Source: an uncultured bacterium (GTDB lineage: Bacteria; Patescibacteriota; Dojkabacteria; J137). Taken from it: a stretch of 64,000 bases of DNA. The notes under the pieces are model-generated. The model saw only the letters and a list, made by a program, of their open reading frames with translations. It searched no databases and was not told the DNA's origin. Every line of letters starts with the position of its first letter. Within the stretch, counting starts at the first letter, position 1. The stretch spans positions 445,511-509,510 of the forward strand of contig OY969472.1 of NCBI GenBank assembly GCA_963700155.1, written 5' to 3'. This document shows positions 1-64,000 of the stretch, one piece after another. Made by a program: the position numbers and the translations under genes.

Positions 1-713
1 TCTTCAGTTGCAACATCAATATTAGGAATATAATTCAATTCCAACTCCCAATAGTAATTATCTTTTAAAAATATTTCTATTTGCTCAACTGTTGATTTTA
101 TTGCTAAAGCGATTGAATCAAAGAAATCCCGCCTTTTTAAATATATTATCTTCGCAGTGCTAATAAGTTCAGTAGTCCAATAGTCCAACTCGTTTTTATT
201 TGAGCGTCCTTCCCTTATTTGTTTAATTAATGCATTCCTATTTTTTAATACTTTGTAGTATCTTTCGATTTGCTGTTTATAAATTTTATCAATCATACTA
301 AGATAATTATCAAGATCATTACGGCGAATACTTGGTTCACCACATACAAGATCAACCGAATTTGGAGCGAATATTAGAACAGGGTATCTTCCAATAACTT
401 TACTTATTGGGATTTTTTTCTGATCAATAGAGAATTTTCTAAAGAAAGTATTTTTAACTTGCGAGACAACAAGTTCAAGTTGATCATTATCCCAAGTTGT
501 TTGGACTCGGGAAAATTCTTTTCCTGGACCAATAAATTCGCCTATATGCTGAACAGGTTTAAATGAATTCCCTAATGCTGAATAATATATTGATTCAAGG
601 AAATTTGTCTTACCTGTAGAGTTTGGAGCAATTATAAGATTTGAAGTTTCTGAAATCGAATCTTTAAAATTTATAATATTTCTGTAATTTGTTATTTCAA
701 TATTCTTAAGCAT
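1..713 (-). CDS. recF: DNA replication/repair protein RecF, N-terminal part (gene runs off the window start)
   Basis: Reverse-strand translation from the ATG at 713 gives MLKNIEITNYRNIINFKDS...APNSTGKTNFLESIYYSALG... This is a Walker A motif in the RecF-typical context (G-x-NG-x-GKTN-x-LEAI). No stop codon occurs before coordinate 1. Confidence 0.8.
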   Translation of the reverse strand, partial: MLKNIEITNYRNIINFKDSISETSNLIIAPNSTGKTNFLESIYYSALGNSFKPVQHIGEFIGPGKEFSRVQTTWDNDQLELVVSQVKNTFFRKFSIDQKKIPISKVIGRYPVLIFAPNSVDLVCGEPSIRRNDLDNYLSMIDKIYKQQIERYYKVLKNRNALIKQIREGRSNKNELDYWTTELISTAKIIYLKRRDFFDSIALAIKSTVEQIEIFLKDNYYWELELNYIPNIDVATE

Positions 714-754
714 AGCGGTTTAATTTTAGCAAAGATTAGGTAAAGAGGTTACTC

Positions 755-783
755 AAGAGGAGGAGCCTCTGGCTCCTCCTCTT
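755..783. promoter_or_regulatory. Perfect 13-bp inverted repeat (AAGAGGAGGAGCC-tct-GGCTCCTCCTCTT) in the divergent recF / glycosyltransferase intergenic region; candidate operator or RNA hairpin
   Basis: Read directly: a 13-bp perfect stem with a 3-nt loop. A TATAAT-like box lies about 10 bp downstream (gctataatac), upstream of the + strand gene at 825. Confidence 0.4.
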
Positions 784-824
784 AAGGTAAGCTATAATAC
801 TTCTTAGTTATCGATAAATATAAT

Positions 825-1898
825 ATGAAAATAGGGATTGATGGCTCGACTGTGACTAACAATAAGGCTGGAGTAGGGTACTATACCTTCAGTATGATTA
901 AAGCTTTAGAACAAGTAGATTCGAAAAATGAATATTTTGTGTTCACAAATAATTCTGAAAATTTTTTAGATCTAGAGTTAAAAGAAAACTTCCATATAGT
1001 TGAGATTAAGGCAAATAGAGCAGGATTTGCATGGATATTACAAGTAATAAAAAGACTCAATAAAGAAAAATTTGATGTGTTTTTCTCCACATCAAATTTT
1101 TCTTTTGCAATTTTTTACAACAAAACTGTTCAAGTTATTCACGACCTCGCTCCAGTTAAATATCCTGGATTTTTTACTTTGAAAGGTAGTCTAATGTACA
1201 GACTTCAACTGAATTCTTGTTTAAAAAGAGCAAAGGTTATCTTTACAACTACTGAGACTATAAAAAATGAGATAGTCGAATATAGTCCAGAGACAAAAGA
1301 TAAAGTTTATGTCGGTGGGTACGGAGTTCATGAATGGGTCTTTAAAGAAAGCAGTGAATTAGAACAAAATAATACTAAAGCTAAATATACACTTCCCGAG
1401 AACTATTTTCTTTCTGTTAGTACACTTGAACCAAGGAAAAATCATATAAATATGATTTTAGGATTTAATGAGTTTTTTAAAGAGAATTCCGATTATCATT
1501 ATGTAATTGTCGGGAAAAAAGGATGGTTTTATCAAAAGATATTTGAAACAGCAAAAAGTGTCGACGCATATGGGAACATACATTTTCTTGGTTATGTTCC
1601 GGAAGAAGATTTGGGAGCAATTTATGATTTATCAAAAGGCGTAGTTATGCTTAGTTTTTATGAAGGTATAGGCTTATCGACACAGGAAGGGATGATTCGT
1701 GGATTACCTATTTTGGCTTCTGATATTCCAGTCTTTCATGAAGTATTGGGTGAAAATGCAATTTTCTGTAATCTAGTAAAAAAGGATCTTATTAAAAAGG
1801 GATTTAATGAATTGAAAGAGAGGAATAAGTCAAATTTTATAACTAATAGTAGATATAACTGGAACTCTGCTGCACAAAAGCTTCTTGAGATTCTATAA
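825..1898 (+). CDS. Glycosyltransferase, GT4 (GT-B fold, family 1) type
   Basis: 357 aa. The C-terminal E-x7-E-like motif region (EGIGLSTQEGMIRGLPILASDIPVFHEV) is typical of retaining GT4 mannosyl/glucosyl-transferases. Confidence 0.75.
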   Translation: MKIGIDGSTVTNNKAGVGYYTFSMIKALEQVDSKNEYFVFTNNSENFLDLELKENFHIVEIKANRAGFAWILQVIKRLNKEKFDVFFSTSNFSFAIFYNKTVQVIHDLAPVKYPGFFTLKGSLMYRLQLNSCLKRAKVIFTTTETIKNEIVEYSPETKDKVYVGGYGVHEWVFKESSELEQNNTKAKYTLPENYFLSVSTLEPRKNHINMILGFNEFFKENSDYHYVIVGKKGWFYQKIFETAKSVDAYGNIHFLGYVPEEDLGAIYDLSKGVVMLSFYEGIGLSTQEGMIRGLPILASDIPVFHEVLGENAIFCNLVKKDLIKKGFNELKERNKSNFITNSRYNWNSAAQKLLEIL

Positions 1899-2009
1899 AT
1901 AATTGGTAAAATTTCAATTAAATCTTGCAAAAAGATATTGACAAAGTTATTTTAGTAGGTTATTGTGCGGTCTAGTATTTTAAATTTTAAGATTTTATTC
2001 TTAAATAAG

Positions 2010-2363
2010 ATGGCAAAATCAAAGAAAAGAAACAAAAAATTGAATACGGATTTGAAAGATACCGCAGTTATCGACACAGCTGTTTTGGAACCTCTCAAAG
2101 ATATCGTTATAAGCGAAGATGATTCAGAAGGAAATCATGAAGATGAATCTTATACAATGGGAGATATTAAAGCTTCAGACGCAGATTATGATGATGAGGA
2201 TGAAGAGTTTAAAAAAGCTGCAAAAAATTTAAATAGTACTTCAAATGATGATGAAGAAGCAGAGTGGGTTGAAGAAGAAGAGTATAATACAAATGATGTT
2301 GATTCATTTTTAGATGAGGAGGATTATGACTTAGATAATCCAGATTATGACGATACTTATTAA
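2010..2363 (+). CDS. Hypothetical highly acidic protein (basic N-terminus MAKSKKRNKK, D/E-rich C-terminus)
   Basis: The ORF is open from 1965. I prefer the ATG at 2010 (MAKSKKRNKK...). The C-terminal half is about 40% D/E. No recognisable domain. Confidence 0.45.
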   Translation: MAKSKKRNKKLNTDLKDTAVIDTAVLEPLKDIVISEDDSEGNHEDESYTMGDIKASDADYDDEDEEFKKAAKNLNSTSNDDEEAEWVEEEEYNTNDVDSFLDEEDYDLDNPDYDDTY

Positions 2364-2374
2364 TTTAAAGCTTA

Positions 2375-3454
2375 ATGACATATAAGAAATTAGAAAACGA
2401 GAAAAACAGATATAAATTTGAAGTAAAAGTTGATTATAAAGAATTTGAAAGTGAAAGAGAAAAAACCTTAAATGACTTGGCAAAAACAGTCAAAATTGCC
2501 GGTTTTAGGCCAGGTAAAGCACCAAAAGAAGCTGTAGAAAAAGAGGTCGGTTATAAAGCTTATCTTGATACAGTCAATAAAATTCTTCCAAAAGCTGCAA
2601 TAGAAGTTGTTGAAAAAGAGAATTTAAACCCACTTTCTTCATTTAATTACGATTTAAAAAATCTTGATAAAGATAAAGATGTTATTTTTACATTTGAGTT
2701 TTTTAATCAACCAGATATCAAAGCTGAAGACTTTAAGAAAATTAAAGTTAAATATAATGAACCAAAAATAGCTGAAGGAGAAGTTGATGTGGTAATAAAG
2801 AATATTATTAAGTCATCTCTTCCAAAAGAGAAATGGGAAAAGAGTATTAAAAAAGTAAAAAAGACTTCAAAAACCAAAGAAAGTGAGAAAGATAAAGAAT
2901 CTAAGCAAGATGAGGATATTGAAGTTACTGATGAGTTGGTCAAAGAGATTGGATATGAAGATGCTAAAACTTATGAAGAAATGAAAAAAAATGTTGAAGA
3001 AACATTAAACAGGATAAAGACTGAAGAAGCTGATAATGAATTTGCCTCACATGTTGTCGAAGAAGCAATTAAGATAGCTGATTTCGGTATTCCAGAAGAG
3101 CTTGTTGAACATGAGGCAGAACATAAAGAAGAGCATTTTAAAGAAAGATTGAGAGAATTAAAACTGGACCAAAATATGTATCTAAAAACTCAAAATACTA
3201 GCTTAGATGATCTTAGAAAAACTTGGAAAGAAGAAGCCTTGAATAATCTTAAATCTGATCTTTTATTAATAAACCTAGCTGTTAGTGAGAATCTCACTCC
3301 AAGTGATGAAGAAGTAGAAAAAGAAATCGAAAAGATTGAAGATCCAAACTTAAAAGAGCGATATAAAAATAACGAAAACAATAAGAACTATTTAAAAACT
3401 TCAATTACAAGAGTGAATGGTTTGAAAAAACTTATTGAAATAGCAAAGAAATAA
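2375..3454 (+). CDS. tig: Trigger factor (short form, ribosome-binding N domain; no obvious PPIase domain)
   Basis: The N-terminus contains the trigger-factor signature GFRPGKAPK (GFRxGxxP ribosome-binding loop). It is followed by long charged helical arms. At 359 aa it is shorter than canonical Tig. Confidence 0.7.
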   Translation: MTYKKLENEKNRYKFEVKVDYKEFESEREKTLNDLAKTVKIAGFRPGKAPKEAVEKEVGYKAYLDTVNKILPKAAIEVVEKENLNPLSSFNYDLKNLDKDKDVIFTFEFFNQPDIKAEDFKKIKVKYNEPKIAEGEVDVVIKNIIKSSLPKEKWEKSIKKVKKTSKTKESEKDKESKQDEDIEVTDELVKEIGYEDAKTYEEMKKNVEETLNRIKTEEADNEFASHVVEEAIKIADFGIPEELVEHEAEHKEEHFKERLRELKLDQNMYLKTQNTSLDDLRKTWKEEALNNLKSDLLLINLAVSENLTPSDEEVEKEIEKIEDPNLKERYKNNENNKNYLKTSITRVNGLKKLIEIAKK

Positions 3455-4105
3455 TTACTTCATTTGGAAAACTTTCTTTCTAAATAGAGTTATTAAGAAA
3501 AGAGAAAGTACAGAAGTCCACAAAGCAATTCCTAATGTAACTTGTCTTAAATTTGGTACATCTTCATCTAGAATAAGCAAAGTTGAGTCTCCAAAATTTC
3601 CTTTTGAATCTTCTTCAACAATGCTTTTTGAAGCATCTTGAATTTCTTTTGCAGCATCAGCATTTAAAGATGAATCAAGATTAATTTGAGCATTTAAACC
3701 TGAAATAATTTTTTCACCTTGTGTATATCTAGAAAGATTAACTGCCTGCCCTGTAAAGGTCTGGGAGAGGGGATTCAATTTTCCTGGTTTTACTTTAACA
3801 ACGATATTATCCCCATATTCTTTTAGTGCTGTGTAATAAAATTGAATCCCCTCTGTACTAATACTATCTTTAGCTTCTTCTGATACTTGTTTTAACAGAT
3901 CTGGAGTTCCAGTGATTTGAATAACACTATTTTCCGCAATTGAATCTTTTACTGAAGCATAATTATCTGCAGTTACTACTTTTACTTCTGATTGCGCTAA
4001 ATCTAAAGAGCTTTTATTTAGAAGATAAACAACAGTAAAAGATATTGTAGTAAAAACAAAAATATATGCTAGCGTTTTTATTATTTTTAGTAGTATTTGA
4101 TTCAT
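3455..4105 (-). CDS. Hypothetical membrane protein (N- and C-terminal TM helices, extracytoplasmic middle)
   Basis: 216 aa. Hydrophobic segments lie at both termini (IIKTLAYIFVFTTISFTVVYLL; LGIALWTSVLSLFLITLF). It is convergent and abutting with tig. Confidence 0.5.
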   Translation of the reverse strand: MNQILLKIIKTLAYIFVFTTISFTVVYLLNKSSLDLAQSEVKVVTADNYASVKDSIAENSVIQITGTPDLLKQVSEEAKDSISTEGIQFYYTALKEYGDNIVVKVKPGKLNPLSQTFTGQAVNLSRYTQGEKIISGLNAQINLDSSLNADAAKEIQDASKSIVEEDSKGNFGDSTLLILDEDVPNLRQVTLGIALWTSVLSLFLITLFRKKVFQMK

Positions 4106-4108
4106 ATA

Positions 4109-5134
4109 TTAGAAATAATCTATTCCCATCGCCTCTCTAACTAAATACATTGTTTTTTCTGCTTCTTCTTTTACCTTTTCATTTCCAGCACGAAGAAGTT
4201 CAATTACATCATTTTTATTTTTTTCATAATAGGATCTTTTTTCACGAATTGGATCAAGAAAGTTATTAAGTGCTTTTTCTAGTTTATCTTTTACTTCAAC
4301 ATCTCCAACTTTCCCTTCTTTGTATCTTTTCTTCAGATCAGCAACTTCTTCTTTATTTGGATTGAAAGAATCGTGATAAATAAAGACCGGATTACCTTCT
4401 ACTTTCCCTGGATCAGTAGCTTTAACTCTATTTGGATCAGTATACATCTTTTTTATTTTCTGCCTAACTTCATTCTCATCATCACTTAAATATATTGCAT
4501 TCCCGAGGCTTTTGCTCATTTTGGCATTTCCATCAATTCCAACTAGTCTTCCGACTTTAGAATAAATACCTTCGACATCTTTAAAAAGATCAGTCTTATA
4601 TGTTTTGTTAAAAGCCTTTCCTATTTTATTTGTTAATTCAATCATTGGACGTTGATCATCTCCTACGGGAACTGCCTCAGCTCTTAAAATTAAAATATCT
4701 GCTGCTTGACTCACTGGATATCCTATGAATCCAAATGGAGGATTTCCGTTAAATCGAGCCTGTTTTTGTTTAACTTCATCCTTAACTGTAGGATTTCTTA
4801 GAACTTCTTCTAATGTAACAAGATTCATAAAATACATATTTAACTCTGGAATTTGTGGAATCATCGATTGTACAAAAATAGTAGTTACTGAAGGATCAAT
4901 GCCAACAGAAAGGTAGTCCATGGCAACCTCTAAAATATTATTTCTGATCTTTTGAACATTATCATAGTTATCCGTTAGTGCTTGAACATCGGCTAACATA
5001 ATATAAGTTTCATATTCATGTTGAAGTTTTACTCTATTTTTAAGTGATCCAATGTAGTGGCCGAGATGTAACTTCCCAGTCGGTCTATCACCTGTTAAGA
5101 TTCGCTTTTTTGTTAAATTATTTGTTTCAGACAT
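4109..5134 (-). CDS. trpS: Tryptophanyl-tRNA synthetase
   Basis: It carries the class I aaRS motifs: [20 protein letters not shown] (HIGH-type) and a C-proximal KMSKS ([11 protein letters not shown]). Its length of 341 aa fits TrpRS rather than TyrRS. Confidence 0.85.
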
Positions 5135-5492
5135 AAAAATTTTAATAATAGTTAATAAATATTAATGTAAAAGTAAAAAAGAATAAAGAGGGTATAGAAA
5201 AGAAGGGCGTTAAGCCCAGAAGAATAGAGCAGAGTTAGCGATTAAATTTCTTTTCATAATCAAGATTATAGCAGGTTAGGGAAATAGAGACTAGTAGGAC
5301 AGATAATATATTTATATTGATAGAACTTTGTAAGAAAATTTATAACTAAAGATAATTAAGGTAGTTTACTTTTGGATACTCCTTTTATTTACAATACATA
5401 GAAAGCACCAAAAATACACATTTTCGTGCTGAAAGTGTGCCTTCTATCTATTGTAAAAGTGCAAGGTCAAGTTTTGATAAGTTTAATTATTA

Positions 5493-6884
5493 CTATAATA
5501 AAGCTGGATTGGAAGGCTTATTCTGCCTTATACCATTTATATGTTTTTCAAGAATCAGAAATTTTTCTTTTAGTAATTCTTCACTTAAAGCTTCAACATT
5601 CAGCCTTAAAACATTTTCAGTACTTGAAGATCTTAAATTAAATCTCCAATCAGGATATTCAATACTAATTCCATCTATCTCAGATAGTTTACCATCAGAG
5701 TATTCAGATCTTATTGTTTCTATTACTTTTTCCTGATTATCAGATTTGTAATTTACCTCACCTGAATTATGATAATTTGCATATAAATAATCTAACTCTT
5801 TTTCAAAATTCATACCTTGTGATAAAAGCTTGAACATTATGGCAATTGAAGTCATTCCGCTATCTGCATAATAATAATTTTTATAATAGAAGTGTGAGGT
5901 AAATTCAGCACCAAATACTGCATCTTCTTCTCTCATCTTTTCTTTAAAAAAAGAATGCCCAGCCCTACAAGCAATAGGAGCTCCTCCTAGCTTTTCAACT
6001 TCTTTAACTATTGGCCAGATAACTCTTACATCATGGATGATTTTTGCTCCTTTATTTTTTTTAACAAAATGTTTTGCAAAAATCGCTGCTGTAAAAGTTC
6101 CTTCAGGATGTCTTCCTCTGGAGTCTATAAAGAAGACTCTATCTGCATCACCATCAATTGCTATTCCTAGATCTGCTTTTAATTCTAAAACTTTAGCTTT
6201 CAAGTCTTTAACATTTTCTTCCTTCACTGGATCTGGTGAGTGATGCGGGAAACGGCCATCGGGTTCAAAGTATAATTTTGTTAAATCTAAATTTAAATCT
6301 TCAAATACATAATCAAATACCTTCCCTCCGATGCCGTTTCCCGCATCCACAACAATTTTCATTGGATTAACTCCAATTCCTTCCAAATTTGAAAGTATCT
6401 TTTCCTTAAAAGAAGGATAAATATCTTTATCTTCAACCTTTCCAATCTCAGAACTATTCATATATTCTCCGGAGATCATAATATTTTCAATCTCTTTTAA
6501 TCCCGAGACTTCACTAATTGCTGTTGCATCTTTTCCAACCATTTTACATCCATTCCATCCAGCCGGATTATGCGAAGCTGTAATTGAAACACCTCCATCT
6601 AACTTGGTATCAGACCCAACAGCAAAGTAGAGCATTTCCGTTGCAATCTCTCCTATTCTAAAGACATTACAACCACATTCAGTTGCTCCTTTAATAAATT
6701 GTTTAGAATATCTTATACTTTCATTTCTTATGTCAAATCCAACTGCAATATTTTTTGCTTTTAGAAAAGTTACAAAGGCTTTCCCAAGATTATAATAAAA
6801 TTCATCGTCTAATTGCGTTTCAGTCAAACCACGAATATCGTAAGCTTTAAATACTTTATCTAAATCTTCTGCAGTATATTTCAT
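5493..6884 (-). CDS. Phosphomannomutase/phosphoglucomutase (alpha-D-phosphohexomutase)
   Basis: The active-site serine loop is GVSITASHNPAGWNGCKMV (TASHNP), and the metal-binding DGDADR motif is present. 463 aa. Confidence 0.85.
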   Translation of the reverse strand: MKYTAEDLDKVFKAYDIRGLTETQLDDEFYYNLGKAFVTFLKAKNIAVGFDIRNESIRYSKQFIKGATECGCNVFRIGEIATEMLYFAVGSDTKLDGGVSITASHNPAGWNGCKMVGKDATAISEVSGLKEIENIMISGEYMNSSEIGKVEDKDIYPSFKEKILSNLEGIGVNPMKIVVDAGNGIGGKVFDYVFEDLNLDLTKLYFEPDGRFPHHSPDPVKEENVKDLKAKVLELKADLGIAIDGDADRVFFIDSRGRHPEGTFTAAIFAKHFVKKNKGAKIIHDVRVIWPIVKEVEKLGGAPIACRAGHSFFKEKMREEDAVFGAEFTSHFYYKNYYYADSGMTSIAIMFKLLSQGMNFEKELDYLYANYHNSGEVNYKSDNQEKVIETIRSEYSDGKLSEIDGISIEYPDWRFNLRSSSTENVLRLNVEALSEELLKEKFLILEKHINGIRQNKPSNPALL

Positions 6885-6910
6885 TATAAAATTTATAAAG
6901 TTAAATAATT

Positions 6911-7591
6911 TTATCGAACTTGGAGTGCTAATTCTTCATCTTCACAGTTAAGAATTAACTTTCCATCTTGATCTATTATCCCTTTTTGGAGCATATAATT
7001 CCATGCTTTTTCAATTCTGCCTACATATTGACTGCCAAAGAAATCCTTATCTTTATCATTTAATAAATCTGAAAACAATTCTCCTTCTGCAGTAATTTCT
7101 CCACCTATTCTAAACCAATTTTGTAGAATATATGCCTTTTCGAATATATCTTTTAATTCTTTTGGATTCAAATGAGAAATTAAGCCTTTCTTGAAGGCTT
7201 TCAATAAAACTACCAGTGGATGACGTTCAACTTCAATTTTATAAACATTTCTATTTACCCCTAAATATGGGATTTGTGATTTCGGGTAATCACCTGTTCC
7301 TATTGTTTTTGGGAAGATATTTATTCCTAAATTTTCATTTAAGATTCTCATTAATTTTCTACCATCAAATTCTGTACCTAAAATATCATCTAAAAGAAAT
7401 AGATCAAATTCTTCCCAAGAGATATGTTGTAGTCTTTCGATTAATTCTTCCTCAGGTAAATAACTATTAAGAGTCATTCTACTTCCTAACTTATCATTTC
7501 CTAATATTTCTACTTGAATACCTAATGCTTTTAAAGTCGCTGACATAAATTCAGCTTTATCGTATTCGTCTTCGATAATTAAAACTTTCAT
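6911..7591 (-). CDS. Response-regulator receiver-domain protein with uncharacterised C-terminal domain (orphan)
   Basis: The N-terminus MKVLIIEDEYDKAEF...FDLFLLDDILG resembles a CheY-like receiver (an acidic pocket plus a candidate phospho-acceptor Asp). The C-terminal roughly 100 aa are unassigned. No histidine kinase is present in the window. Confidence 0.5.
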   Translation of the reverse strand: MKVLIIEDEYDKAEFMSATLKALGIQVEILGNDKLGSRMTLNSYLPEEELIERLQHISWEEFDLFLLDDILGTEFDGRKLMRILNENLGINIFPKTIGTGDYPKSQIPYLGVNRNVYKIEVERHPLVVLLKAFKKGLISHLNPKELKDIFEKAYILQNWFRIGGEITAEGELFSDLLNDKDKDFFGSQYVGRIEKAWNYMLQKGIIDQDGKLILNCEDEELALQVR

Positions 7592-7627
7592 ATCTTTTAA
7601 CTACTAATTTATAGAGTCGATTATAGC

Positions 7628-8704
7628 CTAAGCTTTCAGAATTTTGTACACTCGAATCTCCCTAGCTTGTTTATCTTTAATAATGAAGTCTGCATAGTAG
7701 TATTGGATTTTTTCGAAGAATTTTTCATCAAGATTCATAACCACACTCGGCCATTCTACAGCAATAATATTCCCAGGTTTTACCCATTCTTCAAATCTTA
7801 AAAGGTCAAGGTCTTCTTTTGTTTGAATCCTCCAGGCATCCATATGAAAAAGTTTATGATTTTCACCAAATTTATATTCATTAACATAGTTGTAAGTTGG
7901 AGATTTTATTACACGATCTATTCCTAAACCCTTGGCAGTCCCTTTTGTAAATTGGGTTTTCCCAGCTCCAAGCTCTCCATTCAATAGAATTAAAATAGGG
8001 GAAGAAGTTAGTTCTGGAAGTTTATTTTTTATAAAAATTTCTCCTTGCGAAATAGTTTCTTCTACGGAATTTGAAACGTAAGTTTCAAATTCCGTGACCT
8101 TTGTTGGATCAATTCTTCCTTCTCTATGAACTTTTAAATCTTCAGATGTTGTATCTATCACAGTTGTAGGAGGATTATGTGGAAGTTCTCCAGCATCTAT
8201 AACTAGATCAATTAAATCCCTCTGCTTTTCAGAAATATTATTCAAAATGTCATTAACAGTATATGGAGTTTTTTTTCCAGTCAAATTTGCTGATGTCACT
8301 GTAATAGGCTTACCAAACCTAGAAATTAAATCTAACAAAAATTTAAAATTTGGAATTCTTACTCCTAATGTGTGAGATTCAGACTCGAGTCTTGAATCAA
8401 CTTTATTTTTAGAATTTGAAACTATTGTGACAGCGCCCGGAAGGAATTTCTTGTATAAATTTTGAGCAACTGAGTTAAGCTCAACATATTCTTCTGCCAT
8501 TTCTTTATTCAAAACTGCAATAGGAATTGCCCTTCCTTCCGGGCGCTTCTTATACTCTAATAATTTAGTAACTGCAGTATGATTTGTTGCATCAACTGCA
8601 ACCCCATAACAAGTTTCCGAAGGAAATATTACTAATTTCCCATTATTTAAACACTTTACACTTTCTTCTATATTTTTTGGGTCTTCTAAACTGATTGTTT
8701 TCAT
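7628..8704 (-). CDS. Fusion protein: L-threonylcarbamoyladenylate synthase (TsaC/YrdC domain) + TsaE (YjeE ATPase) for tRNA t6A37
   Basis: The N-terminal half has YrdC/Sua5 motifs (FPSETCYGVAVDA; ITVTSANLTGKKTP). The C-terminal half has TsaE signatures (LNGELGAGKTQFTKG ... IKSPTYNYVNEY ... FHMDAWRI). Confidence 0.75.
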   Translation of the reverse strand: MKTISLEDPKNIEESVKCLNNGKLVIFPSETCYGVAVDATNHTAVTKLLEYKKRPEGRAIPIAVLNKEMAEEYVELNSVAQNLYKKFLPGAVTIVSNSKNKVDSRLESESHTLGVRIPNFKFLLDLISRFGKPITVTSANLTGKKTPYTVNDILNNISEKQRDLIDLVIDAGELPHNPPTTVIDTTSEDLKVHREGRIDPTKVTEFETYVSNSVEETISQGEIFIKNKLPELTSSPILILLNGELGAGKTQFTKGTAKGLGIDRVIKSPTYNYVNEYKFGENHKLFHMDAWRIQTKEDLDLLRFEEWVKPGNIIAVEWPSVVMNLDEKFFEKIQYYYADFIIKDKQAREIRVYKILKA

Positions 8705-8833
8705 AACGAAGCATTATAGCAAAATAGAAGTTTAAGAAAGAATATAATAAGAACTTCTTGGTATACTTAATTTAAAATTTCAATGCAAATCACAATTTGT
8801 GATATGCTCTAAAAATCTTATGTAAATTTAAAA

Positions 8834-9370
8834 ATGAGTAATAATACAATTGAACTTGAAAATATAACCGAAGCTATATATTACATCAGAGGGATGAAGG
8901 TAATGTTGGATTTTGATCTTGCATCATTGTATGGAGTTGAGAACAGAGCTCTAAAACAGCAGGTTCGAAGAAATTTGGATAGATTCCCAGAAGATTTTAT
9001 GTTTGAGCTAACTAGGGAAGAGTGGACTGAGCAAGTCACAAACAGTGACTTGCTCAAAAAATTTAAATTTATAAAGACACCTCCTTTTGCATTTACAGAG
9101 CAGGGAGTTGCGATGCTATCTAGTGTTCTTCGAAGTACACGAGCTATCCAAATTAATATCTCTATTATGCGCGCTTTTGTTGAAGTTAGGAAATCAATTG
9201 GCAGAAATAATGTTATTACCAAAAAATTATCTGAGCTCGAAAAGCGCGCGGATCTAAAATTTCTTCAATATGATGAACAGTTCAGAATTATTATGGAAAT
9301 AATACAAGGAATGAATAATGAAGATTCAGAAAAAAATAATCGAAAGATTGGCTTCAAAACAGATTTATAG
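8834..9370 (+). CDS. ORF6N-domain protein (phage/plasmid-associated anti-repressor-like)
   Basis: KVMLDFDLASLYGVENRALKQQVRRNLDRFPEDFMFELT ... FAFTEQGVAMLSSVLRSTRAIQINISIMRAFV matches the conserved core of the ORF6N/KilA-N-like family. Confidence 0.7.
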   Translation: MSNNTIELENITEAIYYIRGMKVMLDFDLASLYGVENRALKQQVRRNLDRFPEDFMFELTREEWTEQVTNSDLLKKFKFIKTPPFAFTEQGVAMLSSVLRSTRAIQINISIMRAFVEVRKSIGRNNVITKKLSELEKRADLKFLQYDEQFRIIMEIIQGMNNEDSEKNNRKIGFKTDL

Positions 9371-9412
9371 AAGAGTTTCACAATATTTAATATGTTGACT
9401 TAGTCATTTTTT

Positions 9413-10534
9413 TTGATTAAATTGTACTCAGTAAGTATTTACAAAAATATGAGTATATTTAATCGAAAGTCAAAAGCGACTAGTGTTTTATTAGCGCTAG
9501 TATTAATTATAAGTTTTCCTTTATCCTTCTTTTTAAACAGTAGGGTAGATGCAGCTACATTTGGGAACTTTTCAGTTAGACCTTCAAGAGTAGAAGCTAG
9601 TATTACTGATGTTAACTTTCTTATAAAAGCTCAACCTGTGACAACTGCGACAGAAGATGAAGTTCAAGTTACTTTTGGAACTGGATACACAGTTGATGGA
9701 ACACCAGGTAATATTTCAGTTTCAACAACAGCAGTCTCCTCTTGGGATACTGATTGTGCAAATGCATGGCCTAGTATCGGAACAACTGCAACAGGTGTTT
9801 CTTCACAAGTTGTAACATTTGCATCCGGAGATCTTACTGTTGGACAAGTTTATTGTTTTATAATAACTGCAGGGATTGATAATCCCGCAAGTATTGGGAA
9901 TTATACAGTGGCAGTCGATACATTACAATCAAGTGCAACAGTTGATTCTGGAGTAATGTCCTTACCTATAATAGATGATGACTCAGTTGTTATAACCGCT
10001 TCAGTTGCACCTTTTGTAAGATGTGATGTGGGTACTACAAATGGTTTTAGCGATAATGCAGTTGATCTTGGAGTTTTACAATATGGTACTGTAAAAACTT
10101 CTTCAGAAGATATTAGATTAGGTCTTGGAACTAATTCTGTCGGTGGTGCAACACTTTATTACACCAGTACAAATGGAGGTTTAAATTCAAGCTCAGGGTC
10201 TTATACTTTAACAGGACCTACTGCAGAAGGGACTCTATCTCCAACAGTTTTAGATTGCACAGGAGCAACACCGTGTTTTGGTATTTACTATAGTGGTGTT
10301 TCTTCAACAAGTACAGGTTCAATAGCTGCAGATTCCAACTTCACAGGTTTAACAGCTACAGATGCAGCAGGTCCTTTAACTACTGCGGCGTATGGCCAGT
10401 CTGTTGCATCTTCATCAGGAGCACTATCTAATGGAGTAATTGAATTTAATGTAAATGCAACTGCTTCAGAGCAAGCCCCAGCTGCTTCAGATTATACTGA
10501 TACCTTAACATTTACTTGCAAAGCTGACTTGTAA
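9413..10534 (+). CDS. Secreted Thr/Ser-rich surface protein, WxL-like C-terminal motif (paralogue of 12465-13646)
   Basis: It has an N-terminal signal/TM segment. The body is T/S/G-rich. The C-terminus ...ASDYTDTLTFTCKADL resembles the WxL-domain terminal motif (Y-x-G-T-[LI]-T-W-x-L), with F in place of W. Confidence 0.5.
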   Translation: MIKLYSVSIYKNMSIFNRKSKATSVLLALVLIISFPLSFFLNSRVDAATFGNFSVRPSRVEASITDVNFLIKAQPVTTATEDEVQVTFGTGYTVDGTPGNISVSTTAVSSWDTDCANAWPSIGTTATGVSSQVVTFASGDLTVGQVYCFIITAGIDNPASIGNYTVAVDTLQSSATVDSGVMSLPIIDDDSVVITASVAPFVRCDVGTTNGFSDNAVDLGVLQYGTVKTSSEDIRLGLGTNSVGGATLYYTSTNGGLNSSSGSYTLTGPTAEGTLSPTVLDCTGATPCFGIYYSGVSSTSTGSIAADSNFTGLTATDAAGPLTTAAYGQSVASSSGALSNGVIEFNVNATASEQAPAASDYTDTLTFTCKADL

Positions 10535-10573
10535 ATTTCATAATTATAGGTAAATTTTGATTCTTAGTTTTGT

Positions 10574-11611
10574 ATGAAAAAAAACTTCTTTATAATCTTA
10601 ATCTTTGTAATAATCTCTTTTATAATTATACAAAAAGTAAGGGCTCAGGAAACTGGAGTTATTGTTTCACCACCAACATTCAGTAAAAATTTGCAAGAAG
10701 GAACAAGCTATAACCAATTATTTAACGTAACAAACCAGAAAACCCAGGATAATGAATTTTTTATAACGACAAGGGACATTACAGTTGATGATAATGGTCA
10801 GTTTACTTCAGTAGAAAATCAAGATGGTAATAATGAATCTACTTTTGTAAAAAATGGATGGCTTACAATAACCCCAAGTTCTTTTTTTTTAAAGAGAGGA
10901 GAGTCCAACCAGTTTTCAGCACATTTTGATGTCCCATTAAATTTTCCTACTCATGGTTATTATTTTGAAATTGTTGTTACTACCAAAAAACCACAAGAAC
11001 AAGGTGGTAAAGTTGGATTAGTGACTGAAGTCGCTATACCATTGAGTGTAAATTACATTGGGAAAGAGGATGAAATAAGGAAATTCGCTATTGCCACTTT
11101 TGACAGTACATCTGATGCATTTACTACTACAAACTTTTTGTATGAGTATCCTCCAGTTGAATTTAAAACTGTACTTCAAAATATTGGGAATGTAAATGTT
11201 GTACCAACTGGTGAAATCTTTATTTCAAGAGACAATTCTTTTTCAAATGTTATTGCTACTATTCCTTTCAATCCAACAGGACAAACAGGTTTTGCAGGCA
11301 CTTTCAGAGAATTTCAAAACACTTGGGATGGTGGTTTCTTAACATTAGATGATAATAATAGACTACAAGTAAATTTTAATCAGCTTAGTGACTTTAGAAT
11401 AGGGCAGTATTATGCTCAGCTTAATGTTGTTTGGGATGGGCTGCAAGGTAAAGAATTTGAGAATAGAATAATTACATTCTGGATAATTCCTTGGAAATTA
11501 ATATTACTTTTAGTTGGTATAATAATTGTAATAATATTCTTACTGATAAGAGGGAGAAGAATTAAAAGAAGAAAAAACAAACAGCAAATATTTACAAATT
11601 TTAATCAATAA
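10574..11611 (+). CDS. Cell-surface protein with N-terminal signal peptide and C-terminal TM + basic tail (DUF916-like, CscA-type)
   Basis: The signal peptide is MKKNFFIILIFVIISFIIIQKVRA. The C-terminal anchor is LILLLVGIIIVIIFLLIRGRRIKRRKNKQ. The N-domain pattern (P..NLQ...SYNQLF.V.NQ....DNGQF) recalls DUF916. Confidence 0.5.
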   Translation: MKKNFFIILIFVIISFIIIQKVRAQETGVIVSPPTFSKNLQEGTSYNQLFNVTNQKTQDNEFFITTRDITVDDNGQFTSVENQDGNNESTFVKNGWLTITPSSFFLKRGESNQFSAHFDVPLNFPTHGYYFEIVVTTKKPQEQGGKVGLVTEVAIPLSVNYIGKEDEIRKFAIATFDSTSDAFTTTNFLYEYPPVEFKTVLQNIGNVNVVPTGEIFISRDNSFSNVIATIPFNPTGQTGFAGTFREFQNTWDGGFLTLDDNNRLQVNFNQLSDFRIGQYYAQLNVVWDGLQGKEFENRIITFWIIPWKLILLLVGIIIVIIFLLIRGRRIKRRKNKQQIFTNFNQ

Positions 11612-11613
11612 TA

Positions 11614-12468
11614 ATGGCTCAAGGTATCACATTTCTACCATCAATTTATGAGTTAGAGCTCAGTAAGGGGGATACTTTAAAGCTGACCGGAGCAATTACT
11701 AATGACACGGATAAGTCGATAGTATTTACACTTGATAAAAAGAATGTTTCTATAGATTCAATAGCTCAAGGGAATTTAAATCTTATCGATTATGCACAGT
11801 TTACACCTGCTGATTGGATTATTTTAAGCAATGATAAAATACAGGTTAGTTCTCATCAAACTAAAAACTTCAATTTTGAAATTAAACTACCTAAAAATGC
11901 AGATATCAAAGATTACTACCCTTTAATTCTATTACAAAATGAAGAGAGTAAAAAGCAAGCAGATATTGGAGTTAATTATAAAGTAGCGGTACCAATACTT
12001 GTAAATATAAAAGAACAGACTGAACCAGCACAGGATTTTATTAAAATTACAGATTTCAGGAACGCCAATAATATTGTTACAAATTTAAATCTTAATCTTA
12101 GTTTTGGAATAAATAATTTAAGTAAAAACTTTGTAAAACCTTCAGGAATAATAAAAATTTATGATAATAATGGCCAACTTTTAGAAAACTTACCTCGAAT
12201 AAATGATGATTTTAAAACAGTTTTACCAGGACAGGTTTTAAGCGAGAATATAAACTGGGATGGAGCAGAGAATACTTTTTCAATTATTCCTAAATTTGGA
12301 AATTATAAAATTCAACTTGAAGTTTATACTGATCCAGCAGAACAACCTGTTGTGATGGAGTCTAACTTTTTTATTTTACCAATTTATCATATTATTGCAG
12401 CAATATTGTTAATTGTTGCTGCAGTATTCATAATAATCAGATTAAGAAAAAGAAGAATTAATCGTTAA
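11614..12468 (+). CDS. Cell-surface protein with C-terminal TM + basic tail (DUF3324-like)
   Basis: 284 aa. The C-terminal anchor is IIAAILLIVAAVFIIIRLRKRRINR. It is translationally coupled (3-nt gap) to the upstream DUF916-like gene. Confidence 0.45.
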   Translation: MAQGITFLPSIYELELSKGDTLKLTGAITNDTDKSIVFTLDKKNVSIDSIAQGNLNLIDYAQFTPADWIILSNDKIQVSSHQTKNFNFEIKLPKNADIKDYYPLILLQNEESKKQADIGVNYKVAVPILVNIKEQTEPAQDFIKITDFRNANNIVTNLNLNLSFGINNLSKNFVKPSGIIKIYDNNGQLLENLPRINDDFKTVLPGQVLSENINWDGAENTFSIIPKFGNYKIQLEVYTDPAEQPVVMESNFFILPIYHIIAAILLIVAAVFIIIRLRKRRINR

Positions 12469-13646
12469 ATGCTACCAGCAACAAGAAAAGTTAAAGTATC
12501 TGTATAATCCCCTGCACTTATAGTAGTTTCGTCAGCTTTAGCTTTCACATAATAACTAATTCTTCCCTCATAAACCGGTGAACTTGAAGAATTTAATATT
12601 TCAGTCCCAGGAAAAACATCCGAAATACCACCTACGATGTTTCCACTCTGACTAAAACTACTAGTCGCTTGAAGTGGACCTAAATAAGTTTGTGTTGTTG
12701 AATATTCTTGTATTCCAAATCCTTTAGCAGAATCTAAATCAACATCTATAGAGGGGATTGTATTACTAGAAGAAGCACTAAAAAGACCTCCATTCAAACT
12801 TTCTCCAAACACCTGAACTCCTTGAGTCATATTTGTTCCTACATCCATCCAGATTAGGTTGGCGGCGGTCGAAACATTCGGATAAGTAATCGTCCCAAGA
12901 TCAACAGCATATGGTCCGCCTGTTTCGACCGCCGCTCCAGAAGTATTTGCAATATCAATATCAAAAGTTATCATTGGATAAGAAGTTGTTGTATTTGCAT
13001 CAGTACTAGGTTCAGTTTCAGTAAAATCACCATGCAAAGCTGTTAACTTCAAATAATAAGTTGTATTTGGATTTAATCCTAAAATATTAAATGTTGGAGT
13101 TTCCCACGAAGATTCAGTTAAATAATCATTAATATCATGACTTGCAGCATTTTCTATCAAAAATGTTGAACCATCAATATATTGCCAGGTGCTCCATGAT
13201 GGATCAGTAGAAATTCTTACACTATATAAAGTGTCACTGGGGTTATCCTGTGGATCTATCTCAAACCTAGCTTTGTTAAAACATCCCCCTTGTCCACAAA
13301 CTTCAACCATTCCAGCTGTAACAGCAGGATTATCACAAGCACTAGACCCTGAGGATATAGTTTCAAAACATTTTACTTTCGGAACGTTTGCTTTCCATGT
13401 GTTTGTAACTCCTGTTCCAAGTGTATAATTATTTGAACTAAATCTTACATCATTTAATATTTCATCTCCTGAGATCAAGCTTTTTAAATTTGTTCCATCA
13501 ACTGAATTTTCTCCAGTTGTAGAAAAAGTAAAATCTTTAATTTTTAAATTATTTGAATCTAAATCTTCTGCAAAAATAACACTTGAAAATAATGTTGTGA
13601 TTAGAAAAAAAAATATAAGAATTTTTAGAGTATTTATTTTATTCAT
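12465..13646 (-). CDS. Secreted surface protein, WxL-like C-terminal motif (paralogue of 9413-10534)
   Basis: The signal peptide is MNKINTLKILIFFFLITTLFSSVIFA. The C-terminus ...AGDYTDTLTFLVAGSI shares the DYTDTLTF motif and internal blocks (VDLG...GTN...GG...NGGL) with the 9413 protein. Confidence 0.5.
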   Translation of the reverse strand: MNKINTLKILIFFFLITTLFSSVIFAEDLDSNNLKIKDFTFSTTGENSVDGTNLKSLISGDEILNDVRFSSNNYTLGTGVTNTWKANVPKVKCFETISSGSSACDNPAVTAGMVEVCGQGGCFNKARFEIDPQDNPSDTLYSVRISTDPSWSTWQYIDGSTFLIENAASHDINDYLTESSWETPTFNILGLNPNTTYYLKLTALHGDFTETEPSTDANTTTSYPMITFDIDIANTSGAAVETGGPYAVDLGTITYPNVSTAANLIWMDVGTNMTQGVQVFGESLNGGLFSASSSNTIPSIDVDLDSAKGFGIQEYSTTQTYLGPLQATSSFSQSGNIVGGISDVFPGTEILNSSSSPVYEGRISYYVKAKADETTISAGDYTDTLTFLVAGSI

Positions 13647-13805
13647 ATAACGTTCATTCTAATTGTTAGAAGACTACAAAGTCAAACTTTCTTAAGCAAT
13701 AAATTATTGACACCAGGTATCTATTCCTATAAGCTGTATTATTGAACTATTAACCTTTTTATTTAACTTTGCACGACTGCTTTTGATATATACTAATTAA
13801 ATATC

Positions 13806-16800
13806 GTGCACAAAGTTAACTCAATAAACAGAAGAGAATTTTTCATTGCTATATTTAGCATTCTTTTTTGTATATTTATTTTACTCAATCAAAGAATTCA
13901 GCATGTATTCGCAGCTTCAAATAGTACAATTTCTATCCAAGGTAAAATTGTAGATAAAAACGACGGGACTAATGTAACTTCGTCAAGTGTAGCTTGCATA
14001 AATAATGGAGGTCCGGATGCTTGCAAATTTAGAGTTAGTATTTATGATGGAAATACTGGAAGCGATACTCTACTATGGCAAGAAACTCATACAAATGTTG
14101 AAATCGGGGATACTGGAGGAATATTTAATTTGAACTTGAACTCAATTTGTGGAAGCTGGGACAATCCCACTACTCCATGCAGTGGAAGTGGAATTACTTG
14201 GGGCAGCGGGGATCTATATATTCAAATCGATGTTGATGTAGATAATGACAATAGTTATTCCGAATCCTTCCCCGCTGCCCCGGCAGATAGACCGTTATTT
14301 ACTAGTGTTCCATATTCATACTACTCTGATGTTGCTGGGACAGTTCCTGCAAACAGTTTAGATTTCACTGAGTTTAAAGATACAATGACATTAGATAATT
14401 CAACTATTATAGATTTTGGATCATCTACAAATAGTTTTACTCTTCTAAATAATGGTTCTGGTGATGGTATTGTAAATTTAACTTCTACTGGTGGATTTAA
14501 TATCCAAAGTGGTGGTAACACATACGCACAATTCACGGCAGCCGGAAATGTAGGAATTGGATTAGCTACAGCACCGGATGGGAAATTACAAATTAAAACA
14601 GATAGTACTGCTGCATCGGGTAGTACTTACGGACTGCATGTTAATGGTTCACAATCTACTGCAAATTCAGGTTCTTATTATGGAGTATATTCAAATCCAA
14701 GTTATACTGCTGCCTCCGGTAATACGTTAAGTTTTCTTTATGGAGGCAATTTTAGCCCCTATAACGGATCAACAGGAACAATTTCATATTTATATGGTCT
14801 ATATAGTGGACCTAATAATACTGTTGGGGGTTCGATTGGTTCAATCTATGGGTTAAGTGCAGCACCAACAAATTCTTCAAGTGGTTCTATAACATCAATG
14901 TATGGAATTTCAGCTGTAACTATAAAATCAGGCACTGGTACAATTGGTACTGCATATGCATTGTATGGACAAGTGAGGAATAATAACGCAACTGGGGCAA
15001 TTACAACTGGATATGGTCTTTATATCGACACACCAGCCACAACTGGAGCTATTACAAATAACTGGGGTATTTATCAAGCTGATACTGCAGGCTTAAACTA
15101 TTTTGGAAATAAAAGCAGTTTTGGAACAACTACTGCGACAGCATATTTAAATTTAGCTCCAAGCACCACATCACAAGCTAGTTTAAGATTAGTAAGCAGT
15201 GCAGGCACAGATCCTTCTTCTGCTAATAGTGGAGATTTATGGTGGAATGGAACTAACCTTTACTTTAATGATGGTGGCTCAAATACTGATCTCTTAGCTG
15301 GAGGTGGTTGTGGAGGTAGCTGCTTTGAACAGGGAGGAAATGCTTTTGGTGCAACTGGTGTTCTTGGTACAACAGATTCTAATGATGTCTCAGTTATAAC
15401 TAATGGAACTAATAAATTATATATACAAGATTCTACCGGTAATGTTGGTGTTGGTAATAATAATCCTACTTCACTTTTCTCGGTTGGCTCTTCATCTGAA
15501 TTTCAAATAGATTCTTCTGGTAATATCGTTAACTTAGGTGGTGCTGCTCATTCTATTGCTAACTCATCTGGTGCTCTTAATATTGATTCTGCTTCAACAG
15601 GAGCTATTAATATTGGGACATCTTCTAATGCTAAAACTATTACTGTTGGTAACACTACTGGTGCTACTGGTTTAGTCTTTAACTCTGGTACAGCTGGTAT
15701 TTCATCTACTTCTACTGCGACATCTGGTAATGCATTTTCATATACTGCTAATTCTCTTAGTAGTGGTAATGGTCTTTATGTTACATCAACCGCTGCTTCC
15801 TTCTCTGGTTCTTTAGCTAAAATTTTCTGGAATCCTACTTCTGGTAGTACTGCTACTGGTGATTTATTTACTATTGACACTGCTGGTGGAAGTGTTTTAG
15901 GTAACTTATTCAATGTTAAAGATGGTGGTAGTTCTTTATTCTCTGTTTCTCAGACTCAGGTCACTTCCACCATTCCTGTTCAATTTAATGCTCCTGGTGA
16001 TGTTGCAATTGCGTATGATATTGTTTTAACAAATCCTGTAGCATCATTTGTAAAGTCAAACTCTAATTTAAATTTACAGGCTGGAGCATCTTTTGCATCA
16101 TCAAATTTAACTTTAAGTACATTTAATAGCGGGATGATCGTTCTTGATTCTGCTACTGTTTATGCTAATGGGAATGTAGGCATCGGAGTCTCTCCTTCTT
16201 ACAAGCTTGATGTTCTGGCAAGTGGGACAGGAGTAATCGCTAGATTTAATAGCGCTAATACTACTGGTTGTACTCTAGCTACTGGTGGAACTATTTCTTG
16301 TTCTTCTGATGTTAAATTAAAACAAGATATTGCTGATATTAATTATGGAATCGGCACTGTAATGCAGCTTAGACCTGTCTCATTCAACTGGAGAAATCAA
16401 GATAATCCTTATAAAAGTTTAGGGTTTATTGCACAAGATGTTAATTCAATTTTACCTAATTTAGTAACAGTTGATTCAGCTTCTGGGAACATGGAGTTAA
16501 ATTCTATCGGATTTATTCCAATATTAACTAAAGCAATCCAAGATCAGCAGGAAGAGATTACTGCAATGCAGTCAGTTTTAGGTATTTCAACAAACGGGAG
16601 TGCAGCTCATATTTTAACGCAGGAAAATATTCTAAGTTATTTAAACAATACAACAATTCCTAATTTTAAAGTTAAAAAAATCACTATAAATGAACAGCTT
16701 ATTGCTAAATCTGTTGTAGTCGTAGGTGATACTACGTTTATTGGTAAGGTTAGTGTTGGAAGCGATACTGCAGGGAAAGCAACTATAAAAGCAGGGGAAA

Positions 16801-17012
16801 GTAATGTTAAGGTAATGTTCTCATCATCATATCAAGAAGCACCTATTGTAACTGTAACCGCCGTAAATTCATCTGTAATCTATAAAGTTAAAAATATTTC
16901 AAACAATGGATTTACAATCGAATTGAGTAATCCAGAGACAAGCGATATTGAATTTAATTGGATTACAGTTGGAATAACTCAAAGTACACCAGCTTCATAC
17001 CCACTTAATTAA
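13806..17012 (+). CDS. Large secreted fibre-like protein: Gly/Thr/Ser-rich beta-repeat body + tail-fibre intramolecular chaperone (Peptidase S74-like) domain + C-terminal H-type-lectin-like domain
   Basis: 1068 aa with an N-terminal TM/signal. CSSDVKLKQDIADINYGIGTVMQLRPVSFNWRNQ...LGFIAQDVNSILPNLV matches the Ser-Lys autoproteolytic chaperone domain of phage tail spikes and endosialidases. The terminal segment VKVMFSSSYQEAPIVTVTAV...NNGFTIEL...IEFNWITVG resembles an H_lectin domain. Confidence 0.7.
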   Translation: MHKVNSINRREFFIAIFSILFCIFILLNQRIQHVFAASNSTISIQGKIVDKNDGTNVTSSSVACINNGGPDACKFRVSIYDGNTGSDTLLWQETHTNVEIGDTGGIFNLNLNSICGSWDNPTTPCSGSGITWGSGDLYIQIDVDVDNDNSYSESFPAAPADRPLFTSVPYSYYSDVAGTVPANSLDFTEFKDTMTLDNSTIIDFGSSTNSFTLLNNGSGDGIVNLTSTGGFNIQSGGNTYAQFTAAGNVGIGLATAPDGKLQIKTDSTAASGSTYGLHVNGSQSTANSGSYYGVYSNPSYTAASGNTLSFLYGGNFSPYNGSTGTISYLYGLYSGPNNTVGGSIGSIYGLSAAPTNSSSGSITSMYGISAVTIKSGTGTIGTAYALYGQVRNNNATGAITTGYGLYIDTPATTGAITNNWGIYQADTAGLNYFGNKSSFGTTTATAYLNLAPSTTSQASLRLVSSAGTDPSSANSGDLWWNGTNLYFNDGGSNTDLLAGGGCGGSCFEQGGNAFGATGVLGTTDSNDVSVITNGTNKLYIQDSTGNVGVGNNNPTSLFSVGSSSEFQIDSSGNIVNLGGAAHSIANSSGALNIDSASTGAINIGTSSNAKTITVGNTTGATGLVFNSGTAGISSTSTATSGNAFSYTANSLSSGNGLYVTSTAASFSGSLAKIFWNPTSGSTATGDLFTIDTAGGSVLGNLFNVKDGGSSLFSVSQTQVTSTIPVQFNAPGDVAIAYDIVLTNPVASFVKSNSNLNLQAGASFASSNLTLSTFNSGMIVLDSATVYANGNVGIGVSPSYKLDVLASGTGVIARFNSANTTGCTLATGGTISCSSDVKLKQDIADINYGIGTVMQLRPVSFNWRNQDNPYKSLGFIAQDVNSILPNLVTVDSASGNMELNSIGFIPILTKAIQDQQEEITAMQSVLGISTNGSAAHILTQENILSYLNNTTIPNFKVKKITINEQLIAKSVVVVGDTTFIGKVSVGSDTAGKATIKAGESNVKVMFSSSYQEAPIVTVTAVNSSVIYKVKNISNNGFTIELSNPETSDIEFNWITVGITQSTPASYPLN
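15600..16700 (+). repeat. ~1.1-kb near-identical duplicated segment, copy A (partner at 21306-22415), mosaic with a more divergent ~200-bp core
   Basis: Direct nucleotide comparison: 15600-16010 versus 21306-21715 and 16215-16695 versus 21920-22415 differ only by scattered SNPs. 16010-16215 versus 21715-21920 is clearly more divergent. Confidence 0.8.
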
Positions 17013-17380
17013 GGAGTAGAATTTGAATTACTTTGAGAGATTTGGGCTACATTTACAATCTTATTTACAGATGCTCTATAAATAATTGCCTCAGAAGTAA
17101 AAATAATTAGAGTATCACCATTAACAGCATTTTTATAAAATTCCGGGTCTTCGTTTTTTAACTGGTCAATATTACTAATAGTAGCAATTTTAGGATTAGA
17201 CTCATCGGGTAATATTATTAAGTCAGTAAGATTAGAAATAATACTTTCTTTTGTTGATTGTTGAGATTGTAAATCTACTTGATTTTTTAAGATCACATAT
17301 TGATATACCAAGAAACCCATTACAGTTAAGAAAATGAGCACTATTAGAATTAACAAAATATTTTTATTTTTTTTAACCAT
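17009..17380 (-). CDS. Small single-pass membrane protein carrying one copy of a novel ~45-aa repeat (shared with 35988-36707)
   Basis: 123 aa. The N-terminal TM is ILLILIVLIFLTVMGFLVY. The repeat is ...PKIATISNIDQLKNEDPEFYKNAVNGDTLIIFTSEAIIYRASVNKIVNV. Confidence 0.55.
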   Translation of the reverse strand: MVKKNKNILLILIVLIFLTVMGFLVYQYVILKNQVDLQSQQSTKESIISNLTDLIILPDESNPKIATISNIDQLKNEDPEFYKNAVNGDTLIIFTSEAIIYRASVNKIVNVAQISQSNSNSTP

Positions 17381-17498
17381 AAAAAGTGACTTAAATATTG
17401 ATATAGACAGCGTTTCAGTCTAGAATAAATCGTAAACCATTTTTTTTGGAATATCAACTATATCTTTATAAGAAAAGTTGGTTATTAATTAACAGATA

Positions 17499-20400
17499 TT
17501 GAAATTGAACAAAATTACTAAAATAATAATTTTAGCTTTCTTAGTCTTTGGGTTTATTTTACCTACTTTAAGTTTAGATGCATCAACAAGAAGTACAATT
17601 GAATTTAAATCTGGAATAGTTGACCAAGATGGTACTCCACTATCTGATGGAATTTATAATTTTGGATTTATAATCTTTAATCAATCTACTGGGGGTTCAT
17701 CACTTTGGAGCGAAAATTGGTCAAGTGTCGAAGTAAGGAGAGGTCAAGTTAGTGTAGATTTAGGATCTATAAATCCTTTTCCTGATTCCTTGTTTGCTAA
17801 TGATTCTTTGTACCTTCAAGTTTGTTTAAATGCTAATGGAATAGCAGGAGATGGTTCTGGATCTTGCGGTGGAAATTATGAAGAAAGTTTTAGTCCAAGA
17901 AAAGCTATAACAGCAGTAGCATGGTCATATAGGGCAAACACTCTCTCATCTGTAGATATAGCTAAAGATGAAACTGCATATAATCTTAATATATACGGAG
18001 ACTCGGGAACGCTATTAAATTTAAATTTCAATAGTACTAGCCAGTTTAATATAGGTTCAGCAGGTAGTTTATCACTAGGAACTGGAAATAGTTCTTTCTT
18101 ATTCTCGCCAACAAGCAATTCTATTAATTTGACAGGAACAACAGATATATATTTCGGTGCTAACGCTTCCCTCAGGAACAACTCATCTTCAGAAAATTCA
18201 GGTGCAAATATTATTGGGGTTTATACTGAAGGACTTCAAAATATAACAGGAAATACTTTGCAAAAAGTAATAGAAAATATCGATGGATTATTTAAATGGA
18301 AGCCAGGTACATCATCTTCAATTTCTTATAGTGGTGGAAATGTAGGAATTGGAACAACCACACCTAATTATTTATTAGATGTAAATGGGACAGGAAGTTT
18401 TTCAGGTGGATTAAAAATAGGAAACACAACAACAGGGGTGGCTGGAATGTTAAGATGGAACGGATCAGATTTTGAAGGATATAATGGAAGCTCTTGGAAT
18501 TCTTTAACTTCAGGTGGCGGAGGGGGCAGTCCATCTGGAAGCGATGGATATATACAATTTTATAGCTCAGGATCATTTGGGAGCAGTGCTAATCTTAATT
18601 GGAATATAGCAAATAGCTATTTAACAATTGGCTCATCAGCCGGGACTTCGGGAATACTAAATTTAGGACCAGCCACTACAACAAGATCCTCATTAAATTT
18701 AGCAAACTCTTCAGGGGTAAATGTTTCTAGTCCAACATCAGGAGATTTATGGTGGAATGGAACAAATCTTTATTTTTATAATGGATCATCAAATGTTGAC
18801 TTATTGGCTAGTGGCGGAGGCTCATGTGCTACATGCTTTCATCAAAGTGGAGATGCATTTGGAACAACAGCTACTTTAGGAACTACAGATTCAAATACAT
18901 TATCAATTATTACAAATAATACACCAGCTATTACTATATTAAGTGATGGGAAAGTTGGTATCGGGGTATCTCCTACTGTAAAACTTGATGTGGCCGGAGC
19001 TGTAACTTTAACAGGTGTTTTAACAACTGGAAGCTCAGCAATCTCATTAACATTAGCAACAGGTTACATTGATGCTAATGCAATTACATTATCTGGTTCA
19101 ACATTAGATGTCACTTCGAATGGACTTAAAGTTGCTGATGGTGGTATTACTGGTACTCAACTAAATTCAAGCGTAGCTGGGACTGGTCTAACAGGAGGAG
19201 GAGGCTCTGCTTTATCTGTTCTTTATGGATCATCTGCTGGTAATGCTGTTCAAGGGAATACTTCAATAACTGTTAGTGCTGGATCGGGATTAGGAGGTGG
19301 TGGAAGTATTACTTTAGGAAGTGGCGGAACTGTCACTTTGAATAACGCTGGTGTTACTGCTTTCAATACTTTTACTGGTGGTATAACTTTGAATGGAACG
19401 ACAAATCAAGTTAATATTGATAATAATTCAGGGACTATTACACTTTCTACACCTCAGGATATTGACAGTTCCGCCACACCAACGTTTGCCGGAGTCTTGC
19501 TTTCAGGCTTATCTGCAAGTTCTGCAGTCTATACAGATGGATTAAAAAATTTAACAACAACTGCTCCAACTACAGGAGCTATAGGATATTTAAGTAGAAC
19601 CGGGACAACATTATCTCCAGCAACTGCAGGAGATAACTTTACCACATCAGGTGATATTTCGACTTCAGGTTCAGGTACTATTACATCAACAGGGTTATTA
19701 ACAGGAAATTCTGGGTTAACAGTTTTAGGGACAACTTCGATTAATGCTTCTGGAATTGGGACTACAACAATCGGAAGTGGATCGGGAACAGTTACAATTG
19801 CAGATGGAACTGGTAATTTAAATTTAGGTAATAGCTCAGGAACATTCTCTTTAACATCAAATGGTGGATTAAATGTTACAACTGGGGGAAATATTACTGC
19901 TGGTACATATAATGGGAATACTTTAACGTCTACAGCATTAACTTTCTCGGGTTCTAATCCAAATATTTCCCCATCTACAGGAAATACCGGAATAACAATT
20001 AACGCAAATGGGAGCGGAACGATCGGAATTGGAGCGACTTCAACTGGAGATATATTATTGGGTGGAGGTAGCGGTTCTACAGGTTGTACAATCGAAAATT
20101 CTACAGGAAATCTAACTTGTTCCGGAACAATAAGTGGATCGAATACTACAAATTATTGGAGCAGAGTGGTTACAACATTATCTCCAGCTACTGCAGGAGA
20201 TGATATAACTACAGCTGGGAATATTTACACCTCAAGTTCAGGCACTATTACATCAGATGGTTTAATAACTGGAAATTCTGGGTTAACAATTTTGGGGACA
20301 ACTTCGATCAATGCATCAGGCACAGGAACAACTACAATTGGAAGCGGGTCTGGAATTGTAACTATTGCTAATGGAACTGGTAACTTAGCTTTAGGAAATT

Positions 20401-22766
20401 CCACTGGAACATTCTCTTTAACATCTAATGGTGGTCTAAATGTCACTAGCGGTGGGGTGCTAATGGGTGCAACTGGAATAAATACTACCGATGCAACAAG
20501 TTTAGCAATAGGTAATGCTACTGGAACTTTTTCTTTAACCTCAAATGGAGGATTAAATGTAAGTACAGGGGGAGCTCTTACAGGTGTAGTAAGTATAAAT
20601 TCAACAGATACCTCAGATTTGGATATTGGCAATTCATCAGGAACACTCACATTAACATCTAATGGTGGCTTAAATGTAACAAGTGGAGGTGCCTTAACAG
20701 GTGTTGCTAGTATTAATACAATTACTACAACTTCCTCTGCATTAACTTTTGCTGGGGCCGGAACCATTTCGGCTTCTTCAACAGGTTTGGATATTCAATC
20801 TGATGGGAGCATTGACGTTAATATCGCCGGAGGTTCCGGCTCCACTGGCTGTACAATTGAGAACTCTACAGGTAATTTAATATGTTCCGGTACAGTAAGC
20901 GGGACCAATATTACAAGTAACTATTGGAGTAGATCAGTAACAACATTATCACCTGTAAATGTTGGAGATAACATAACTACATCAGGTTCTGGGACAATAA
21001 CATCAGCTGGGTTACTAACTGGCTCAAATGGAATTACTGTAACAGGAGGTGATGCAAATATTAATGCTTCAGGTACTTCTAACACATCAATAGGTAATGG
21101 ATCTGGAACATTTGATATTACTTCTAACGGCGGATTAAATGTAAATACGACTGGAGACTTAACTGGAGTAGCTAGCATTGATACAATAACAACAACTGCA
21201 ACTAGTTTAGGGTTTGCGGGAACTGGAACAATATCTTCCGGTGCTGGAACTGACTTAAATATAACATCAGGAACTACTGGAATATTAAACTTAGATTCAG
21301 GCTCAACAGGAGCTATTAATATTGGGACATCTTCTAATGCTAAAACTATTACTGTTGGTAACTCTACTGGTGCTACCGGTTTAGTCTTTAACTCTGGTAC
21401 AGCTGGTATTTCATCTACTTCTACTGCGACATCTGGTAATGCATTTTCATATACTGCTAATTCTCTTAGTAGTGGTAATGGTCTTTATGTTACATCAACT
21501 GCTGCTTCCTTCTCTGGTTCTTTAGCTAAAATTTTCTGGAATCCTACTTCTGGTAGTACTGCTACTGGTGATTTATTTACTATTGACACTGCTGGTGGAA
21601 GTGTTTTAGGTAACTTATTCAATGTTAAAGATGGTGGTAGTTCTTTATTCTCTGTTTCTCAGACTCAGGTCACTTCCACCATTCCTGTTCAATTTAATGC
21701 TCCTGGTGATGCCACATTTGCTTATGACTTAGTTTTGACTAATACAACTGCATCATTTGTGAAGTCTGACTCTAATTTAAATTTACAAGCTGGTGAAGTA
21801 TTCAACTCATCAAATTTAACTTTGAGCACTTTTAACAGTGGGATGATTGTTCTTGATACAGCAACGGTCTACACTACAGGGAATGTAGGAATTGGTACAA
21901 CACCTTCATATAAACTTGATGTTCTAGCAAGTGGGACAGGAGTAATCGCTAGATTTAATAGCGCTAATACTACTGGTTGTACTCTAGCTACTGGTGGAAC
22001 TATTTCTTGTTCTTCTGATGTTAAATTAAAACAAGATATAGCTGATATTAATTATGGAATCGATACGGTAATGCAACTTAGACCTGTCTCATTCAACTGG
22101 AGAAATCAAGATAATCCTTATAAAAGTTTAGGGTTTATTGCACAAGATGTTAATTCAATTTTACCTAATTTAGTTACAGTTGATTCAGCTTCTGGAAACA
22201 TGGAGTTAAATTCTATTGGATTTATTCCAATATTAACTAAAGCAATCCAAGATCAGCAGGAAGAAATTACTGCAATGCAGTCTGTTTTAGGCATTTCAAC
22301 AAATGGAAGTGCTGCTCATATTTTAACGCAGGAAAATATTCTAAGTTATTTAAACAATACAATAATTCCAAGTTTTAAAGTTAAAAAAATCACTATAAAT
22401 GAACAGCTTATTGCACAATCAGTAATTGTGATTGGAGATACTCAGTTTTATGGGCAGGCTGATTTTAACAATAATGTAAATGTAAAGGATAAAATCAGCC
22501 TTGGGAAAAATGGAGCTGGGAAAGTAACAATAAAATCTGGAGCTACAAAAGTTTCAGTTAAATTTAACTCTGCATATAACCAAACTCCTATTGTTAGCGT
22601 TTCCCCAAATAATATATTACCGAGTGGAACAAATTATGCAGTTACAAATATTAGTAAATCGGGATTTGATATTGAAATAAGTTATTCTACAAATTCAGAT
22701 ATTGAGTTTAGCTGGATAGCAGTTGGAACAACAATAGATTTACCTGTTTCATATTCAAGCAACTAA
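17499..22766 (+). CDS. Giant secreted fibre-like protein (1755 aa), paralogue of 13806-17012: internal Gly/Thr repeats + S74-like chaperone domain + H-type-lectin-like C-terminus
   Basis: It has an N-terminal signal/TM. It shares the blocks SGDLWWNGTNLYF...C..CF..G.AFG and SSDVKLKQDIADINYGIDTVMQLRPVSFNWRNQ... with the 13806 protein. It contains long in-frame internal repeats. Confidence 0.75.
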   Translation: MKLNKITKIIILAFLVFGFILPTLSLDASTRSTIEFKSGIVDQDGTPLSDGIYNFGFIIFNQSTGGSSLWSENWSSVEVRRGQVSVDLGSINPFPDSLFANDSLYLQVCLNANGIAGDGSGSCGGNYEESFSPRKAITAVAWSYRANTLSSVDIAKDETAYNLNIYGDSGTLLNLNFNSTSQFNIGSAGSLSLGTGNSSFLFSPTSNSINLTGTTDIYFGANASLRNNSSSENSGANIIGVYTEGLQNITGNTLQKVIENIDGLFKWKPGTSSSISYSGGNVGIGTTTPNYLLDVNGTGSFSGGLKIGNTTTGVAGMLRWNGSDFEGYNGSSWNSLTSGGGGGSPSGSDGYIQFYSSGSFGSSANLNWNIANSYLTIGSSAGTSGILNLGPATTTRSSLNLANSSGVNVSSPTSGDLWWNGTNLYFYNGSSNVDLLASGGGSCATCFHQSGDAFGTTATLGTTDSNTLSIITNNTPAITILSDGKVGIGVSPTVKLDVAGAVTLTGVLTTGSSAISLTLATGYIDANAITLSGSTLDVTSNGLKVADGGITGTQLNSSVAGTGLTGGGGSALSVLYGSSAGNAVQGNTSITVSAGSGLGGGGSITLGSGGTVTLNNAGVTAFNTFTGGITLNGTTNQVNIDNNSGTITLSTPQDIDSSATPTFAGVLLSGLSASSAVYTDGLKNLTTTAPTTGAIGYLSRTGTTLSPATAGDNFTTSGDISTSGSGTITSTGLLTGNSGLTVLGTTSINASGIGTTTIGSGSGTVTIADGTGNLNLGNSSGTFSLTSNGGLNVTTGGNITAGTYNGNTLTSTALTFSGSNPNISPSTGNTGITINANGSGTIGIGATSTGDILLGGGSGSTGCTIENSTGNLTCSGTISGSNTTNYWSRVVTTLSPATAGDDITTAGNIYTSSSGTITSDGLITGNSGLTILGTTSINASGTGTTTIGSGSGIVTIANGTGNLALGNSTGTFSLTSNGGLNVTSGGVLMGATGINTTDATSLAIGNATGTFSLTSNGGLNVSTGGALTGVVSINSTDTSDLDIGNSSGTLTLTSNGGLNVTSGGALTGVASINTITTTSSALTFAGAGTISASSTGLDIQSDGSIDVNIAGGSGSTGCTIENSTGNLICSGTVSGTNITSNYWSRSVTTLSPVNVGDNITTSGSGTITSAGLLTGSNGITVTGGDANINASGTSNTSIGNGSGTFDITSNGGLNVNTTGDLTGVASIDTITTTATSLGFAGTGTISSGAGTDLNITSGTTGILNLDSGSTGAINIGTSSNAKTITVGNSTGATGLVFNSGTAGISSTSTATSGNAFSYTANSLSSGNGLYVTSTAASFSGSLAKIFWNPTSGSTATGDLFTIDTAGGSVLGNLFNVKDGGSSLFSVSQTQVTSTIPVQFNAPGDATFAYDLVLTNTTASFVKSDSNLNLQAGEVFNSSNLTLSTFNSGMIVLDTATVYTTGNVGIGTTPSYKLDVLASGTGVIARFNSANTTGCTLATGGTISCSSDVKLKQDIADINYGIDTVMQLRPVSFNWRNQDNPYKSLGFIAQDVNSILPNLVTVDSASGNMELNSIGFIPILTKAIQDQQEEITAMQSVLGISTNGSAAHILTQENILSYLNNTIIPSFKVKKITINEQLIAQSVIVIGDTQFYGQADFNNNVNVKDKISLGKNGAGKVTIKSGATKVSVKFNSAYNQTPIVSVSPNNILPSGTNYAVTNISKSGFDIEISYSTNSDIEFSWIAVGTTIDLPVSYSSN
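19550..20990 (+). repeat. Intragenic tandem-like coding repeats within the 1755-aa fibre gene
   Basis: Repeated protein units: LSPATAGD..T.G.I.TS.SGTITS.GL(I/L)TGNSGLT(V/I)LGTTSINASG.GTTTIGSGSG.VTIA.GTGNL.LGNS.GTFSLTSNGGLNV, and GGSGSTGCTIENSTGNL.CSGT.SG.N.T.NYWSR.VTTLSP. The underlying nucleotide copies are about 85-90% identical (for example 19600-19870 versus 20190-20460, and 20060-20215 versus 20825-20985). Confidence 0.7.
21306..22415 (+). repeat. ~1.1-kb near-identical duplicated segment, copy B (partner at 15600-16700)
   Basis: Same comparison as above. It covers the S74-like chaperone domain region of both fibre genes. Confidence 0.8.
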
Positions 22767-22779
22767 GGATAAGTCACTT

Positions 22780-23907
22780 ATGCTAAAAGATAAATTTAAT
22801 AAGATTAAAAAAGTAATAGAAAAAAATAAACTCCTAAAAAGTTTTAAAGGAAGGCTTATTTACATATTAAAGCAATTAGATCAGAGATTTAAAATAATAA
22901 AAAGTTGGGGATTAAAGAATAGAAAACATCAATTTTTGGGTACGATATTCATTTTAATGATTCTTTTACCTATAGCTTCCATTTTAATGTTTTTATTTAC
23001 TAAACCTGTTCAAGCAGACTGGTTTAATGCAAATTGGAGTTTTAGAAAAAGAATAGATATAGTTAATAGTTCTGGTACAACACTTACAAATTTTCAGGTT
23101 AAATTTTCAATTGATACCGCTTCACTTTATTCAACTGGGAAATTAAGATCAGACTGTGGAGATATTAGAATTACTGACAATCAAGGTAAAATTCTTCCGT
23201 ATTGGATCGAGACATCAAATGTAGCCTGTAATGCAAATAGCAGTCAAACCATATGGACTAAAATTGACAGTATTCCTTCAAGTGGTGCTAATAATGTTAA
23301 ATATATCTATCTTTACTATGGGAATCCGCTAGCAACCTCAACACAAAATGGGAATGACACTTTTGATTTCTTTGATGATTTTTCATCATCAACCTTAAAT
23401 TCTAATAAATGGACTGCAACTGGGGCATATTCAATATCATCTGGGGCTTTAACAATAACAACTGGATCTGTATATTCGAATAATACTATAGTTTCATCAA
23501 ATCAAAATGAAATGTTCGAAATGAGAGCTAAATGGGCGACTACACAAACTTCATATTCAGGTATAATGATTTCAAATGCAAATAGCATTCAAGGTGGTAA
23601 TGCTGGCTCCAATAAACTTTCTATGTTGATGACAAATGCTGGAGTAGGTATTGATCAACAGGCATTTGCAGCTGATGGGACATCAGCAACGTATAATATT
23701 GTAAACAATATAACTCAGTTTACACCAACAGCAAACACATATTATTTTTCTGGATTTTCTCATACAACTTCAAACCTAAGATATTATCAAAATCGTTCAC
23801 AAACAAATTCATATTCAGATACTGCAAATTTTTCACCATATTTATTTTTGGGATATTTTGCAGGTTCAACTGCAGGCACTCGCAGATACAACAGATACAA
23901 CTATTGA
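22780..23907 (+). CDS. N-terminal fragment of a giant surface protein: signal-anchor + DUF2341 + start of a concanavalin-like module (reading frame lost near 23875-23890)
   Basis: It is paralogous to the N-terminus of 29356-35889 (NRKHQFLGTIFILMILLPIASILMF...VQADWFNANWSFRKRIDI versus NRRHQFLSILLILLFFLPIASVIT...VQAAWFNENWQYRQRLDI). The DUF2341 hallmark ...YIYLYYGNP is present. This ORF ends 50 nt after the next ORF starts, in another frame. Confidence 0.7.
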   Translation: MLKDKFNKIKKVIEKNKLLKSFKGRLIYILKQLDQRFKIIKSWGLKNRKHQFLGTIFILMILLPIASILMFLFTKPVQADWFNANWSFRKRIDIVNSSGTTLTNFQVKFSIDTASLYSTGKLRSDCGDIRITDNQGKILPYWIETSNVACNANSSQTIWTKIDSIPSSGANNVKYIYLYYGNPLATSTQNGNDTFDFFDDFSSSTLNSNKWTATGAYSISSGALTITTGSVYSNNTIVSSNQNEMFEMRAKWATTQTSYSGIMISNANSIQGGNAGSNKLSMLMTNAGVGIDQQAFAADGTSATYNIVNNITQFTPTANTYYFSGFSHTTSNLRYYQNRSQTNSYSDTANFSPYLFLGYFAGSTAGTRRYNRYNY

Positions 23908-26900
23908 TTTTGTTATAGCAAGAAAATTTTCAACTACAGATCCTAATCTTACTCTAGGCTCAGAAGAAATCACTCCTAATCCAACTGCTGATTGGAGTTT
24001 TGATGAGGGGCAAGGTCAAGTTGCATATGATAAGACATCAAACTCTAACAATGGACAACTCGGGTCTACATCAGGTTCTGATGCAAATGACCCTACTTGG
24101 GAAACCGAAGATCAGTGTGTTATAGGAAAATGTCTGCTTTTTAATGGAAGTAGTAATTATGTTTCTCTTACCCCTAACTTACAAACTATCAGTCAGATTA
24201 CTATTTCTGCTTGGTTTAATACGAATACAGCAACATTTCCAAATTCATTCAGAATGCTTTTTTCATCATCATCCGGATCATCTTATCTTGCTCTTGCTTA
24301 TACTGGGGCAAGTCCTTTTGTTTCATTTGATATAGGAGGTACTCAACACGCACTAAATTCCAATTTTACCCCTTTGTTAAATCACTGGTATTACGTTACC
24401 GCTACTTATGACGGTAACTTTATTAGAATTTATGTCGACGGTATTCTTAGGAATACTAGTGCTCAATATACAGGTACATTAAATGGGTTCACTTCAGGAG
24501 CTATGTATATAGGCAAATACATTGCTCCGGGATATGAATTCAGTGGAAAACTAGATGAAGTAAAAATTTATCCATATGCAAGATCAGCTGATCAAGTCAA
24601 AGTTGATTATAATGGTGGTGCAGAAGTTCTTGGAGATCAAACTCAAGCCTATCTTTCAAACGGATTAGTTGGTTATTGGAAGATGGATGAAAACACCTGG
24701 GGTACTCCAGATTGCTCTACTAATATTGTTCTAGATTCTTCAGGAAATAGTAATAACGGCAAGGCTTGTCCCAATGCTAGCGGACCTACTGGTGCTGCAG
24801 CTGGTAAGTTTGGTAATGGTGGTTTGTTTGATGGCTCTAATGACTATGTTGATACTGGTACTTCATATGAATCAACCTTCCAGGATAGCTATACATTTGC
24901 TTTCTGGACAAAACCTACTGATGGTCACCCTGCGGCCACTCAAATCCTTGCTGGTACTAATCCAGCAACAAACAATATTGTTAAAATATTCCTAAATACT
25001 GATGGAACGCTTGCTTATCAGTATCAAAATAATTCAATTGGGACAGTCGCTCAAACTGCTTCAGCTGTATTTTCTGATGGTCCTCAAAGTTCTTGGACTC
25101 ATATTGCTATTGTTGCAGATGCTAACATTAATGGTATTGGAGGTCTTAAGATTTATGTTAATGGACAATCTGCTACTTTAGATGGTGCTGCAACTGGCGA
25201 TACTTCTGGTATTACGTTCAGTACCTATACTAATTCTAATAATTTTTACTTTGGAGCCCGCAATAGTAATGGATCACCACAGAATTACTATGCGGGCTCA
25301 TTTGATGATTTAAGAATCTATAAAAGAGCTCTTTCTTCTTCTGATGTTCTATCTTTATATAACTGGGCCCCTGGACCTGTACTTAACTATAATTTAGACG
25401 AAAATACCGGCACCACTGCCCATGATACTAGTGGGTTCAATAATAATGGGACATTAACAAATGGTGCTACTTGGAATGCAGGTAAATATGGAAGTGGAGT
25501 ATCTTTTGACGGAGTCAATGATTATATTGATACACCTGATAGCAGTTCTCTTTCTCTTAACTCACAAATAACAATAGATGGATGGATAAAATTGGTTAGT
25601 GGCATGAGTACCAGCAGCACTCAAAAACAAACAATTGTTGATTCTGTAGATTACAACCTTTATCTTGATAATGCTGATGGGAAAGCTCATTTCGATCTAA
25701 ATGATTCAACTGCAGATAGTTTACTAGCTACTACAGACTGGAATTTAGGAGCAATATATGGATTTGATGGTATTGTTGGTACTATGGCTTATTTTAATGG
25801 AGCTTTATATGTTGCAGGATCGTTTAATGCAATTTGTGGTAATGCAACTTGTGATAGCGGAAATATCACTGCTCATCATATTGCAAAATGGAATGGATCT
25901 TCTTGGACTGCTGTCGGATATGGCGTGAGTTCTACAGTCTATTCCATTCAAGTGTACAATGGAGAACTATATTTAGGAGGGGCTTTTTCATCTATTTGTG
26001 GTAATGCAACTTGTGACAGTGGAAATATTACTACGAATCGAATTGCAAAATGGAATGGATCTTCATTTAGTACCGTGAGTTATGGTTTCAATAGTTCAGT
26101 CCGTACATTTGTAACATATAATGGAGAATTATATCTAGGAGGAAATTTTACAGTTATCTGTGGCAATACTGCATGTAACAGTGGGAATGTTACCACTAAT
26201 TCTATAACAAAATGGAATGGATCCTCGTTTAGTACTGTAGGATATGGAATGAATAATCCAGTCTATACGGTTAGTATATATGACGGGAAATTAATACTAG
26301 GCGGAGCTTTTAGCAGTATCTGTGGCAACACAGCATGCAACAGTGGAAATGTTACCACTAATTATGTAGCAAGGTGGGATGGATCCACTTTTAGTACATT
26401 TGGGTTTGGAATGAATGCAAATCCTAATTCTTTTGAAATATACAATGGGACATTATATACCGGAGGGAATTTTACAGCTATTTGTGGTAATACTGCATGC
26501 AACAGTGGGAATACAAATACTAATTTTATAGCAAAATGGAATGGATCTTCTTGGACTGCAGTATCCTATGGGCTATATAATCCTTTCGGAAGGGTTGATA
26601 CGTTGGGGGTCTACAATGGTAAATTATATGTGTCTGGAACTTTTACAGGGATATGTAATGATGCGGCTTGTAGTAGTGTTACTTCAGCGAATGATTTAGC
26701 TGCATGGGATGGATCTTCTTGGAGTCTTGTAGGAAATGGAATAGAGATAGGGAGGAGTATCAGTTACTTTATAAATTATAATGGGAATTTATATTTTTCG
26801 ACTAATGCAAGTTATCTTTGTGGAAATAGTACTTGTGATAGTGGGAATATTCCTATTTATAATTTTGGACAAATAGGGACAACAAATGTAAAAACAGTTA

Positions 26901-29332
26901 CATCTACTACTTCTTCATGGAATGCAAATACCTGGTATCACATTGCAGCTACATACAATAAATCAACTATAAGATTATATGTCAATGGTACTTTACAAGG
27001 TAGCGCAACTACAAGCATAACCATAGAAAACACTAATAATGAATTTTATATTGGGAAAATGCATGGCTCGAGCTATGGTCAGGATTGGGGGGGTGATATT
27101 GGTGAAAGCTTATTTAAAGGAACTTTGGATAATCTTTATATTTATAACTATGCTAGAACTTCATCTCAAATTATTGAAGACATGAATGGAGGACATCCTA
27201 TTGGTGGGTCTCCTTTAGAATCTCCGGCAATACACTGGAAGATAGATGATATGCAAGGTGGGACTGCAAACAATTCTGGTAATTTAGGCTCTAGTTTTAA
27301 TGGGACTATCAGTGGTGGAGGTTGGCGAAATCATGATTCTTGTAAAGTTAATGGGTGCTACCAATTTACCGGTGCTAATGATTATATAGAAAAGACAGGA
27401 TCTACATTCTTTGATGGATTAACTACTATGACTGCCTCTTTATGGATTAAACCTCAAACATTTCTATTCCCTGATGATGCTATCTTAGCAAAAAGAGATG
27501 CATCAGATAATGGGTTTTTTATCTATACTGATCATTCAAATGGTTCTGCTCTAAGAGTTGGGATTTCTAATGGAGCAACAGATGTCAGTAATTATTGTAC
27601 AACTCCTACTGGAATACTAGCATTATCAACTTGGGCACATATTGCTGTAGTTTATGATGGTTCTCAAGATACTAATAACAGAATCAAAGTTTACAAGAAT
27701 GGGAATCTTGTAACTTGTACAGCCACTGGAACTATCCCTACTGCATTGCGAACTAGTACAGCACCTCTAAGACTAGGGAGAAGTGCTTTTGCTACACAGT
27801 ATGGCTATTATGATGAAGTAAAAATTTACAATGTAGCCTTAACTTCAGATCAGGTTAAGATTGATATGAATAATGGTGCATCTGAAAACTTTGGAAGTTC
27901 TGGAAGTAGTGAAGCTGCTCTGTTAGATGATGGAGCTGGAAATCCACCGGTGGGCGAATGGAAAATGGATGAAAATAGTGGCACAGTAGTGGCAGACACT
28001 AGTGGGAATGGCCATGCTGGATCAGTCAGCGGTACAACGACTTCAATCTGGCAGCAAGGCAAATACGGTTCGTCACTCAAGTTTAATGGGTCTAATAATT
28101 ATATAAGCTTTGGAAACTATCTGGGCCTAACTAATACACTTACAATCAGCATGTGGGTAAAACCTAGCTCATCTCAGGCTAATGCATATGCCACTATCCT
28201 GAGAAAATCAACCACAGCCAACACTGGGTATGGGATAGAGCAAAACAACACAACTACTAATCAATACTATTTCTGGTATGGGAATGGGTCTTCTTTAGAA
28301 TGCGCAACTACTTATTTTTCTCTAACCGCAGGAACCTGGCAGAATTTAGAAATTACAAAATCTGGAACAGCTATTATTATTTACATTAATGGTACCGCAG
28401 TAAACAGATGTACAGCAACGAGCGGTACTGTTGCTACTAACCCAGACTCCTTCACCTTAGGAAGCTACAGTGGAGGAAGTGCTAGGTGGTGGGCTGGGCA
28501 GCAAGACGATATTAAAATGTATGATTATGCACGTACTCAATCTCAAGTGGAGTATGACTACAATCGCGGTGCTCCTTTTGCTTGGTGGAAGCTAAATGAA
28601 TGCCAGGGGTCTACTGCTCATGACTCCACTGGTAATAATTACAACGGAACTATTACAATCACTGCAACCGGGGGTAATACTAATGGGATTGGAGATTGTA
28701 CAACGTCAACCAGTGCTTGGGGCTCAGGTGCCAGTGGAAAATATGGATCAAGTTTATTTTTTGATGGAAATGGTGACTATATTAATACAGGGAATTCTTT
28801 TGAAAAGACTTTTCAATCAAGTTATTCATTATCTATGTGGGTAAAACCAACAGATGGACACCCTAGTTCTCCTGGGTCAACTTTTATTGGTACAAGTAAA
28901 TCTTCAGGATCTTTAGTGAACTTAATTCTAGAATCTAATGGGAAACTTCGTTTACAATATGGTAATGAAACAAATTCTGTGAATGCAGAAACGGCAAATG
29001 CAATATTTAATGATGGACAAGTAACACAATGGACTCAAATAGTAGTGACAGCTAATGCAAATACAAATGGTCCAGATGGAGTTAAAATCTATTTAAACGG
29101 GGTAAAGCAGCAGCTAGGAACAAGTATTTATAGTGGAGATACAACAGGGCTTGATTTTTCTTTATATAGTAATACAAATAATGTCTATATTGGAGTTAGA
29201 GATTCACTAGGTTTTCCAACTACAAATTGGGTTAGTGGACCAATGGATGATATAAGAATCTATAATTATGCTTTATCATCAAATCAAATTCAACAACTTT
29301 ATAACAATGGAGCAGCATATTTCGGCTTATAG
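23858..29332 (+). CDS. Main body of the same giant surface protein: multiple Laminin_G_3/concanavalin-A-like lectin modules + Cys-containing delta-60-like propeller repeats (continuation after a +1 frameshift)
   Basis: Recurrent module ends match the LamG_3 terminal motif: L(D/S)DLRIYKRALSSSDV, LDEVKIYPYARSADQV, YDEVKIYNVALTSDQV, and so on. The ORF begins with a TTG at 23858 in frame +1 relative to the upstream fragment. The sequence ...TIDFVIARKF continues the jelly-roll started upstream. Confidence 0.75.
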   Translation: MQVQLQALADTTDTTIDFVIARKFSTTDPNLTLGSEEITPNPTADWSFDEGQGQVAYDKTSNSNNGQLGSTSGSDANDPTWETEDQCVIGKCLLFNGSSNYVSLTPNLQTISQITISAWFNTNTATFPNSFRMLFSSSSGSSYLALAYTGASPFVSFDIGGTQHALNSNFTPLLNHWYYVTATYDGNFIRIYVDGILRNTSAQYTGTLNGFTSGAMYIGKYIAPGYEFSGKLDEVKIYPYARSADQVKVDYNGGAEVLGDQTQAYLSNGLVGYWKMDENTWGTPDCSTNIVLDSSGNSNNGKACPNASGPTGAAAGKFGNGGLFDGSNDYVDTGTSYESTFQDSYTFAFWTKPTDGHPAATQILAGTNPATNNIVKIFLNTDGTLAYQYQNNSIGTVAQTASAVFSDGPQSSWTHIAIVADANINGIGGLKIYVNGQSATLDGAATGDTSGITFSTYTNSNNFYFGARNSNGSPQNYYAGSFDDLRIYKRALSSSDVLSLYNWAPGPVLNYNLDENTGTTAHDTSGFNNNGTLTNGATWNAGKYGSGVSFDGVNDYIDTPDSSSLSLNSQITIDGWIKLVSGMSTSSTQKQTIVDSVDYNLYLDNADGKAHFDLNDSTADSLLATTDWNLGAIYGFDGIVGTMAYFNGALYVAGSFNAICGNATCDSGNITAHHIAKWNGSSWTAVGYGVSSTVYSIQVYNGELYLGGAFSSICGNATCDSGNITTNRIAKWNGSSFSTVSYGFNSSVRTFVTYNGELYLGGNFTVICGNTACNSGNVTTNSITKWNGSSFSTVGYGMNNPVYTVSIYDGKLILGGAFSSICGNTACNSGNVTTNYVARWDGSTFSTFGFGMNANPNSFEIYNGTLYTGGNFTAICGNTACNSGNTNTNFIAKWNGSSWTAVSYGLYNPFGRVDTLGVYNGKLYVSGTFTGICNDAACSSVTSANDLAAWDGSSWSLVGNGIEIGRSISYFINYNGNLYFSTNASYLCGNSTCDSGNIPIYNFGQIGTTNVKTVTSTTSSWNANTWYHIAATYNKSTIRLYVNGTLQGSATTSITIENTNNEFYIGKMHGSSYGQDWGGDIGESLFKGTLDNLYIYNYARTSSQIIEDMNGGHPIGGSPLESPAIHWKIDDMQGGTANNSGNLGSSFNGTISGGGWRNHDSCKVNGCYQFTGANDYIEKTGSTFFDGLTTMTASLWIKPQTFLFPDDAILAKRDASDNGFFIYTDHSNGSALRVGISNGATDVSNYCTTPTGILALSTWAHIAVVYDGSQDTNNRIKVYKNGNLVTCTATGTIPTALRTSTAPLRLGRSAFATQYGYYDEVKIYNVALTSDQVKIDMNNGASENFGSSGSSEAALLDDGAGNPPVGEWKMDENSGTVVADTSGNGHAGSVSGTTTSIWQQGKYGSSLKFNGSNNYISFGNYLGLTNTLTISMWVKPSSSQANAYATILRKSTTANTGYGIEQNNTTTNQYYFWYGNGSSLECATTYFSLTAGTWQNLEITKSGTAIIIYINGTAVNRCTATSGTVATNPDSFTLGSYSGGSARWWAGQQDDIKMYDYARTQSQVEYDYNRGAPFAWWKLNECQGSTAHDSTGNNYNGTITITATGGNTNGIGDCTTSTSAWGSGASGKYGSSLFFDGNGDYINTGNSFEKTFQSSYSLSMWVKPTDGHPSSPGSTFIGTSKSSGSLVNLILESNGKLRLQYGNETNSVNAETANAIFNDGQVTQWTQIVVTANANTNGPDGVKIYLNGVKQQLGTSIYSGDTTGLDFSLYSNTNNVYIGVRDSLGFPTTNWVSGPMDDIRIYNYALSSNQIQQLYNNGAAYFGL
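25780..26880 (+). repeat. ~8 tandem ~50-aa coding repeats (delta-60 / beta-propeller-like, each with a CGN(A/T)(T/A)C(D/N)SGN insert)
   Basis: (A/S)ICGNATCDSGNIT...IAKWNGSSWTAVGYG...V(Y/F)...YNGELYLGG(A/N)F(S/T) recurs about 8 times. The (A/T)KWNGS(S/T)(W/F)(S/T) units resemble the delta-60 repeat (IAKWDGSSWSALG). Confidence 0.65.
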
Positions 29333-29355
29333 TAATAATATATTGAATATTAGAA

Positions 29356-32300
29356 ATGAGTAAAAATTTGAAAAAAATAACAAAGAACATAATTAAAATA
29401 AGAAAAAAGATTTCTAATTCGTCTTTTTACATAAAAAGATTCTCTCCTCTGAAGAATAAATTTTATAATTGCATTTTTAATATAAAAACCTGGGCTTTTA
29501 AAAACAGACGTCATCAATTTTTAAGTATTTTATTAATTTTACTATTCTTTTTACCCATTGCCTCAGTTATAACTACACTTTTATCAACACCTGTACAAGC
29601 AGCATGGTTTAATGAAAATTGGCAATACAGACAAAGACTTGATATTACAATAACATCATCTAGTAGTGATATCTCGAATTTACAAATGTATTTTACAGTT
29701 AATACATCTGTACTTATATCAACTGAAAAACTTCAATCTTCGTGTCAAGATTTACGTTTTACAAGTGTTTCGGGACGGCTTCTGCAATATTATATAGATT
29801 CTGGATGTAACACAACAGCTACAAAAATTTGGGTAATGGCGGACTTAATTCCTAAAAATACAACTACTTATCAAATATATATGTACTATGGAAATCCAGC
29901 GGCATCAGCTGGATCAGAATCAGGCTATTTTGATAATGTAGTTGGATTAGCAGCTTATTGGACTTTTAATGATGGAAGTGGTATCAGTGTTGCTGATTCT
30001 TCAAAAAATGCATTTACAGCAACAATAAATACTGGAACCTTTACAACCGGTAAGTTCGGGACAGCTTTAAGTAAAAACGGTTCAGGGCAAGGGGCAACTG
30101 CTACATATGGAGCAGGAAGTGATTTAGACTTCCCGGCAAATACACAAGTTACTGTAGAATTTTGGTTGAACTCACCTACTTCTCACACCAGCCGTCTTAT
30201 TAATGCTATTGCATCTGGAGGATTAAATGTCCCAAATATTGGTACAGCTTTGTACTTTGGGGTATTTTCCGGTAATACTGTAACTTTTAATAGTGCCATC
30301 TCCTATGATGGAGCGTGGCACCATTATGCCTTAAGTTATAATGGTACAAGTGTAAGTTACTATAAAGACGGTTCTTTTGTATCTAGTCAAAACCTTGCAG
30401 CTAATTGGACAACAGGCTCAAAGACTTTTTACCTTGGTGGAGATGCTTCATATCCTTTAAATGGAGCACTTGATGATGTTAAAGTTTATCGAACAAGTAG
30501 AAATTCAACACAAATACTTGCTGATTTCAATAATACCAGTTGTGGAGGATTGGTATGCACAATTGCAACATCACCTGTTGGCACAGTTAATCCTAGTTCA
30601 GTTTCTTTTAACTCTGAAGAAATTGGCCCTGGTCCAGTTGCAAATTGGGGTCTCGATGAAGGGTATGGAGATAGTTCTACAGGAAATGGTCCTGTTGCAT
30701 ATTGGAACCTAGATGAAAATACTAACATAACAGCTACTGATTTGAGTGGGAATGGTAATACTGGAACATTAACTGGCAGTCCAACATGGGTAAGTGGAAT
30801 ATATAATTCTAGTGTAAATTTTAATGGTAGTAGTAATTATATAACAATAAATAATTCCACCTCTTTAAATATTAGAGCTCCAATAACTTTATCTGCCTGG
30901 ATTTACCCTACATCAACTGCTTCATTTCAAAATGTAATATCTAAAAGAAATACCACTTCTCCTTATTCACTGCGAATTAATAACGGAACAAATCTTGAAT
31001 ACTATTTTCATGACGGGACAGCTTACCGTGAATATATTAAAACTGGAGTTATAAAACTAAATACATGGCAGTTTGTTGCTGCAACAAATGATGGTACTAA
31101 TATTAATTTATATGTAAATGGGGTTAATGTCTTATCAACTACTACACCATATACCCCTGCTACAACTACAGATACTATTCAAATAAGTGGTTGGCACGGT
31201 ATAAATGAATTGTTTTCAGGGTCAATTGATGATGTGAAAATTTATAATTACGCCAGAAGTGCCAATCAGGTTATTGAAGACATGAATAGAGATGTCCATT
31301 CTAATGGTACAGCAGGAAAAAGTGCTTATGGATTTAACTACGGTGCTACTTGGCAGACTGAAGATCAATGTGTTGTAAGAAAATGTTTAAGCTTTAATGG
31401 TACTAGTAACTATGTATCTCTTTATCCTAACTTACAAACAACTAGTAAAATTACAATTTCATCATGGATTAATACAAGAACTTTATCATTACCATCTAAC
31501 TTTAGAATGATTTTTTCTTCTTCAGATGGAGCATCATACCTTGCACTTGTAACAAATGGTTTAGCAACTCCTTTTGTCTCATTTGATATTGGGGGAACTC
31601 AACGAGCTCTAAATTCTAATTTTATTCCTAAAATAAATCATTGGTACTATGTTACCGCTACATATGATGGTAATTATATAAGAATTTATGTAGATGGAAT
31701 CCTTCGTAATACTAGTGCACAATATGTAGGTTCCTTAGCAGGATTTAGCTCTGGTTCAATGTACATAGGCAAATATTTAGCAGCTGGATATGAATTTAGC
31801 GGTAAACTAGATGAATTAAAAATTTATCCTTATGCGAGAACAGATGATCAAATAAAAAGTGATTACAATTCAGCTGCAGAGTTGCTTGGAAAACAAAATC
31901 AAACTTATTTAAGTAATGATTTAGTAGGGTATTGGAAGATGGATGAATCATCTTGGAATAATAATTGCTCTACTACCTCTGTAATCGATTCTTCTGGTAA
32001 TGGATTTAATGGTAAATCATGTCCTAATGGTAGTGGACCTACTGGAGGTGCAGTAGGTAAGTTTGGCAATGCTGGATATTTTGATGGAGTTAATGACTAT
32101 GTTGAAGTAGCTGATAATGATTTATTGGATCCTGCTAATGCAATTACAGTCGCTATGTGGTTTAGACCAGACCAGACACTTGTTGATTTTCAGGCAGTTC
32201 TTGGGAAAGGAGGAGGGGCTTCCTTCGAGAAAGGGTATGAATTTGCAACAAGCAACGATCAATTTGGTTTCTGGGTCAATGGTAATACCCATATTGCAAC

Positions 32301-35300
32301 TACAACAAAACCAGCTAATGGGGAACTAACTTTTTGGGTAGGTACCTATGATGGTAAGACTATCAAACTTTACAAAAATGGATCACTTGTAAGTAGTACT
32401 AATTATGTTGGAACAATTACTAATACAACCTTACCATTCAGGATTGGGAGACCTGCAGAAGATGGTGGTAATAATCTTTATGTTCAAGGAATGTTTGATG
32501 ATGTGAGAGTATACAATAGAGCATTTACTCAAGCTGAAATTACAAGTTTATATAACTGGGCGCCTGGACCAATAGAGTATCTAAAATTCGATGAGAATAC
32601 AGGATCATCGATTAATGACAGTAGTGGAAATAATAATAAAGGAACTTGGAATGGAACATTAGGCTCACAATGGAGTACAGGAAAAGTTGGAACTGCAGGT
32701 GAATTCAATGGTACAGATAACTATGTAAATATCTCTGATTCTTCGACTCTAGATATAACCGGAGACATGACATTAAGCACATGGATAAAACCAAATGCAA
32801 CACAAAATGCATCTGCAGATATTATAAGTAAACATGGGAACGGAGGATTCCTTATCGAGCAAAATAACACAACAAATAATCAATATTATTTTGGTTGGGA
32901 TAGTACTGGATCCGGCGGTTGGAATTGCTTAACAACATACTTTAGTTTAACAGGAGGAGTATGGCAGCATTTAGAAATAGTTAAAAGTGGAGCTGTTGCC
33001 AAATATTATATAAACGGAGTTTCAACTGGAAGTTGTACAGGAACTAATCAAGCAATTTCTGCAAATTCTTTAGCATTAAAAATAGGTTCATGGAGTTCTT
33101 CTGGCAATAGATTCTGGAATGGATTAATTGATGATTTTAAATTTTACAATTATGCTCGAACATCTGGACAGGTAGTTGAAGATATGAATGGAGGGCATCC
33201 TGTAGGTGGCTCGCCCATAGCCTCTCAAGCTATTTACTACAACTTTGATGAAGGGAATGGGAACACCGCAGCAAGCTCTAATCCAGTTGCTTACTGGAGA
33301 TTTGATGAAAATACAGGAACTATAGCAACAGATTCCGGGAGCGGTGGTCATAATGGAACACTTACTAATAGTCCGTCTTGGATTAAAGGAGTTTATGAAT
33401 CAGCCTTAAATTTTACTGCAGCACTTAATCAAAATGTAACAACATCATCAGTTGTATCTAGTGCTACTACAAATATTACAATGGAGACATGGGTATATTG
33501 GACGAACGGCCCAACTGGGAATTCTACTTTCTACTATAATGGGAACTCTGGATCAAACGGATATGGTCTTAAGTTGAATAACGGATCAGGATCAGCAGGA
33601 AATAAAGTAACAGTAATACTTGGAGGTTTAGCATTTGATGTTACAAGCAGCACTTTGGTACTTACTCCTAAAGTCTGGACACATATTGCACTTACTCGAA
33701 GTGGTACCACATGGACTCTTTATAAAAATGGAATTCTTGACAGCATTGGAACAACAAATCCAGGCACCCCAACTACAAGTACTATTATTGGGAGTGGATT
33801 CGATGGTATTCTTGACGATTCAAAATTTTATAATTATGCTCGTACACCAGCTCAAATAATTGAAGATATGAACCGAGATGTGCATAACAATGGATTTTTG
33901 GGAAGTACTGATAATGCATTTAATTATGGAGGAACATGGAATTCTGGATCAAGTTGCAAAGTTAACGGATGCTTAGATATAGACTCTGCTACTGATTACG
34001 TCACTCCAGGAGATATTTCACTTACTGATGGATTAACTCAAATGAGCATTAGTATGTGGATCAATCCAGCTATTACTGCAAATTCTGAAATAATCGGGAA
34101 GTGGGGAGATACTTCAACTACTTCTAATTTTCTTGTACGAACAAACAGCCCTGGAAGTGAGATTGTTGTATTCATTGCTTCTTCATTAAGTGATAATGGG
34201 TCTAATTATTTCTATACAACAGATTTGAATCTATCTAATGGTGTTTGGACCAAACTACAAATTATATATGATGGGACACAAAATGCGACGAATAGGATAA
34301 CAATCTATAGTAATGGAAGAAAAGTAAATGGTGGTTACATTGGAACTATTCCAACATCTATGACTTCCGGAAGCACTTCAAACTTAAAGTTAGGAGATGC
34401 AGATTTTAGTGTATTTACAGCATTGCCAGCTAAATATGATGATCTTAAAATATATAATACAGCTATTACAGCAGAACAGGCTCAAATTGACCTGAATTCA
34501 GGATATAGTGAAAACTTTGGAGTCGGTGCGCCGTCTGAAGCAAGTTTGCTTTCAGACGGCGCAGGTAATTCTCCTACCAGATATTGGAACCTTGACAGCA
34601 ACACAGGAACTACTGCTTATGATATTTCAGGAAATAATAGCAATGGAAGTTTTGTTGGAACACCTGTTTGGACTCCAGGCAAGTATGGATCCAGTTTAAC
34701 TTTTGCTGATGGACAGGATATTAATGTACCTGATTACTCACTCGCAGGTGCTTTTACAATGCAGTATTGGTATAAGACAAATGACACAACATCTGTAAAA
34801 ATATCCCTTGGAGAAGATAGTGGTACTTCAGGAGGTGGTCCCAAAATAGGTATCTCAAGCAGTACATTTTTTGTGCGTATAATTAGCAGTACTGATAGTA
34901 CTATTAATGGGAAAACCGACGGTAAATGGCATTTCGTTTCCATTACCCGTAATGCTAGTGACAAAGTAGATTTATATCTAGATGGTGGCACGGCAAATAG
35001 ACTTTTTTCTGATACTGCTCAAACAGGTACTTTTACTTTATCTAATCTTGGTTCAAATAGCGATAACAGTCAGAACTTTATAGGAACCTTAGATGATGTA
35101 AAAGTTTACGATTATGCTCGTACTCAAGCCCAACTAGCATATGATTACAATCGCGGCGCTCCAGTGGGGTGGTGGTGGCTTGATGAATGTCAAGGATCAA
35201 CCGCTTATGATGCTTCAGGCAATGGAAATAATGGAGCAATAACAATCGGAACTGGAGCTGGGACAGGCCATATTGATTCTGTAGGAAATTGTACTACTTC

Positions 35301-35889
35301 TGGAACTGCTTGGTATAACGGTTTGAATGGTAAATTCAATTCTAGTTTAAGCTTTGATGGGATAGATGATTATGTGAGTATGACAGCTTCTCTTAGTAGT
35401 TTTAGCAGTCTTTCGACTGGTACAATTACAGGGTGGTTTAAGAGAGCGAATACAAGTAATAGAGATATTATTTTCAGTTTAGGAGAATCTTCAACAAACG
35501 ATCGTTTTACTCTCGAGATTAATGTTGCATCAAACCAATTTTTCAGAGTTTTAGCTAGAGAAGCAAATAGTAATGTTTTAGACATTTATTCAACAAAAAC
35601 ATATGATGATACTTCTTGGCATAATTTTGCAGTTGTTAATGACAATACAAGTACTATAAAAGTATATATCGATGGTTTATTACAAACTACGATTGGGACA
35701 CAATCAAATAGTTGGTTTAATACTGTCACAAGTAAAGATTACATGAATATTGGAAAAGATACAATTGGTTTATTTTCAGGGCAAATTGATGACTTTAGAA
35801 TCTACAATTATGCACTGTCTGCAGATCAAATCAAGCAAGTTTACAACGGTGCATCTGTATTTTTTGGTCCAACATCAGGTACTCCATAA
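29356..35889 (+). CDS. Giant surface protein (2177 aa): basic cytoplasmic tail + signal-anchor TM + DUF2341 + ~10 Laminin_G_3/concanavalin-A-like lectin modules; intact paralogue of 22780-29332
   Basis: Continuous ORF. Its N-terminus is paralogous to 22780. Several modules are about 70-75% identical to those of 23858-29332 (for example WQTEDQCVVRKCLSFNGTSNYVSL... versus WETEDQCVIGKCLLFNGSSNYVSL...). It has repeated ...DD(V/F)K(I/V)YNYAR(S/T)..Q(V/I) module endings. Confidence 0.8.
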   Translation: MSKNLKKITKNIIKIRKKISNSSFYIKRFSPLKNKFYNCIFNIKTWAFKNRRHQFLSILLILLFFLPIASVITTLLSTPVQAAWFNENWQYRQRLDITITSSSSDISNLQMYFTVNTSVLISTEKLQSSCQDLRFTSVSGRLLQYYIDSGCNTTATKIWVMADLIPKNTTTYQIYMYYGNPAASAGSESGYFDNVVGLAAYWTFNDGSGISVADSSKNAFTATINTGTFTTGKFGTALSKNGSGQGATATYGAGSDLDFPANTQVTVEFWLNSPTSHTSRLINAIASGGLNVPNIGTALYFGVFSGNTVTFNSAISYDGAWHHYALSYNGTSVSYYKDGSFVSSQNLAANWTTGSKTFYLGGDASYPLNGALDDVKVYRTSRNSTQILADFNNTSCGGLVCTIATSPVGTVNPSSVSFNSEEIGPGPVANWGLDEGYGDSSTGNGPVAYWNLDENTNITATDLSGNGNTGTLTGSPTWVSGIYNSSVNFNGSSNYITINNSTSLNIRAPITLSAWIYPTSTASFQNVISKRNTTSPYSLRINNGTNLEYYFHDGTAYREYIKTGVIKLNTWQFVAATNDGTNINLYVNGVNVLSTTTPYTPATTTDTIQISGWHGINELFSGSIDDVKIYNYARSANQVIEDMNRDVHSNGTAGKSAYGFNYGATWQTEDQCVVRKCLSFNGTSNYVSLYPNLQTTSKITISSWINTRTLSLPSNFRMIFSSSDGASYLALVTNGLATPFVSFDIGGTQRALNSNFIPKINHWYYVTATYDGNYIRIYVDGILRNTSAQYVGSLAGFSSGSMYIGKYLAAGYEFSGKLDELKIYPYARTDDQIKSDYNSAAELLGKQNQTYLSNDLVGYWKMDESSWNNNCSTTSVIDSSGNGFNGKSCPNGSGPTGGAVGKFGNAGYFDGVNDYVEVADNDLLDPANAITVAMWFRPDQTLVDFQAVLGKGGGASFEKGYEFATSNDQFGFWVNGNTHIATTTKPANGELTFWVGTYDGKTIKLYKNGSLVSSTNYVGTITNTTLPFRIGRPAEDGGNNLYVQGMFDDVRVYNRAFTQAEITSLYNWAPGPIEYLKFDENTGSSINDSSGNNNKGTWNGTLGSQWSTGKVGTAGEFNGTDNYVNISDSSTLDITGDMTLSTWIKPNATQNASADIISKHGNGGFLIEQNNTTNNQYYFGWDSTGSGGWNCLTTYFSLTGGVWQHLEIVKSGAVAKYYINGVSTGSCTGTNQAISANSLALKIGSWSSSGNRFWNGLIDDFKFYNYARTSGQVVEDMNGGHPVGGSPIASQAIYYNFDEGNGNTAASSNPVAYWRFDENTGTIATDSGSGGHNGTLTNSPSWIKGVYESALNFTAALNQNVTTSSVVSSATTNITMETWVYWTNGPTGNSTFYYNGNSGSNGYGLKLNNGSGSAGNKVTVILGGLAFDVTSSTLVLTPKVWTHIALTRSGTTWTLYKNGILDSIGTTNPGTPTTSTIIGSGFDGILDDSKFYNYARTPAQIIEDMNRDVHNNGFLGSTDNAFNYGGTWNSGSSCKVNGCLDIDSATDYVTPGDISLTDGLTQMSISMWINPAITANSEIIGKWGDTSTTSNFLVRTNSPGSEIVVFIASSLSDNGSNYFYTTDLNLSNGVWTKLQIIYDGTQNATNRITIYSNGRKVNGGYIGTIPTSMTSGSTSNLKLGDADFSVFTALPAKYDDLKIYNTAITAEQAQIDLNSGYSENFGVGAPSEASLLSDGAGNSPTRYWNLDSNTGTTAYDISGNNSNGSFVGTPVWTPGKYGSSLTFADGQDINVPDYSLAGAFTMQYWYKTNDTTSVKISLGEDSGTSGGGPKIGISSSTFFVRIISSTDSTINGKTDGKWHFVSITRNASDKVDLYLDGGTANRLFSDTAQTGTFTLSNLGSNSDNSQNFIGTLDDVKVYDYARTQAQLAYDYNRGAPVGWWWLDECQGSTAYDASGNGNNGAITIGTGAGTGHIDSVGNCTTSGTAWYNGLNGKFNSSLSFDGIDDYVSMTASLSSFSSLSTGTITGWFKRANTSNRDIIFSLGESSTNDRFTLEINVASNQFFRVLAREANSNVLDIYSTKTYDDTSWHNFAVVNDNTSTIKVYIDGLLQTTIGTQSNSWFNTVTSKDYMNIGKDTIGLFSGQIDDFRIYNYALSADQIKQVYNGASVFFGPTSGTP

Positions 35890-35987
35890 ATTATATGAAT
35901 TTAAAATGAATTTAGGATTCTAAGGTTGAATTAATCTCATCTTTAATATATGCTAATACTTACATATTAATATTTAGTAATTTTTGT

Positions 35988-36707
35988 ATGAATCCACAAA
36001 GTCCATTACAGCAGAATCAAAATTCTCAACATAATTTTTCTCAGCAACAAGTGATGCCTCCAAATCAGGCTAAAAAAGGAAGGAAGTCTTTCTTAAAAAG
36101 AATCTGGAATACCAAAAGTGTTTTAATTATTGTTGCTATTTTACAGATCATCATCATTGTTTTAATTCTGAATCCAGTTGCATTAGTTCAGCAATATCAA
36201 AATCAGCAGATTATAAATGAAGTTGCAGCAAAAACAGCAGTCAACACTGCCGAGAGTCCAGTAATTGCCACAATTACTAATGCAGATCAACTAAGAAGTG
36301 CGAACGCTGCTCAAGCACAGGTCTATAAAGATGCACAGAACGGAGATTATGTTCTAGGATATTCAGATAAAATGATAATTTATAGAAGAGGTACTGGAGA
36401 AGTAATTTATAATGGTGATAATCCTAATGATTTAGTAACACATACTCAAGAGAAATTAGTAAGTGATATTGTAGATAAAGCTAAAAAACAGAATCTAATC
36501 TCATCAGATTCTACTGAAACACCTCAAATATCAATAATTACTGATGTAAAAAGTTTACAAACTGCAAACCCTGATTTTTATAGCATAGCTAGGAATAATG
36601 ACATTGTTGCTTTATTTCCACAAGAACAATTAATTGTTTTGTATAATCAAGAAACAAGCACAATAGTAAATTCTGGTAAATATTCAACCAATATTTCAAA
36701 TCTTTAA
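35988..36707 (+). CDS. Single-pass membrane protein with Q/N-rich cytoplasmic N-terminus and two copies of the novel ~45-aa repeat seen in 17009-17380
   Basis: The TM is VLIIVAILQIIIIVLIL. Repeat 1 is PVIATITNADQLRSANAAQAQVYKDAQNGDYVLGYSDKMIIYRRGTGEVIYN. Repeat 2 is PQISIITDVKSLQTANPDFYSIARNNDIVALFPQEQLIVLYNQETSTIVN. Confidence 0.55.
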   Translation: MNPQSPLQQNQNSQHNFSQQQVMPPNQAKKGRKSFLKRIWNTKSVLIIVAILQIIIIVLILNPVALVQQYQNQQIINEVAAKTAVNTAESPVIATITNADQLRSANAAQAQVYKDAQNGDYVLGYSDKMIIYRRGTGEVIYNGDNPNDLVTHTQEKLVSDIVDKAKKQNLISSDSTETPQISIITDVKSLQTANPDFYSIARNNDIVALFPQEQLIVLYNQETSTIVNSGKYSTNISNL

Positions 36708-36712
36708 TAATT

Positions 36713-36755
36713 AAAAGGGAAAAATAGCTCAAAATTGAGCTATTTTTCCCTTTAT
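36713..36755 (+). terminator. Stem-loop terminator after the surface island (AAAGGGAAAAATAGCTC-aaaatt-GAGCTATTTTTCCCTTT)
   Basis: A 17-bp perfect inverted repeat sits immediately downstream of the stop at 36707. There is a T-run within the 3' arm, but no long T-tract after the stem. Confidence 0.5.
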
Positions 36756-36991
36756 AAGCCATTTTTGTCAAAAACATTCTTTTTTAGTAAAAAATCTGTT
36801 TCCAACTATGGACATTCCTTATTAAATATGCTATAAATCTAGCACGTCTTTTTTCAGTAGAATTATTTTGAACAAATTCACTATTAATCTCTTTAAAATC
36901 CAAAAAATATAAAATTTATAGGGTGTGAACACTAAGGTAAGTTTGCGCCCTTTTTCTATTTATAATTTAATTAAATACATTATTAAATATA

Positions 36992-39900
36992 TGGCAAGTC
37001 TAACAAAGAGAATCACCCTTAGCAAAAATCCGATTCCACATTTGGACATGGACTATCTTGAAGCTCAAAAATCGTTCTTCAGAGAATTCATGGAAAATGG
37101 TTTCGAAGAATTATTTGATGAAATTTCACCAATTGAAGATTATACTGGTAATTCATGGGAAATTACCTTTGAAGATGTAGCATGGGGAGATGCCAAAATA
37201 AGTTTTAGAGACGCACAGCTTTTAGGTCAAACTTATGATGCCCCAGTTCATGTAACTATCAGACTAGTTAATAAGAAAACAGGAGAAATCAAGAAGCAGA
37301 AGATTTATTTATGCGATATGCCATTAATGAGTGATAGAGCTTCATTTATGGTTAATGGTAATGAAAGAGTTGTAGTCTTCCAAATTCTTCGATCAGAAGG
37401 TGTTTTATTCTCCGAAAGCAAAAGTTCAAGTACAAAGAAAAGATTGTATTCAGTAAAATTAATGCCTCATAGAGGAAATTGGTATGAGTTTGAAATAAAC
37501 AAATATGGTGTAATGAGCATTAAACTTCTACAAAAAAGACCAAGAATTTTATTAACAACACTTTTAAGAGCACTTGGATACAGCTCAGATTCTGAAATCA
37601 AAAAAGCTTTAGGTGCTGCTGATCAAGGAGAAATGAGTTACATAGATGCAACATTAAGAAAAGATCCTACAAAGAATACTGAAGAAGCTTTAATTGATAT
37701 TTATAGAAAACTAAGACCAGAAGACACTGTAACAATTGAGAATGCACAAGCATTAATTGATAATATTTTCTTTAATAAAAGAAGGTTCTATTTAGGAAAA
37801 ATAGGAAGATATAAATTAAATAAAAAATTGAAAATTGATGAAGATATAAAGTTAACAGACTATATTTTAAAGAAAAGAGATATAGTAGAAGTTATTAGAG
37901 CTTTATTAGAGTTGAACCATGGTACAAGACTTCCAGATGATATTGATAGTTTAAGTAATAGAAGAATCAGAGGAGTAAATGAGTTAGTTGGAGAAAAGAT
38001 TAGAGTTGGAGTCTTAATAATGGAAAAAAATATTAGAGACAAAATGAGTACCTATTCAACAGATGAAAAAGTAACTCCTGCAATGTTAGTAAACACAAGA
38101 CCAATTATCTCAGCAGTTAATCAATTCTTTGGAAGCTCTGCATTAATGAGATTTATGGATCAAGAAAATCCTTTATCTGAATTAGAAGCTAAAAGAAAAA
38201 TTTCTGCTGGAGGACCAAGAGGTTTAACAAAGGAAAGAGCAACTTTCTCAGTAAGAGATGTACATAACTCACACTATTCAAGATTATGTCCTGTTACTAC
38301 ACCAGAGGGTCCTTCAATTGGTATGGTTAACCAGCTTTCAATTTATGCAAAGATAAATGAATTTGGTTTCTTAGAAGCTCCCTACTACAAGGTAGTAAAT
38401 AAATTTGACTCAGACAGTAAGAAAAAAGATTTTATCGGAAGAGTAGTAGCTGAAGACATTAAAAGCGGTAAGAAAACATTGGTTAAAAAGGGAGAAGTAT
38501 TAACCGAAAAATCAATTGATGCAATCCAAAAAGCAGGAATATCAACTTTTGCTATTGATCCATTTATTAAGAAAGATGAAGTAATTTACCTTGATGCTGA
38601 TAATGAAATATTACATAAAGTAGCAAGCGCTTCTATACAAGCTGCTGAAAACGGAAATATTACCGAGGAAAAGACTTATGTTAGAGATGGTCAAAATTAC
38701 ACAAAAGTAAATATTGATCAAGTTGATCTTGTTGATGTAAGTCCTGCTCAGATTGCAGGAATGGGATTAGCATTAATTCCTTTTGCAGGAAATGATGACC
38801 CAAACAGAACTTTGATCGGTGCAAAAACTCAAAACCAGTCAATTCCACTAGTAAAGAACGAAGCTCCAATAGTAGGAACAGGTTTTGAATCTGAAGCAGC
38901 AAGAGCATCTGGAAGAACAATTTATGCAGAAGAAAATGGAAAAACTTTAAGTTCAGATGCAAATCAAGTTGTAGTTCAATACGCTGGCCAGAAAGAAAAA
39001 ACTATTTATCCTGTAGAAAACTTTGTAAGAACAAACCAAAATACATCATTCTCTCAAAGACCACTTGTGATGCCGGGAGAATCATTTAAGAAAGGTGATG
39101 TTTTAGTTGATGGACCATGTACAAGAAATGGAGAGCTTGCTTTAGGAATAAATTTAAGAACAGCTTATGTAGTTTATGATGGATATAATTATGAAGATGG
39201 GATTGTTATCTCACAAAGATTAGTAAAAGATGACATGTTAACTTCAGTTCATATTCAAGAATATGTTCAAGAAGTCAGAGAAACGAAACTAGGAAATGAA
39301 TTAGTTACAAGAGATATTCCTGGTGTTGGAGAATGGGCATTAAGAAATCTGGACGAGGATGGAATTGTAAGAATTGGTGCAAGTGTTCAATCAAATGATA
39401 TTTTGGTAGGAATAATTGCTCCAAAAGGAGAAACAGAGCTAACTGCAGAAGAAAAACTTTTAAGAGCAATCTTCGGAGAATATGCAAGAGATGTTAGAGA
39501 TAACTCATTAAGACTTCCTCATGGAGATCATGGAGTAGTTATAGGAGTACAGATTTTAGACAGAATAAATGGAGCAAAATTAAATGCAGGAGTATTAAAA
39601 CAAGTTAAAGTGTGGGTTGCAAAAACACATAAGATATCAATAGGAGATAAATTAACTGGATATCATGGGGATAAGGGAGTTGTAACAAAGATTGTACCTG
39701 AAGAAGATATGCCACATACCTCAGATGGCAAACCAGTAGATGTAATACTAGGACCATCGTCAATGGTTAGAAGAATGAACTTAGGACAGTTAATTGAGAC
39801 ACATATCGGAGAATTAGCAAAGAAATTAGGAATAAAAGTAGAGATTCAACCATTCTCTGAATATTCACTTAAACCATTAATGGACTTAGCTAAGAAGAAT

Positions 39901-40416
39901 GGAATAGATTATGAAGAAAAAGTTGATTTATATGATGGTAGAACAGGGGAAAAATATAACCAGAAAGTCACAGTTGGAATGAAATACTTCTTTAAGCTAG
40001 ACCATTTGGCTGACCACAAAGTGCATGCAAGATCAACCGGTCCATACACTTTAGTTACACAACAACCATTAAGAGGTAAAGCACAACGAGGAGGGAGAAG
40101 ATTTGGAGAAATGGAAGTTTGGGCACTTGAAGCACATGCAGTGCCAAATGTATTGCATGAAATGCTTACTATCAAATCTGATGATGTTGTTGGAAGAGCA
40201 GCAGCTTATAAAGCAATAATTTCAGGAAACAAGATCACAGCACCAAATGTTCCAGAATCATTTAACGTTTTGGATAAGGAATTAGCAGGATTGGCTATCA
40301 AGTTAGATAAGATTAATGCCGAATATGATGAAGAGAGAAGCGAAATGGCATTAGAGGAGATTGTTGATTCAGTTGGAGCACAAGATGCACCAGATGTAAT
40401 GGATACAACATTTTAA
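36992..40416 (+). CDS. rpoB: DNA-directed RNA polymerase subunit beta
   Basis: The ORF is open from a GTG at 36925. The first ATG at 36992 gives MASLTKRITLSKNPIPHLDMDYLEAQKSFFREFMENG... The beta-subunit regions are conserved throughout (for example ...GNELVTRDIPGVGEWALRNLDEDGIVRIGA..., ...RMNLGQLIETHIG..., ...RSTGPYTLVTQQPLRGKAQRGGRRFGEMEVWALEAHA). Confidence 0.9.
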
Positions 40417-40428
40417 TTTAGATTTTAT

Positions 40429-40453
40429 GCGGCGAGTCAGAATGACTCGCCGC
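40429..40453 (+). promoter_or_regulatory. GC-rich hairpin in the rpoB-rpoC intergenic spacer (GCGGCGAGTC-agaat-GACTCGCCGC); candidate attenuator or processing site
   Basis: A 10-bp perfect GC-rich stem in an otherwise AT-rich 68-nt spacer. It is not followed by a clean U-tract, so partial termination or an RNase III site is more likely than a full terminator. Confidence 0.4.
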
Positions 40454-40484
40454 AAATTATTAATATTTTTAACCAATTAAAACT

Positions 40485-43400
40485 ATGCTTAAGGATTTTA
40501 ATGCAGTAAAGATCACAATCGCTTCTCCTCAAGATATTATGAACTGGTCTCATGGAGAGGTAACAAAAGCAGAGACAATCAACTATAGAACTTTCAAGCC
40601 TGAACCAGGGGGATTAATGGCTGAAGAGATATTCGGTCCTACTAAGGACTTTGAATGTTACTGTGGTAAATACAAAAAGATTAGATACAAAGGTATTATT
40701 TGTGACAGATGTGGAGTTGAAATTACACACAAAAGAGTAAGAAGAGATAGAATGGGTCACATTAAGCTAGCTTCTCCAGTTTCTCATGTATGGTTCTCAA
40801 ATGGAGTTCCTAATAGATTAGCTTTAATTCTTGATATCCCTCAGAAGAAATTAGAAACAGTAATTTATTATGCAAGATATGTTGTTACAAATGTTGAAGA
40901 AGAAGAAAGAACTAAAGCTTTAGAGAGCTTGAAAGAATATAAACAAAATGAAATGGATGAGTTAGCAAAAGAATTAGATGACAAAATTGCTGAGGTTAAG
41001 ACCAAATTTGAAGAAGAGGCAACAGAAGCAAAGAAAGCTACAAAAGATAAGAATAAATTGGAACTTCAGTTAGAAAGATTAAGAAATAATGAAAAAACTG
41101 AAGTAGCAAGAATCAGATCTGCATTCAAACAAAGACAAGATAACATTGATAAAAAATTTGTTGATTTAAAGAGCTTAATTTCTGATATAAAATCAGGCTT
41201 TACACTATCTGAGGAAGATTATCAGCTTTTAGAGAGCTATAGTTTCTATTTCTTTACTGCAGGAATGGGAGCAGAAGCAATAAAAGAGCTTTTAGAGAAA
41301 TTAGATATCACAGTGGAGATTAATCACTTAGAAGAAGAGCAGAAATCTACAAGATCTCAGATTAAAAAATCTCGAATTGTTCAAAGATTAAGAATACTTA
41401 AGGGTTTACAAAAATCAGGTGTAAGTCCAGCATGGATAGTTTTAGATATTTTGCCTGTTATTCCTCCAGATATAAGACCTATTGTCCAACTTCCAGGAGG
41501 TAGATTTGCAACTTATGATTTAAATGATCTTTATAGAAGAGTAATAAATAGAAATAACAGATTGAAGAGACTTATTTCACTTGGAGCACCAGAAATCATT
41601 TTAAGAAATGAAAAAAGAATGCTTCAAGAATCTGTTGATTCATTATTAGATAATAATCATAAACCAGGTTCACCTTCGTTAAACTCAAGAGGATTACCAT
41701 TCAAATCATTATCGGACATGTTAAGAGGTAAGCAAGGTAGATTTAGACAGAACTTACTAGGAAAGCGGGTTGATTATTCGGGATCTGCGGTCATTGTTCC
41801 AGGACCAGAATTAAACTTCGACCAATGCGGATTACCAAAGAATTTGGCCTTAGAATTATTCAAACCATTCATTATTAGAGAATTAATTGCCAGAGGATTA
41901 GCTGCAAATCCAGCAAAAGCTAAGTTAGTATTTGAATCAAAACCAGATGAAGTTTGGGATATTTTAGAAGAAGTAAGTAAAAACAGACCAGTCTTATTGA
42001 ATAGAGCTCCTACTTTACATAGGCAGTCAATTTTAGCTTTCTATCCAGTTTTAATTGAAGGTAACTCAATTAGATTACATCCAATGACATGTGCTGGATT
42101 CAATGCTGACTTTGATGGAGACCAAATGGCAGTTCATTTACCATTATCAGAAAAAGCTGTTGAAGAAGTAAAATTAAGAATGTTTGCAAAAGAGAATCTT
42201 TTATCTTTAAGAGATGGGACCCCATTATTCAATGTGTCAAAAGATATGGCAATGGGAATTTACTTTTTAACTTTAGTAAGAGATTACCCTGAAGATAAAA
42301 TTAATATATATTCATCTGTTGAAGATTTGATGGCATCTTACCATTTGAGACAAATTAGATTTGATCAAAAAGCGAGATTACTTCTAAATGGAGAGATAAT
42401 TGAGACTTCAGCTGGGAGAGCATTGTTTAATCAAATTATGCCTGAAGATTATCCTTATGTAAATACAACCCTAAACAAAGGAGATATATCAGTATTATCA
42501 GCTGATTTGTTTAACAAATATGGTAGAGACAAGGCAATCGAAGTTCTCGATCATATTAAATTATTAGGATTTAAATATGCTGGAAGACTAGGATTCTCTG
42601 TTTCAATGCAAGAATTCAAATTCGGTGGAGAAAAGATTATTGATGAAAGATTAAAAGAATACAGTAAAAAAGAAGATGAATTGATTAATGAATACAATGA
42701 CGGTTTAATTACTGAGAATGAATTAAGATGGATTAAAAGAGATGTATGGCAAAAAGACGCAGACAAGATGCAGGAAGATGTTTGGGAATTAGCTAAAGTA
42801 AAATCTGTAAATTTAATGGATCTTCAAAATTCTGGAGCTGTTTCAGTAAGTTCATGGGTAAAAAAGATTTCAGGAGTTTCAGGATATGTTACAGATCCAT
42901 CTGGAAATATTGTAGATCTTCCATTAAAAAGTAACTTTGAAAAAGGATTCACAAATTTTGAATATTTTGTTGCTGCAAAAGGAGCAAGAAAATCATTCGC
43001 AGATGTTGCTTTAAGAACTGCTGATTCAGGATATTTAACAAGAAGACTTCATGATGTTGCACAAGATGTAATTACAAATGCAGAGGATTGCGGTACAGAT
43101 GAAGGTATAATTGTAGAAAGATCTGCAAAAAGATTACAAAGCTTTAAGAACAGAATTAGAGGTAGATATACTGCAGAAGATATTTCAGATCCAAAGACAG
43201 GGGAAATTATTGTAAAGAAAAATGAACCTATAACATTGGAGGTTGCTGAAAAAATTAATGCAATTGAAGAAATTCAAGGTATTAAAGTAAGAAGTCCATT
43301 AGCCTGCAAGATAGCACATGGAATGTGTCAAAAATGTTATGGATTTGATAATAGTACTGGAAAACTTGTTGATATTGGAGAAGCAGTAGGAACTATTGCA

Positions 43401-44438
43401 TCTCAAGCTTTAGGAGAACCTACAACTCAGCTTACTTTAAAGAGTAAATCAGACGCTAGAGCTGCAAAAGCAGACGTTACACAAGGTTTGCCAAGAGTTG
43501 AAGAACTTTTAGAAGCAAGAACACCAAAAGCACTAGCATTATTAGCTGACTTCGATGGAAAAGTAAAAATTATCGAAGATAAGAAGAAAGTTATAGTAAG
43601 AATTTCTGCTTTGAAAGAAGTTACAAAAAAATATGAAGTTAAGAATGAAAAGAATATCACTGTGAAGAACAATGCTAAAGTCAAAGCAGGAGACGTCTTG
43701 GCTGTAGCTAATAAGAAAGAATTAAATGCAGAATTCTCAGGAACAGTAGAAGTTGAAGGTAATACAATCACTTTAAAAGGTAAGAAAGATGTAGAAGTTG
43801 AAAAAGAAACAGATCAATTAGCAAACTTAATGGTAAAGGATGGAGATGAAGTTAAAAGAGGAGATCAATTAACATTCGGTTCTGTAGATCCTAAAGAACT
43901 AGCAAGGTTAAAAGATATGTATTTTGCTCAAAAGTATATTGTTGCAGGGGTACAAGATGTTTATGGAATTCAAGGATTAGAAGCTGATGATAGACATTTG
44001 GAAATTATTGCAAGACAAATGAGCAGATATGGATTAATCGTTGATAACTTTGGGAGCGAAACATTCTTACCGGGAGACTATGTTGATATCCTTGATATTG
44101 GAGAAGAAAATAAGAAATTAAAGGAGCAGGGAAATAAAGAAATTAAATACGATAGAGTATTATTAGGAATAACAAACTCAGCAATACGAACAGAAAGCTT
44201 CTTATCAGCTGCTTCGTTTGAACAGCAAGTTAGAGTTTTGACTGATGCAGCCTTGATTGGAAAGGTTGATCATTTGAGAGGATTGAAAGAAAATGTTATA
44301 ATCGGCAGACCTGTTCCATTAGGAAATGAGTTAAAAAAGAAATTAGGTATGATAGTTGATGAGGAAGAGGAAATGGAGGCAGAAGATAAGATGACTATTG
44401 ATGAACCAGGAAAAGGGAATGATGAATTCTTAGTTTAA
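40485..44438 (+). CDS. rpoC: DNA-directed RNA polymerase subunit beta'
   Basis: It has the N-terminal zinc motif CYCGKYKKIRYKGIICDRCGVE and the catalytic NADFDGDQM. 1317 aa. Confidence 0.92.
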   Translation: MLKDFNAVKITIASPQDIMNWSHGEVTKAETINYRTFKPEPGGLMAEEIFGPTKDFECYCGKYKKIRYKGIICDRCGVEITHKRVRRDRMGHIKLASPVSHVWFSNGVPNRLALILDIPQKKLETVIYYARYVVTNVEEEERTKALESLKEYKQNEMDELAKELDDKIAEVKTKFEEEATEAKKATKDKNKLELQLERLRNNEKTEVARIRSAFKQRQDNIDKKFVDLKSLISDIKSGFTLSEEDYQLLESYSFYFFTAGMGAEAIKELLEKLDITVEINHLEEEQKSTRSQIKKSRIVQRLRILKGLQKSGVSPAWIVLDILPVIPPDIRPIVQLPGGRFATYDLNDLYRRVINRNNRLKRLISLGAPEIILRNEKRMLQESVDSLLDNNHKPGSPSLNSRGLPFKSLSDMLRGKQGRFRQNLLGKRVDYSGSAVIVPGPELNFDQCGLPKNLALELFKPFIIRELIARGLAANPAKAKLVFESKPDEVWDILEEVSKNRPVLLNRAPTLHRQSILAFYPVLIEGNSIRLHPMTCAGFNADFDGDQMAVHLPLSEKAVEEVKLRMFAKENLLSLRDGTPLFNVSKDMAMGIYFLTLVRDYPEDKINIYSSVEDLMASYHLRQIRFDQKARLLLNGEIIETSAGRALFNQIMPEDYPYVNTTLNKGDISVLSADLFNKYGRDKAIEVLDHIKLLGFKYAGRLGFSVSMQEFKFGGEKIIDERLKEYSKKEDELINEYNDGLITENELRWIKRDVWQKDADKMQEDVWELAKVKSVNLMDLQNSGAVSVSSWVKKISGVSGYVTDPSGNIVDLPLKSNFEKGFTNFEYFVAAKGARKSFADVALRTADSGYLTRRLHDVAQDVITNAEDCGTDEGIIVERSAKRLQSFKNRIRGRYTAEDISDPKTGEIIVKKNEPITLEVAEKINAIEEIQGIKVRSPLACKIAHGMCQKCYGFDNSTGKLVDIGEAVGTIASQALGEPTTQLTLKSKSDARAAKADVTQGLPRVEELLEARTPKALALLADFDGKVKIIEDKKKVIVRISALKEVTKKYEVKNEKNITVKNNAKVKAGDVLAVANKKELNAEFSGTVEVEGNTITLKGKKDVEVEKETDQLANLMVKDGDEVKRGDQLTFGSVDPKELARLKDMYFAQKYIVAGVQDVYGIQGLEADDRHLEIIARQMSRYGLIVDNFGSETFLPGDYVDILDIGEENKKLKEQGNKEIKYDRVLLGITNSAIRTESFLSAASFEQQVRVLTDAALIGKVDHLRGLKENVIIGRPVPLGNELKKKLGMIVDEEEEMEAEDKMTIDEPGKGNDEFLV

Positions 44439-44443
44439 TGATT

Positions 44444-44470
44444 TTAGGGAGGTTTCGAAGAAACCTCCCT
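44444..44470 (+). terminator. Hairpin downstream of rpoC (AGGGAGGTTTC-gaa-GAAACCTCCCT)
   Basis: An 11-bp perfect stem 6 nt after the rpoC stop. It is followed by a weak T-run (tattta). Confidence 0.5.
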
Positions 44471-44507
44471 ATTTAAGCAATATTTAATTAATTAGTAAAA
44501 TATTTAA

Positions 44508-44963
44508 ATGGCTCGAACATCACAACTAGTAAGAAAAGGAAGAAAACCTAAAAAAGGTGTCACAAGATTTAAGGGTTTACTTTTTTCAGAAAAAACAAAG
44601 TTTAAGGCATTGCATTTTAATTATAATGCCGTTAAAAACAGATACTTTAAAAAGGATAATCCTTTAAAAAGAGGGGTTTGCATTTCAGTAAAGACAATGA
44701 CACCAAGAAAACCAAACTCAGCGTTAAGAAAAATTGCTAGAGTAAGATTGTCAAATAGACAAGTAGTTACTGCATATATCCCTGGAGAAGGGCATAATTT
44801 GCAAGAACACTCAGTAGTTTTGGTAAGAGCAGGAAGAAAACCTGATCTTCCAGGAGTTAGGTATACAATCGTTAGAGGTGTATATGATACTGCTCCTGTA
44901 GATGCAAGAAGGCAAGCAAGAAGTAGATATGGAAGAAAGGCAGTTAAAAAGGTAGCTAAATAA
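44508..44963 (+). CDS. rpsL: 30S ribosomal protein S12 (with a ~25-aa N-proximal insertion relative to typical S12)
   Basis: ...[62 protein letters not shown]... is the canonical S12 core. The N-terminal [57 protein letters not shown] is longer than usual. Confidence 0.92.
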
Positions 44964-45072
44964 ATTACAAATCTAAGATTAAGGAGAGTAATCTCTTTCC
45001 ACTAAAGGGGTGAAGAAATTCTTAATTCTAAGTTCAATATTAAAAAAATTTATTAATTATTATTTTATATAA

Positions 45073-45540
45073 ATGAGAGGTAAACAAGCACCTGTTAGAA
45101 AAATAAAACCTGACGAAATTTATAATAGTGAGTTAGTTTCAAAATTCATTAATTATGTAATGCAAGATGGTAAAAAAACAACAGCACAAAAAATTGTTTA
45201 TACAGCAATTAAAGAGCTTCAAGATAAAACTAAGACAAAAGGAGTCGAAGCTTTCGAAAAAGCAATAGATAATGTAAAACCAAAGATCGAAGTCAGATCA
45301 AGAAGAGTTGGCGGAGCTAACTTTCAAGTTCCTGTTCCTGTTTCAGACAGCAGACAAACCGCTTTAGCAATGAAATGGATAATTGAAGGTGCAAAATCAA
45401 CAAGAAAAACCACACCATTATACGTAAATATGGCTCAAGAATTGGTAAATGCATATAATAAAGAGGGTTCAGCAATTAAGAAAAAGGAAGATGTGCATAA
45501 AATGGCTGATGCTAATAGAGCCTTTGCTCAGTTCGCTTAA
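45073..45540 (+). CDS. rpsG: 30S ribosomal protein S7
   Basis: 155 aa. ...RVGGANFQVPVPVSDSRQTALAMKWIIEGAKSTRK... is the S7 signature. Confidence 0.9.
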   Translation: MRGKQAPVRKIKPDEIYNSELVSKFINYVMQDGKKTTAQKIVYTAIKELQDKTKTKGVEAFEKAIDNVKPKIEVRSRRVGGANFQVPVPVSDSRQTALAMKWIIEGAKSTRKTTPLYVNMAQELVNAYNKEGSAIKKKEDVHKMADANRAFAQFA

Positions 45541-45630
45541 TATTTAGTAAGTATTGATTTTTAGCTATTTTGATGATTAACTTTGTTAACTAAAAAAGAC
45601 TAATAGCTAAGTGTTTATAAAAGATGATAA

Positions 45631-45667
45631 AAGGGGGATTTTCTTCGAAAATCCCCCTTCCTTTTTT
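45631..45667 (+). terminator. Rho-independent terminator ending the rpoBC-rpsLG cluster (AAGGGGGATTTTC-ttc-GAAAATCCCCCTT + TTTTTT)
   Basis: A 13-bp perfect stem followed by CCTTTTTTCC. No fusA or tuf follows. Confidence 0.7.
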
Positions 45668-45843
45668 CCAAATATTCCTGTACAATAATCTCGCTGCCTG
45701 TTGGAGAATGCCCACAGTCAGCAGAGACTAACATAGAGCCTTCCTTAAGTTGCTTTATCTAGTATTGTAATTTTAAAGAATTCAATGATATAATCGTTAA
45801 AATTCCAATATTTTTTGACATATATACTTATTAATTTACTAAA

Positions 45844-46641
45844 ATGGCAACTAAAGTTGAGAAACCAATAAAGAACTTCCTTTTAGATTTCGGATTAACC
45901 GATAAGGAAATTACCATATATCTATCATTACTAAAAACAGGTCCCAATACTATTATGAATCTGTCGCGAGAAACGGGTATCAAAAGATCAACAACACACA
46001 ACACTGTCGAAGAGCTTATTAAGAAAGGACTTGTTAGTCAAACTAACTATGGAGAGAGAAGAATGGTGGTAGCAGAAGATCCAAAAAAGCTTGAGTTTTT
46101 AATGGAGCAGAAGAGATGGGAGATGAAAAAACTAGAAGATAACCTTCCTGATATTGTTAAAGGTATTTATGATGCAGTGCCAAAAGCGAAAGAGAATAGT
46201 AAGATAGATGTAAAATATTATGAGGGTATTGGTGGTGTAAAACTTATTTATACTGAGGCTTTGAAATCAAAAGAAGTAAGATCTTATGTAAACATGGAAG
46301 AGGTAATTAAAGTATTACCAGACAATGCCGAATTGTTTTTAGAGGCTCAAGAAAAAAATAAGTATCTTATATTGAAAGAGATTGTTGAAGATACACAAAC
46401 TGCAAGAGAATATATATCTCAATTTTCTAAAAATCCTAACTATCAATATAAATTTTCACCAACAACCTTAGCTATTAAAGCTTTGGACATTTTGATATTT
46501 GATGGAAAGATTGGAGTTATTACTCTAAGAAAAGAATCTAAAGCAACAGGAATGGTAATCAGTAATATGGATTATTATGAAAACATGAAAGCATTATTTG
46601 ATTTTGTTTGGAAGATTATTCCAGATAACCAACTTGCCTAA
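45844..46641 (+). CDS. TrmB-family transcriptional regulator (N-terminal winged HTH)
   Basis: DFGLTDKEITIYLSLLKTGPNTIMNLSRETGIKRSTTHNTVEELIKKGLV matches the TrmB/Lrp-like HTH pattern (LGLSEYEAKVYLALLELGPSTAGEIA..SGVPRSKVYEVLESLEEKGLV). Confidence 0.6.
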   Translation: MATKVEKPIKNFLLDFGLTDKEITIYLSLLKTGPNTIMNLSRETGIKRSTTHNTVEELIKKGLVSQTNYGERRMVVAEDPKKLEFLMEQKRWEMKKLEDNLPDIVKGIYDAVPKAKENSKIDVKYYEGIGGVKLIYTEALKSKEVRSYVNMEEVIKVLPDNAELFLEAQEKNKYLILKEIVEDTQTAREYISQFSKNPNYQYKFSPTTLAIKALDILIFDGKIGVITLRKESKATGMVISNMDYYENMKALFDFVWKIIPDNQLA

Positions 46642-46642
46642 A

Positions 46643-47245
46643 TCAGATATACTTTGTAAACATATGACCTAAACGATTTTTCTTTGTGGTAAGGTACTTT
46701 TTATTATATGGATTTGGAAGAGTTTCCAAAGGAACTCTTTCTTTAATAACAATTCCATTTTTTTCTAAAGATTTCACCTTTCTTGGATTGTTAGTCATCA
46801 ATTTAATCTCAGATATCTGCATATACTTTAATATATCTGATACAACATCATACTCCCTCTGATCTACCTCTAATTCTAATTTTTCACTAGCTTCAACAGT
46901 ATCTAGACCATCTTCTTGCATCTTTAATTCGGTAAGCTTTTTAATGAGACCATGACCTCTACCTTCCTGATTTAAATAAATAAGAATACCACCATCTCGT
47001 TGAATATTTTTTAATGCCATATCTAATTGATCTGCACAATCACAGTGAGTAGAATGAAAAACTTCGCTCAAAATACATTCTGAGTGAACTCTAACCAATG
47101 GTATATTTGGAAGTTCATTTGTATAAATAACTAAGGCATAATGCATTTCTGGTTGTGAAGGATAGTTGGTCTCAAATCCAATTAAATTAAAGTCTCCATA
47201 AGTAGTTGGGAAATTTAGTGTTTCTATTTTTTTAAGCTTACGCAT
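46643..47245 (-). CDS. ribA: GTP cyclohydrolase II
   Basis: RVHSECILSEVFHSTHCDCADQL (the zinc Cys triad) ... LIYLNQEGRGHGL ... LMTNNPRKVKSLEKNGIVIKERVPL. This is the full GCH-II signature in 200 aa. Confidence 0.85.
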   Translation of the reverse strand: MRKLKKIETLNFPTTYGDFNLIGFETNYPSQPEMHYALVIYTNELPNIPLVRVHSECILSEVFHSTHCDCADQLDMALKNIQRDGGILIYLNQEGRGHGLIKKLTELKMQEDGLDTVEASEKLELEVDQREYDVVSDILKYMQISEIKLMTNNPRKVKSLEKNGIVIKERVPLETLPNPYNKKYLTTKKNRLGHMFTKYI

Positions 47246-47291
47246 ATTATGAATTTTACTTCATAATTATACTATAGATTTCCTTTACAAA

Positions 47292-47954
47292 CTAGGCTTC
47301 AAACCCATATTGGAAAACAAAGTAAGAAGAAATTGTATGATGTGGATTTGAGATTTCCTCTAAAAATGAGAACCCGCACATTTCCATACCTCTTTTGAAC
47401 ATATCTTTTATTTCTACCGGCTGGTTATTAAAGTAATCATCTCCAATCTCAACTATTATTTTTGCTCCATACTTTAAGTTTGAACCTAACCTCTCGAAAA
47501 TATTAACTAGTTTTAGTACATAACTTTCGTATGATTCGATTGAATTAAAATCAAACTCAGAATCTGTGTTATCGGGTTGAATAGTAAATGGAGGAGAAGT
47601 AACAATAGCATCAAATTTCATCATTCTTAAGTCAACTTTTCTACTATCATCAAAAATAAATTCTGGTTTTCTAAAGTCTTCATTACTTTCTTTTAATAGC
47701 CTCATGAGATTACGAAGTATATAAGGCCTTTTGTTAAAATCTTTTTCAACTGACACACTTCGATAACCATGTAAACCAGCCCAGAAGCCCAAAGTTCCAT
47801 ATCCAGCAAAAGGATCTAAAACTAAACTATCCTTAGGCAAATTTAAATAATCAAAAAAATATTCCAGTTGCCCATCAGAAAATCCTACCTCTAATCTATC
47901 AAAAATATCCAGAGCTTGAATATCATTATTTTTTATAATTGCATCATTTATCAT
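47292..47954 (-). CDS. SAM-dependent N-methyltransferase, Trm11/RlmL (UPF0020)-like with S-P-P-F motif; RNA (m2G-type) or DNA amino-methyltransferase
   Basis: Motif I is VLDPFAGYGTLGFWAGLHG. It is followed about 70 aa later by AIVTSPPFT, a (D/N/S)PP(Y/F) amino-methyltransferase motif. This gamma-like motif order is as in Trm11/RsmD. There is no THUMP domain. Confidence 0.5.
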   Translation of the reverse strand: MINDAIIKNNDIQALDIFDRLEVGFSDGQLEYFFDYLNLPKDSLVLDPFAGYGTLGFWAGLHGYRSVSVEKDFNKRPYILRNLMRLLKESNEDFRKPEFIFDDSRKVDLRMMKFDAIVTSPPFTIQPDNTDSEFDFNSIESYESYVLKLVNIFERLGSNLKYGAKIIVEIGDDYFNNQPVEIKDMFKRGMEMCGFSFLEEISNPHHTISSYFVFQYGFEA

Positions 47955-48022
47955 ATTGATTTTATAATCTCAGGATTATAACATAGCTTAATTATTCAAT
48001 ATAATCTAATTATATCTTTTTA

Positions 48023-48964
48023 ATGGGAATCTTGGAAAACATACCTTTTGTAGTAAATAATTCAAAATATGTAAATATTAATTTTGCAGAAATTGATAAC
48101 TTCTCTAACTGTAATCTAGAATTTAAGACTGATAACTCAATACTTGAGTATAAATTTAAAAATACAAAAAACACTTTAGAGTTCCTATTTATGTTTTCAT
48201 TATTAAATTTTTGTTTTTGGAATCTTCTTGAAAGTTGGGAATTCACAATCAAAAATAAAACCTATCGTAGAAGTGAAGCAATGTTAAAAGCTTTGAAGCT
48301 TTTTTACTCAAAAAGACTTAACTACAAAACTTCGGATGTATTGTTTCAACTTAGTGACAGACGTGTTTTAACTGAAGCTTTATTCGGAGCAAAAAATCTT
48401 CAATTAATTGATAAGAGGACGGAGAATCTTCGTGAAGCAGCAGTTATATTAAATGAAAATTTTGGTGGATATTTCTATAAATTTTTATATAATCATAAAC
48501 TTGAAGCCCCAACATTAATAAAAGATATATTAGATAATTTCCCTAATTTCAGTGATGAGAGTAATTATAAGGGTAAAAGCATTACCTTTAACAAAAGAGT
48601 TCAGGCTCTAGTCGCGTATATTTATTATTGCAATTTAAAGGATTATCAAATTATCAAAATTGATTATTTGACCGCTTTAGCTGATTATAGACTCCCTCAA
48701 ATACTACGAGTATTAAAGATCCTTAACTATTCCGAAGAATTAACAAATATTATCGATAAAAAAGATTTAATTCCTGCGGGTTCAGAAATGGAGGTTGAAA
48801 TAAGGGCTAATTCTGTATGGGCTGTTGAATTAATAAAGCAAGAGTTACAACAAAGAAGGAATTATATTAATGCAATAGACATTGATAACTTACTTTGGAA
48901 TAAAGCTAAAAAATCAGACTTAAAATTAAAACCTCATCATTTAACAGTAACTTCGAATTACTAA
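48023..48964 (+). CDS. DUF2419/Qng1-family protein (queuosine-nucleoside/queuosine-5'-phosphate glycosylase; queuine salvage)
   Basis: Blocks recalled from human C9orf64/Qng1 align: LNFCFW..ESWEFT (hs LNFCFWPDPGWEVT), DESNYKGKSITFNKRVQALV (hs DEAPYKGRPVTFYKRAQILV), LTALADYRLPQILRVL (hs LTMFADYRVPQIL), IPAGSEMEVEIRANSVWAVELI (hs IPHGDRTEIEIRGCSLWAVELL), C-terminal KPHHLTVTSNY (hs HHPHHRTLTLY). Confidence 0.6.
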   Translation: MGILENIPFVVNNSKYVNINFAEIDNFSNCNLEFKTDNSILEYKFKNTKNTLEFLFMFSLLNFCFWNLLESWEFTIKNKTYRRSEAMLKALKLFYSKRLNYKTSDVLFQLSDRRVLTEALFGAKNLQLIDKRTENLREAAVILNENFGGYFYKFLYNHKLEAPTLIKDILDNFPNFSDESNYKGKSITFNKRVQALVAYIYYCNLKDYQIIKIDYLTALADYRLPQILRVLKILNYSEELTNIIDKKDLIPAGSEMEVEIRANSVWAVELIKQELQQRRNYINAIDIDNLLWNKAKKSDLKLKPHHLTVTSNY

Positions 48965-49022
48965 TTTATTTACAAATATGTTTATTATTGTATAATTCAA
49001 CAAATTTATTATCACCTATTCA

Positions 49023-49748
49023 ATGAATGGCCTAAGTATTGGGGAAAAAGTTAGAAATTTTAGGTTACGTACAAAAATAAGCCAATTAGAACTAGAGATA
49101 GAAATAGGGGCATCATCTGGTAGTATTAGTAGAATTGAGAATAATTTAACAAATCCTACAAAAGAAACTTTACTAAAAATAGCTGACATTTTATCTTTGA
49201 ATTTTTCAGAAAAAACTGAATTATTAGGACTTGGTTATAATGAGGTAGAAAAATATATACCAAATAGATTTCTAAATCAAAAAATAAATAATGATACTTC
49301 CTTAAATAACATTATTAATACTAAATTCTTTGAGTTTTCCTATGTAAAAGGTAAAGATTTCTTTATCAAAGAATGTGACTCAAGTTTACAAATTCCATCA
49401 AATGAAGTCTTTTATATTCAAAATATACATAACTGGAGAAAGGTTTATTCTGAGCAAGAAGCAAATACTTACCATGTTCCAAGAAGAATGGGTATGATGA
49501 AATACGCAAAATTTTTAATAAATTATTGTGATCAAGGTCTAAACTTCAAAAGTGAAGATGACAAATTTTATAGAGAAACAAGGTTAATTAAAGAGAAGGT
49601 TGTCTTTGATTTTTCTTTGATGATAGAACAATCAACCATAACAGTATTCTTATCTGATCCTAATATAATAGCACTTACTATTAAGGACAAAGATCGGGCT
49701 GATAAAGCAAGAAAAATTTTTAATGCTATATGGGAAAATAATAGTTAA
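49023..49748 (+). CDS. XRE-family HTH transcriptional regulator with uncharacterised C-terminal domain
   Basis: The N-terminal IGEKVRNFRLRTKISQLELEIEIGASSGSISRIENNLTNPTKETLLKIADILSL is a Cro/C1-type HTH. The following roughly 170 aa are unassigned. Confidence 0.6.
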   Translation: MNGLSIGEKVRNFRLRTKISQLELEIEIGASSGSISRIENNLTNPTKETLLKIADILSLNFSEKTELLGLGYNEVEKYIPNRFLNQKINNDTSLNNIINTKFFEFSYVKGKDFFIKECDSSLQIPSNEVFYIQNIHNWRKVYSEQEANTYHVPRRMGMMKYAKFLINYCDQGLNFKSEDDKFYRETRLIKEKVVFDFSLMIEQSTITVFLSDPNIIALTIKDKDRADKARKIFNAIWENNS

Positions 49749-49811
49749 GTCTGCAGAACTCGTACTCCCTCCTATACTACATTAAAATATTACTAAGTTA
49801 CAATATCTATA

Positions 49812-50117
49812 TCAGCATGGGGGTGTCAAACTTTCTAGACCATTCATATAATCTTCGATAATACTTTTTACTTTTTCATAATCAAAAGGTTCATCACCTT
49901 CTTCTTCTAACCTTAGCATAAATTTATACCAACTATCTACCCATCCCCAAATATGTTCTTCTGAACCTTGCAAAGTTCCCGTCTTTGTTTTTATTTCAAG
50001 AATAAATTCATATGCCGAAGTTATAAAATCTTCCTCCCTTCCAGTCAGAACTAGATCCTGACTTTCTTCATCATCGTCTTCTAGATAAATATTATTTAAA
50101 TTATTATCATCATTCAT
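49812..50117 (-). CDS. Hypothetical small acidic protein
   Basis: 101 aa. The N-terminus is strongly acidic (MNDDNNLNNIYLEDDDEESQD). No recognisable motif. Confidence 0.4.
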   Translation of the reverse strand: MNDDNNLNNIYLEDDDEESQDLVLTGREEDFITSAYEFILEIKTKTGTLQGSEEHIWGWVDSWYKFMLRLEEEGDEPFDYEKVKSIIEDYMNGLESLTPPC

Positions 50118-50333
50118 TTATTGTTTTATAATATAGTTTAACTATTCTCAAGCTGTAATTAAAGTTTTGTGAATTATATCATGTGAATCACAAACCTCCT
50201 AGCAGAGAATACACTATCCGCTAATATTATTGCGCCATGTCATCCTAAGTTAGAGACGAGTATAAATAACTAATTCAAATTAACACTAGTAAAGGTAGAA
50301 AATTTTGATTTCAATACATATCGTAGATAAATT

Positions 50334-52142
50334 TTATAGACTTGTAATCTGGTAAAGATTATCTAATTTAAACCCTCTCTTATCATAATATTCTCTTGTT
50401 CCAATGCTAGAAATAACTGCGAGTTTCTCAAAACCTTTTTCCTTCGAAATTTCTTTCGCTTTCTCAATTAATTTTGTCCCTAAACCAAGGTGCTGCGCTT
50501 CACCAGCTGAATCTTTTTTAAGTTCTAAACTTGGACCATAAACATGAACTTCCCGTATAACAGCGCAGCCACTTAGCTCAGAAGTTATTGGATTCTCATT
50601 TGAATCAGGAACAGAAAGTCGTAAAAAACCTGCTATTGATCTATCTAAAGCAATATACTGCAAGAAATATTCAGTCGTTAATTCTGTTCTATATTCAATA
50701 ATATCAAGCTTTAAATCATCAATCGTTACTTTTCTCCCTTTGATCTCTCTGTTCCTAATATTTGGATTTTTCCTGCCTTCATCTTTAAGTTTATATTCAG
50801 CAACTTCCCGAAGATTTGTAGTTTTATTTCCACCTTCAATTTCTTGAGAAGGAATATCTCGAATAATTCTTGTTAATCTACAATATTCTGGAGTATTCTC
50901 CATACAGTCTGCTATTAAATTTATAAGATCGTCTGCAGAATATGGTTGATATTTTCCTTCCAGAAATAAATTATAAAGCTCAGTGTTTTTTATTACCGAA
51001 GTAGGATAAATTTTTAATTCATCTGGCTTATAACTCTCCGATTCAAATAATTCTTTATAGACTTGAAGATCAATCTTAGGAGTTGCACCATAAAGGTTCG
51101 GCATTATATGTGCATGGATTTTAAAACCACCTGCTCTCAAGAGTTGAAAAGCTTTAGAAGTCTCAGCTCGGTGCTCACCACGCTTATTTAAATCGCTAAT
51201 ATTGTCATCCAGAGTCTGAATTCCTATCTGAATCTTTGTAGCACCGAGCTTTCGAAGATCATAAACCTCTTTCTCGGTGATTGTATCAGGGCGAGTCTCC
51301 AAGACGAGCCCAACACAACGGCTTTTTCCATTAGAATTTATATTTTGTTCTGAAACTAATTGTTCCCAAAGTTCATCTAAAGAAATTTTGGATAAATCAT
51401 CCTCAGAGATAAATTTTGAAATATATTCTTTGAACTCAGGGGTTTGAAGAAGCTGGTTATATGGTTTATCTCCAGTTTTTTTTCGAAGCTCATCATTAAA
51501 ATCATTTTCCAAGTCCTTTGTTATATCTACCTGTGATAAATCCTGATCATTTTCTTTAGAATTTTTTGTATGAAACTCATTCATTGCCCTAAAACATTCT
51601 TTAATAAACCAGACTTGATACTTTTTTGGATAATATACCCAAGTACCACCAAGAATTAGCAATTCTATTTTCTCAGTCGGATGCCCAATATTATCTAGCG
51701 CTTTTAAGCGATTGTAGACTTGAATATACGGATTAAATCTGTACATTAAAGCTCTCTGAGCACCTGGTTCAGTTGCGATATAGCTTTTAGGCATTCTTAC
51801 ATCATTAGGGCAAAATATGCAGTTCCCAGGGCATGCAAATGGCTTTGTAAGTACAGTTACTGTTGTAACTCCCGAAATTGTTCGCGTTGGCTTCATGCGG
51901 ATTTGAGATTTAAGTTCTTCAATTTGAGATCTTAAATTTTCATTATACTTATCTTCCCCAGCTAAAAACTCAAATCCGCGAATTAACTGATCTCTGCTAA
52001 AGATTTGGTTTTTATCTTTTGGATATTTCTTCAGAATTTTATCTAAAGCATGTTTTGAGAAAGTATCTAAAGACAAGGTTTCATCCAAAATTCCCTTTAG
52101 CTCAATTCTATATTTTTCAGGTTTAAAGTCATAATTCTTCAT
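50334..52142 (-). CDS. Elongator Elp3-like tRNA uridine(34) carboxymethyl/acetyl-transferase (radical-SAM + GNAT)
   Basis: The radical-SAM cluster motif is FACPGNCIFCPN. KSYIATEPGAQRAL and QIGIQTLDD are Elp3-type motifs. The C-terminal GNAT domain is (IREVHVYGPSL...AQHLGLGTKLIEKAKEISKEKGFEKLAVISSIGTREYYDKRGF). 602 aa. Confidence 0.8.
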   Translation of the reverse strand: MKNYDFKPEKYRIELKGILDETLSLDTFSKHALDKILKKYPKDKNQIFSRDQLIRGFEFLAGEDKYNENLRSQIEELKSQIRMKPTRTISGVTTVTVLTKPFACPGNCIFCPNDVRMPKSYIATEPGAQRALMYRFNPYIQVYNRLKALDNIGHPTEKIELLILGGTWVYYPKKYQVWFIKECFRAMNEFHTKNSKENDQDLSQVDITKDLENDFNDELRKKTGDKPYNQLLQTPEFKEYISKFISEDDLSKISLDELWEQLVSEQNINSNGKSRCVGLVLETRPDTITEKEVYDLRKLGATKIQIGIQTLDDNISDLNKRGEHRAETSKAFQLLRAGGFKIHAHIMPNLYGATPKIDLQVYKELFESESYKPDELKIYPTSVIKNTELYNLFLEGKYQPYSADDLINLIADCMENTPEYCRLTRIIRDIPSQEIEGGNKTTNLREVAEYKLKDEGRKNPNIRNREIKGRKVTIDDLKLDIIEYRTELTTEYFLQYIALDRSIAGFLRLSVPDSNENPITSELSGCAVIREVHVYGPSLELKKDSAGEAQHLGLGTKLIEKAKEISKEKGFEKLAVISSIGTREYYDKRGFKLDNLYQITSL

Positions 52143-52192
52143 CCGCTAATTTTAACATGCAGACTTAAACATAAAACTGATAAAATACATAT

Positions 52193-52945
52193 ATGAACTT
52201 GTATTCTAAATATGCAAAAGAGTTTTCTAACACACGAAAGTTACCATGGGCGGGCTGGGCAGTTATGGCTGAAAAGCTAAATCTGCAAAAGTTGCCCAGC
52301 CCGCTTAAAATCTTAGATCTTGGTTGTGGAAATGGCAGATTTGCGAAATATCTTTTAGAAAATGAAATCTCAGTTAATTATACAGGGATTGATAAATCTG
52401 CCGGGTTAATCTCAATCGCCCGAAATCAACTTTCAAAATTAAGATCTCTTGCTGACAGTGATCTTACCGAAAAGTATCAAGGAGTTAACAAAGATATCAA
52501 TTCTTTTAGAAATTCTAATTTCAAATTTTTAAGATTCAACCTCGAAAAAGATCCTTGGGAATCAGAACTTGACGGAGATTTTGATTTAATAGTCATATTT
52601 GGATTAATGCATCACATGTCATCTTTTAACTCAAGATTAGAGCTTTTAAAAAAATCAAAATCTCTTTTATCATCAAATGGATATTTAGCTGTTACTTACT
52701 GGCAATTTGGGAAACTAGATAGATATCAATATAAAATGCTTTCTGCAAACAAGCATATTGATAAATATAGCGATCAAGATTACTCACTCCCATTTGGCAA
52801 TACCAATGCAGTAAGATTCTGTCATTTCACAACCGAAGATGAAATAAAAGAACTTGAGAAACAATCTTCTTTAAATCTAAAGTATAATTTTGAAGCAGAC
52901 GGCAGGGAAAATAATGAGAATATTTATCGAATTTATTCTAAATGA
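52193..52945 (+). CDS. Trm9/ALKBH8-MT-like tRNA (cm5U->mcm5U) methyltransferase
   Basis: YAKEFSNTRKLPWAGW (Trm9: HFSQTRYKPWP), ILDLGCGNGRF (Trm9: IDVGCGNGKY), and MHHMSSFNSRLELLKK...GYLAVTYWQF (Trm9: VHHWSTRERR...ALIYCWALEQ). It is divergently adjacent to Elp3. Confidence 0.6.
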   Translation: MNLYSKYAKEFSNTRKLPWAGWAVMAEKLNLQKLPSPLKILDLGCGNGRFAKYLLENEISVNYTGIDKSAGLISIARNQLSKLRSLADSDLTEKYQGVNKDINSFRNSNFKFLRFNLEKDPWESELDGDFDLIVIFGLMHHMSSFNSRLELLKKSKSLLSSNGYLAVTYWQFGKLDRYQYKMLSANKHIDKYSDQDYSLPFGNTNAVRFCHFTTEDEIKELEKQSSLNLKYNFEADGRENNENIYRIYSK

Positions 52946-53583
52946 GATTCAGCACAAGACAATTAAAAACTCAACTATATATCTTTAGGCAAAAATACTT
53001 TACTTTAAGTACTTTTTTAAAGATATCATTTACATTAATAGTTATCTTCTTGGTATTACCTTTTTTTCTGGTTTTAATTGTTACAAGCGGTTATCAAAAA
53101 AAATTAATAAATTCTGTTGATAATATTCCTGAAGAACTTTCTACAGCAGTTTTAATCTCTGATAATAATAAGGATAATTTAAAATATCTTTTAGATTTAG
53201 CACAGAATGCTTATCAAGATAGAAAAATTAACTATCTTTATATTTATTTAATCGGTGATTCTAAGCAAGCAAAAGATTCTGATATTGAAGGTTATCTTGA
53301 TAAAATCCCCTCTGCTGAAATTAAAATAAATCGTGACAACAATACACCTTATGATATTTGTAATAGTACAAAAGATGTGTACAATTTGAGTAAATTTATT
53401 GTTTTTTCATTTACATCAACTGCAATAAGAACGACTTTCATCTGTAATAATATGAATTTATATTCAAAAGGAATTATCCCTAATGTTGATGAAGATTCAC
53501 TTGGAGTAACTTCTGCAAGTTTTACAGACTATTTAAATGATATTAATAAAATCTTTTTAGGATTTGAACTTCCTCTCAAGTAA
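52942..53583 (+). CDS. Membrane protein, possibly DUF218 (SanA/YdcF/ElyC-like)
   Basis: N-terminal TM (FLVLPFFLVLIVTSG). The segment ...NRDNNTPYDICNSTKDV loosely fits the DUF218 S-x-NT-x-EN motif. 4-nt overlap with the upstream gene. Confidence 0.35.
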   Translation: MRFSTRQLKTQLYIFRQKYFTLSTFLKISFTLIVIFLVLPFFLVLIVTSGYQKKLINSVDNIPEELSTAVLISDNNKDNLKYLLDLAQNAYQDRKINYLYIYLIGDSKQAKDSDIEGYLDKIPSAEIKINRDNNTPYDICNSTKDVYNLSKFIVFSFTSTAIRTTFICNNMNLYSKGIIPNVDEDSLGVTSASFTDYLNDINKIFLGFELPLK

Positions 53584-53622
53584 GATTGCAATAAACTTGT
53601 CTAAAATATAATATTAATAAGT

Positions 53623-54714
53623 ATGAATAATAAGAAGATAATTTTAATCATATTTGTAATTGTAGTAGTTCTTTGCGCTTTAGTCGTGACTATTCTGCTT
53701 CTTTTGCAAATCAACTCGAATCAGTCAACTGTTGAAAATCCTCCAACTTCTTATGTCTCTTATCCTAATGCTGTAGGTCCAGATGGTAAACCTATAGTTA
53801 AAGATTATGAATATGCACTTATAAATAAGGATGACAATATAAAAATAAAGACACTTTTAGGCGAAGAACTATTAATCAGCATTGATTCAAAAAACTGGAA
53901 AGAAGTTCAATGGTCTAAGGATGGATCTTATGTATCAGCCTTGGGAGAAACTAAAAAAGGAGTCTATAATCTATTTGTTTACAATATTAAAACTCAAGAT
54001 TGGAGACAAATTACAACTTTTGATAGTAATGGTGTTTCAAGTTATCAATGGGTAAATGATGACCAGTTATTATTTACCGAGGGTGGTTGGTTACATAGTT
54101 ATAAGTACTCATCAGTAAATGAGATTTTGAAAATTTACCAGATTGATGCTGTAATAGTTTCCTTAAGTCCCAACAAATCTACAGTAATACTAAAAAGTCC
54201 TTCAAATATATTTTCAATTCTTTCTGTAGAAGGGAAATTACTTTTTACTTTAGATCAGATTAATATTAAAGGCAGTGATCAAACTTTAAAGATTAAAGAA
54301 ATTCATTATAATGCAGACTCAGAAACATTGTTACTGATAACAGATACCAACAAATTCTATGATTGGGGATTAGGAGATTCTGAAGCAACAGAACTAACAA
54401 TAAATTCGGGTAATATTAAATTAAGTTCAGTAAATATTATGTGCTCTGAAGAAATTGATAAGTTTAAAACTTATACATTAACTAGTAGTGAAGTTGACTT
54501 TTACAATCTAGACCTTAATAACAATAAATTAAATTCTGTAACAACTAAAACTTCAGAAGAAAAAATAAGTAGTACACTTTTCCAGTGTTTAACTCAAGAT
54601 GATTTTATATTTGACATCGTTAATACCGATAAAAATAACTGGTATGAAGTAAAAGGTGATAAAATTGACCGACTCGTAGTTTTAGATGAAGCTGTAGAAG
54701 CTGCAATGAAATAA
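53623..54714 (+). CDS. Hypothetical membrane-anchored protein (N-terminal TM; possible beta-propeller/TolB-like ectodomain)
   Basis: 363 aa. The TM is IILIIFVIVVVLCALVVTILLLL. It has repeated W-x-x-DG/ND motifs (WSKDGSYVS, YQWVNDDQLLF). Confidence 0.4.
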   Translation: MNNKKIILIIFVIVVVLCALVVTILLLLQINSNQSTVENPPTSYVSYPNAVGPDGKPIVKDYEYALINKDDNIKIKTLLGEELLISIDSKNWKEVQWSKDGSYVSALGETKKGVYNLFVYNIKTQDWRQITTFDSNGVSSYQWVNDDQLLFTEGGWLHSYKYSSVNEILKIYQIDAVIVSLSPNKSTVILKSPSNIFSILSVEGKLLFTLDQINIKGSDQTLKIKEIHYNADSETLLLITDTNKFYDWGLGDSEATELTINSGNIKLSSVNIMCSEEIDKFKTYTLTSSEVDFYNLDLNNNKLNSVTTKTSEEKISSTLFQCLTQDDFIFDIVNTDKNNWYEVKGDKIDRLVVLDEAVEAAMK

Positions 54715-54731
54715 TATTTTAAAAAAAATTT

Positions 54732-55085
54732 ATGCCACCAACTTCGGAAGAAATCGTAAAAAATGCAGAAGAGATTTTAAAAAATGAAGATCCTAACTTC
54801 GATAAAGAAGATATGGATAATGAGCAGATTCTGAACGAATTTATACTTCCAGGACTAAAGAACTCTAAAGATACTTTAAGCTCTATTTATGACTTCAGGA
54901 GTCGAAATCGGGCGGGTTTTTTAGGGAGGCTGAAAAGTATGCTGCAAAACAAGATAATAAACACAGTAATCAATGTCATGGAAAAACCCGCCATGAAGCA
55001 GCAGAAATTCAACGAACTAACCTACAAAGCTATCGAAGCTTTAATAAAAGAGAATGAAGAGTTAAAGAAGAAACTCCAGTCTTAA
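54732..55085 (+). CDS. Hypothetical protein
   Basis: 117 aa, charged and helical. No motif recognised. Tight 17-nt spacing from the upstream gene suggests co-transcription. Confidence 0.4.
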   Translation: MPPTSEEIVKNAEEILKNEDPNFDKEDMDNEQILNEFILPGLKNSKDTLSSIYDFRSRNRAGFLGRLKSMLQNKIINTVINVMEKPAMKQQKFNELTYKAIEALIKENEELKKKLQS

Positions 55086-55140
55086 ATCATAAATGATATA
55101 ATCAACCAAATTACTTTGTGTTATAGATTATTACCCTTTT

Positions 55141-55905
55141 ATGTCCCCTGATAATTTTAAACAGAAAAATAGTATAAAAGAACTTCCTCAGCCAAAAGAA
55201 CTCTTTGTTATCCAAATTATTTTTGCAAAAAAAATTTCTGATTTGATAAACATTTCTTTTGAAGAAGCACTTTTAAAATATACTTCTTTTTATAAACGCA
55301 TTGGTATCCTCGACTGGGATTATAACGAAGATAACCCCAAATGGATAGAATTTTTAAATAGAATACATTCTGGAGTTGATCCAGCAGAAATAGCATACTC
55401 AATGTATTTAGATGATTTTCAAAAATCGAATGAGTATTCTAAACCCAGAAGTTGTTTTTCATATAATTATGATGAAAGTGAAAAAACTGTCTCGATTCAC
55501 TTTAGAAATAATTTTGCTAATCATGAAAGTCCATTATCAGATAGCAACAAAAACACTCGAGTAGAAGAATTAACAAGTATGTTCAAAGAGATAAAATCAA
55601 AATACCCTGAAGCACAGAGTGTTGAATGTGGCACATGGTTATTGGCATATGATTCCTTTAAAAGTTTTTTCCCTTTAGAATTTACTCAACATTTAGAAGA
55701 ACTTAAAGTTGGAAATAGAGGAATGGCTATATGGGGACAATTTATAACTAGCTCAGGACAGATAAATTATGAACGAATGGAACAGTTTTTAACTGCAGCA
55801 GAGAATTCGAAAAATATGCATGAATTACTTGATGCTTTCCCAATAAAATTTTACAAAGCTCTAACTGATATAAAATTCTTTTATGAATATTTACGGATAA
55901 AATAA
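55141..55905 (+). CDS. Hypothetical protein
   Basis: 254-aa ORF. No motif recognised. Confidence 0.4.
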   Translation: MSPDNFKQKNSIKELPQPKELFVIQIIFAKKISDLINISFEEALLKYTSFYKRIGILDWDYNEDNPKWIEFLNRIHSGVDPAEIAYSMYLDDFQKSNEYSKPRSCFSYNYDESEKTVSIHFRNNFANHESPLSDSNKNTRVEELTSMFKEIKSKYPEAQSVECGTWLLAYDSFKSFFPLEFTQHLEELKVGNRGMAIWGQFITSSGQINYERMEQFLTAAENSKNMHELLDAFPIKFYKALTDIKFFYEYLRIK

Positions 55906-55931
55906 TTGACACAACATGTTTTAATTCTAGA

Positions 55932-56408
55932 TTACACAACCTCATCATAATCCACCAAAAACCATTTATTATTTCTTAGTTCTAATGATTTTCTCAAATC
56001 ATAAAATTGAAATTCAAATTCTTCAGTATTTTCTTGAGATTTCTCAAAAGTTATTTCTATATCATTATTAAATTTGAAATAACCACCACTTTCTTCTAAT
56101 GAAATATCTATCAAGTTCAATTTTCTAGTTGATAGTTCTTCCAAAGTATCTGAAATTTCTTGATCATTAGAAGTCTTTATATCCAGAATCGTTCTTTTTT
56201 TTTCTAGAATTTTCCAGTACCGAGTTAAGTGAATTATAAATTCATAAAGACTATAGGTTCTCTTCTTGCCATGAACTTCATATGTCCTTTTTACTCTAAA
56301 ATCTCCTAAATCAACCCACAAATGTGTTCCTATCGACCACCAAATCTTTTGTAAAGGTCTGTTTAAAATTCTATTTATATATTTTTCTGAATTAGTAATT
56401 TTCTTCAT
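55932..56408 (-). CDS. Hypothetical protein
   Basis: 158-aa ORF, convergent with 55141-55905. No motif recognised. Confidence 0.4.
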   Translation of the reverse strand: MKKITNSEKYINRILNRPLQKIWWSIGTHLWVDLGDFRVKRTYEVHGKKRTYSLYEFIIHLTRYWKILEKKRTILDIKTSNDQEISDTLEELSTRKLNLIDISLEESGGYFKFNNDIEITFEKSQENTEEFEFQFYDLRKSLELRNNKWFLVDYDEVV

Positions 56409-56439
56409 AATCTATTATAGCAAATGGAATGTAACAGAA

Positions 56440-56640
56440 TTTTATTGTATAATTCATTAAATGCATTAACAGTTCGGATTAACGTCACCGAGCAAGCTGG
56501 AAGAAGAAATTATATTAAAGTAGATCTTCCCGGGACAAGCCCGTTAAAGCTTATGACAAGAGTCCTGGAGCTCCTTCAGGAAATAGAGGTGGTAACGCTC
56601 TTTCAGAGTCCTCTTAATTCAGATATTATATAAATATTAA
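56440..56640 (+). promoter_or_regulatory. Candidate T-box riboswitch leader for valS (valine GUC specifier candidate; T-box-like antiterminator element)
   Basis: A relatively GC-rich untranslated region immediately upstream of valS. 56581-56613 reads AAAUAGAGG-UGGUAAC-GCUCU-uuc-AGAGU-CCUC, where the T-box consensus is AAUUAGGG-UGGNACC-GCG. That is a 7-nt UGGN-type bulge flanked by two short helices. Upstream, AACGUCACC (56481-56489) could present a GUC (Val) specifier followed by a purine. No canonical downstream terminator is visible. Confidence 0.45.
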
Positions 56641-56651
56641 TACGATTTAAA

Positions 56652-59483
56652 ATGGCTTTACCACAGGGTCCTTACAATCCAAAAGAATCAGAAGCAGAAA
56701 TGCTTAAATTCTGGCTGGATAACAAATTTTATAAACCAGAATATAATCCAAAAACAGATAAGGTCGAAACTACAGAAGAGATGAAAGCGGACGCGCGTAA
56801 GCCATGGGCTTTAATTTGCCCTCCACCTAATGCTTACGCGCGTCCGCACATCGGCAATATCTCTGGTTATGCATACCAAGATGCAATGGCAAGATATGCA
56901 AGAATGAATGGTAAAAAAGTTTTGGTACTTCCAGGAAAAGATCATGCTGGGCTTGAAGGTGAAGGAGTTTTTGTTAGAGAAGTTTTAGAAAAACAGGGTA
57001 GATATAAATTCGATATGAAGAGAGAAGACTTCTATAACGAAATGATGGAGTTTTTCGAAAAGAATATGGATATAGCTTTAAAAGATGAAAGAGAAATTGG
57101 GCTTTCTGCAGATTTCGATAGAAATACTTTTACACTTGATCCTGATATAGTCGAAACTGTTTTAGATACTTTTGTTGAAATGTATAAAGCAGGAATGATT
57201 TATAAAGGAGTTAGAATTGTTAACTGGGACCCAAAAGCAAGAAGCGTTATAGCGGACAATCAATGTGAAAGAGAAGAACGAGAAGGAACTTTGTATTATA
57301 TAAAATATCCGATAGTTGATAGTTCTGAATTTATTACAGTAGCAACAACAAGACCAGAAACTATGTTTGGCGATACTGCAGTTGCTTTTAATCCAGATGA
57401 TAAAAGATATAAAAATTTAATTGGTAAAAAAGTAAGAATTCCACTAACCGATATTGAAATACCAATAATTACCAGTTTTAGAGTTTTAACGGATTTTGGC
57501 ACAGGAGCCTTAAAAATTACTCCAGCTCATGCACAAGATGATTACCAAATTATGATGGAGTGGAATAGCCAAAATCCGGATAACAAGATTAGCTATCGAA
57601 ATGTTATAGGACAAGATCTTAAACTAACAGGAGCTGTTCCTGCAAAATATAAAGGAAGAAAGTACAAAGAAGCACTACCTGAAATAATTGAAGATTTAAA
57701 ACAAGCTGGGAATTATGTAAAAGAAGAAAAAATCAAACAAAATATATTAATATCCGAAAGAACGAAAGCTATTGTTGAACCAGTAATTTCTTCACAATGG
57801 TATTTGAAATACGACAAAGAAGACCACAATATTAAAGAAGCTGCAATGAAAATGGTTCAAAATGGAGAAGTTAAGATTCATCCCGAGAATATGGTTCAAA
57901 AATTCAATCACTGGATGGAGAATTTAAGAGATTGGGCAATTTCGAGATCATTGTGGTGGGGATATAGACTTCCTGTTTGGTATGCTGGCCAGATTTCCGA
58001 AGAAATTGATGAAAATGGACAGGTCAAAGAATTTATTGAAATTAATGGTAAGAAAGAAGAGTTAGACTATTCAAATCCAGACCACCTAAGAGTTCAAAAA
58101 CTCTCTCCTGATATAAATAGTATCAACTTAATTTTAATCCCAGGTAAGCATGGTTATGCACACAAAGAACTTTATCCTACAATAAAAACTAAATTTAAAA
58201 ACACCTTAGAAATTAGAGTTAACAATATAGACAGCCCGAGTACCAATGATTATATAGAGGCTCTAAAGAAAATAGAATTTAACCAAAAAGATATAGTTTT
58301 AGCCCATTCACTCGGGTGTAGAGCCATTATTAGGTACATTTTGGATAATAAACTCAAGTTAAAACATCTTATACTTTTAGCTCCCGGTGCCAGATTAGAG
58401 GGTAGAAAAGATGGGAAAGATTCAAAATACCTGTATCTAATTACTAGTATTAAAGACTATAACAAATTAAGCAATTTAGTTGAAAAAATTACAGTAATAT
58501 ATTCAGATGATGATCCATTAGCATCAAAAGAGGATTTTGAAAAATTTATATTACTTTTAGGAGATAAAGCTGAAGGCATCCTAGAACAAGGTAAGGGGCA
58601 TTATTGTGAAGAGAAAGGAACATCTGATTCCAAAATATTAGATAGTATTCTTGCTCCCTACTCATCTGAACTTACAAACTCAATATGGCACCAAGATGAT
58701 AACGTTTTAGACACATGGTTTTCATCAGGACAGTGGGTTTATGCAATATTATCAAAATACAACTTAATGGATACATTCTTCCCTACAAATGTTTTAGTTT
58801 CAGCTTCAGATATTTTAGAAAATTGGGATTCAAGAATGATGATGTTTACTTACTTCAAACATAAAAATATTCCATTTAAAAACTTATTCTTAACAGGATT
58901 AGTTCTCGGAAAAGACGGACAAAAGATGAGCAAATCTCGAGGTAATATAGTTGATATTGATAGAGTAAAAGATATATTTGGAACAGACTCATTAAGAATG
59001 GCATATTTCTATCAAAATTCAGCAGGTGGATCTTATGTAATTTCTGATGACAAGTTAAAAAACTTTAAACAATTTAATAACAAACTTTGGAACGCTTCAA
59101 AATTTGTCTTAATGAATACAGAAAACTTAAAAGAATTTGAGGGAGATGAGTCTATTAGTAAGTGGAGCAATGAACTTTTACAATATATTGCTGATCTAAA
59201 AATTAAAATTACTGAAAATATAGAAAATTATGAATTTGGATATGCGACAGAAACACTTTATCAGGAATTCTGGCATACTTTCTGTGATAAATATATAGAA
59301 GAAAGCAAAGTACACTTATTAAATCAATCTGAAAGAATGGAAGTTCAAAGTACACTTTTATATACACTTAAAGAGTTTATAAAAATGCTTCACCCATTTA
59401 TCCCATTTATAACTGAAAAGATCTGGCAAGAAGTTCCTAAAAATAACTATGACCACAAAAGTTTAATGTACACCACTTGGTAA
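56652..59483 (+). CDS. valS: Valyl-tRNA synthetase with an in-frame inserted YdeN/RBBP9-type alpha/beta serine-hydrolase domain (~aa 485-675)
   Basis: ValRS hallmarks: ICPPPNAYARPHIGN (HIGH-type), the editing-domain GTGALKITPAHAQDDYQI, ISRSLWWGYRLPVWY, DTWFSSGQW, and KMSKSRGNIVD. Between LPVWY... and ...DTWFSS lies a segment of about 190 aa. It contains IPGKHGYAH, VLAHSLGCRAIIRYIL (the nucleophile elbow), LLAPGA, IYSDDDPLAS (Asp) and GKGHYCEEKGTSD (His). These match B. subtilis YdeN (LVAHSLGC..., SKDDQIVPF, HGGHFLEDEGFTS). This ValRS has no long C-terminal coiled-coil tRNA-binding domain. Confidence 0.85.
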   Translation: MALPQGPYNPKESEAEMLKFWLDNKFYKPEYNPKTDKVETTEEMKADARKPWALICPPPNAYARPHIGNISGYAYQDAMARYARMNGKKVLVLPGKDHAGLEGEGVFVREVLEKQGRYKFDMKREDFYNEMMEFFEKNMDIALKDEREIGLSADFDRNTFTLDPDIVETVLDTFVEMYKAGMIYKGVRIVNWDPKARSVIADNQCEREEREGTLYYIKYPIVDSSEFITVATTRPETMFGDTAVAFNPDDKRYKNLIGKKVRIPLTDIEIPIITSFRVLTDFGTGALKITPAHAQDDYQIMMEWNSQNPDNKISYRNVIGQDLKLTGAVPAKYKGRKYKEALPEIIEDLKQAGNYVKEEKIKQNILISERTKAIVEPVISSQWYLKYDKEDHNIKEAAMKMVQNGEVKIHPENMVQKFNHWMENLRDWAISRSLWWGYRLPVWYAGQISEEIDENGQVKEFIEINGKKEELDYSNPDHLRVQKLSPDINSINLILIPGKHGYAHKELYPTIKTKFKNTLEIRVNNIDSPSTNDYIEALKKIEFNQKDIVLAHSLGCRAIIRYILDNKLKLKHLILLAPGARLEGRKDGKDSKYLYLITSIKDYNKLSNLVEKITVIYSDDDPLASKEDFEKFILLLGDKAEGILEQGKGHYCEEKGTSDSKILDSILAPYSSELTNSIWHQDDNVLDTWFSSGQWVYAILSKYNLMDTFFPTNVLVSASDILENWDSRMMMFTYFKHKNIPFKNLFLTGLVLGKDGQKMSKSRGNIVDIDRVKDIFGTDSLRMAYFYQNSAGGSYVISDDKLKNFKQFNNKLWNASKFVLMNTENLKEFEGDESISKWSNELLQYIADLKIKITENIENYEFGYATETLYQEFWHTFCDKYIEESKVHLLNQSERMEVQSTLLYTLKEFIKMLHPFIPFITEKIWQEVPKNNYDHKSLMYTTW

Positions 59484-59505
59484 CAAGTTGTTTTATCTTC
59501 CTTAA

Positions 59506-59937
59506 TTGACGGTTTATATAAATGGGCTTTATAATCACACCAGTAATTATTATAGTATTTTAATGGACTATTTAGCACCTGAGAAAAGAGATCTTATAAA
59601 AGCAGCAGAATATGCTGAAACATCTACTTATCCAATCAGGGTACTTGCCAAAAAATATCAAGATATTAGAGCAATGTACGGCTACTCTTTAACACTCCCA
59701 GCTTTAGCAGTTTTCACTGGTTTGAGTTTACATGAAGTTCTAGAAATGTATATTTGTGACTTCATTGGAGAAAAAACTTTAGAAGATTTAAAATCTGAGC
59801 TAAGTTCTACAGAAACCCAAATTGAATTAAATGATATTGATTATGATCTTTCAGAGGAAACTAATGATTTGGAGAATAGAAGATCTAATTTGGTAAGTGC
59901 TATAAGATATTTAGAAACTGGTGAAATTTCTTACTGA
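59506..59937 (+). CDS. Hypothetical protein
   Basis: 143-aa ORF, 22 nt downstream of valS. No motif recognised. Confidence 0.4.
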   Translation: MTVYINGLYNHTSNYYSILMDYLAPEKRDLIKAAEYAETSTYPIRVLAKKYQDIRAMYGYSLTLPALAVFTGLSLHEVLEMYICDFIGEKTLEDLKSELSSTETQIELNDIDYDLSEETNDLENRRSNLVSAIRYLETGEISY

Positions 59938-60066
59938 AAGTATTCACAATTCCTTTATAGTTCACGTAATTCATTACAAACTTTTTACAATTCCATAACT
60001 TATAGCTTATAGTATTTTCTTAATATTTTAATAATAAATCATATTTTATTTATTATCTTATAGTCT

Positions 60067-60342
60067 ATGGAATTAATAGTGTGGATAATTGTAGGTGGAA
60101 TTGCCGGATGGATTGCTAGCATGATAGTTAATACAGATAAACAAATGGGGATGCTATCTAATATAGTTGTAGGAATGATTGGTTCAATAGTTGGTGGTGC
60201 AATTATTATTTTAATTCAAGGTGGAGGACTACAATTTAGCACTGGATTTAATGATTTTAATCTTGTCAGTATTCTCGTATCGATTTTAGGAGCTGTAATA
60301 TTGTTATGGATTGCAAAAGCCCTTAACAGAGGGAATCCATAA
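60067..60342 (+). CDS. GlsB/YeaQ/YmgE-family (transglycosylase-associated) small membrane protein
   Basis: MELIVWIIVGGIAGWIASMIV...GMLSNIVVGMIGSIVGGAII is the characteristic Gly-rich two-helix pattern of the PF04226 family. Confidence 0.7.
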   Translation: MELIVWIIVGGIAGWIASMIVNTDKQMGMLSNIVVGMIGSIVGGAIIILIQGGGLQFSTGFNDFNLVSILVSILGAVILLWIAKALNRGNP

Positions 60343-60356
60343 GTTATAAAAAAAGT

Positions 60357-60387
60357 GAAAAGAGGCGGTTTTTTCAAAACCGCCTCT
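60357..60387. terminator. Bidirectional terminator between convergent genes (AAAAGAGGCGGTTTT-ttc-AAAACCGCCTCTT)
   Basis: A 13-15-bp stem flanked by A-runs upstream and T-runs downstream. It lies between the stops at 60342 (+) and 60393 (-). Confidence 0.65.
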
Positions 60388-60392
60388 TCTAT

Positions 60393-61466
60393 TTACAAAT
60401 AGTTTTCTAAACCTTTTTCTTCCATTCTTTTTATTAGTTCCTTGATCTTAGCATTATCATCCTTATGAAATACTGCTAAAACATCTGGAGTATTAACAAT
60501 TACCATCCCATTCAGTCCTATAGTAGCAATTAATTTATTATCCTGAGTGTTATAAATCAAAGTATCTTTTGAATCCATATCAAAAGCCTCCCCTTTAACT
60601 AAATTTGATTCTTCTGATTCTTGAAGTGCTTCTTTAAATGCAATCCATTCACCAACATCACTCCAGCCCATATCGGTTAATAGAATTTTTGCATCTTTAG
60701 GTTTTAAATGTTCTGCAAATATATAGTCCGCTGATATTTTCTCTAAAGTTTTGAATTTTTCCATCGATCTTGTTTTGAAATTATTCTTCTTAATGTATTC
60801 AATTGTTTCAAAAAAATCAGGTCGAGACTGTTTTAATATTTTAAAGTACATCTTTGATGTTAAATTCCAATATCCTGGATTCCAACCATAATGTCCATTC
60901 TGAATGTACCTTAGGGCTTTTTCTTTATTAGGTTTCTCAACAAATTTCTTAAACTCATAATTACTTAAATTTTTTGAAACAAACTTAATCTTTTTTCCAA
61001 ATTTTACATATCCTCTATGTGGGGAAGGGAATCTTGCTGGGACAACAATAAGCGCGACTTTCTTTTCTTGATTTATTACACGCTCTGCCTCATTCAATGA
61101 TTCAATAAATACTTTAGGTTTTTTTATCAAATGATCGGACCATTGGATTGAAATTGGTTCATCTGGAGAAATATTATCAACATAAGCAACAGCTAAACTA
61201 ACAGCAGGTCCAGTATCTCTCATTTCTGGTTCAAAAATGAAATTCTTTATAGGAAGTTCTGGCAAAATATCTGTTACTTCCTTTTTATAACGAATTCCAG
61301 TACTTACGAAAATATCTTCGTCTTTAAATCCTTTTTTTAGTATTTCATATCTCAGTCTTAAAAGTGGCTTATCATTTACTATAGGTAAGAATTGCTTGGG
61401 AGATTTTCTCCTGCTGATAGGCCAAAACCTTTTCCCAGTTCCGCCTGCAAACAAAATAATCTTCAT
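60393..61466 (-). CDS. manC: Mannose-1-phosphate guanylyltransferase (GDP-mannose pyrophosphorylase)
   Basis: MKIILFAGGTGKRFWPISRRKSPKQFLPIV is the classic ManC N-terminal motif (GG.G.RLWPLSR...PKQF). 357 aa. Confidence 0.8.
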   Translation of the reverse strand: MKIILFAGGTGKRFWPISRRKSPKQFLPIVNDKPLLRLRYEILKKGFKDEDIFVSTGIRYKKEVTDILPELPIKNFIFEPEMRDTGPAVSLAVAYVDNISPDEPISIQWSDHLIKKPKVFIESLNEAERVINQEKKVALIVVPARFPSPHRGYVKFGKKIKFVSKNLSNYEFKKFVEKPNKEKALRYIQNGHYGWNPGYWNLTSKMYFKILKQSRPDFFETIEYIKKNNFKTRSMEKFKTLEKISADYIFAEHLKPKDAKILLTDMGWSDVGEWIAFKEALQESEESNLVKGEAFDMDSKDTLIYNTQDNKLIATIGLNGMVIVNTPDVLAVFHKDDNAKIKELIKRMEEKGLENYL

Positions 61467-61897
61467 TGGTGTTTATTCAAATTAAGTATTATTACTTTAA
61501 CATCACTTACTTTTAAAAACCATTCCAAAAAACTTATCAGTTTGAAGTAAAAATTACTTTTTAAAGACCTGACTCTTAAAAATATATATACCAAGAATAT
61601 TAATTAACATGAATAGTTATACTCATTCAGTGTATTCCTTTTCATAAATTTTACAATTTTCAAATACATCATTTACATATTTTTTTTAGTATGTAATTAG
61701 AGCTTTTATAGTTCGAATTTATTTGTTATCGACAAGCAAATGAATAAGAAAAGAATTCCAGAACTGCAAGTCGATGCATTGCCGTGGTTGATTAAAAGAA
61801 CATATGAGAAAAGTGTCTTGCAAAGTTTTGTAGAGATGGAATGAATTTATTGCATTTTAACTTTTACTGCTTTTACAAAACGAAGTGATTTAAATAA

Positions 61898-62518
61898 TCA
61901 TTTTGTTTTTCTGTTGTTTACGTCAAAAATTAATGCCGGGGCAATACTACTCAACATAATTACTATTCCAATAAACATCATTACACCATCAAAATAATCT
62001 TGATTAATATTTGAAATTAGTCCTGCAAATAAGCTGAATATAGCAATAGCTATACTTAAGACAGTATCATATAAAGCATAAGAGAATCCCTCTTTTTGAT
62101 CATCTAAATTTCTGGCAAAAAGCTTTCTCCAAGTTACTAAATTTAAAGCTGCTCCTAATCCAAATATAGCTTGTAAAACATAAAATACTCCAGCTGAAAG
62201 TATTATCGGATAGAATAAAAATGTAATACCCATTAACATATTTCCTATTGTAAGAAGGATAATATCATCCCTATCCCTTTTTATTTTATCAGTAATCAAA
62301 CCTATTGGAACTGAAGATGATGCTCTTACAAAATAGTAAATTCCAATTCCAACTCCAACAACCTCAATCGCATTCATCCTTAATTTGTTAGAAAGATAAA
62401 TTCCAACTAACGAAACTACAGCTGAATATAATCCCCAAGAAAAAATATCTGAACATGTCAAAAGCCAGATAACTTTATTTAATTCCATAACTTTTGCAAT
62501 ACTTCTCAAACGTTTCAT
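61898..62518 (-). CDS. Hypothetical polytopic membrane protein
   Basis: 206 aa with about 5 hydrophobic helices. No motif recognised. Confidence 0.45.
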   Translation of the reverse strand: MKRLRSIAKVMELNKVIWLLTCSDIFSWGLYSAVVSLVGIYLSNKLRMNAIEVVGVGIGIYYFVRASSSVPIGLITDKIKRDRDDIILLTIGNMLMGITFLFYPIILSAGVFYVLQAIFGLGAALNLVTWRKLFARNLDDQKEGFSYALYDTVLSIAIAIFSLFAGLISNINQDYFDGVMMFIGIVIMLSSIAPALIFDVNNRKTK

Positions 62519-62651
62519 TGTATTTATTTAACTATAGTATTAAACATAATATCAGAAAGTGAATCAAATTCTTACACTGACATAAACAAAATTAATCTAT
62601 AGATTGAATGAATAAATTTTTACATCGACTACTCTTTTTATAAATTCAAAA

Positions 62652-63050
62652 CTATCTAACTAAACTTACAATCACACCAGCAACCATGCTAGAAAACAAA
62701 AAATAGCCTGCATCAATTGCCAAAAGTCTAAATGATTTTCCTGCAAACATATAATTTGCAACAAAAGCTGGAGCAATAAATCCTGCCCACATTAAAGCTC
62801 CTAAGAATAATCCATCTGCAGCTGTCAATGTTCCAGTATAATGAACCAAAAATGAAAAAACTACCCCCATAACTAAAGCTGTTAATGCAGTAAACAAGTA
62901 CCCTATTCCAGGACCTTTATTCATTTCTTCCATATTTATACCTGTTTCTTTCATCCACATGTTAGCAAACAATATTTTTGAATACCAAATAAAACCAATA
63001 ACCATGCTTGAAATGGCGACTAGAACTGCTGCAACAAAATTTATCTGCAT
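62652..63050 (-). CDS. Small membrane protein, DUF1761-like
   Basis: 132 aa with 4 predicted TM segments. The N-terminus VIGFIWYSKILFANMW resembles the DUF1761 pattern (G.LWYSP.LFG..W). Confidence 0.45.
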   Translation of the reverse strand: MQINFVAAVLVAISSMVIGFIWYSKILFANMWMKETGINMEEMNKGPGIGYLFTALTALVMGVVFSFLVHYTGTLTAADGLFLGALMWAGFIAPAFVANYMFAGKSFRLLAIDAGYFLFSSMVAGVIVSLVR

Positions 63051-63255
63051 AATAAAAGAAACTAAGAAATAATATATAAATTTTATAGGAAATTATTATT
63101 TATATAAAGATTAATTAAACTACTTGTCGAGAAATTTAATATTATGTTGCGTGAAACATTTAATAAATTAGTTACGTAACAAATTTGTGTATATGCGATT
63201 AATTTTATATAGTAAATATGAGGTTTACATAAAAATTAGTTTTTAGTCATGAATA

Positions 63256-64000
63256 ATGAAAGAATACAAATTGAATGATAGATTATCTATTCCTGCGTTA
63301 GGATTTGGAACATGGCAAATCACAGGTAAAACTTGTACAGAAGCTGTGAAGACTGCTTTAGAAATAGGATATCGCCACATTGACACTGCAGAATCATACG
63401 GTAATCAAACTAAAATTATGAAAGCTTTAAAAGAAAGCACAGTAAAAAGAGAAGAAATTTTTTTAACTTCTAAGCTGTGGAAAACACATCTTCATAAAAA
63501 TGAAGCATATGAATCAGGGAAAAGAATATTAGACGAACTTGGTGTAGATTATCTTGATTTATTTTTAATACATTGGCCCATTAGGTCTGTCCCAATTATG
63601 GAAACTTTAGAGTCGTTATTTGAACTTAAAAGTAATGGGTATATAAAAGAGTGGGGGGTGTCTAATTTTACGATTCATCATCTTGAAGATATTATTGCAA
63701 GAGGAGTAGAAATTCCTCTAAATCAAGTTGAATTCCATCCATCATTAAACCAGAAAGAACTAAAAGATTTTTGTGATCAACATAATATCCAATTAACAGC
63801 GTATTCGCCAATTGCACAAGGTGCGGATTTAAAGCTCCCAGAAATACAGAAAATTGCCAAAGCCCATAACAGAAGCGAGTCTCAAGTGATTTTAAATTGG
63901 CTAATACAAAAAGGACTAGTTGCAATTCCTAAAGCAACCTCAAGAGAACATATTGAAGATAATTTTAAATGTACTGAGTGGGAACTTACAAAAGAAGAAT
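63256..64000 (+). CDS. Aldo/keto reductase (2,5-diketo-D-gluconate-reductase-like), C-terminus beyond window end
   Basis: MKEYKLNDRLSIPALGFGTWQI...GYRHIDTAESYGNQ...LDYLDLFLIHWP carries the AKR catalytic tetrad context (D-x-A-x-x-Y ... K ... H). It is open to the window end. Confidence 0.8.
   Translation, partial: MKEYKLNDRLSIPALGFGTWQITGKTCTEAVKTALEIGYRHIDTAESYGNQTKIMKALKESTVKREEIFLTSKLWKTHLHKNEAYESGKRILDELGVDYLDLFLIHWPIRSVPIMETLESLFELKSNGYIKEWGVSNFTIHHLEDIIARGVEIPLNQVEFHPSLNQKELKDFCDQHNIQLTAYSPIAQGADLKLPEIQKIAKAHNRSESQVILNWLIQKGLVAIPKATSREHIEDNFKCTEWELTKEE

Follow-up and report, generated by a model that had tools for sequence, protein, structure and literature searches.

A widespread TsaC–TsaE fusion protein in Dojkabacteria and other lineages and its likely role at the t6A transfer complex

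The fusion of TsaC to TsaE reported here is real, ancient and widespread. Its gene, located in a window of 64,000 nt (the whole stretch of DNA analysed) from a small genome of the candidate phyla, likely encodes a bifunctional t6A protein, for which we use the name TsaCE, that would bring synthesis of L-threonylcarbamoyl-AMP (TC-AMP) to the TsaD complex at its TsaE-bound reset. The activities, the docking and the kinetic coupling or hand-off belonging to this role are what we infer from the data below.

The first-pass annotation of this DNA described a single polypeptide with TsaC (YrdC) and TsaE (YjeE) halves, and this description holds, as one ORF carries both halves and the Pfam and NCBIfam models of both score above their cut-offs. 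The start ATG lies at 8704-8702 and the stop at 7630-7628 on the minus strand, with an uninterrupted frame of 358 aa between them. The annotation had also proposed domain HMMs as a check on both halves and the linker; both halves pass, and the linker is effectively absent from the AlphaFold model. The gene and its parts are:

7628..8704, minus strand: whole tsaC-tsaE fusion gene, a single ORF of 358 codons plus stop, above the curated cut-offs of Pfam and NCBIfam models
8108..8704, minus strand: N-terminal YrdC/TsaC domain, residues 1-199, a predicted L-threonylcarbamoyl-AMP synthase (PF01300, TIGR00057, Foldseek)
8099..8107, minus strand: domain junction, residues 200-202, effectively without a free linker (AlphaFold)
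7631..8098, minus strand: C-terminal TsaE (YjeE) P-loop ATPase domain, residues 203-358 (PF02367, TIGR00150, Foldseek)

An identical fusion protein is on record from a contig of 1,140,724 bp, and both Pfam domains are present in all of the 120 best homologues (120/120; 48-64% identity, 350-396 aa). Hence, an assembly or frameshift artefact is excluded for the reading frame. The same continuous architecture recurs in at least 120 independent clusters at 90% identity from NCBI, JGI, ENA and Logan assemblies, and of the 150 best protein clusters at 50% identity, at least 129 span the junction. Moreover, full-length fusion loci were found in 48 GTDB species genomes of several phyla, and the hosts comprise Dojkabacteria, Microgenomates, some Parcubacteria, Planctomycetota and contigs resembling Aenigmarchaeota. 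To judge from these sequences, the fusion forms a large family and is lineage-wide in Dojkabacteria and Microgenomates. The question whether it is lineage-wide, which the annotation had left to related genomes, is thus answered for these two groups, and the family extends beyond them. The fusion had also been called unusual; this is correct relative to characterised bacteria but not within Dojkabacteria and Microgenomates, nor in view of the 48 GTDB genomes.

AlphaFold gave one compact two-domain model (pLDDT 94.1, pTM 0.86) without a flexible linker. The last YrdC strand (aa 191-194) is followed by the first TsaE strand at aa 203-211, and pLDDT never falls below 87 in any 10-residue block. 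Collinearity of the junction extends to all 48 loci, including distant fusions of CPR, Planctomycetota and contigs labelled Aenigmarchaeota. Across phyla the junction is short, collinear and predicted to be rigid, unlike a tether of variable kind, which suggests that it matters how the two domains are oriented to each other.

Two DNA elements were noted in and near the gene:

8713..8718, minus strand: perfect TATAAT hexamer, 8 nt ahead of the start codon, read from sequence
8064..8095, no strand assigned: inverted repeat of two perfectly matching 14-bp arms around a 4-nt loop, within the gene where the two domains meet (codons 204-214)

No obvious Shine-Dalgarno sequence precedes the ATG, and the hexamer, which was missed by a two-hexamer promoter scan, weakly suggests a candidate promoter of a leaderless or near-leaderless transcript. 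The junction hairpin has an RNA folding energy of -22.2 kcal/mol (z = -3.8). A motif filter caught 37 of the 48 fusion loci (L001-L048), and no comparable junction hairpin was found in these 37. We therefore rejected it as a conserved regulatory element, and it probably does not belong to the t6A system as a conserved feature.

The gene neighbourhood connects the fusion with TsaD. Of the 48 loci, 34 have a tsaD of the bacterial type immediately downstream on the same strand, scoring 327-377 bits with TIGR03723 (cut-off 296); the two genes overlap by 8 nt in L009 and by 22 nt in L006. The fusion gene is usually in an operon with tsaD and co-transcribed with it in most lineages. In the window and in the closest relatives (L002-L005), tsaD is not adjacent to the fusion. 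Neither tsaD nor tsaB was found in the 64-kb window by tblastn with E. coli TsaD and TsaB or by a 4-round jackhmmer TsaB profile run on all window ORFs. Around the 48 fusion loci, tsaB was found nowhere within 10 kb, whereas the same search does find it next to stand-alone tsaE (L063-L080). A large protein database was also searched with a profile built from five TsaD proteins of CPR (four from Dojkabacteria and one from Microgenomates), and the TsaD of the window genome was absent among the 120 matches listed. A TsaD partner, together with TsaB, is assumed for this organism.

Several small genes were considered as a hidden TsaB and rejected. Of two unannotated neighbours, neither the 226-aa gene (6911-7591) nor the 216-aa gene (3455-4105) has a Pfam match at E<0.01 or a match to the TsaB profile; the former is not syntenic in relatives, and in L003 the gene for TrpRS comes right after the fusion. 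Where fusion and tsaD are 0.4-1 kb apart, the small ORFs in the gap belong to the HIT family, are encoded on the other strand and do not resemble TsaB.

In the bacterial system as characterised, ATP-bound TsaE docks at the tRNA site of TsaD(-TsaB), and this resets TsaD so that another turnover can follow. Joint docking is the most likely working model, because the domains are nearly linkerless and the gene is co-transcribed with tsaD in most lineages. According to this model, the YrdC domain would convert threonine, bicarbonate/CO2 and ATP into TC-AMP, and the C-terminal domain would act as a catalytically competent TsaE ATPase. Each docking of the TsaE domain on TsaD would bring the attached synthase along, and labile TC-AMP would be formed at the transfer complex and loaded there while TsaE is bound. 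Once ATP is hydrolysed, TsaCE would depart, tRNA would bind and the threonylcarbamoyl group would be transferred to A37.

That TC-AMP synthesis would be coupled to the TsaE cycle in this way is plausible and agrees with a hypothesis from the literature. According to Missoury et al. (2018), who put it forward, TsaD is "prepared" by the binding of TsaE, before ATP is hydrolysed, to interact with TsaC and to receive TC-AMP (PMC6009658). Besides this mechanistic precedent, the TsaCE model is supported by the TsaB2D2E2 crystal 6n9a, in which TsaD holds a carboxy-AMP ligand while TsaE is bound, and by TsaE with an N-terminal tag, which is still functional in complex formation (PMC6009658). In the analysis of Missoury et al., however, a TobZ-like placement puts TsaC on the side of TsaD opposite to TsaE (PMC6009658). 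A rigid linkerless TsaC-TsaE is incompatible with this geometry on the same TsaD protomer; hence, hand-off would need another docking mode or the second TsaD of the hexamer. Also counted against the TsaCE model are the lack of tsaD and tsaB in the window, the non-adjacent tsaD of its closest relatives and the lack of tsaB around the fusion loci.

A rival reading, tenable though somewhat doubtful, is that the fusion serves only co-expression and 1:1 stoichiometry as a matter of gene economy. Both domains would then be active and independent, and TC-AMP would reach TsaD by diffusion as in E. coli. TsaC and TsaD are indeed independent in vitro in characterised systems (PMC9654439), small CPR genomes are the commonest hosts of the fusion, and the window clade lost the operon link to tsaD yet kept the fusion, all of which speak for economy. 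However, the fusion persists in Candidatus Uabimicrobium (Planctomycetota; L026, L047), where genomes of 9.3-9.5 Mb make economy no issue, and the collinear, predictedly rigid junction described above suggests that domain orientation matters. Since these large genomes carry the fusion, adaptation of a streamlined genome, as suggested in the first-pass annotation, is likewise insufficient as an explanation.

The motifs of the two halves are located as follows:

8543..8551, minus strand: KxR half of the TsaC catalytic tetrad, K52-K53-R54 (motif as in PMC9654439)
8285..8293, minus strand: SxN half of the TsaC catalytic tetrad, S138-A139-N140 (motif as in PMC9654439)
7955..7978, minus strand: Walker A motif or P-loop, GELGAGKT, aa 243-250, fitting GxxGxGK(T/S)
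7892..7903, minus strand: TsaE Switch I, SPTY, aa 268-271, fitting SP(T/S)(F/Y) (PMC6614819)
7829..7846, minus strand: TsaE Switch II, HMDAWR, aa 287-292, consensus HxDx(Y/F)R (PMC6614819)

It is very unlikely that one half has been misassigned, with the N-terminal half being a YciO-like or other YrdC paralogue without TC-AMP synthesis, or the TsaE half a degenerate docking module without ATPase activity. PF01300 also takes in YciO and HypF/TobZ-type domains, so that its match (Sua5_yciO_yrdC, aa 18-196, 150.2 bits, cut-off 25.1) leaves room for this reading, and the E. coli-type models for TsaC (NF007919, 80.7 against a cut-off of 175) and TsaE (NF007931, 56.1 against 246) both score below their cut-offs on the fusion protein. 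The general equivalog models, in contrast, both pass: TIGR00057 for TC-AMP synthase covers aa 7-203 with 159.9 bits (cut-off 123.2), and TIGR00150 for TsaE scores 91.9 bits (cut-off 60.1). Pfam PF02367 (TsaE) in addition matches aa 214-325 with 97.6 bits (cut-off 26.6), and no other P-loop family was found in the fusion protein by Pfam at E<0.01.

Conservation was read from 60 fusion proteins, whose columns average 48% identity. In the KxR...SxN tetrad, which was defined for TsaC in PMC9654439, K52 never varies, and R54, S138 and N140 each reach 90% conservation or more, next to an invariant T137. In the TsaE half, G246, G248, K249 and T250 of Walker A and S268 and P269 of Switch I are invariant, and T270 and Y271 are at least 90% conserved. 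H287, D289 and W291 of Switch II are invariant within this close family; the aromatic residue is W in the window clade, against Y in distant fusions and Y or F in the consensus, which is a further point for misassignment. Against it, the Switch II H, D and R are conserved together with the tetrad, K249/T250 of Walker A and Switch I, and the tsaD operon of most loci ties the protein to t6A.

Structural comparison by Foldseek agrees with these assignments. The N-terminal domain shows the YrdC alpha/beta twisted open-sheet fold (AlphaFold pLDDT 94) and matches E. coli YrdC (1hru) and YciO (1k7j) with TM-scores of 0.81-0.85, normalised to the target; the best PDB sequence match of the fusion protein is T. 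maritima TsaC2 (9d3h). Solved TsaE proteins are the top structural matches of the C-terminal half, with target-normalised TM-scores of 0.82 for HI0065 (1htw) and 0.80 for YdiB of B. subtilis (5np9); for T. maritima TsaE in its TsaBDE complex (6s84 and 6n9a chain E) they are 0.70-0.73. Judged on these features, both halves look fully functional. The strings GELGAGKT, KSPTY and HMDAWRI, quoted in the first-pass annotation, are all present in the C-terminal half, and the generic P-loop kinase it had named as the alternative fails, given passing TsaE models, both Switch motifs and TsaE proteins as top structure matches.

That two adjacent genes were merged by sequencing, assembly or frameshift error is next to inconceivable, as the architecture is shared by at least 120 clusters at 90% identity, at least 129 of the best 150 representatives at 50% identity and 48 GTDB genomes, the fold is predicted confidently through the junction by AlphaFold, the comparative data already refute such an error, and no point in its favour was found.

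Stand-alone TsaC (E. coli YrdC, 1hru/2mx1) and TsaE (HI0065, 1htw; YdiB, 5np9; T. maritima, 6n9a/6s84) have the same folds and family models as the fusion, and share with it KxR...SxN, Walker A, Switch I SPTY and a Switch II of HxDx-aromatic-R. The partner tsaD beside the fusion in relatives is likewise of the bacterial type. In characterised systems, however, TsaC and TsaE are separate and tsaE typically adjoins tsaB, whereas the fusion is one chain with essentially no linker and has no tsaB neighbour in the 48 loci. Sua5/TsaC2 proteins (P. abyssi 6f87, T. maritima 9d3h) also have an N-terminal TC-AMP-synthase domain followed by an alpha/beta domain of similar size, and their structures are the top whole-chain Foldseek matches of the fusion model. 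Their second domain is SUA5 and not TsaE; the fusion has no PF03481 match and lacks the inter-domain loop of about 20 residues of Sua5, and the second domains fail to superpose (rmsd 12-13 A over the whole chain, Foldseek).

Other fusions offer partial parallels. In TobZ, HypF and pandoraviral TsaN, a YrdC-like domain is joined to a Kae1/TsaD-like domain, and our fusion likewise ties YrdC to a component of the transfer step. In TobZ and HypF, joining the domains gives the unstable adenylate a channel (PMC9654439, PMC10484737). The partner in TobZ, HypF and TsaN is a transferase, whereas here it is a regulatory ATPase and no channel can be claimed; Pfam finds no PF00814/Kae1 domain in the fusion protein, and TsaD in relatives is a separate downstream gene. 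The archaeal Kae1-Bud32 fusion (PRPK, MJ1130) is also a lineage-wide t6A fusion with an accessory ATPase/kinase of the transfer complex (PMC4615747), but there the ATPase is joined to the transferase, and here to the synthase that makes the intermediate. In Mycoplasma genitalium MG259 (TsaC/HemK), another enzyme related to translation is attached to TsaC, again in a genome that is reduced (PMC4615747); its HemK lies outside the t6A pathway, and MG259 is hence uninformative on delivery of TC-AMP.

A bolder extension of the TsaCE model, which we regard as unlikely, is that two genes, those for TsaCE and TsaD, make up a self-contained t6A module, in which the rigid TsaC domain would load TC-AMP while TsaE holds TsaD in reset. 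This module might work free of TsaB, with TsaD pairing with itself like mitochondrial Qri7, and might be mobile, having been transferred from CPR to DPANN archaea (Aenigmarchaeota) beside or in replacement of Sua5 and KEOPS.

We found no description of a TsaC-TsaE (YrdC-YjeE) fusion architecture in the literature, and it is apparently undescribed. In public annotation the fusion proteins are named only "L-threonylcarbamoyladenylate synthase". Thus, name-based surveys would wrongly score many CPR and some archaeal-labelled genomes as lacking TsaE. The passage of TC-AMP from TsaC to TsaD, and the role and timing of TsaC in the TsaE-driven reset, are acknowledged open questions (PMC6614819, PMC6009658, PMC10484737). 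A natural fusion of TsaC and TsaE that is ancient, rigid and in most cases co-transcribed with tsaD gives Rosetta-stone evidence for joint action of TsaC and TsaE on the transfer complex. Moreover, the fusion protein offers a stable reagent to trap the otherwise transient four-component complex, for example for cryo-EM.

One uninterrupted reading frame encodes the single polypeptide with TsaC (YrdC) and TsaE (YjeE) halves that the first-pass annotation had proposed. This gene, tsaCE, and the features discussed around it are as follows.

3455-4105, minus strand: 216-aa ORF, no Pfam match at E<0.01
6911-7591, minus strand: 226-aa ORF, downstream neighbour of tsaCE, no Pfam match at E<0.01
7628-8704, minus strand: tsaCE fusion ORF, uninterrupted, 358 aa, ATG start
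8064-8095, inside tsaCE where its two domains meet (peptide TEFETYVSNSV, codons 204-214): inverted repeat of perfectly matched 14-bp arms around a 4-nt loop
8718-8713, minus strand, within 8705-8833: perfect TATAAT by sequence reading, 8 nt 5' of the tsaCE ATG
8834-9370, plus strand: ORF6N-domain gene (PF10543, Pfam), upstream of tsaCE and divergent

The TsaCE protein matches PF01300 (Sua5_yciO_yrdC; aa 18-196, 150.2 bits against a cut-off of 25.1) and PF02367 (TsaE; aa 214-325, 97.6 bits against 26.6). Two NCBIfam equivalog models are passed as well: TIGR00057 for L-threonylcarbamoyladenylate synthase, at 159.9 bits (cut-off 123.2), and TIGR00150 for TsaE, at 91.9 bits (cut-off 60.1). With NF007919 and NF007931, which are narrower models of the E. 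coli type, the protein scores below the cut-offs. Every motif string listed in the annotation is found in the protein. A generic P-loop kinase in place of the second half can be dismissed, since the TsaE models are passed and no rival P-loop family appeared at E<0.01 in the Pfam scan. Each half is an unremarkable member of its family, TsaC or TsaE.

Across 60 fusion proteins with a mean column identity of 48%, the positions that are invariant or at least 90% conserved include the KxR...SxN tetrad (K52, R54, S138 and N140), which is the accepted signature of TsaC (PMC9654439), and the P-T-E-T and R116 positions of the same half. In the TsaE half they include Walker A (G246, G248, K249 and T250), Switch I (S268-P269-T270-Y271), Switch II (H287-x-D289-x-W291-R) and E317-W318. 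TsaE signatures are SP(T/S)(F/Y) for Switch I and HxDx(Y/F)R for Switch II, and switch mutations in T. maritima TsaE cause loss of ATPase activity or of the reset step (PMC6614819). The sole departure is W instead of Y/F in Switch II of the window's clade, whereas Y is present in distant fusions.

The AlphaFold2 model of TsaCE, computed with the 60-sequence alignment, has a mean pLDDT of 94.1, a pTM of 0.86 and at least 87 in all 10-residue blocks. No disordered linker is present in this model, in which the final YrdC strand (aa 191-194) is followed by the initial TsaE strand (aa 203-211). In Foldseek comparisons with the PDB, the N-terminal domain resembles E. coli YrdC and YciO (target-normalised TM-score 0.81-0.85), and the C-terminal domain resembles HI0065, B. 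subtilis YdiB and T. maritima TsaE of the TsaBDE complex (0.70-0.82). Whole-chain superposition on Sua5/TsaC2 gave an rmsd of 12-13 Å, hence the second domain is not SUA5. TsaCE differs from Sua5/TsaC2, which has a SUA5 domain, and from TobZ/HypF/TsaN, which have a Kae1 domain. The nearest analogies join a different component to the transferase: the accessory ATPase in the archaeal Kae1-Bud32 fusion, and the synthase in the fusions of the TobZ/HypF kind.

An identical protein is recorded on a 1,140,724-bp contig. In a collection of 5.8 billion proteins, the best 120 homologues (48-64% identity, 350-396 aa) all carry both Pfam domains, and those with named entries are nearly all from Candidatus Dojkabacteria, with one from Roizmanbacteria. 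Judged by these closest named homologues, the window most probably belongs to a genome of the Dojkabacteria (CPR/Patescibacteria). In a 50%-identity library, 226 representatives match TsaCE at E<=1e-30, and for 129 of the best 150 of these a single alignment runs from SxN to Walker A and thereby spans the junction. Scanning one genome per GTDB species gave 48 full-length fusion loci, whose bacterial labels are Dojkabacteria, Shapiro-, Beckwith- and Woesebacteria, "Microgenomates", Kerfeldbacteria, Parcubacteria and Planctomycetota. All 10 highly distant fusion loci that were translated have an unbroken two-domain ORF. These comparisons indicate that the continuous frame is not an artefact and that the fusion is not confined to this genome. 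In an alignment of 14 distant members the junction has the same position, with the YrdC end L-R-x-G, about 8-15 residues, and then the TsaE strand and helix. One ancient fusion event with subsequent vertical and horizontal spread would be the simplest reading. In addition, some related proteins match only one half of TsaCE at 40-66% identity (P0208, P0224, P0249, P0262, P0263 and P0265, about 200 aa; P0247 and P0258, 137-179 aa), and these could be either fragments from contig ends or the outcome of a secondary split of the fused gene.

The suggestion that the fusion is an adaptation of a streamlined genome is at best a partial explanation, because large Planctomycetota genomes retain it: two Candidatus Uabimicrobium loci, L026 (NZ_AP019860.1) and L047 (NZ_CP165719.1), lie in genomes of 9.3 and 9.5 Mb. 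A third Planctomycetota locus, L040, comes from a MAG. The KxR region of these planctomycete proteins is K-(S/T/K)-K-R instead of K-K-R-P.

Neither tsaD nor tsaB was detected within the 64-kb window by tblastn or with a jackhmmer TsaB/TsaD profile. Of the 48 fusion loci, 34 have a tsaD homologue directly downstream on the same strand and 2 have one 1.7-3.5 kb away, whereas in 8 none was found in at least 6.9 kb downstream; 4 contigs are too short to judge. The 8 comprise the window's closest relatives (L002-L005), L042 and the three Planctomycetota loci, which have no tsaD within 10 kb. tsaCE overlaps tsaD by 8 nt in a complete Dojkabacteria genome (L009, CP129475.1) and by 22 nt in L006. The downstream tsaD genes are of bacterial type: their proteins reach 327-377 bits with TIGR03723 (cut-off 296) and score well under the cut-offs of archaeal Kae1 models. 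A tsaCE-tsaD operon is therefore the ancestral state, and the two genes became separated secondarily in the window's clade. A jackhmmer profile found no TsaB within 10 kb of any of the 48 loci, and as a positive control the same profile detected tsaB right after stand-alone tsaE in 18 TsaE-only loci (L063-L080).

In 8 loci (L008, L010, L011, L015, L024, L028, L034 and L043), tsaCE and tsaD are separated by a HIT-family gene (PF01230) on the opposite strand. Because HIT proteins hydrolyse acyl- and aminoacyl-adenylates, a link with turnover of TC-AMP, itself an adenylate, is conceivable; it is just as likely that the loci belong to one clade and simply share synteny.

Several MAG loci with the full fusion are labelled Aenigmarchaeota, Micrarchaeota or "archaeon" (among them L014, JAGVVZ010000001.1; L027, PFTQ01000027.1; L019; L036). 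On such contigs bacterial-type tsaD directly follows the fusion (TIGR03723, 376-377 bits), and archaeal-looking neighbours include Hel308-type "archaeal helicase domain 4", PAC2, HFX_2341-like, DnaG-like Toprim and NFACT proteins. Moreover, P0395-P0425 group closely in a clade of about 30 clusters (63-100% identity), of which five proteins were named Aenigm(at)archaeota by independent MAG studies. A bacterial tsaCE-tsaD module may have been transferred into DPANN archaea. The combined reading, in which this two-gene module works independently of TsaB and has moved into DPANN archaea as well, draws on the negative neighbourhood evidence and on MAG taxonomy and seems improbable.

In the window, the 226-aa ORF begins with MKVLIIEDE and looks receiver-like; it is not beside the fusion gene in relatives. 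Past it lie a phosphoglucomutase/phosphomannomutase gene, a class-I Trp/Tyr-type tRNA synthetase gene and the 216-aa ORF. In L003 the synthetase gene comes straight after the fusion gene, and therefore the 226-aa ORF and the mutase gene are local insertions. The ORF6N domain of the divergent gene is common in regulators of phages and mobile elements. No Shine-Dalgarno sequence is evident ahead of the tsaCE ATG, and from the position of TATAAT the transcript may be leaderless or near-leaderless. The junction inverted repeat folds as RNA at -22.2 kcal/mol (z = -3.8), and a scan of 37 related fusion genes turned up no comparable hairpin at the junction; L013 has another 14-bp palindrome elsewhere in the gene, within a variable insertion. 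Consecutive very large ORFs (1068, 1755, 1824 and 2177 aa) occupy 13806-35889 on the plus strand, where the GC fraction climbs for the most part to 0.35-0.39, compared with about 0.30 around the fusion gene.

TsaC produces TC-AMP, which decays within minutes. The threonylcarbamoyl group is placed on A37 by TsaD in partnership with TsaB, and ATP-bound TsaE sits on the tRNA site at the TsaB-TsaD interface until hydrolysis resets TsaD for more turnovers. The route of TC-AMP to TsaD and the role of TsaC in the reset are explicitly open in the literature (PMC6009658, PMC6614819, PMC9654439). Missoury et al. proposed that bound TsaE readies TsaD for TC-AMP from TsaC before ATP hydrolysis, which then frees TsaE and lets tRNA enter (PMC6009658). 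The fusion fits this model. Synthase and ATPase are joined at a 1:1 ratio, they are usually translated from a message shared with TsaD, and the junction between them is short, conserved and predicted with confidence to be folded, unlike a loose tether. As the chief alternative, the fusion would only secure co-expression and stoichiometry. We consider a bifunctional TsaCE the best explanation: TC-AMP would be made at the transfer complex and loaded into TsaD during the TsaE-bound state. The fusion, the family membership of both halves, their conservation and operon linkage are observed, and the activities, docking and hand-off are what we infer. A TobZ-like placement of TsaC would be on the side of TsaD opposite TsaE (PMC6009658). 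A rigid fusion cannot reach that site on the same protomer, so hand-off, if any, would call for a different arrangement, or for a hexamer in which delivery takes place in trans.

A literature search outside subscription journals found no published description of a TsaC-TsaE fusion. Reviews of t6A diversity give only other fusions (PMC4615747, PMC9654439), and a 2023 survey of about 8,000 TsaC/Sua5 sequences, including DPANN archaea, does not mention TsaE (PMC10321239). Public databases annotate both Pfam domains on these proteins and name only the TC-AMP synthase. The architecture is widespread and apparently undescribed. A TsaC-TsaE fusion is no surprise in kind and is of moderate interest; TsaCE bears directly on the open mechanistic question of TC-AMP delivery, for which it provides a natural means of testing.

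Follow-up and report, generated by a model that had tools for sequence, protein, structure and literature searches.

The WxL/Csc gene cluster, as it has been defined in Gram-positive bacteria, frequently embeds a small LPXTG protein that is not essential (PMC10599100). More than 91% of the known WxL proteins belong to Firmicutes, and their WxL domain carries a motif of the form D.RGT.AGW.L plus a distal WxL motif (PMC9772566). For Lactobacillus, a role of the Csc clusters in carbohydrate use has been proposed (PMC1534035). Large DUF2341 proteins have been noted earlier in Patescibacteria, where a role in adhesion was proposed (PMC11809585), and archaeal pilus loci encode DUF2341 proteins that were likened to PilY adhesins (PMC4858521); moreover, adhesins are required for the epibiotic growth of cultivated CPR bacteria (PMC10633639). 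As terms of comparison we used the Csc cluster of Lactiplantibacillus and the WxL loci of Enterococcus and Listeria, in which WxLIP consists of DUF916, DUF3324 and a transmembrane helix, and, for Peptidase_S74 proteins, the K1F endosialidase, the T5 L-shaped fibre and S16 gp37.

The window analyzed in this work is a stretch of 64,000 nucleotides from a Candidatus Dojkabacteria (CPR) bacterium, the group to which its closest named relatives belong, and it harbors an island of about 27 kb (9413-36707) that encodes surface proteins only and that is chromosomal, resident and non-phage (Table 1; genes are designated by the first position of their reading frame). The first-pass annotation had assigned more than 40% of the window to this island, and the value is 42.6%; all the open reading frames lie where it had placed them, and the paralogous pairs it had recognized (9413/12465, the fibres, the giants and 17009/35988) are all real, a fifth one (10574/11614) having been missed. 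Its claim that the proteins are exported or anchored is in agreement with the N-terminal signal peptide or signal-anchor helix visible in every island protein except 11614. Inspection of the last 60 residues of each island protein revealed no LPXTG-like motif, and no sortase was found in the window. The right border is also as described: the hairpin, which looks like a terminator, is followed by rpoB, rpoC and the genes for S12 and S7, and rplKAJL was not found in the window. On the left, the ORF6N gene had been considered a phage-associated bracket. The Pfam assignment stands, but an orthologue sharing 58% identity occupies the same position in a related locus (L006), so that the gene is a conserved chromosomal neighbour and not evidence of a prophage boundary.

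Table 1. Coordinates (positions in the window) and main characteristics of the features discussed in the text.
Feature	Coordinates	Strand	Characteristics
ORF6N-domain gene	8834..9370	+	Left neighbour, outside the apparatus; Pfam ORF6N E 2e-31; PHROG anti-repressor family
Secreted partner protein A	9449..10534	+	361 aa from ATG 9449 (ORF opens at 9413); signal peptide, two tandem beta-sandwich domains
WxLIP-like protein 1	10574..11611	+	Two Ig-like domains between a signal peptide and a C-terminal transmembrane helix; basic tail
WxLIP-like protein 2	11614..12468	+	Two Ig-like domains followed by a C-terminal transmembrane helix and a basic tail; N-terminal signal peptide absent
Secreted partner protein B	12465..13646	-	Signal peptide, Fn3-like middle, C-terminal domain homologous to that of partner A
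Fibre 1	13806..17012	+	1068 aa; signal peptide, N-domain, G/S/T-rich stalk, Peptidase_S74, H-lectin-like tail
Fibre 1 N-domain	13914-14405 (about aa 37-200)	+	Conserved
Fibre 1 Peptidase_S74 chaperone	16305-16466 (aa 834-887)	+	Ser834/Lys839; Pfam 47.9 bits, cut-off 22
Fibre 1 H-lectin-like tail	16806-16961 (aa 1001-1052)	+	13.4 bits, below cut-off 24
Small membrane protein 1	17009..17380	-	123 aa; N-terminal transmembrane helix, one ~60-aa alpha/beta domain
Fibre 2	17499..22766	+	1755 aa; signal peptide, short-variant N-domain, long repeat-rich stalk, S74, H_lectin
Fibre 2 Peptidase_S74	22014-22175 (aa 1506-1559)	+	Ser1506/Lys1511; Pfam 50.7 bits, cut-off 22
Fibre 2 H_lectin (PF09458)	22551-22724 (aa 1685-1742)	+	26.7 bits, passes cut-off 24
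Direct repeat	15585..16739 (copy 1), 21294-22448 (copy 2)	+	1155 nt, 92% identity; first 300 nt 98%
Giant 1	22780..29332	+	Frameshift-interrupted near 23858-23907: 375-aa and 1824-aa pieces
Giant 1, N-terminal piece	22780-23907	+	375 aa; transmembrane helix and DUF2341
Giant 1, second piece	23858-29332	+	1824 aa; 7 Laminin_G_3 stretches
Giant 1 beta-propeller-like repeats	25784-26596	+	Five of 54 aa
Giant 2	29356..35889	+	2177 aa; ~55-aa cytoplasmic N-tail, DUF2341, 9 Laminin_G_3 stretches
Small membrane protein 2	35988..36707	+	239 aa; transmembrane helix behind a variable cytoplasmic tail, then a long helix and two alpha/beta domains
Hairpin	36714..36753	.	Perfect 19-nt arms; between island and rpoB

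The two WxLIP-like proteins and the two partner proteins are encoded by contiguous genes (9449-13646), as in 11 other loci. The former are paralogous (E 1e-7) and, as far as profile comparisons tell, their N-terminal domain is detectably related to DUF916/WxLIP_PGBD (PF06030). Indeed, 11614 matches this family with an E-value of 1.5e-3 (19 bits, below the cut-off of 27.3) and two of its orthologues with 2.5e-4 and 2.1e-5 (21.5 and 25.0 bits, also below the cut-off); a profile search retrieved 905 relatives, and of the 105 sampled, which the window profile had found with E-values below about 3e-9, 45 have a PF06030 match, the best one at 4.8e-10. One Dojkabacteria relative is labelled 'DUF916 domain-containing' in UniRef. 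The generic fn3_5 family is matched by this domain as well, and its cut-off is exceeded in one orthologue; 10574 matches the local family HMM with an E-value of 4.6e-69, and its orthologues show weak fn3_5 matches. DUF3324/WxLIP_HBD was matched by none of the 105 family members at E<=1e-3, and the second Ig-like domain is assigned solely from its length and the alignment. The signal peptide is absent from 11614 and from its orthologues in L026, L030, L002 and L004, and present in that of L027; its absence from 11614 and most orthologues is hard to square with an extracellular domain.

The partner proteins share 33% identity over their C-terminal ~150 aa (BLASTP, E 1e-13), and the position and strand of partner B, whose orthologues show weak fn3 matches, are kept across the Dojkabacteria loci. 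The first-pass annotation had regarded 9413 and 12465 as the WxL-like components. However, Pfam WxL (PF13731) is matched by none of the 29 partner-family members (9413, 12465 and 27 relatives) at E<=1, the DUF916/WxLIP-like signal residing in 10574 and 11614. In the partner alignment TNAxxGWxxW (distant members) or GTNxxxG..LYY (window) stands in place of the WxL motif D.RGT.AGW.L, and DYTDTLT[FV] occupies the position of the distal WxL motif, the second tryptophan being absent. The similarity to the WxL domain is thus, at the level of motifs, a resemblance only, and the structural neighbours of the partner proteins are generic Ig-like adhesin folds. To count the four genes among the WxL/Csc clusters, one would have to accept the partners as WxL proteins.

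Like the clusters of Bacilli, the island cluster combines a secreted pair sharing a C-terminal beta-sandwich with tandem-Ig proteins ending in a transmembrane helix, and it is sortase-independent and enzyme-free. Unlike them, it lacks a Pfam WxL match, the distal-motif tryptophan, any DUF3324 match and, in the whole island, an LPXTG protein; it embeds two WxLIP-like paralogues, one of them usually without signal peptide. Furthermore, the large adhesive protein is here a separate polypeptide with a conserved N-terminal domain, whereas the 'large WxL' proteins of Bacilli bear a C-terminal WxL anchor, and the host belongs to the CPR, whereas that of WxL proteins is mostly Firmicutes.

Proteins of the S74 family are expected to fold starting from the C-terminus and then to cleave themselves. 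The S74 chaperones recognized by the first-pass annotation are indeed present in both fibres: the motif TISCS|SDVKLKQDI is identical in the two, and the Ser-x4-Lys arrangement is intact, Ser834/Lys839 and Ser1506/Lys1511 being the residues that, from family knowledge, we take to be the catalytic dyad. The same annotation called the fibres lectin-tipped. The H_lectin match stands for fibre 2, but not for fibre 1, and in both proteins the H-lectin-like domain is C-terminal to the cleavage serine; its location after an intact self-cleavage motif makes this description doubtful. The N-domain family (~200 aa) was built on the alignment of nine proteins from related loci, and fibre 2, which contains the internal repeats D3 and D5, matches its HMM with an E-value of 6e-63. 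The fibres share 82% identity across their C-terminal 497 aa, and in each of them the direct repeat extends over the chaperone and the tip that precedes the cleavage site; at the protein level the identity is 91.5% in the pre-cleavage tip, 97.6% in the chaperone, 48.8% in the lectin-like tail and 24.9% in the N-domain.

The Ser-x4-Lys dyad and the repeat-rich stalk preceding S74 are shared with phage fibres and tailspikes, and fibre 1 has a PDB match (E 0.023) in the chaperone region of a long-tail-fibre protein from a phage. The fibres might be looked upon as remnants of a prophage or of a tailocin lying among unrelated neighbours. This idea is in agreement with the Peptidase_S74 and PHROG tail-fibre matches, with the tail-fibre matches in phage records, and with the ORF6N gene belonging to a phage anti-repressor family. 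However, the similarity of fibre 1 to phage records falls almost wholly within aa 656-959; the N-domain was not found in phage records, and the scans of IMG/VR viral contigs gave no relatives. Unlike phage S74 fibres, those of the island are chromosomal, possess Sec signal peptides and place an H-lectin-like domain after the chaperone. The 64 kb contain neither capsid or tail genes nor integrase or lysis genes, the flanking genes are all housekeeping ones, and fibres with the N-domain adjoin the cellular cluster in many genomes. A phage origin of this kind appears extremely improbable.

The two giants had been described as proteins of ~2180 aa each. This is correct for giant 2, while giant 1 is split into pieces lying in different frames, with no homopolymer at the junction. 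In Pfam searches DUF2341 scores 89 bits in 22780 and 45 in 29356 (cut-off 23.4), and Laminin_G_3 reaches E-values of 1e-123 in giant 1 and 2e-187 in giant 2, whose transmembrane or signal-anchor helix ends in VQA; the two genes share about 75% nucleotide identity over 763 nt and are less similar elsewhere. With DUF2341 followed by ConA-like/LamG arrays over about 2000 aa, they are like the giants of other Patescibacteria; unlike the DUF2341 proteins associated with type IV pili, they have no pilus genes in the window, and they lie beside S74 fibres and small, putatively cystatin/PepSY-like membrane proteins. The small membrane proteins 17009 and 35988 are 38% identical (E 9e-10), the domain being present twice in 35988. 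Their domains may be cystatin/PepSY-like, and they might be likened to anchored proteins such as YpeB and YpmB of Bacillus; they may be adaptors or regulators.

About 30 related loci were compared. The complete four-gene cluster (at least two partner and at least two WxLIP-like proteins) is present in 12 out of 12 independent loci (the window, L002, L004, L026, L027, L029, L030, L032, L033, L034, L035 and L036), including L032 from Andersenbacteria and L033 from Saccharimonadales, and a giant protein with the N-domain of the window fibres lies within 3.2 kb of it in eight of the ten informative independent ones (the window, L026, L027, L030, L032, L033, L035 and L036), both counts being small and referring to loci picked for their homology with the cluster. 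In L002 and L004 neither a fibre nor a giant lies near the cluster. The extra fibre, the giants and the small proteins were found only in Dojkabacteria-like contigs, and their linkage is loose: their elements are fused or adjacent in L009, L013, L016, L017 and L026, the small-protein gene directly adjoins a fibre or a giant in six diverged loci, with differing orientations, and it stands alone in L007, L008, L012, L015 and L022-L025. In L017 a protein of 812 aa embeds DUF2341, LamG_3, S74 and H_lectin (21.8 bits, below the cut-off of 24) beside a small-protein gene, and this fusion ties giants and fibres together; in L016 the N-domain, a beta-propeller and LamG are joined in a protein of 2588 aa, again next to a small-protein gene. 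The gene order in L006 is ORF6N, small protein (on the minus strand), fibre, giant, small protein and rpoB; this locus has no cluster, its fibre also lacks the N-domain, and the orthologue of 17009 (54% identical) adjoins the fibre. L026 embeds the cluster, a fibre and both small proteins, the 17009 orthologue being convergent with the fibre as in the window, and no giants. As judged from these gene arrangements, the island splits into two units, and the 27 kb as a whole is not one.

The first-pass annotation had read the island as one system duplicated for specificity switching, that is, as a single host-attachment apparatus extending over the 27 kb. Part of this idea agrees with our data: synteny in related genomes, which that annotation had set as a test of its own reading, holds for part of the island, none of the components lacks a paralogue there, L006 keeps a fibre, a giant and a small protein in synteny, and the divergence of the lectin-like tails compared with the chaperones could reflect diversified ligand binding. 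Nevertheless, sub-units occur separately in L002, L004, L006, L026, L007 and L008, and the ages of the pairs differ too greatly for a single duplication, the identity ranging from 92% at the nucleotide level, for a portion of the fibres, down to about 20-33% at the protein level for the cluster proteins. Moreover, a frameshift interrupts one of the giants, and the tips of the predicted mature fibres are 91.5% identical. Switching by modular duplication has no mechanistic support: the window contains neither a recombinase nor a reverse transcriptase, and no invertible repeats. The proposal is thus only partly supported, and in its entirety it seems to us quite unlikely.

At the opposite extreme, the genes might have no functional coupling, the space between ORF6N and rpoB being a recombination-prone spot gathering unrelated surface-protein genes. 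The corresponding place holds different gene sets in the window, L006 and L026, an unrelated surface protein of 1124 aa being present in L006, and the GC content, which climbs across the island, is consistent with G/S/T-rich proteins rather than with a shared origin. Against this stand the adjacency of the cluster and the N-domain gene in different CPR classes, where the flanking genes differ, the L017 fusion uniting giant-type and fibre-type modules, and the six diverged loci in which the small-protein gene adjoins a fibre or a giant; we consider this explanation rather unlikely.

The explanation that we slightly favour is that of a resident, non-phage surface region of Dojkabacteria formed by two adjacent units, which would build a wall-bound platform bearing exchangeable glycan-binding appendages. 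Unit 1 (9449-17012), which probably serves fibre 2 too, would represent the CPR version of the Gram-positive WxL/Csc cluster: the two DUF916-related tandem-Ig proteins would be held in the membrane by their C-terminal helices and partnered by the two secreted tandem-Ig proteins with a common C-terminal domain, so that the four might jointly form a wall-spanning, sortase-independent platform. The giant fibre, exported by Sec, might dock on it through its conserved ~200-aa N-terminal domain. By analogy with phage fibres, after export it would trimerise starting from the C-terminal S74 intramolecular chaperone and undergo self-cleavage, at Ser834 in fibre 1 and at Ser1506 in fibre 2, and the piece beyond the cut, released or retained, would bear the diverged H-lectin-like domain. 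Unit 2 (17009-36707) might be an add-on, with the second fibre, the two DUF2341 and LamG-array giants, presumably anchored by their N-terminal helix (one apparently disrupted), and the two small anchored proteins.

As for the function of such an apparatus, the LamG/ConA-like arrays, the H-lectin and the CBM_4_9 protein adjoining the cluster in L033 belong to carbohydrate-binding families and, together with the role in carbohydrate use proposed for Csc clusters (PMC1534035), might suggest the capture of environmental polysaccharides for nutrition instead of attachment to host cells. No glycoside hydrolase or sugar-transport genes were found in or beside the island, and the need of cultivated CPR bacteria for adhesins (PMC10633639) points in the other direction; a nutritional role in place of attachment is, in our opinion, distinctly improbable. 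Polysaccharide capture and host attachment are not mutually exclusive.

Within the two-unit scheme, the apparatus likely binds glycans on partner or host cells, and its appendages may have been swapped among lineages through recombination and domain shuffling. The recurrence of unit 1, that is, the cluster plus the giant fibre, over several CPR lineages makes it a concrete candidate for the gripping of other cells.

The most interesting result of this analysis, which lies partly outside the framing of the first-pass annotation, is the recurrence across CPR lineages of a unit made up of a cell-surface gene cluster and an adjoining fibre gene with a conserved N-terminal domain (N-domain), a unit to which only a putative function can be assigned. 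That annotation had described the island at 9413-36707 as a single specificity-switching system built of paralogous pairs, and its observation turned out to be largely right, with corrections. Indeed, the ORF positions were exact and the four listed pairs (WxL-like proteins, here called partner proteins, fibres, giants and small membrane proteins) are all homologous; a fifth pair, 10574/11614, had been missed. The ages of these pairs are very unequal: the fibres are 92% identical over a 1155-nt direct repeat, the giants share ~75% nucleotide identity over 763 nt, and the cluster proteins show 20-33% protein identity.

Related loci (L numbers) were gathered via homologues of the partner proteins and annotated with local HMMs built from the alignments made in this work, a cluster being regarded as complete when it embedded at least two partner proteins and at least two WxLIP-like proteins. 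Each of the 12 independent loci proved to have a complete cluster (the window, L002, L004, L026, L027, which equals L037, L029, L030, L034, L035 and L036 and, outside these, L032 of Andersenbacteria and L033 of Saccharimonadales), and the Dojkabacteria-like loci share the gene order and strands of the window. The large gene beside the cluster recurrently encodes the ~200-aa N-domain of the window fibres, recognizable by the signature QGK.V...DGTN...F.F.IY...LW.E...G.F...LG...Y...R..TSVPYA. A gene with this domain lies at most 3.2 kb from the cluster in eight of the ten informative independent loci and is absent from L002 and L004; L028, L029 and L034 were uninformative in this respect, their sequence ending too early. 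Downstream of the N-domain the proteins diverge widely, carrying S74 and H-lectin domains in the window, CBM_4_9 in L033 and no recognizable domain in L026 and L027. L006, which lacks the cluster, possesses a fibre lacking the N-domain, as one would expect of an N-domain that serves the cluster, in a small sample picked via cluster homologues. The check proposed in the first-pass annotation, whether the gene set co-occurs in related genomes, came out positive for part of the island, above all the cluster and its fibre; genes of the right module are syntenic in L006, and in several other loci they are absent or stand alone.

Two further features of these loci deserve mention. L027 and L030 (CAZNER010000028.1 and CAYGMI010000062.1) are labelled "uncultured Candidatus Saccharibacteria"; their cluster proteins are 49-57% identical to those of the window, in the same gene order, and the label may be loose. 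The non-Dojkabacteria clusters L032-L036 embed an extra protein of ~200-250 aa, in which a transmembrane helix at the N-terminus precedes a small domain outside the cytoplasm and which is unmatched by the HMM of the window small membrane proteins and is similar to them in build.

Concerning the cluster proteins themselves, 10574 starts with a signal peptide, continues with two Ig-like domains and ends in a transmembrane helix followed by a basic tail, and 11614, like most of its orthologues, has the same build without the signal peptide. An N-terminal signal peptide is missing from the second WxLIP-like protein of the window and of four other loci and is present in that of L027; this Ig-tandem with its C-terminal anchor is nevertheless apparently extracellular. 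The Pfam model WxLIP_PGBD (DUF916) matches 11614 and two orthologues slightly below threshold, most of the model being covered. A word-indexed homologue search with 11614 returned two matches; a profile built from 11614 and the single homologue close to it, searched against 1.84 billion representative proteins, retrieved 905 relatives of ~300-360 aa aligned end to end. In a sample of 105 of them, WxLIP_PGBD was recognized in 45 (best E 4.8e-10), the generic fn3_5 in 18 and WxLIP_HBD in none, and the classical motif NQIDKxxxYFDLK occurred in none of the 149 profile matches checked. Among the relatives, UniRef gives a Dojkabacteria protein the name "DUF916 domain-containing", and another comes from Parcubacteria.

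The partner proteins 9449 and 12465 are both secreted and have a C-terminal domain in common; the former is 100% identical to a database protein encoded on a 1,140,724-bp contig, and its closest named relatives belong to Candidatus Dojkabacteria (at most 71% identity). An AF2 model of a partner protein (pLDDT 86) exhibits two beta-sandwich domains. Pfam WxL was matched by none of the 29 family members, even at E<=1, and a PDB sequence search with the family profile gave no match. In the family alignment, a turn followed by GW (TNAxxGWxxW in the distant members) and, near the C-terminus, DYTDTLT[FV] recall the two published WxL motifs, D.RGT.AGW.L and a distal WxL strand (PMC9772566), although the second tryptophan is absent from the partner proteins. 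We treat this likeness as a lead and not as proof. LPXTG motifs are absent. WxL proteins are known from Firmicutes in more than 91% of cases (PMC9772566), and a full-text literature search yielded no relevant paper tying WxL-type clusters to Patescibacteria.

As for the fibres, the previous domain calls were confirmed with Pfam for ORF6N (8834), for Peptidase_S74 in both fibres and for DUF2341 in both giants, H_lectin being above the cut-off in fibre 2 alone. The phage similarity of fibre 1 falls almost entirely within aa 656-959, which comprises the chaperone and the segment ahead of it; neither the N-domain nor the C-terminal tail has a counterpart in phages, and a contig scan with the fibre C-terminus revealed no relatives. 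Both S74 domains start with SDVKLKQDI and retain the serine and, five residues on, the lysine, which we take to be the self-cleavage dyad of characterized members. After cleavage, the mature fibres would end at Ser833 (fibre 1) and Ser1505 (fibre 2), and the lectin-like domain would depart with the chaperone. The mosaic identity between the two fibres, with a nearly identical middle segment, points to a probable gene conversion of that segment. Since the tail diverges sharply, it may be more than a disposable part of the chaperone; it might be a released lectin or be retained non-covalently, or there may be no cleavage at all. The pairing of S74 with an H_lectin-like domain occurs also in L017.

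The right module behaves differently in the relatives. In its ORF6N-rpoB region, L006 (60% identity) carries ORF6N, small membrane protein 1 (-), an S74 fibre, a DUF2341-LamG giant, small protein 2, an unrelated 1124-aa surface protein, and rpoB; this corresponds to 17009-36707 in single copy, with the left module missing. L026, which is closest to the window in the left module, carries the cluster, a fibre, small protein 1 (-) and small protein 2, and no giants. Therefore, the window joins both arrangements. The small membrane protein of 239 aa has homologues in ~20 loci: the gene directly adjoins a giant in L009, an S74 protein in L013 and composite proteins in L016 and L017, and is isolated in L007, L008, L012, L015 and L022-L025. 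The L016 neighbour combines the fibre N-domain with beta-propeller repeats and LamG, and the 812-aa protein of L017, immediately upstream of the small-protein homologue, combines DUF2341, Laminin_G_3, Peptidase_S74 and an H_lectin-like domain, so that "fibres" and "giants" share one module pool. In the AF2 model of the small protein (pLDDT 84), the transmembrane helix is joined by a second, long helix and by two small domains of helix-on-sheet type; one might guess at an adaptor, a regulator or an assembly factor.

The two giants contain seven and nine Laminin_G_3 stretches, respectively. Giant 1, previously taken as intact, is split into ORFs of 375 and 1824 aa in different frames. No homopolymer occurs at the junction, neither frame is interrupted for tens of bases on its two sides, and the downstream frame alone aligned with the L006 giant; the split may reflect either a fault of the assembly or a genuine disruption (pseudogene). 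An alternative genetic code was rejected because rpoB, rpoC and giant 2 are intact under table 11. Giant 1 also harbors a propeller-like insert between its LamG arrays, which giant 2 does not have. The giants alone are not new, since large DUF2341 proteins have been noted in Patescibacteria (PMC11809585) and DUF2341 proteins in archaeal pilus loci (PMC4858521).

The setting of the island is not that of a phage. Housekeeping genes flank it on both sides, and the GC content is ~30% for the window and 33-39% over 9-36 kb. Genes for capsid, tail, integrase, recombinase, reverse transcriptase, sortase or pili were not found in the 64-kb window; a prophage, tailocin or contractile-injection origin was rejected because of this absence of structural genes. 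Switching by a diversity-generating retroelement or by invertible DNA was rejected for this window as well, which has neither reverse transcriptase nor recombinase; its inverted repeats are short chance matches, except for the terminator-like hairpin already noted upstream of rpoB, a perfect palindrome with 19-bp arms. Hence, the idea of a single specificity-switching system survives in part only: the switching hardware is lacking in the window and the units are separable in the relatives. An NCBIfam search with eight island proteins gave nothing useful.

Other peculiarities concern the surrounding genes. As already noticed, rplKAJL is missing upstream of rpoB, and this is true also for L006. 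After rpoC, S12 and S7 are followed by a TrmB-like regulator in place of fusA/tuf. A leucyl-tRNA-synthetase-like protein carries an inserted alpha/beta hydrolase, and the 950-aa synthetase of L008 gives a faint Abhydrolase_1 match. A third protein has an Elp3-type architecture, which is rare in bacteria, and both moieties of the Sua5-TsaE fusion are components of t6A tRNA modification.

Coordinates and composition of the features discussed, in the window and in related loci
Locus	Feature	Position (strand)	Remarks
Window	Left flank		Glycosyltransferase, trigger factor, class I tRNA synthetase, phosphoglucomutase, Sua5-TsaE fusion, then ORF6N gene
Window	Sua5/YrdC-TsaE fusion	7628-8704 (-)	358 aa; Sua5/YrdC aa 18-196, TsaE aa 214-325
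Window	Partner proteins	9449-10534; 12465-13646	
Window	Second WxLIP-like protein	11614-12468	No signal peptide
L026	Second WxLIP-like protein	11374-12228	No signal peptide
L030	Second WxLIP-like protein	2010-2906	No signal peptide
L002	Second WxLIP-like protein	13526-14401	No signal peptide
L004	Second WxLIP-like protein	12322-13221	No signal peptide
L027	Second WxLIP-like protein	6533-7495	Signal peptide
Window	Fibres 1 and 2	13806-17012; 17499-22766	Identity: N-domain 24.9%, pre-cleavage tip 91.5%, chaperone 97.6%, lectin-like tail 48.8%
Window	Small membrane proteins 1 and 2	17009; 35988	
Window	Giants 1 and 2	22780-29332; 29356-35889	
Window	Giant 1 frameshift	23840-23910	
Window	Giant 1 tandem repeats	25784-26596	Five, 162 nt (54 aa), 67-75% nt identity, weak DUF5122 beta-propeller match
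Window	Right flank		rpoB, rpoC, S12, S7, then various metabolic and tRNA-modification genes
Window	S12, S7, TrmB-like regulator	44508-46641	
Window	Elp3-type protein	50334-52142 (-)	602 aa; Radical_SAM, Radical_SAM_C, GNAT acetyltransferase
Window	Leucyl-tRNA-synthetase-like protein	56652-59483 (+)	943 aa; Ser_hydrolase at aa 494-654
L017	Composite protein	245-2683	
L032	Extra in-cluster protein	10075-10659	
L033	Extra in-cluster protein	7270-7902	
L034	Extra in-cluster protein	12317-13063	
L035	Extra in-cluster protein	13447-14073	
L036	Extra in-cluster protein	13078-13710	

The best-supported reading of the locus is that of two juxtaposed units. Unit 1, which is conserved across CPR classes, would pair a fibre bearing a dedicated N-terminal domain with a wall-anchoring cluster akin to the WxL/Csc clusters of Bacilli. 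Unit 2 would be made up of additional appendages and small membrane proteins that are more loosely associated, to date in Dojkabacteria-like contigs only. The domain families suggest a role in adhesion or glycan binding, in agreement with the requirement for multiple adhesins in cultivated CPR bacteria (PMC10633639). We can also speculate, while considering it rather unlikely, that a surface organelle of "socket and plug" type, independent of sortase, is common to CPR bacteria of several classes. The socket would be a wall platform derived from a WxL cluster, in which two DUF916-like anchors combine with two secreted partners of Ig-tandem build; the plugs would be interchangeable giant fibres docking on it via the one conserved N-terminal adaptor domain; and the exchange of distal modules among lineages (S74/H-lectin, LamG, beta-propeller, CBM, Kelch) would retarget host recognition. 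If this were true, it would represent a main host-recognition device of CPR bacteria, independent of pili.

Experiments on how CPR/Patescibacteria recognize and hold their partner cells have to date pointed, in cultivated Saccharibacteria, to type IV pili together with a few adhesins (PMC10633639, PMC11880426). The locus offers a defined five-gene unit, recurring in Dojkabacteria, Andersenbacteria and Saccharimonadales, from which testable predictions follow on pairwise interactions, self-cleavage sites and glycan ligands. It also links DUF916/WxLIP, a family regarded as nearly restricted to Bacilli, to giant fibres that have an N-terminal domain in common, and this link suggests a way for cells that lack sortase, outer membrane and LPXTG proteins to mount exchangeable wall appendages.

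Follow-up and report, generated by a model that had tools for sequence, protein, structure and literature searches.

Cassette-based antigenic variation is exemplified by the Neisseria pilE/pilS, Mycoplasma genitalium mgpB/MgPar and Borrelia vlsE systems. The invertible switches of phages Mu (Gin) and P1 (Cin), shufflons and DGRs change fibre proteins at their distal ends. The switches and shufflons need inverted repeats and a site-specific recombinase, and DGRs need a reverse transcriptase together with adenine-specific template and variable repeats. In bacterial paralogues, interlocus gene conversion (concerted evolution) is illustrated by tufA and tufB of Salmonella. This process has been treated in general terms (PMC3924837, PMC6053082), and persisting islands of divergence have been discussed as well (PMC3728101).

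In the locus described here, the near-identity between two fibre genes, A and B, is very probably explained by interlocus gene conversion between old tandem paralogues. The pair shares with other converted bacterial paralogues near-identical tracts that include synonymous sites, old flanks, sharp tract ends and islands of divergence. In contrast to conversion of the tufA/tufB type, homogenisation is confined here to an internal module, the remainder of the two multidomain fibre genes being very different, and the copies are tandem and direct.

Both genes lie on the forward strand of the window, the whole 64-kb stretch of DNA analysed, and are flanked by housekeeping genes on a 1.14-Mb bacterial chromosome with 30% GC, probably that of a member of the Patescibacteria (CPR). 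Gene A (13806-17012) is an ORF of 1068 aa identical to public protein P0131, which is encoded on a contig of 1,140,724 bp. Gene B (17499-22766) is an ORF of 1755 aa; its public record starts at 17505, and the corresponding protein, P0125, equals B without the first 2 residues. A prophage context was rejected: within A and B, PHROGs matches were confined to the chaperone region, the neighbours had none, and the flanks consist of housekeeping genes. A and B are cellular fibre genes of a bacterial chromosome, not phage genes.

Between them, on the reverse strand (17009-17380), lies a small membrane-anchored protein of 123 aa, which was also called as a gene in Logan contig L013 and is 50% identical to positions 9507-9899 of contig L017 from a relative. 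Its divergent orientation upstream of a fibre gene is kept in that relative, which carries a single fibre gene (contigs L017/L018) in the order small ORF, fibre gene, DUF2341-Laminin_G_3 gene and 233-aa ORF. By this synteny with L017, B is the positional orthologue of the relative's only fibre gene. A scan of the A-B spacer for promoters and terminators returned no more sites than shuffled sequence.

A and B have the same domain order: a signal-peptide-like N-terminus, an N-terminal beta domain, a Gly/Ser/Thr-rich shaft, a stem, an internal Peptidase_S74 chaperone, a linker and an H-type-lectin-like end. They probably act as secreted or surface fibres and are predicted to be trimeric. The difference of about 700 codons reported in the first-pass annotation was measured as 687 codons (1068 vs 1755 aa) and reflects additional internal shaft repeats in B. 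These diverged repeats (19587-21184, forward strand; families D2 and D3, 567-nt and 117-nt periods, 61-80% identity) explain most of the length difference. They are too diverged for Tandem Repeats Finder, which detected only one 24-nt repeat at 19290-19339. AF2 modelled the stem poorly as a monomer (pLDDT <50, residues 1-230). Homologues of the stem domain with 37-59% identity were found in other CPR fibre proteins (P0012, P0016, P0017, P0127 and those of contigs L001-L009). The contigs L001-L009 end just past a block-1-like domain and were considered as candidates for repeated chaperone modules; this was rejected, as no S74 motif occurs in their ORFs, which go on with GPTGATGVT repeats of collagen-like type or with other shaft sequence.

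Self-BLAST of the 64-kb window revealed a single repeat above ~80% identity, a module shared by the two genes. It occupies 15585-16739 in A (aa 594-978) and 21294-22448 in B (aa 1266-1650), both on the forward strand, and aligns without gaps over 1155 nt with 90 mismatches (92.2% identity). The copies are in direct orientation ~5.7 kb apart, and their offset of 5709, a multiple of 3, places both in the same reading frame.

The mismatches were distributed very unevenly along the module. Block 1 (15594-16002 = 21303-21711), the first part of the conserved stem domain, differs at 3 of 408 nt (15654, 15668 and 15791; 99.3% identity, dS 0.019). Block 2 (16206-16705 = 21915-22414) comprises the pre-chaperone strand, the complete S74 chaperone and 37 linker residues, and differs at 18 of 498 nt (96.4% identity, dS 0.149). 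Two near-identical blocks had been noted in the first-pass annotation; both were confirmed, with coordinates shifted by only 3-11 nt. The centre between them (16003-16205 = 21712-21914), which forms the stem domain's second part and lies 35-100 aa upstream of the serine where cleavage is predicted, differs at 52 of 201 nt (~74% identity), and 34 of these 52 changes fall at third codon positions. The roughly 200 bp described as more divergent is indeed so, yet it is not unrelated sequence: the island is clearly homologous, with 79% aa identity and a gap-free alignment (dN 0.14, dS ~1.65 and saturated, dN/dS 0.09). Block edges are sharp. Differences were significant for block 1 against the centre (Fisher's test, p = 7e-25), block 2 against the centre (p = 1e-17) and block 1 against block 2 (p = 0.0036). 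The longest identical run in the module, 211 nt, was reached in none of 20000 permutations in which the 90 mismatches were reshuffled (permutation maximum 155 nt).

The chaperone within block 2 matched Pfam PF13884 (Peptidase_S74) with 47.9 bits in A (aa 834-887) and 50.7 bits in B, well above the cut-off of 22. The predicted auto-processing Ser-Lys dyad lies at 16305-16322 in A (forward strand, codons S834-D-V-K-L-K839) and at 22014-22031 in B (forward strand, S1506 to K1511). The sequence ISCSSDVKLKQDI is present in both proteins at this site, and the S-D-x-x-x-K motif is intact. In an alignment of 27 homologues (A1), S, D and K were each conserved in at least 90%, and the region aligned to SSDRRIKKDI of phage S16 gp37 (PDB 6f45). 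The chaperone fold was modelled with pLDDT 78-92 (AF2, model residues 250-340). Self-cleavage is predicted to occur at S834 in A and S1506 in B.

In their S74 match above the cut-off and their S-D-x-x-x-K dyad, A and B resemble phage S74 fibres and tailspikes such as the K1F endosialidase (3gw6), T5 pb1 and S16 gp37 (6f45). As in these, a conserved chaperone cassette is attached to unrelated shafts, and cassettes are exchanged between genes. In contrast to phage fibres, they are chromosomal, located among housekeeping genes with no phage genes nearby, and phage relatives are only 24-32% identical to them. The position of the chaperone differs as well. The serine is followed by 234 residues in A and 249 in B vs ~90-130 in phage fibres, so the domain is internal and lies outside the range of ~90-150 aa that marks a chaperone at the extreme C-terminus. 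Among homologues, 177-354 residues follow the serine in the closest CPR proteins, and the canonical 92-128 in most of the more distant matches. The best structural match of the chaperone part in Foldseek was the MyRF ICA domain (7dc3; probability 1.00, E 2.7e-3), and 3gw6 was weaker. MyRF likewise has an S74-type chaperone in an internal position with further domains after it; unlike A and B, it is a eukaryotic membrane-bound transcription factor, and the sequence relationship is limited to the domain. By analogy with the release of the MyRF N-terminal part, it is conceivable, though doubtful, that the internal S74 frees a soluble trimeric chaperone-lectin fragment.

Downstream of the module, the H-type-lectin-like ends are not homogenised. 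They span 16740-17009 in A (90 aa) and 22449-22763 in B (105 aa), both on the forward strand. Against a PF09458 (H_lectin) cut-off of 24 bits, the B tip scored above it (31.4 bits, and 26.7 bits in the search of gene B) and the A tip below it (19.8 bits). The C-terminal domain of A was modelled with pLDDT 80-92, and the best Foldseek matches of the lectin-like domain were 4q56, 2ccv, 2ce6, 3wmp, 6cl5 and 7eea. The first four of these gave target TM-scores of 0.51-0.53 with probability 1.00 and E-values of 2e-3 to 5e-3, corresponding to the beta-sandwich fold of Helix pomatia agglutinin. The C-terminal 90-105 aa share their fold with H-type lectins (2ccv, SLL-2 3wmp, discoidin II), R-type pyocin fibre ends (6cl5, 6cl6) and the Pam1 tailspike (7eea). 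Unlike in those proteins, the domain of A and B follows a predicted self-cleaving chaperone, and for this reason it may be missing from the mature fibre. If S74 cleavage takes place at the conserved serine in the manner of phage fibres, it would remove the lectin-like ends together with the chaperone.

The reading of the blocks as a product of recent recombination or gene conversion between paralogues, already put forward in the first-pass annotation, was supported by synonymous divergence and by comparison with other organisms. Adjacent segments of one reading frame differed ~80-fold in dS (0.02, ~1.6 and 0.15 for block 1, centre and block 2), and the tip, with a dS of 1.29, resembled the centre and not the tracts. 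The near-identity of the tracts at synonymous sites is not explicable by selection at the protein level. Identity between the A and B proteins reaches 99% across block 1 and the chaperone and falls to 29-57% elsewhere (tip 51%, mid patch 57%, N-terminal domain 29%). In block 1, the 99% identity between A and B compares with 58-59% to P0127; in the chaperone, 99% compares with 32% to P0126 and P0127. In the tip, A and B are 51% identical, vs 54% between B and P0126, a protein of another organism. Inside the tracts, therefore, A and B are closer to each other than to homologues from other species, and in the tip they are not. Outside the module, the divergence between A and B is as large as that separating them from fibre proteins in other organisms, and this gives good support to recent interlocus gene conversion involving at least two tracts.

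We infer the recombination mechanism, and its direction, as follows. A and B would be old tandem paralogues whose direct copies, 5.7 kb apart, recombined homologously without crossover, and the stem and chaperone module would have been copied from one gene into the other. This would have occurred in at least two tracts of unequal age, with block 1 the youngest and block 2 older, and the island and the lectin-like ends would have been left unconverted. Either the island (74% identity) and the ends (59%) may be too diverged for heteroduplex formation, or selection may keep both distinct. Because dS in the centre is saturated, its age can be given as a lower bound only. As to the donor, the sequences give a single hint that it may have been A, whose homology to P0127 extends ~50 aa further upstream than is the case for B. 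A third copy elsewhere may have served as donor to both genes, as the repeat search covered 64 kb of the 1.14-Mb genome. Protein, genome-contig, metagenome-contig and viral-contig searches found no sister strain, and all protein clusters checked, including RpoC and S7, were singletons at 90% identity. With no sister strain among the collections searched, the direction and timing of conversion cannot be read from orthologues.

The same mosaic could have arisen by the transplant of a single module, either between A and B or from a third copy or another strain, after which a diverged allele of a third donor replaced the central 200 nt. Recombination would still be at work, but not repeated conversion between A and B. 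The sharp block edges fit such a history, and fibre modules do move between lineages: the chaperone cassette of A and B (aa 785-930) is 53-64% identical to P0001-P0010 and only 32% identical to P0126, P0127 and P0130, the proteins whose stems and tips come closest to A and B. However, the scheme demands an additional, unseen donor, and the window contains no third copy. A single transplant does not predict the difference in divergence between blocks 1 and 2 (the Fisher's test given above), and each centre continues its flanks colinearly and without gaps, at about equal distance from P0126 and P0127 (58-65%). We consider this history unlikely.

Metagenome-derived genomes are prone to repeat errors, and a collapsed or chimeric repeat, or consensus polishing across copies, might have produced the near-identical blocks. 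Two contigs from a different assembler bear on this. The start points of Logan contigs L013 (16683-19336 of the window) and L014 (22392-25374) are homologous (16683 + 5709 = 22392) and coincide with the 3' edge of block 2, from which each contig runs on into its own unique flank. The shared break point is as expected of a real two-copy repeat in a de Bruijn graph and argues against a chimeric join, with the limit that these contigs, from run ERR11571143 and possibly the genome's own read set, display the shared 31-mers at one edge only and not identity along the full blocks. L013 runs without a break from the A tip across the intergenic region into the N-terminus of B. Small clusters of changes separate the window from the Logan contigs at 17814, 17816 and 23853-23879 (including a 1-nt indel), a sign of local consensus uncertainty, and polishing with multi-mapped reads could have inflated the identity of A and B. 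Against an artefact as the source of the blocks, the frames are intact through the repeat in both genes (1068 and 1755 aa), and the copies still differ at 90 positions, 61 of them third codon positions. This explanation is extremely improbable.

The first-pass annotation had further linked the mosaic to possible tip-swapping and to cassette exchange of the phase- or antigen-variation type, and neither proposal was supported. The lectin-like ends, distinct as described (90 and 105 aa, 51% identical, two indels; dN 0.47, dS 1.29, dN/dS 0.37), are precisely the part that was not exchanged, while stem and chaperone were homogenised. Neither gene is a silent cassette, as both are complete and begin with a signal-peptide-like stretch, and no silent, truncated or other copies of the module were found in the window beside A and B. 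No inverted repeats occurred in 13000-23500, and no recombinase, invertase or reverse transcriptase was detected among the window ORFs scanned. An inversion switch was rejected on the lack of inverted repeats. A DGR was rejected because of the codon positions affected and the mismatch spectrum: at 54 centre mismatches, adenine was present in copy A at 14 and in copy B at 22, with 26 transitions and 28 transversions. No reverse transcriptase occurred among the scanned ORFs. None of the parts required by Gin/Cin switches, shufflons or DGRs was thus found at A and B. With pilE/pilS, mgpB/MgPar and vlsE, the pair has in common that these are surface-protein genes with conserved segments around variable ones and, probably, non-reciprocal recombination between copies. 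Unlike those systems, it has neither silent or truncated donors nor many donors in the window, and it is the conserved parts that were exchanged, the variable parts showing no trace of recent exchange.

Programmed variation could nevertheless be imagined with the blocks as recombination anchors, between which the island, tips or shafts are often exchanged or deleted, varying a host-attachment fibre. Surface fibres are plausible targets of variation, and the conserved-variable-conserved layout is like that of mini-cassettes. The direct 409-nt repeats, 99.3% identical and 5.7 kb apart, are well suited to RecA-dependent deletion or duplication, events that would join the A shaft to the B end. If phage T5 pb1 is a guide, removal of the chaperone might leave the island at the distal end of the mature fibre. 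However, a dN/dS of 0.09 and saturated dS indicate that the island has been under purifying selection, long stable and not diversifying, and that it was not exchanged recently; mismatches show no adenine bias. Only two copies exist in the window, both complete, and the switching components named above are absent within the scopes given. Both retrieved Logan contigs carry the reference arrangement only. We regard such a programmed system as very improbable. It is likewise doubtful, if slightly less so, that an episymbiotic CPR bacterium uses the pair to vary its host-attachment fibres by recombination, through island swaps or fusion of the A shaft to the B end.

Interlocus gene conversion therefore remains the preferred reading. 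The A/B case is ordinary interlocus gene conversion, a known process in a new place, with no demonstrated switching system. As a clean textbook case, its main practical use lies in annotation and assembly, where an in-frame repeat of 1.15 kb breaks short-read assemblies. The locus also places phage-type, self-chaperoned fibre genes among the ordinary chromosomal genes of CPR bacteria. In the library searched, queries that paired S74 with Patescibacteria, or an intramolecular chaperone with H-type lectin, gave no result, and no paper naming both domains came up. The architecture of an internal S74 chaperone followed by an H-type-lectin-like domain was found again in dozens of protein clusters. 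If the fibres attach to host cells, the module boundaries would separate shared assembly machinery from the parts that may confer specificity.

The two fibre genes, A (13806-17012, 1068 aa) and B (17499-22766, 1755 aa), lie on the same plus strand and share a single ungapped alignment (BLASTN, with A queried against B and the whole window against itself), which pairs 15585-16739 with 21294-22448 over 1155 nt with 90 mismatches (92.2% identity). No second repeat above about 80% identity was detected when the 64-kb window was compared with itself by BLASTN. The two copies are offset by 5709 nt, a multiple of three, so A and B translate this shared module in one common reading frame. Mismatches within the module were strongly clustered: block 1 (15594-16002 in A, 21303-21711 in B) contained 3 differences in 408, the centre (16003-16205, 21712-21914) 52 in 201, and block 2 (16206-16705, 21915-22414) 18 in 498. 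Uninterrupted identity extended over at most 211 nt, a length reached in none of 20000 mismatch permutations (permutation maximum 155). Pairwise comparison of the segments gave p = 7e-25 for block 1 and centre, 1e-17 for block 2 and centre, and 0.0036 for the two blocks (Fisher's test). BLASTN and mismatch clustering placed the near-identical paired blocks with a divergent middle within a few bases of where the first-pass annotation had put them.

At the protein level, the C-terminal 480 aa of A and B are 82% identical, a mid patch (419-550 of A, 367-489 of B) 53% and the N-terminal domains about 29%. The remainder could not be aligned, and the roughly 700 additional codons of B are diverged internal repeats. 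Synonymous divergence (dS) between the genes was 0.019 in block 1, 0.149 in block 2, about 1.65 (saturated) in the centre, with a dN/dS of 0.09, and 1.29 in the tip, the C-terminal H-type-lectin-like domain, with a dN/dS of 0.37. Because protein-level constraint is unable to remove synonymous differences, the near-identity of the blocks indicates recent copying. The best explanation, and a probable one, is that A and B, as tandem direct paralogues, exchanged sequence non-reciprocally by RecA-type recombination, which would have homogenised the module, comprising the Peptidase_S74 chaperone and the conserved stem upstream of it, through two or more tracts that differ in age. The island and the ends, which escaped conversion (74% and 59% nucleotide identity, respectively), may be too diverged for heteroduplex formation, or else may be held distinct by selection. 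A one-off transplant of the module, with its centre later overwritten from a third donor, could also be envisaged but appears unlikely.

The source organism is present in the Logan assembly of run ERR11571143. One contig (L013) corresponds to window 16683-19336, covering the tip of A, the spacer and the N-terminus of B; another (L014) corresponds to 22392-25374 and starts at the homologous break point predicted for B (16683 + 5709 = 22392). Both exit the repeat at one shared position, some 23 nt short of the first copy-specific difference, and enter different unique sequence, which is the pattern of a real two-copy repeat in a de Bruijn graph. This divergence at one homologous base into separate flanks argues against a chimeric join, and a polishing artefact behind the near-identical blocks is unlikely, although the shared edge does not prove that the blocks are identical throughout, and this run may have supplied the very reads behind the genome. 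Elsewhere, the window differs from the Logan contigs by two substitutions 2 nt apart (17814-17816, N-terminal part of B) and by one at 2503 in the trigger factor gene; these could reflect strain variation or mistakes in the consensus.

No sister strain was found in the protein, genome-contig, metagenome-contig or viral-contig collections. When the B tip was used as query in an exhaustive search, B (P0125) and A (P0131) were recovered, together with P0126 and P0127, two large proteins of other organisms with the same C-terminal architecture. In block 1, A and B share 99% of residues and either shares 42-59% with P0126/P0127; the corresponding values are 79% and 58-65% in the centre, and 99% and 32% in the chaperone. 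In the tip, identity is 51% between A and B, 54% between B and P0126, and 48% between A and P0126. A tip no closer between A and B than to a foreign protein, next to a nearly identical module, is the signature of conversion. This discordance and the dS contrast bear out the earlier proposal of recombination between the paralogues, but the suggested "tip-swapping" reverses the parts, as it is the lectin-like ends that have remained distinct.

The chaperones of P0126, P0127 and P0130 are 66-70% identical among themselves. The A/B chaperone cassette (aa 785-930 of A, window 16150-16600) is 32% identical to these proteins, whose stems and tips are the most similar to A and B, and 53-64% identical to other CPR fibres (P0001-P0010). 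The A/B cassette is thus of another subtype than theirs, which shows an earlier chaperone swap between fibre lineages. The P0127 locus (contigs L017/L018) carries one fibre gene, with a small divergently oriented ORF upstream (50% identical to window 17009-17380) and a DUF2341-Laminin_G_3 gene and a 233-aa ORF downstream (the latter 56% identical to 35988-36707). This gene order makes B the positional orthologue and A the extra copy. Homology to P0127 starts about 50 aa further upstream in A than in B; there is a weak hint that A may have been the donor of block 1 to B. The window counterparts of the two small ORFs, a 123-aa membrane-anchored protein (17009-17380, minus strand) and a 239-aa protein with two copies of the same domain (35988-36707, plus strand), together bracket the fibre and Laminin_G_3 cluster, keep their positions in L017 and have no Pfam match. 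Roizmanbacteria-type fibres on other contigs (L003/L007, about 10700-11064, and L004) show a block-1-like stem followed by long collagen-like GPTGATGVT repeats that end the contigs.

Both fibre proteins are Gly-, Ser- and Thr-rich, begin with a hydrophobic signal-peptide-like segment and score well above cut-off against Pfam Peptidase_S74, which in endosialidases and phage fibres is the intramolecular chaperone. The motif ISCSSDVKLKQDI supplies a Ser-Lys dyad (S834/K839 in A, S1506/K1511 in B) that is almost invariant across homologues. In both (16305-17009, 22014-22763) the chaperone is internal, with a linker and then an H-type-lectin-like (or K1-lyase_C-like) beta domain behind it, as also in P0001-P0015 and P0126-P0135. 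Pfam H_lectin matched the last 90 aa of A below cut-off and the last 105 aa of B above it. The AlphaFold model was confident for the chaperone and end domain but not for the stem, and Foldseek matches included snail and coral H-type lectins, R-type pyocin fibre ends, the Pam1 tailspike end and the MyRF ICA domain. Between the conserved cleavage serine and the C-terminus lie 234 aa (A) and 249 aa (B), so S74 processing of the canonical kind would cut off the lectin-like domain along with the chaperone, a loss expected from endosialidase and T5 pb1 processing. The mature fibre would then end distally in the stem domain, including the divergent island. This layout is not confined to this genome: the tip domain had 946 matches (E <= 1e-3) among 1.84 billion cluster representatives, and in the best 150 of them (representatives at 50% identity) a recognisable chaperone preceded the tip in 56, while the median distance from catalytic serine to tip start was 130 aa. 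Among the papers searched, none names the Peptidase_S74 chaperone and the H-type lectin domain together.

The window is bacterial chromosome, not phage. It encodes trigger factor, two class I tRNA synthetases (one Trp/Tyr-type), phosphoglucomutase, a Sua5-TsaE fusion, RpoB, RpoC, S12, S7 and queuosine salvage, with a GC-content of about 30%, and proteins identical to its own all lie on one public contig of 1,140,724 bp. The named best fibre homologues, which come from Patescibacteria or Parcubacteria MAGs, are without exception annotated "tail fiber domain-containing protein", and housekeeping genes also surround a homologous fibre gene in two other CPR genomes. Taken together, genome size, base composition and these homologue names suggest a CPR origin. 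A phage origin of A and B was rejected given these housekeeping neighbours, PHROGs matches confined to the chaperone region (none in the neighbouring genes) and only 24-32% identity to phage proteins. The window holds two unusual fusions: Sua5/TsaC and TsaE as one 358-aa protein (7628-8704, minus strand), and a class I tRNA synthetase (56652-59483, plus strand) interrupted by a Ser_hydrolase domain at aa 494-654.

Downstream of B, the DUF2341 ORF (22780-23907) and an ORF with six Laminin_G_3 domains (23858-29332) overlap out of frame. L014 lacks the C at 23879, differs also at 23770, 23853, 23855 and 23860, and reads as one uninterrupted ORF of more than 864 aa across this junction. As both domains also occur in one protein in the paralogue at 29356-35889 and the relative's gene (L017:16811-20140), the window carries a frameshift here, reflecting an error in the consensus, a pseudogene or variation within the population. 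The giant tandem paralogues 23858-29332 and 29356-35889 (six and nine Laminin_G_3 domains; the L017 relative has just one such gene) are only 72-75% identical in shared stretches (e.g., 24093-24852 and 31346-32105) and thus, unlike the fibre pair, show no recent homogenisation.

The variation system suggested by the first-pass annotation goes beyond the evidence, and programmed variation is very unlikely. Both fibre genes are complete, so neither is a silent cassette; inverted repeats are absent from 13000-23500, the ORFs scanned included neither a recombinase nor a reverse transcriptase, the mismatches lack adenine bias, and the variable island is of old date, with purifying selection acting on it. 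Recombination between paralogues, as read here, is evolutionarily commonplace. The direct repeats would nonetheless permit a 5.7-kb deletion joining the shaft of A to the end of B.

Follow-up and report, generated by a model that had tools for sequence, protein, structure and literature searches.

The window, the whole 64,000-nt stretch of DNA analyzed here, comes from an uncultured bacterium; the genomes closest to it are labelled Candidatus Dojkabacteria, a lineage of the CPR/Patescibacteria. It encodes several very large surface proteins and, among them, two small membrane proteins, here called A and B, whose open reading frames are present exactly where a preliminary description of the sequence had placed them. 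Gene A (17009..17380, minus strand) encodes a membrane protein of 123 aa, single-pass and N-in, that contains a repeated domain once; an identical protein is on record from a 1.14-Mb contig, and other relatives share 50–55% identity. Gene B (35988..36707, plus strand), for which 23 relatives were aligned, encodes a 239-aa N-in single-pass protein with two copies. Fibre gene 1 (13806..17012, plus strand) specifies a 1068-aa protein comprising a signal peptide, a Gly/Ser/Thr-rich shaft and a Peptidase_S74 self-chaperone module at residues 834–887 (Pfam, E=1.7e-12). It converges on gene A, the two 3′ ends overlapping by 4 nt, while on the other side a 118-nt gap separates A from the divergent fibre gene 2 (17499..22766, plus strand), whose 1755-aa product carries Peptidase_S74 at residues 1506–1559 and an H-type-lectin-like C-terminus (Pfam). 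The interval between the fibres and B is taken up by DUF2341/Laminin_G_3 giant genes (22780..35889, plus strand; Pfam): a 375-aa DUF2341 ORF (22780-23907), an 1824-aa Laminin_G_3 ORF (23858-29332) and a 2177-aa DUF2341/Laminin_G_3 giant (29356-35889). B lies 98 nt past the last of these and is followed by rpoB, rpoC, rpsL and rpsG. A scan for promoters and terminators around gene A returns sites no more numerous than expected by chance.

The last 450 residues of fibres 1 and 2, S74 module included, are 82% identical while their N-terminal and shaft regions differ, which suggests a recent duplication or a cassette-like exchange. The 375-aa ORF overlaps the start of the 1824-aa ORF by 50 nt, and its N-terminus (NRKHQFL...) resembles that of the intact 2177-aa giant (NRRHQFL...); the two ORFs are probably one giant gene split by a frameshift, which may have arisen by mutation, sequencing error or programmed shifting. 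The surface-protein region is bordered by an ORF6N gene of the KilA-N-like, phage-antirepressor type (8834-9370 in the window; 10408-10941 in the related locus L001), which may mark a mobile or variable island. Four further genes (9413-13646) precede fibre gene 1. Two of them encode secreted proteins (373 and 393 aa) with a common terminal YTDTLTF motif, and the other two (345 and 284 aa) combine a signal peptide, evident in the 345-aa protein, with a C-terminal transmembrane helix and a basic tail. A sub-threshold WxLIP_PGBD match (E=0.0015) is seen in the 284-aa protein, and in layout the cluster is reminiscent of the WxL-type surface-protein clusters known from Gram-positive bacteria. L005 has retained the cluster ahead of its fibre, and the 345-aa protein has relatives close to one-copy domain genes in L048, L053 and L054.

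The repeat common to A and B, reported at first as a motif of about 45 residues present once in A and twice in B, is real. BLASTP with composition-based statistics returns two separate alignments of A to B, one to residues 91–140 (38% identity, E=9e-10) and one to residues 153–238 (30% identity, E=3e-8). Profiles built from the relatives of A (n=4) and of B (n=23), with the B alignment divided into halves, match each other in all pairings with 98.4–98.7% probability and E-values of 8.5e-15 to 1.8e-16 (hhalign). The copies occupy residues 38–117 of A (17030..17269, minus strand; hmmsearch with the domain profile, E=1e-27) and residues 65–147 and 150–236 of B (36180..36428 and 36435..36695, plus strand; hmmsearch E of about 1e-30 and 1e-32). 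The first and second copies of B match A at E=1.8e-16 and 2.4e-15, respectively, and each other at E=8.5e-15 (hhalign). When all six frames of the window are searched with hmmsearch, filters off, these three copies are the only ones to appear; nothing else scores below E=0.4.

The motif as first outlined is essentially right, but the unit is larger: a core of about 60 residues, or about 80 counting the preceding helix. AlphaFold2 models predict a helix followed by a β-α-α-β-β-β core (β-α-β-β-β in the copy of A), in which a strand and one or two short helices lead into a meander of three strands, with a pLDDT of 84 for B (>90 across both modules) and 82 for the single module of A. In an alignment of 35 single modules, four positions are invariant or nearly so: the Pro at the start of strand 1, Tyr in (F/V)-Y, Asp in N-G-D, and Tyr in I-I-Y-R.

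A chance or compositional similarity, or a spurious antisense ORF in the case of A, might be suspected in an AT-rich genome where A runs into the end of an oppositely oriented fibre gene. This explanation is refuted, its probability being practically nil: the sequence is not of low complexity, the composition-corrected E-values are 1e-8 to 1e-16, thousands of homologues keep the motif positions, A orthologues occur in the same arrangement in L001, L005 and L014, and the structure of the module is predicted with confidence. The A/B repeat is a genuine extracytoplasmic α/β domain, so far unnamed.

A and B each contain one strong hydrophobic segment, and basic residues lie to the N-terminal side of it. 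In A, the signal-anchor helix covers residues 8–30 (17291..17359, minus strand), is preceded by MVKKNKN and reaches a maximum Kyte-Doolittle value of 3.08 in a 19-residue window. In B, the transmembrane helix covers residues 44–67 (36117..36188, plus strand) and is preceded by AKKGRKSFLKRIWNTK; its maximum Kyte-Doolittle value is 3.04, the 15 residues before it carry a net charge of +5, and the AlphaFold2 model has a helix at 42–61. This pattern predicts an N-in topology with the domain outside. Hydropathy and charge thus bear out the shared design proposed earlier for the two proteins: a cytoplasmic N-terminus, one transmembrane helix and external repeats.

Run exhaustively with HMMER against 1.84 billion cluster representatives, the module profile yields 6,339 matches at E≤1e-3 and 2,210 at E≤1e-10. 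Among the best 150 of the 6,339, most are two-copy proteins of about 230 aa, one-copy proteins measure about 115–185 aa, and a few have three or four copies. Named organisms are mostly Patescibacteria (Dojkabacteria, Saccharibacteria, Saccharimonadales and Woesebacteria); the named exceptions outside this group are one Nitrososphaera record and L011 (CAZGFX010000002.1, 309 kb), a two-copy member whose contig bears the label of an uncultured gammaproteobacterial MAG; this reflects either misbinning or mislabelling or a rare case beyond the CPR. Where source annotations name these proteins, they call them hypothetical, save for P0206, which JGI labels preprotein translocase subunit SecF.

The motif had not been recognized as a named domain, and the libraries agree. 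A and B match no Pfam family (best E≥0.048, far under the cut-offs) and no NCBIfam model (E≥0.033, against cut-offs of 140–394 bits); PHROGs contains no match to the domain, the transmembrane region alone giving a hit at E=0.0038; and a profile search of all PDB sequences finds no match for the module. Foldseek searches find nothing meaningful in the PDB with either model (best E of 6.7e-3 at a TM-score of 0.24, and best E of 0.83) and no fold match at E≤0.001 in BFVD, the collection of predicted viral structures. Neither an A-type nor a B-type query has a relative among the 2.9 million viral contigs of IMG/VR; with viral contigs devoid of relatives and no PHROG or BFVD match, a phage origin of the domain is rejected. 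Pfam analysis of ten diverse family members finds LytR_C as the only domain outside the repeat itself, and part of the family carries a fused C-terminal LytR_C, which is typical of wall-associated envelope proteins. The domain is not a diverged copy of LytR_C: hhalign against the LytR_C parts of the fused members gives a probability of 0.1%. No literature was found on this family or on S74 fibres in the CPR.

The preliminary description had the two small genes flanking the giants and cast their products as dedicated partners of the large surface proteins, as chaperones, anchors or receptors. To assess gene context, loci were collected on the sole basis of likeness to the small proteins: the two-copy form contributed 8 from genomes, the one-copy form 50 from metagenomes, and single relatives a further 10 by look-up. 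ORFs were called, domain genes were marked with the domain profile, and fibre genes were marked with a profile grown from the last 268 residues of window fibre 1. Dereplicated at 70% identity and with the window excluded, the one-copy genes form 37 groups with an interpretable upstream neighbour. In 16 of the 37, the immediate same-strand upstream gene encodes a fibre or a protein of at least 800 aa (10 with the fibre C-terminal module and 6 other large proteins), as compared to 30 of 460 for the background of all other genes in the same, already fibre-enriched loci (Fisher p=7e-9). Single-linkage dereplication at 50% leaves 6/14 versus 43/486 (p=1e-3); as the dereplicated groups are still related by descent, these p-values overstate independence. 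The one-copy form is found with S74 fibres and giants on unrelated metagenome contigs chosen for their likeness to A alone, and for this form the notion of a partner has statistical support.

The gap between the fibre and the one-copy gene is typically about 1–80 nt, with several hundred in a few loci or an overlap in others, and in most lineages other than that of the window the one-copy gene is co-directional with the fibre and near enough to share its operon. Pfam detects Peptidase_S74 in the upstream genes of L059, L034, L020, L045 and L052 and, weakly, H_lectin in that of L047; other upstream genes encode a β-helix protein with the shared C-terminal end, a DUF11/SdrD adhesin, and giants of 2,839, 4,259 and 4,544 aa. 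In L067, the domain gene overlaps the end of the gene for an 887-aa protein with a faint match to Peptidase_G2, another self-chaperoning fibre module, and the region around that match is common to the giants of L004 and L063. The domain gene closes a same-strand run that starts with a fibre in both L066 and L068. Roughly half of the one-copy genes lack a large neighbour upstream, and no S74 or lectin module is detectable in the upstream giants of L069, L041, L040 and L042. In the lineage of the window, A is antisense to both fibre genes, making co-transcription with them impossible.

The two-copy form behaves differently. Only 2 of 15 such genes have an upstream fibre or giant (p=0.27), a position behind a LamG giant is found in the window and its close relatives L001 and L007 only, and in L002, L006, L008, L011 and L012 the gene sits among housekeeping genes. 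Hence the partner claim is not supported as a general trait of the two-copy form, and of the two forms only the one-copy gene belongs to an operational class of fibre-linked accessory genes, defined by adjacency above background.

That the small genes flank the giants is true in the window, but the underlying anatomy is simpler. L014 contains A and B as a divergent pair on a 1.3-kb contig; L005 has the same four upstream genes as the window, a fibre, antisense A and then B directly; L001 has antisense A, one fibre, one LamG giant and B. The divergent arrangement of A and a fibre seen in the window recurs in L001, and a fibre followed by antisense A recurs in L005; LamG giants between A and B number none in L005 and L014 and one in L001. 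A and B thus form a conserved divergent gene pair that brackets 0, 2 or 4 large surface-protein genes, with fibres and giants variably present. The two genes are in tandem in L010, and in L004 a single strand carries B, a 1,879-aa fibre-like giant and, 2 nt later, A. A functional tie of B to rpoB/rpoC was considered and rejected, since the adjacency is not conserved and L005 and other B-type loci have different downstream genes.

These contexts bear on a reading in which the domain serves a general function at the wall or membrane, e.g., binding wall polymers or organizing envelope proteins, has no specific fibre partner and merely resides in surface-protein islands. Such a role would fit the two-copy genes embedded among housekeeping genes, the LytR_C fusions, the Wzy, GtrA and glycosyltransferase genes adjoining P0224, the adjoining sub-threshold WxL-type surface cluster, and a domain family that is very large and conserved far better than any fibre. 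It is nevertheless unlikely: the enrichment is specific to the immediate upstream position on the same strand, with short gaps, and holds across fibre lengths and lineages, a pattern that loose co-location in islands does not predict.

What the linked fibres have in common is the C-terminal module, self-chaperoning and lectin-like, and not the N-terminus. The fibres begin with signal peptides that have Ala-x-Ala-type sites, as read by eye, so the mature proteins probably lack a membrane anchor of their own; no LPXTG or C-terminal anchor is apparent. In the model that we tentatively prefer, at somewhat less than an even chance, the one-copy protein is a fibre accessory that docks the fibre on the membrane's outward side, while the two-copy protein is a paralogue with a broader envelope role. 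The one-copy gene, placed in many lineages directly after the gene for a Sec-exported surface fibre of the phage-tail-fibre type, would supply a membrane-tethered ectodomain that captures the fibre outside the membrane. The contact would most plausibly involve the conserved C-terminal module of the fibre, the last part to leave the translocon; docking may allow three fibre chains to meet, fold and self-cleave, and/or may keep the fibre on the cell. In the lineage of the window, B forms a divergent pair with A, and fibres and giants would have accumulated between the two. Homology, topology, family size, the absence of known relatives and the gene linkage are results of the analysis; we infer the physical interaction between fibre and domain, and its direction, from the one-copy linkage, the conserved fibre C-terminus, the signal peptides, the LytR_C fusions, the adjacency of A and B, and the B-giant-A order in L004. 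Against docking stand the one-copy genes without a large neighbour (about half), the unlinked two-copy form, the antisense orientation of A in the window and the giants in which S74 or lectin modules are not seen. S74-type fibres of phages fold without a separate chaperone, and thus the need for an assembly helper is not obvious.

Instead of engaging the C-terminal module during assembly, the small protein could be a membrane socket that retains the mature fibre through its shaft or N-terminal base. This arrangement accounts equally well for the linkage statistics; the fibres have seemingly cleavable signal peptides and neither LPXTG nor a C-terminal anchor, the small protein offers a transmembrane helix and a helical stalk, and the LytR_C fusions suggest wall attachment. 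We nonetheless regard it as quite unlikely: a conserved binder needs a conserved target, the small protein is strongly conserved, and the C-terminal module alone qualifies, whereas the N-terminal domain of window fibre 1 recurs in L005 and L015 alone and was rejected as the common partner element.

By analogy to the receptor-blocking proteins of phages, whose genes adjoin those for receptor binding, the small protein might block or sense the cell's own fibres. Its position beside fibre genes and its outward-facing topology, and nothing else, point in this direction; the 2.9 million viral contigs, PHROGs and BFVD hold no relative or match, and the proteins have no cytoplasmic signalling domain, their N-terminal tails being short and variable. 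A role in self-protection or sensing is accordingly very improbable.

As a kind of system, a fibre gene accompanied by a small accessory gene is already familiar from phages, where tail-fibre assembly or chaperone genes (e.g., lambda Tfa, Mu/P2 Tfa and T4 gp38) are encoded just downstream of the fibre gene. The one-copy gene, too, stands right after a fibre gene, and its presumed target, like theirs, is the conserved C-terminal part of a fibre that otherwise varies. The similarity ends there: Tfa and gp38 are soluble, cytoplasmic and phage-encoded, while the domain protein is membrane-anchored, faces outward and is absent from viral collections; the two share neither sequence nor fold, and the fibres considered here already possess an intramolecular chaperone. 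These fibres are of the same kind as the S74 intramolecular-chaperone proteins (endosialidase and tail-spike type; Peptidase_S74, PF13884), a likeness that concerns the neighbouring genes and not the family of the domain itself, but they are chromosomal, bear signal peptides and belong to a cell and not to a virion.

Two groups of cellular proteins are also comparable in design. The envelope proteins with LytR_C (PF13399) are also N-in and single-pass with a small extracytoplasmic α/β domain, and some family members carry LytR_C fused to the new domain; A and B, however, lack LytR_C. Bitopic proteins of the FtsQ/DivIB kind are single-pass and N-in, and their POTRA-type modules, small β-α-α-β-β units that are sometimes tandem, are docking scaffolds outside the membrane. 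The domain resembles them in topology, in its small α/β modules and in its tandem copies, but has one extra strand and no Pfam POTRA match, and no POTRA, FtsQ or BamA structure is among the Foldseek PDB matches (best E=0.83, TM≤0.41). For the combination of this domain, its membrane-anchored extracytoplasmic setting, an exclusively cellular distribution dominated, where named, by the CPR, and its pairing with chromosomal signal-peptide fibres, we could find no described counterpart in databases or the literature.

CPR/Patescibacteria live attached to other microbes, and the ways in which they display very large, fast-evolving surface proteins are largely uncharted. A conserved small partner beside hypervariable fibres would provide a genomic marker for finding attachment loci; at 60–80 aa, the domain would be a tractable target for structural and binding studies and, in the few Saccharibacteria amenable to genetics, a testable point of entry; and the family adds more than 6,000 clusters at 50% identity for which the domain libraries searched have no model. 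In its widest form, which we consider doubtful, the proposal would make this unnamed family a conserved membrane receptor or assembly platform for domesticated phage-tail-fibre-like fibres displayed by many ultra-small CPR bacteria, i.e., a lineage-wide two-component system of fibre plus dock for attachment to host cells, with multi-copy paralogues such as B serving other giant adhesins.

Some domain genes lie near the genes of the transcription and translation machinery. In L066 (7962-9210), a one-copy gene is directly upstream of nusG-rplK-rplA, the usual place of secE, and in the window B is directly upstream of rpoB (35988-40416). A SecE-like role, prompted by the L066 position and the JGI SecF label, was rejected: the topology is opposite to that of SecE, and two family members, including the L066 protein, have no Sec-family Pfam match even at E≤1. 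In view of this lack of Sec-family similarity, the recurrence near the nusG/rpl/rpoB cluster is probably a coincidence. On the downstream side, FtsH, the 23S-rRNA-intervening-sequence protein and a P-type ATPase were likewise rejected as partners, as their presence reflects housekeeping synteny within sub-lineages. Within a single sub-lineage, the order of fibre, domain gene, 23S-rRNA-intervening-sequence protein and FtsH recurs partly or fully in L048, L051, L054, L036, L049 and L052; FtsH is a membrane protease, making a functional tie conceivable, and the arrangement looks like inherited synteny.
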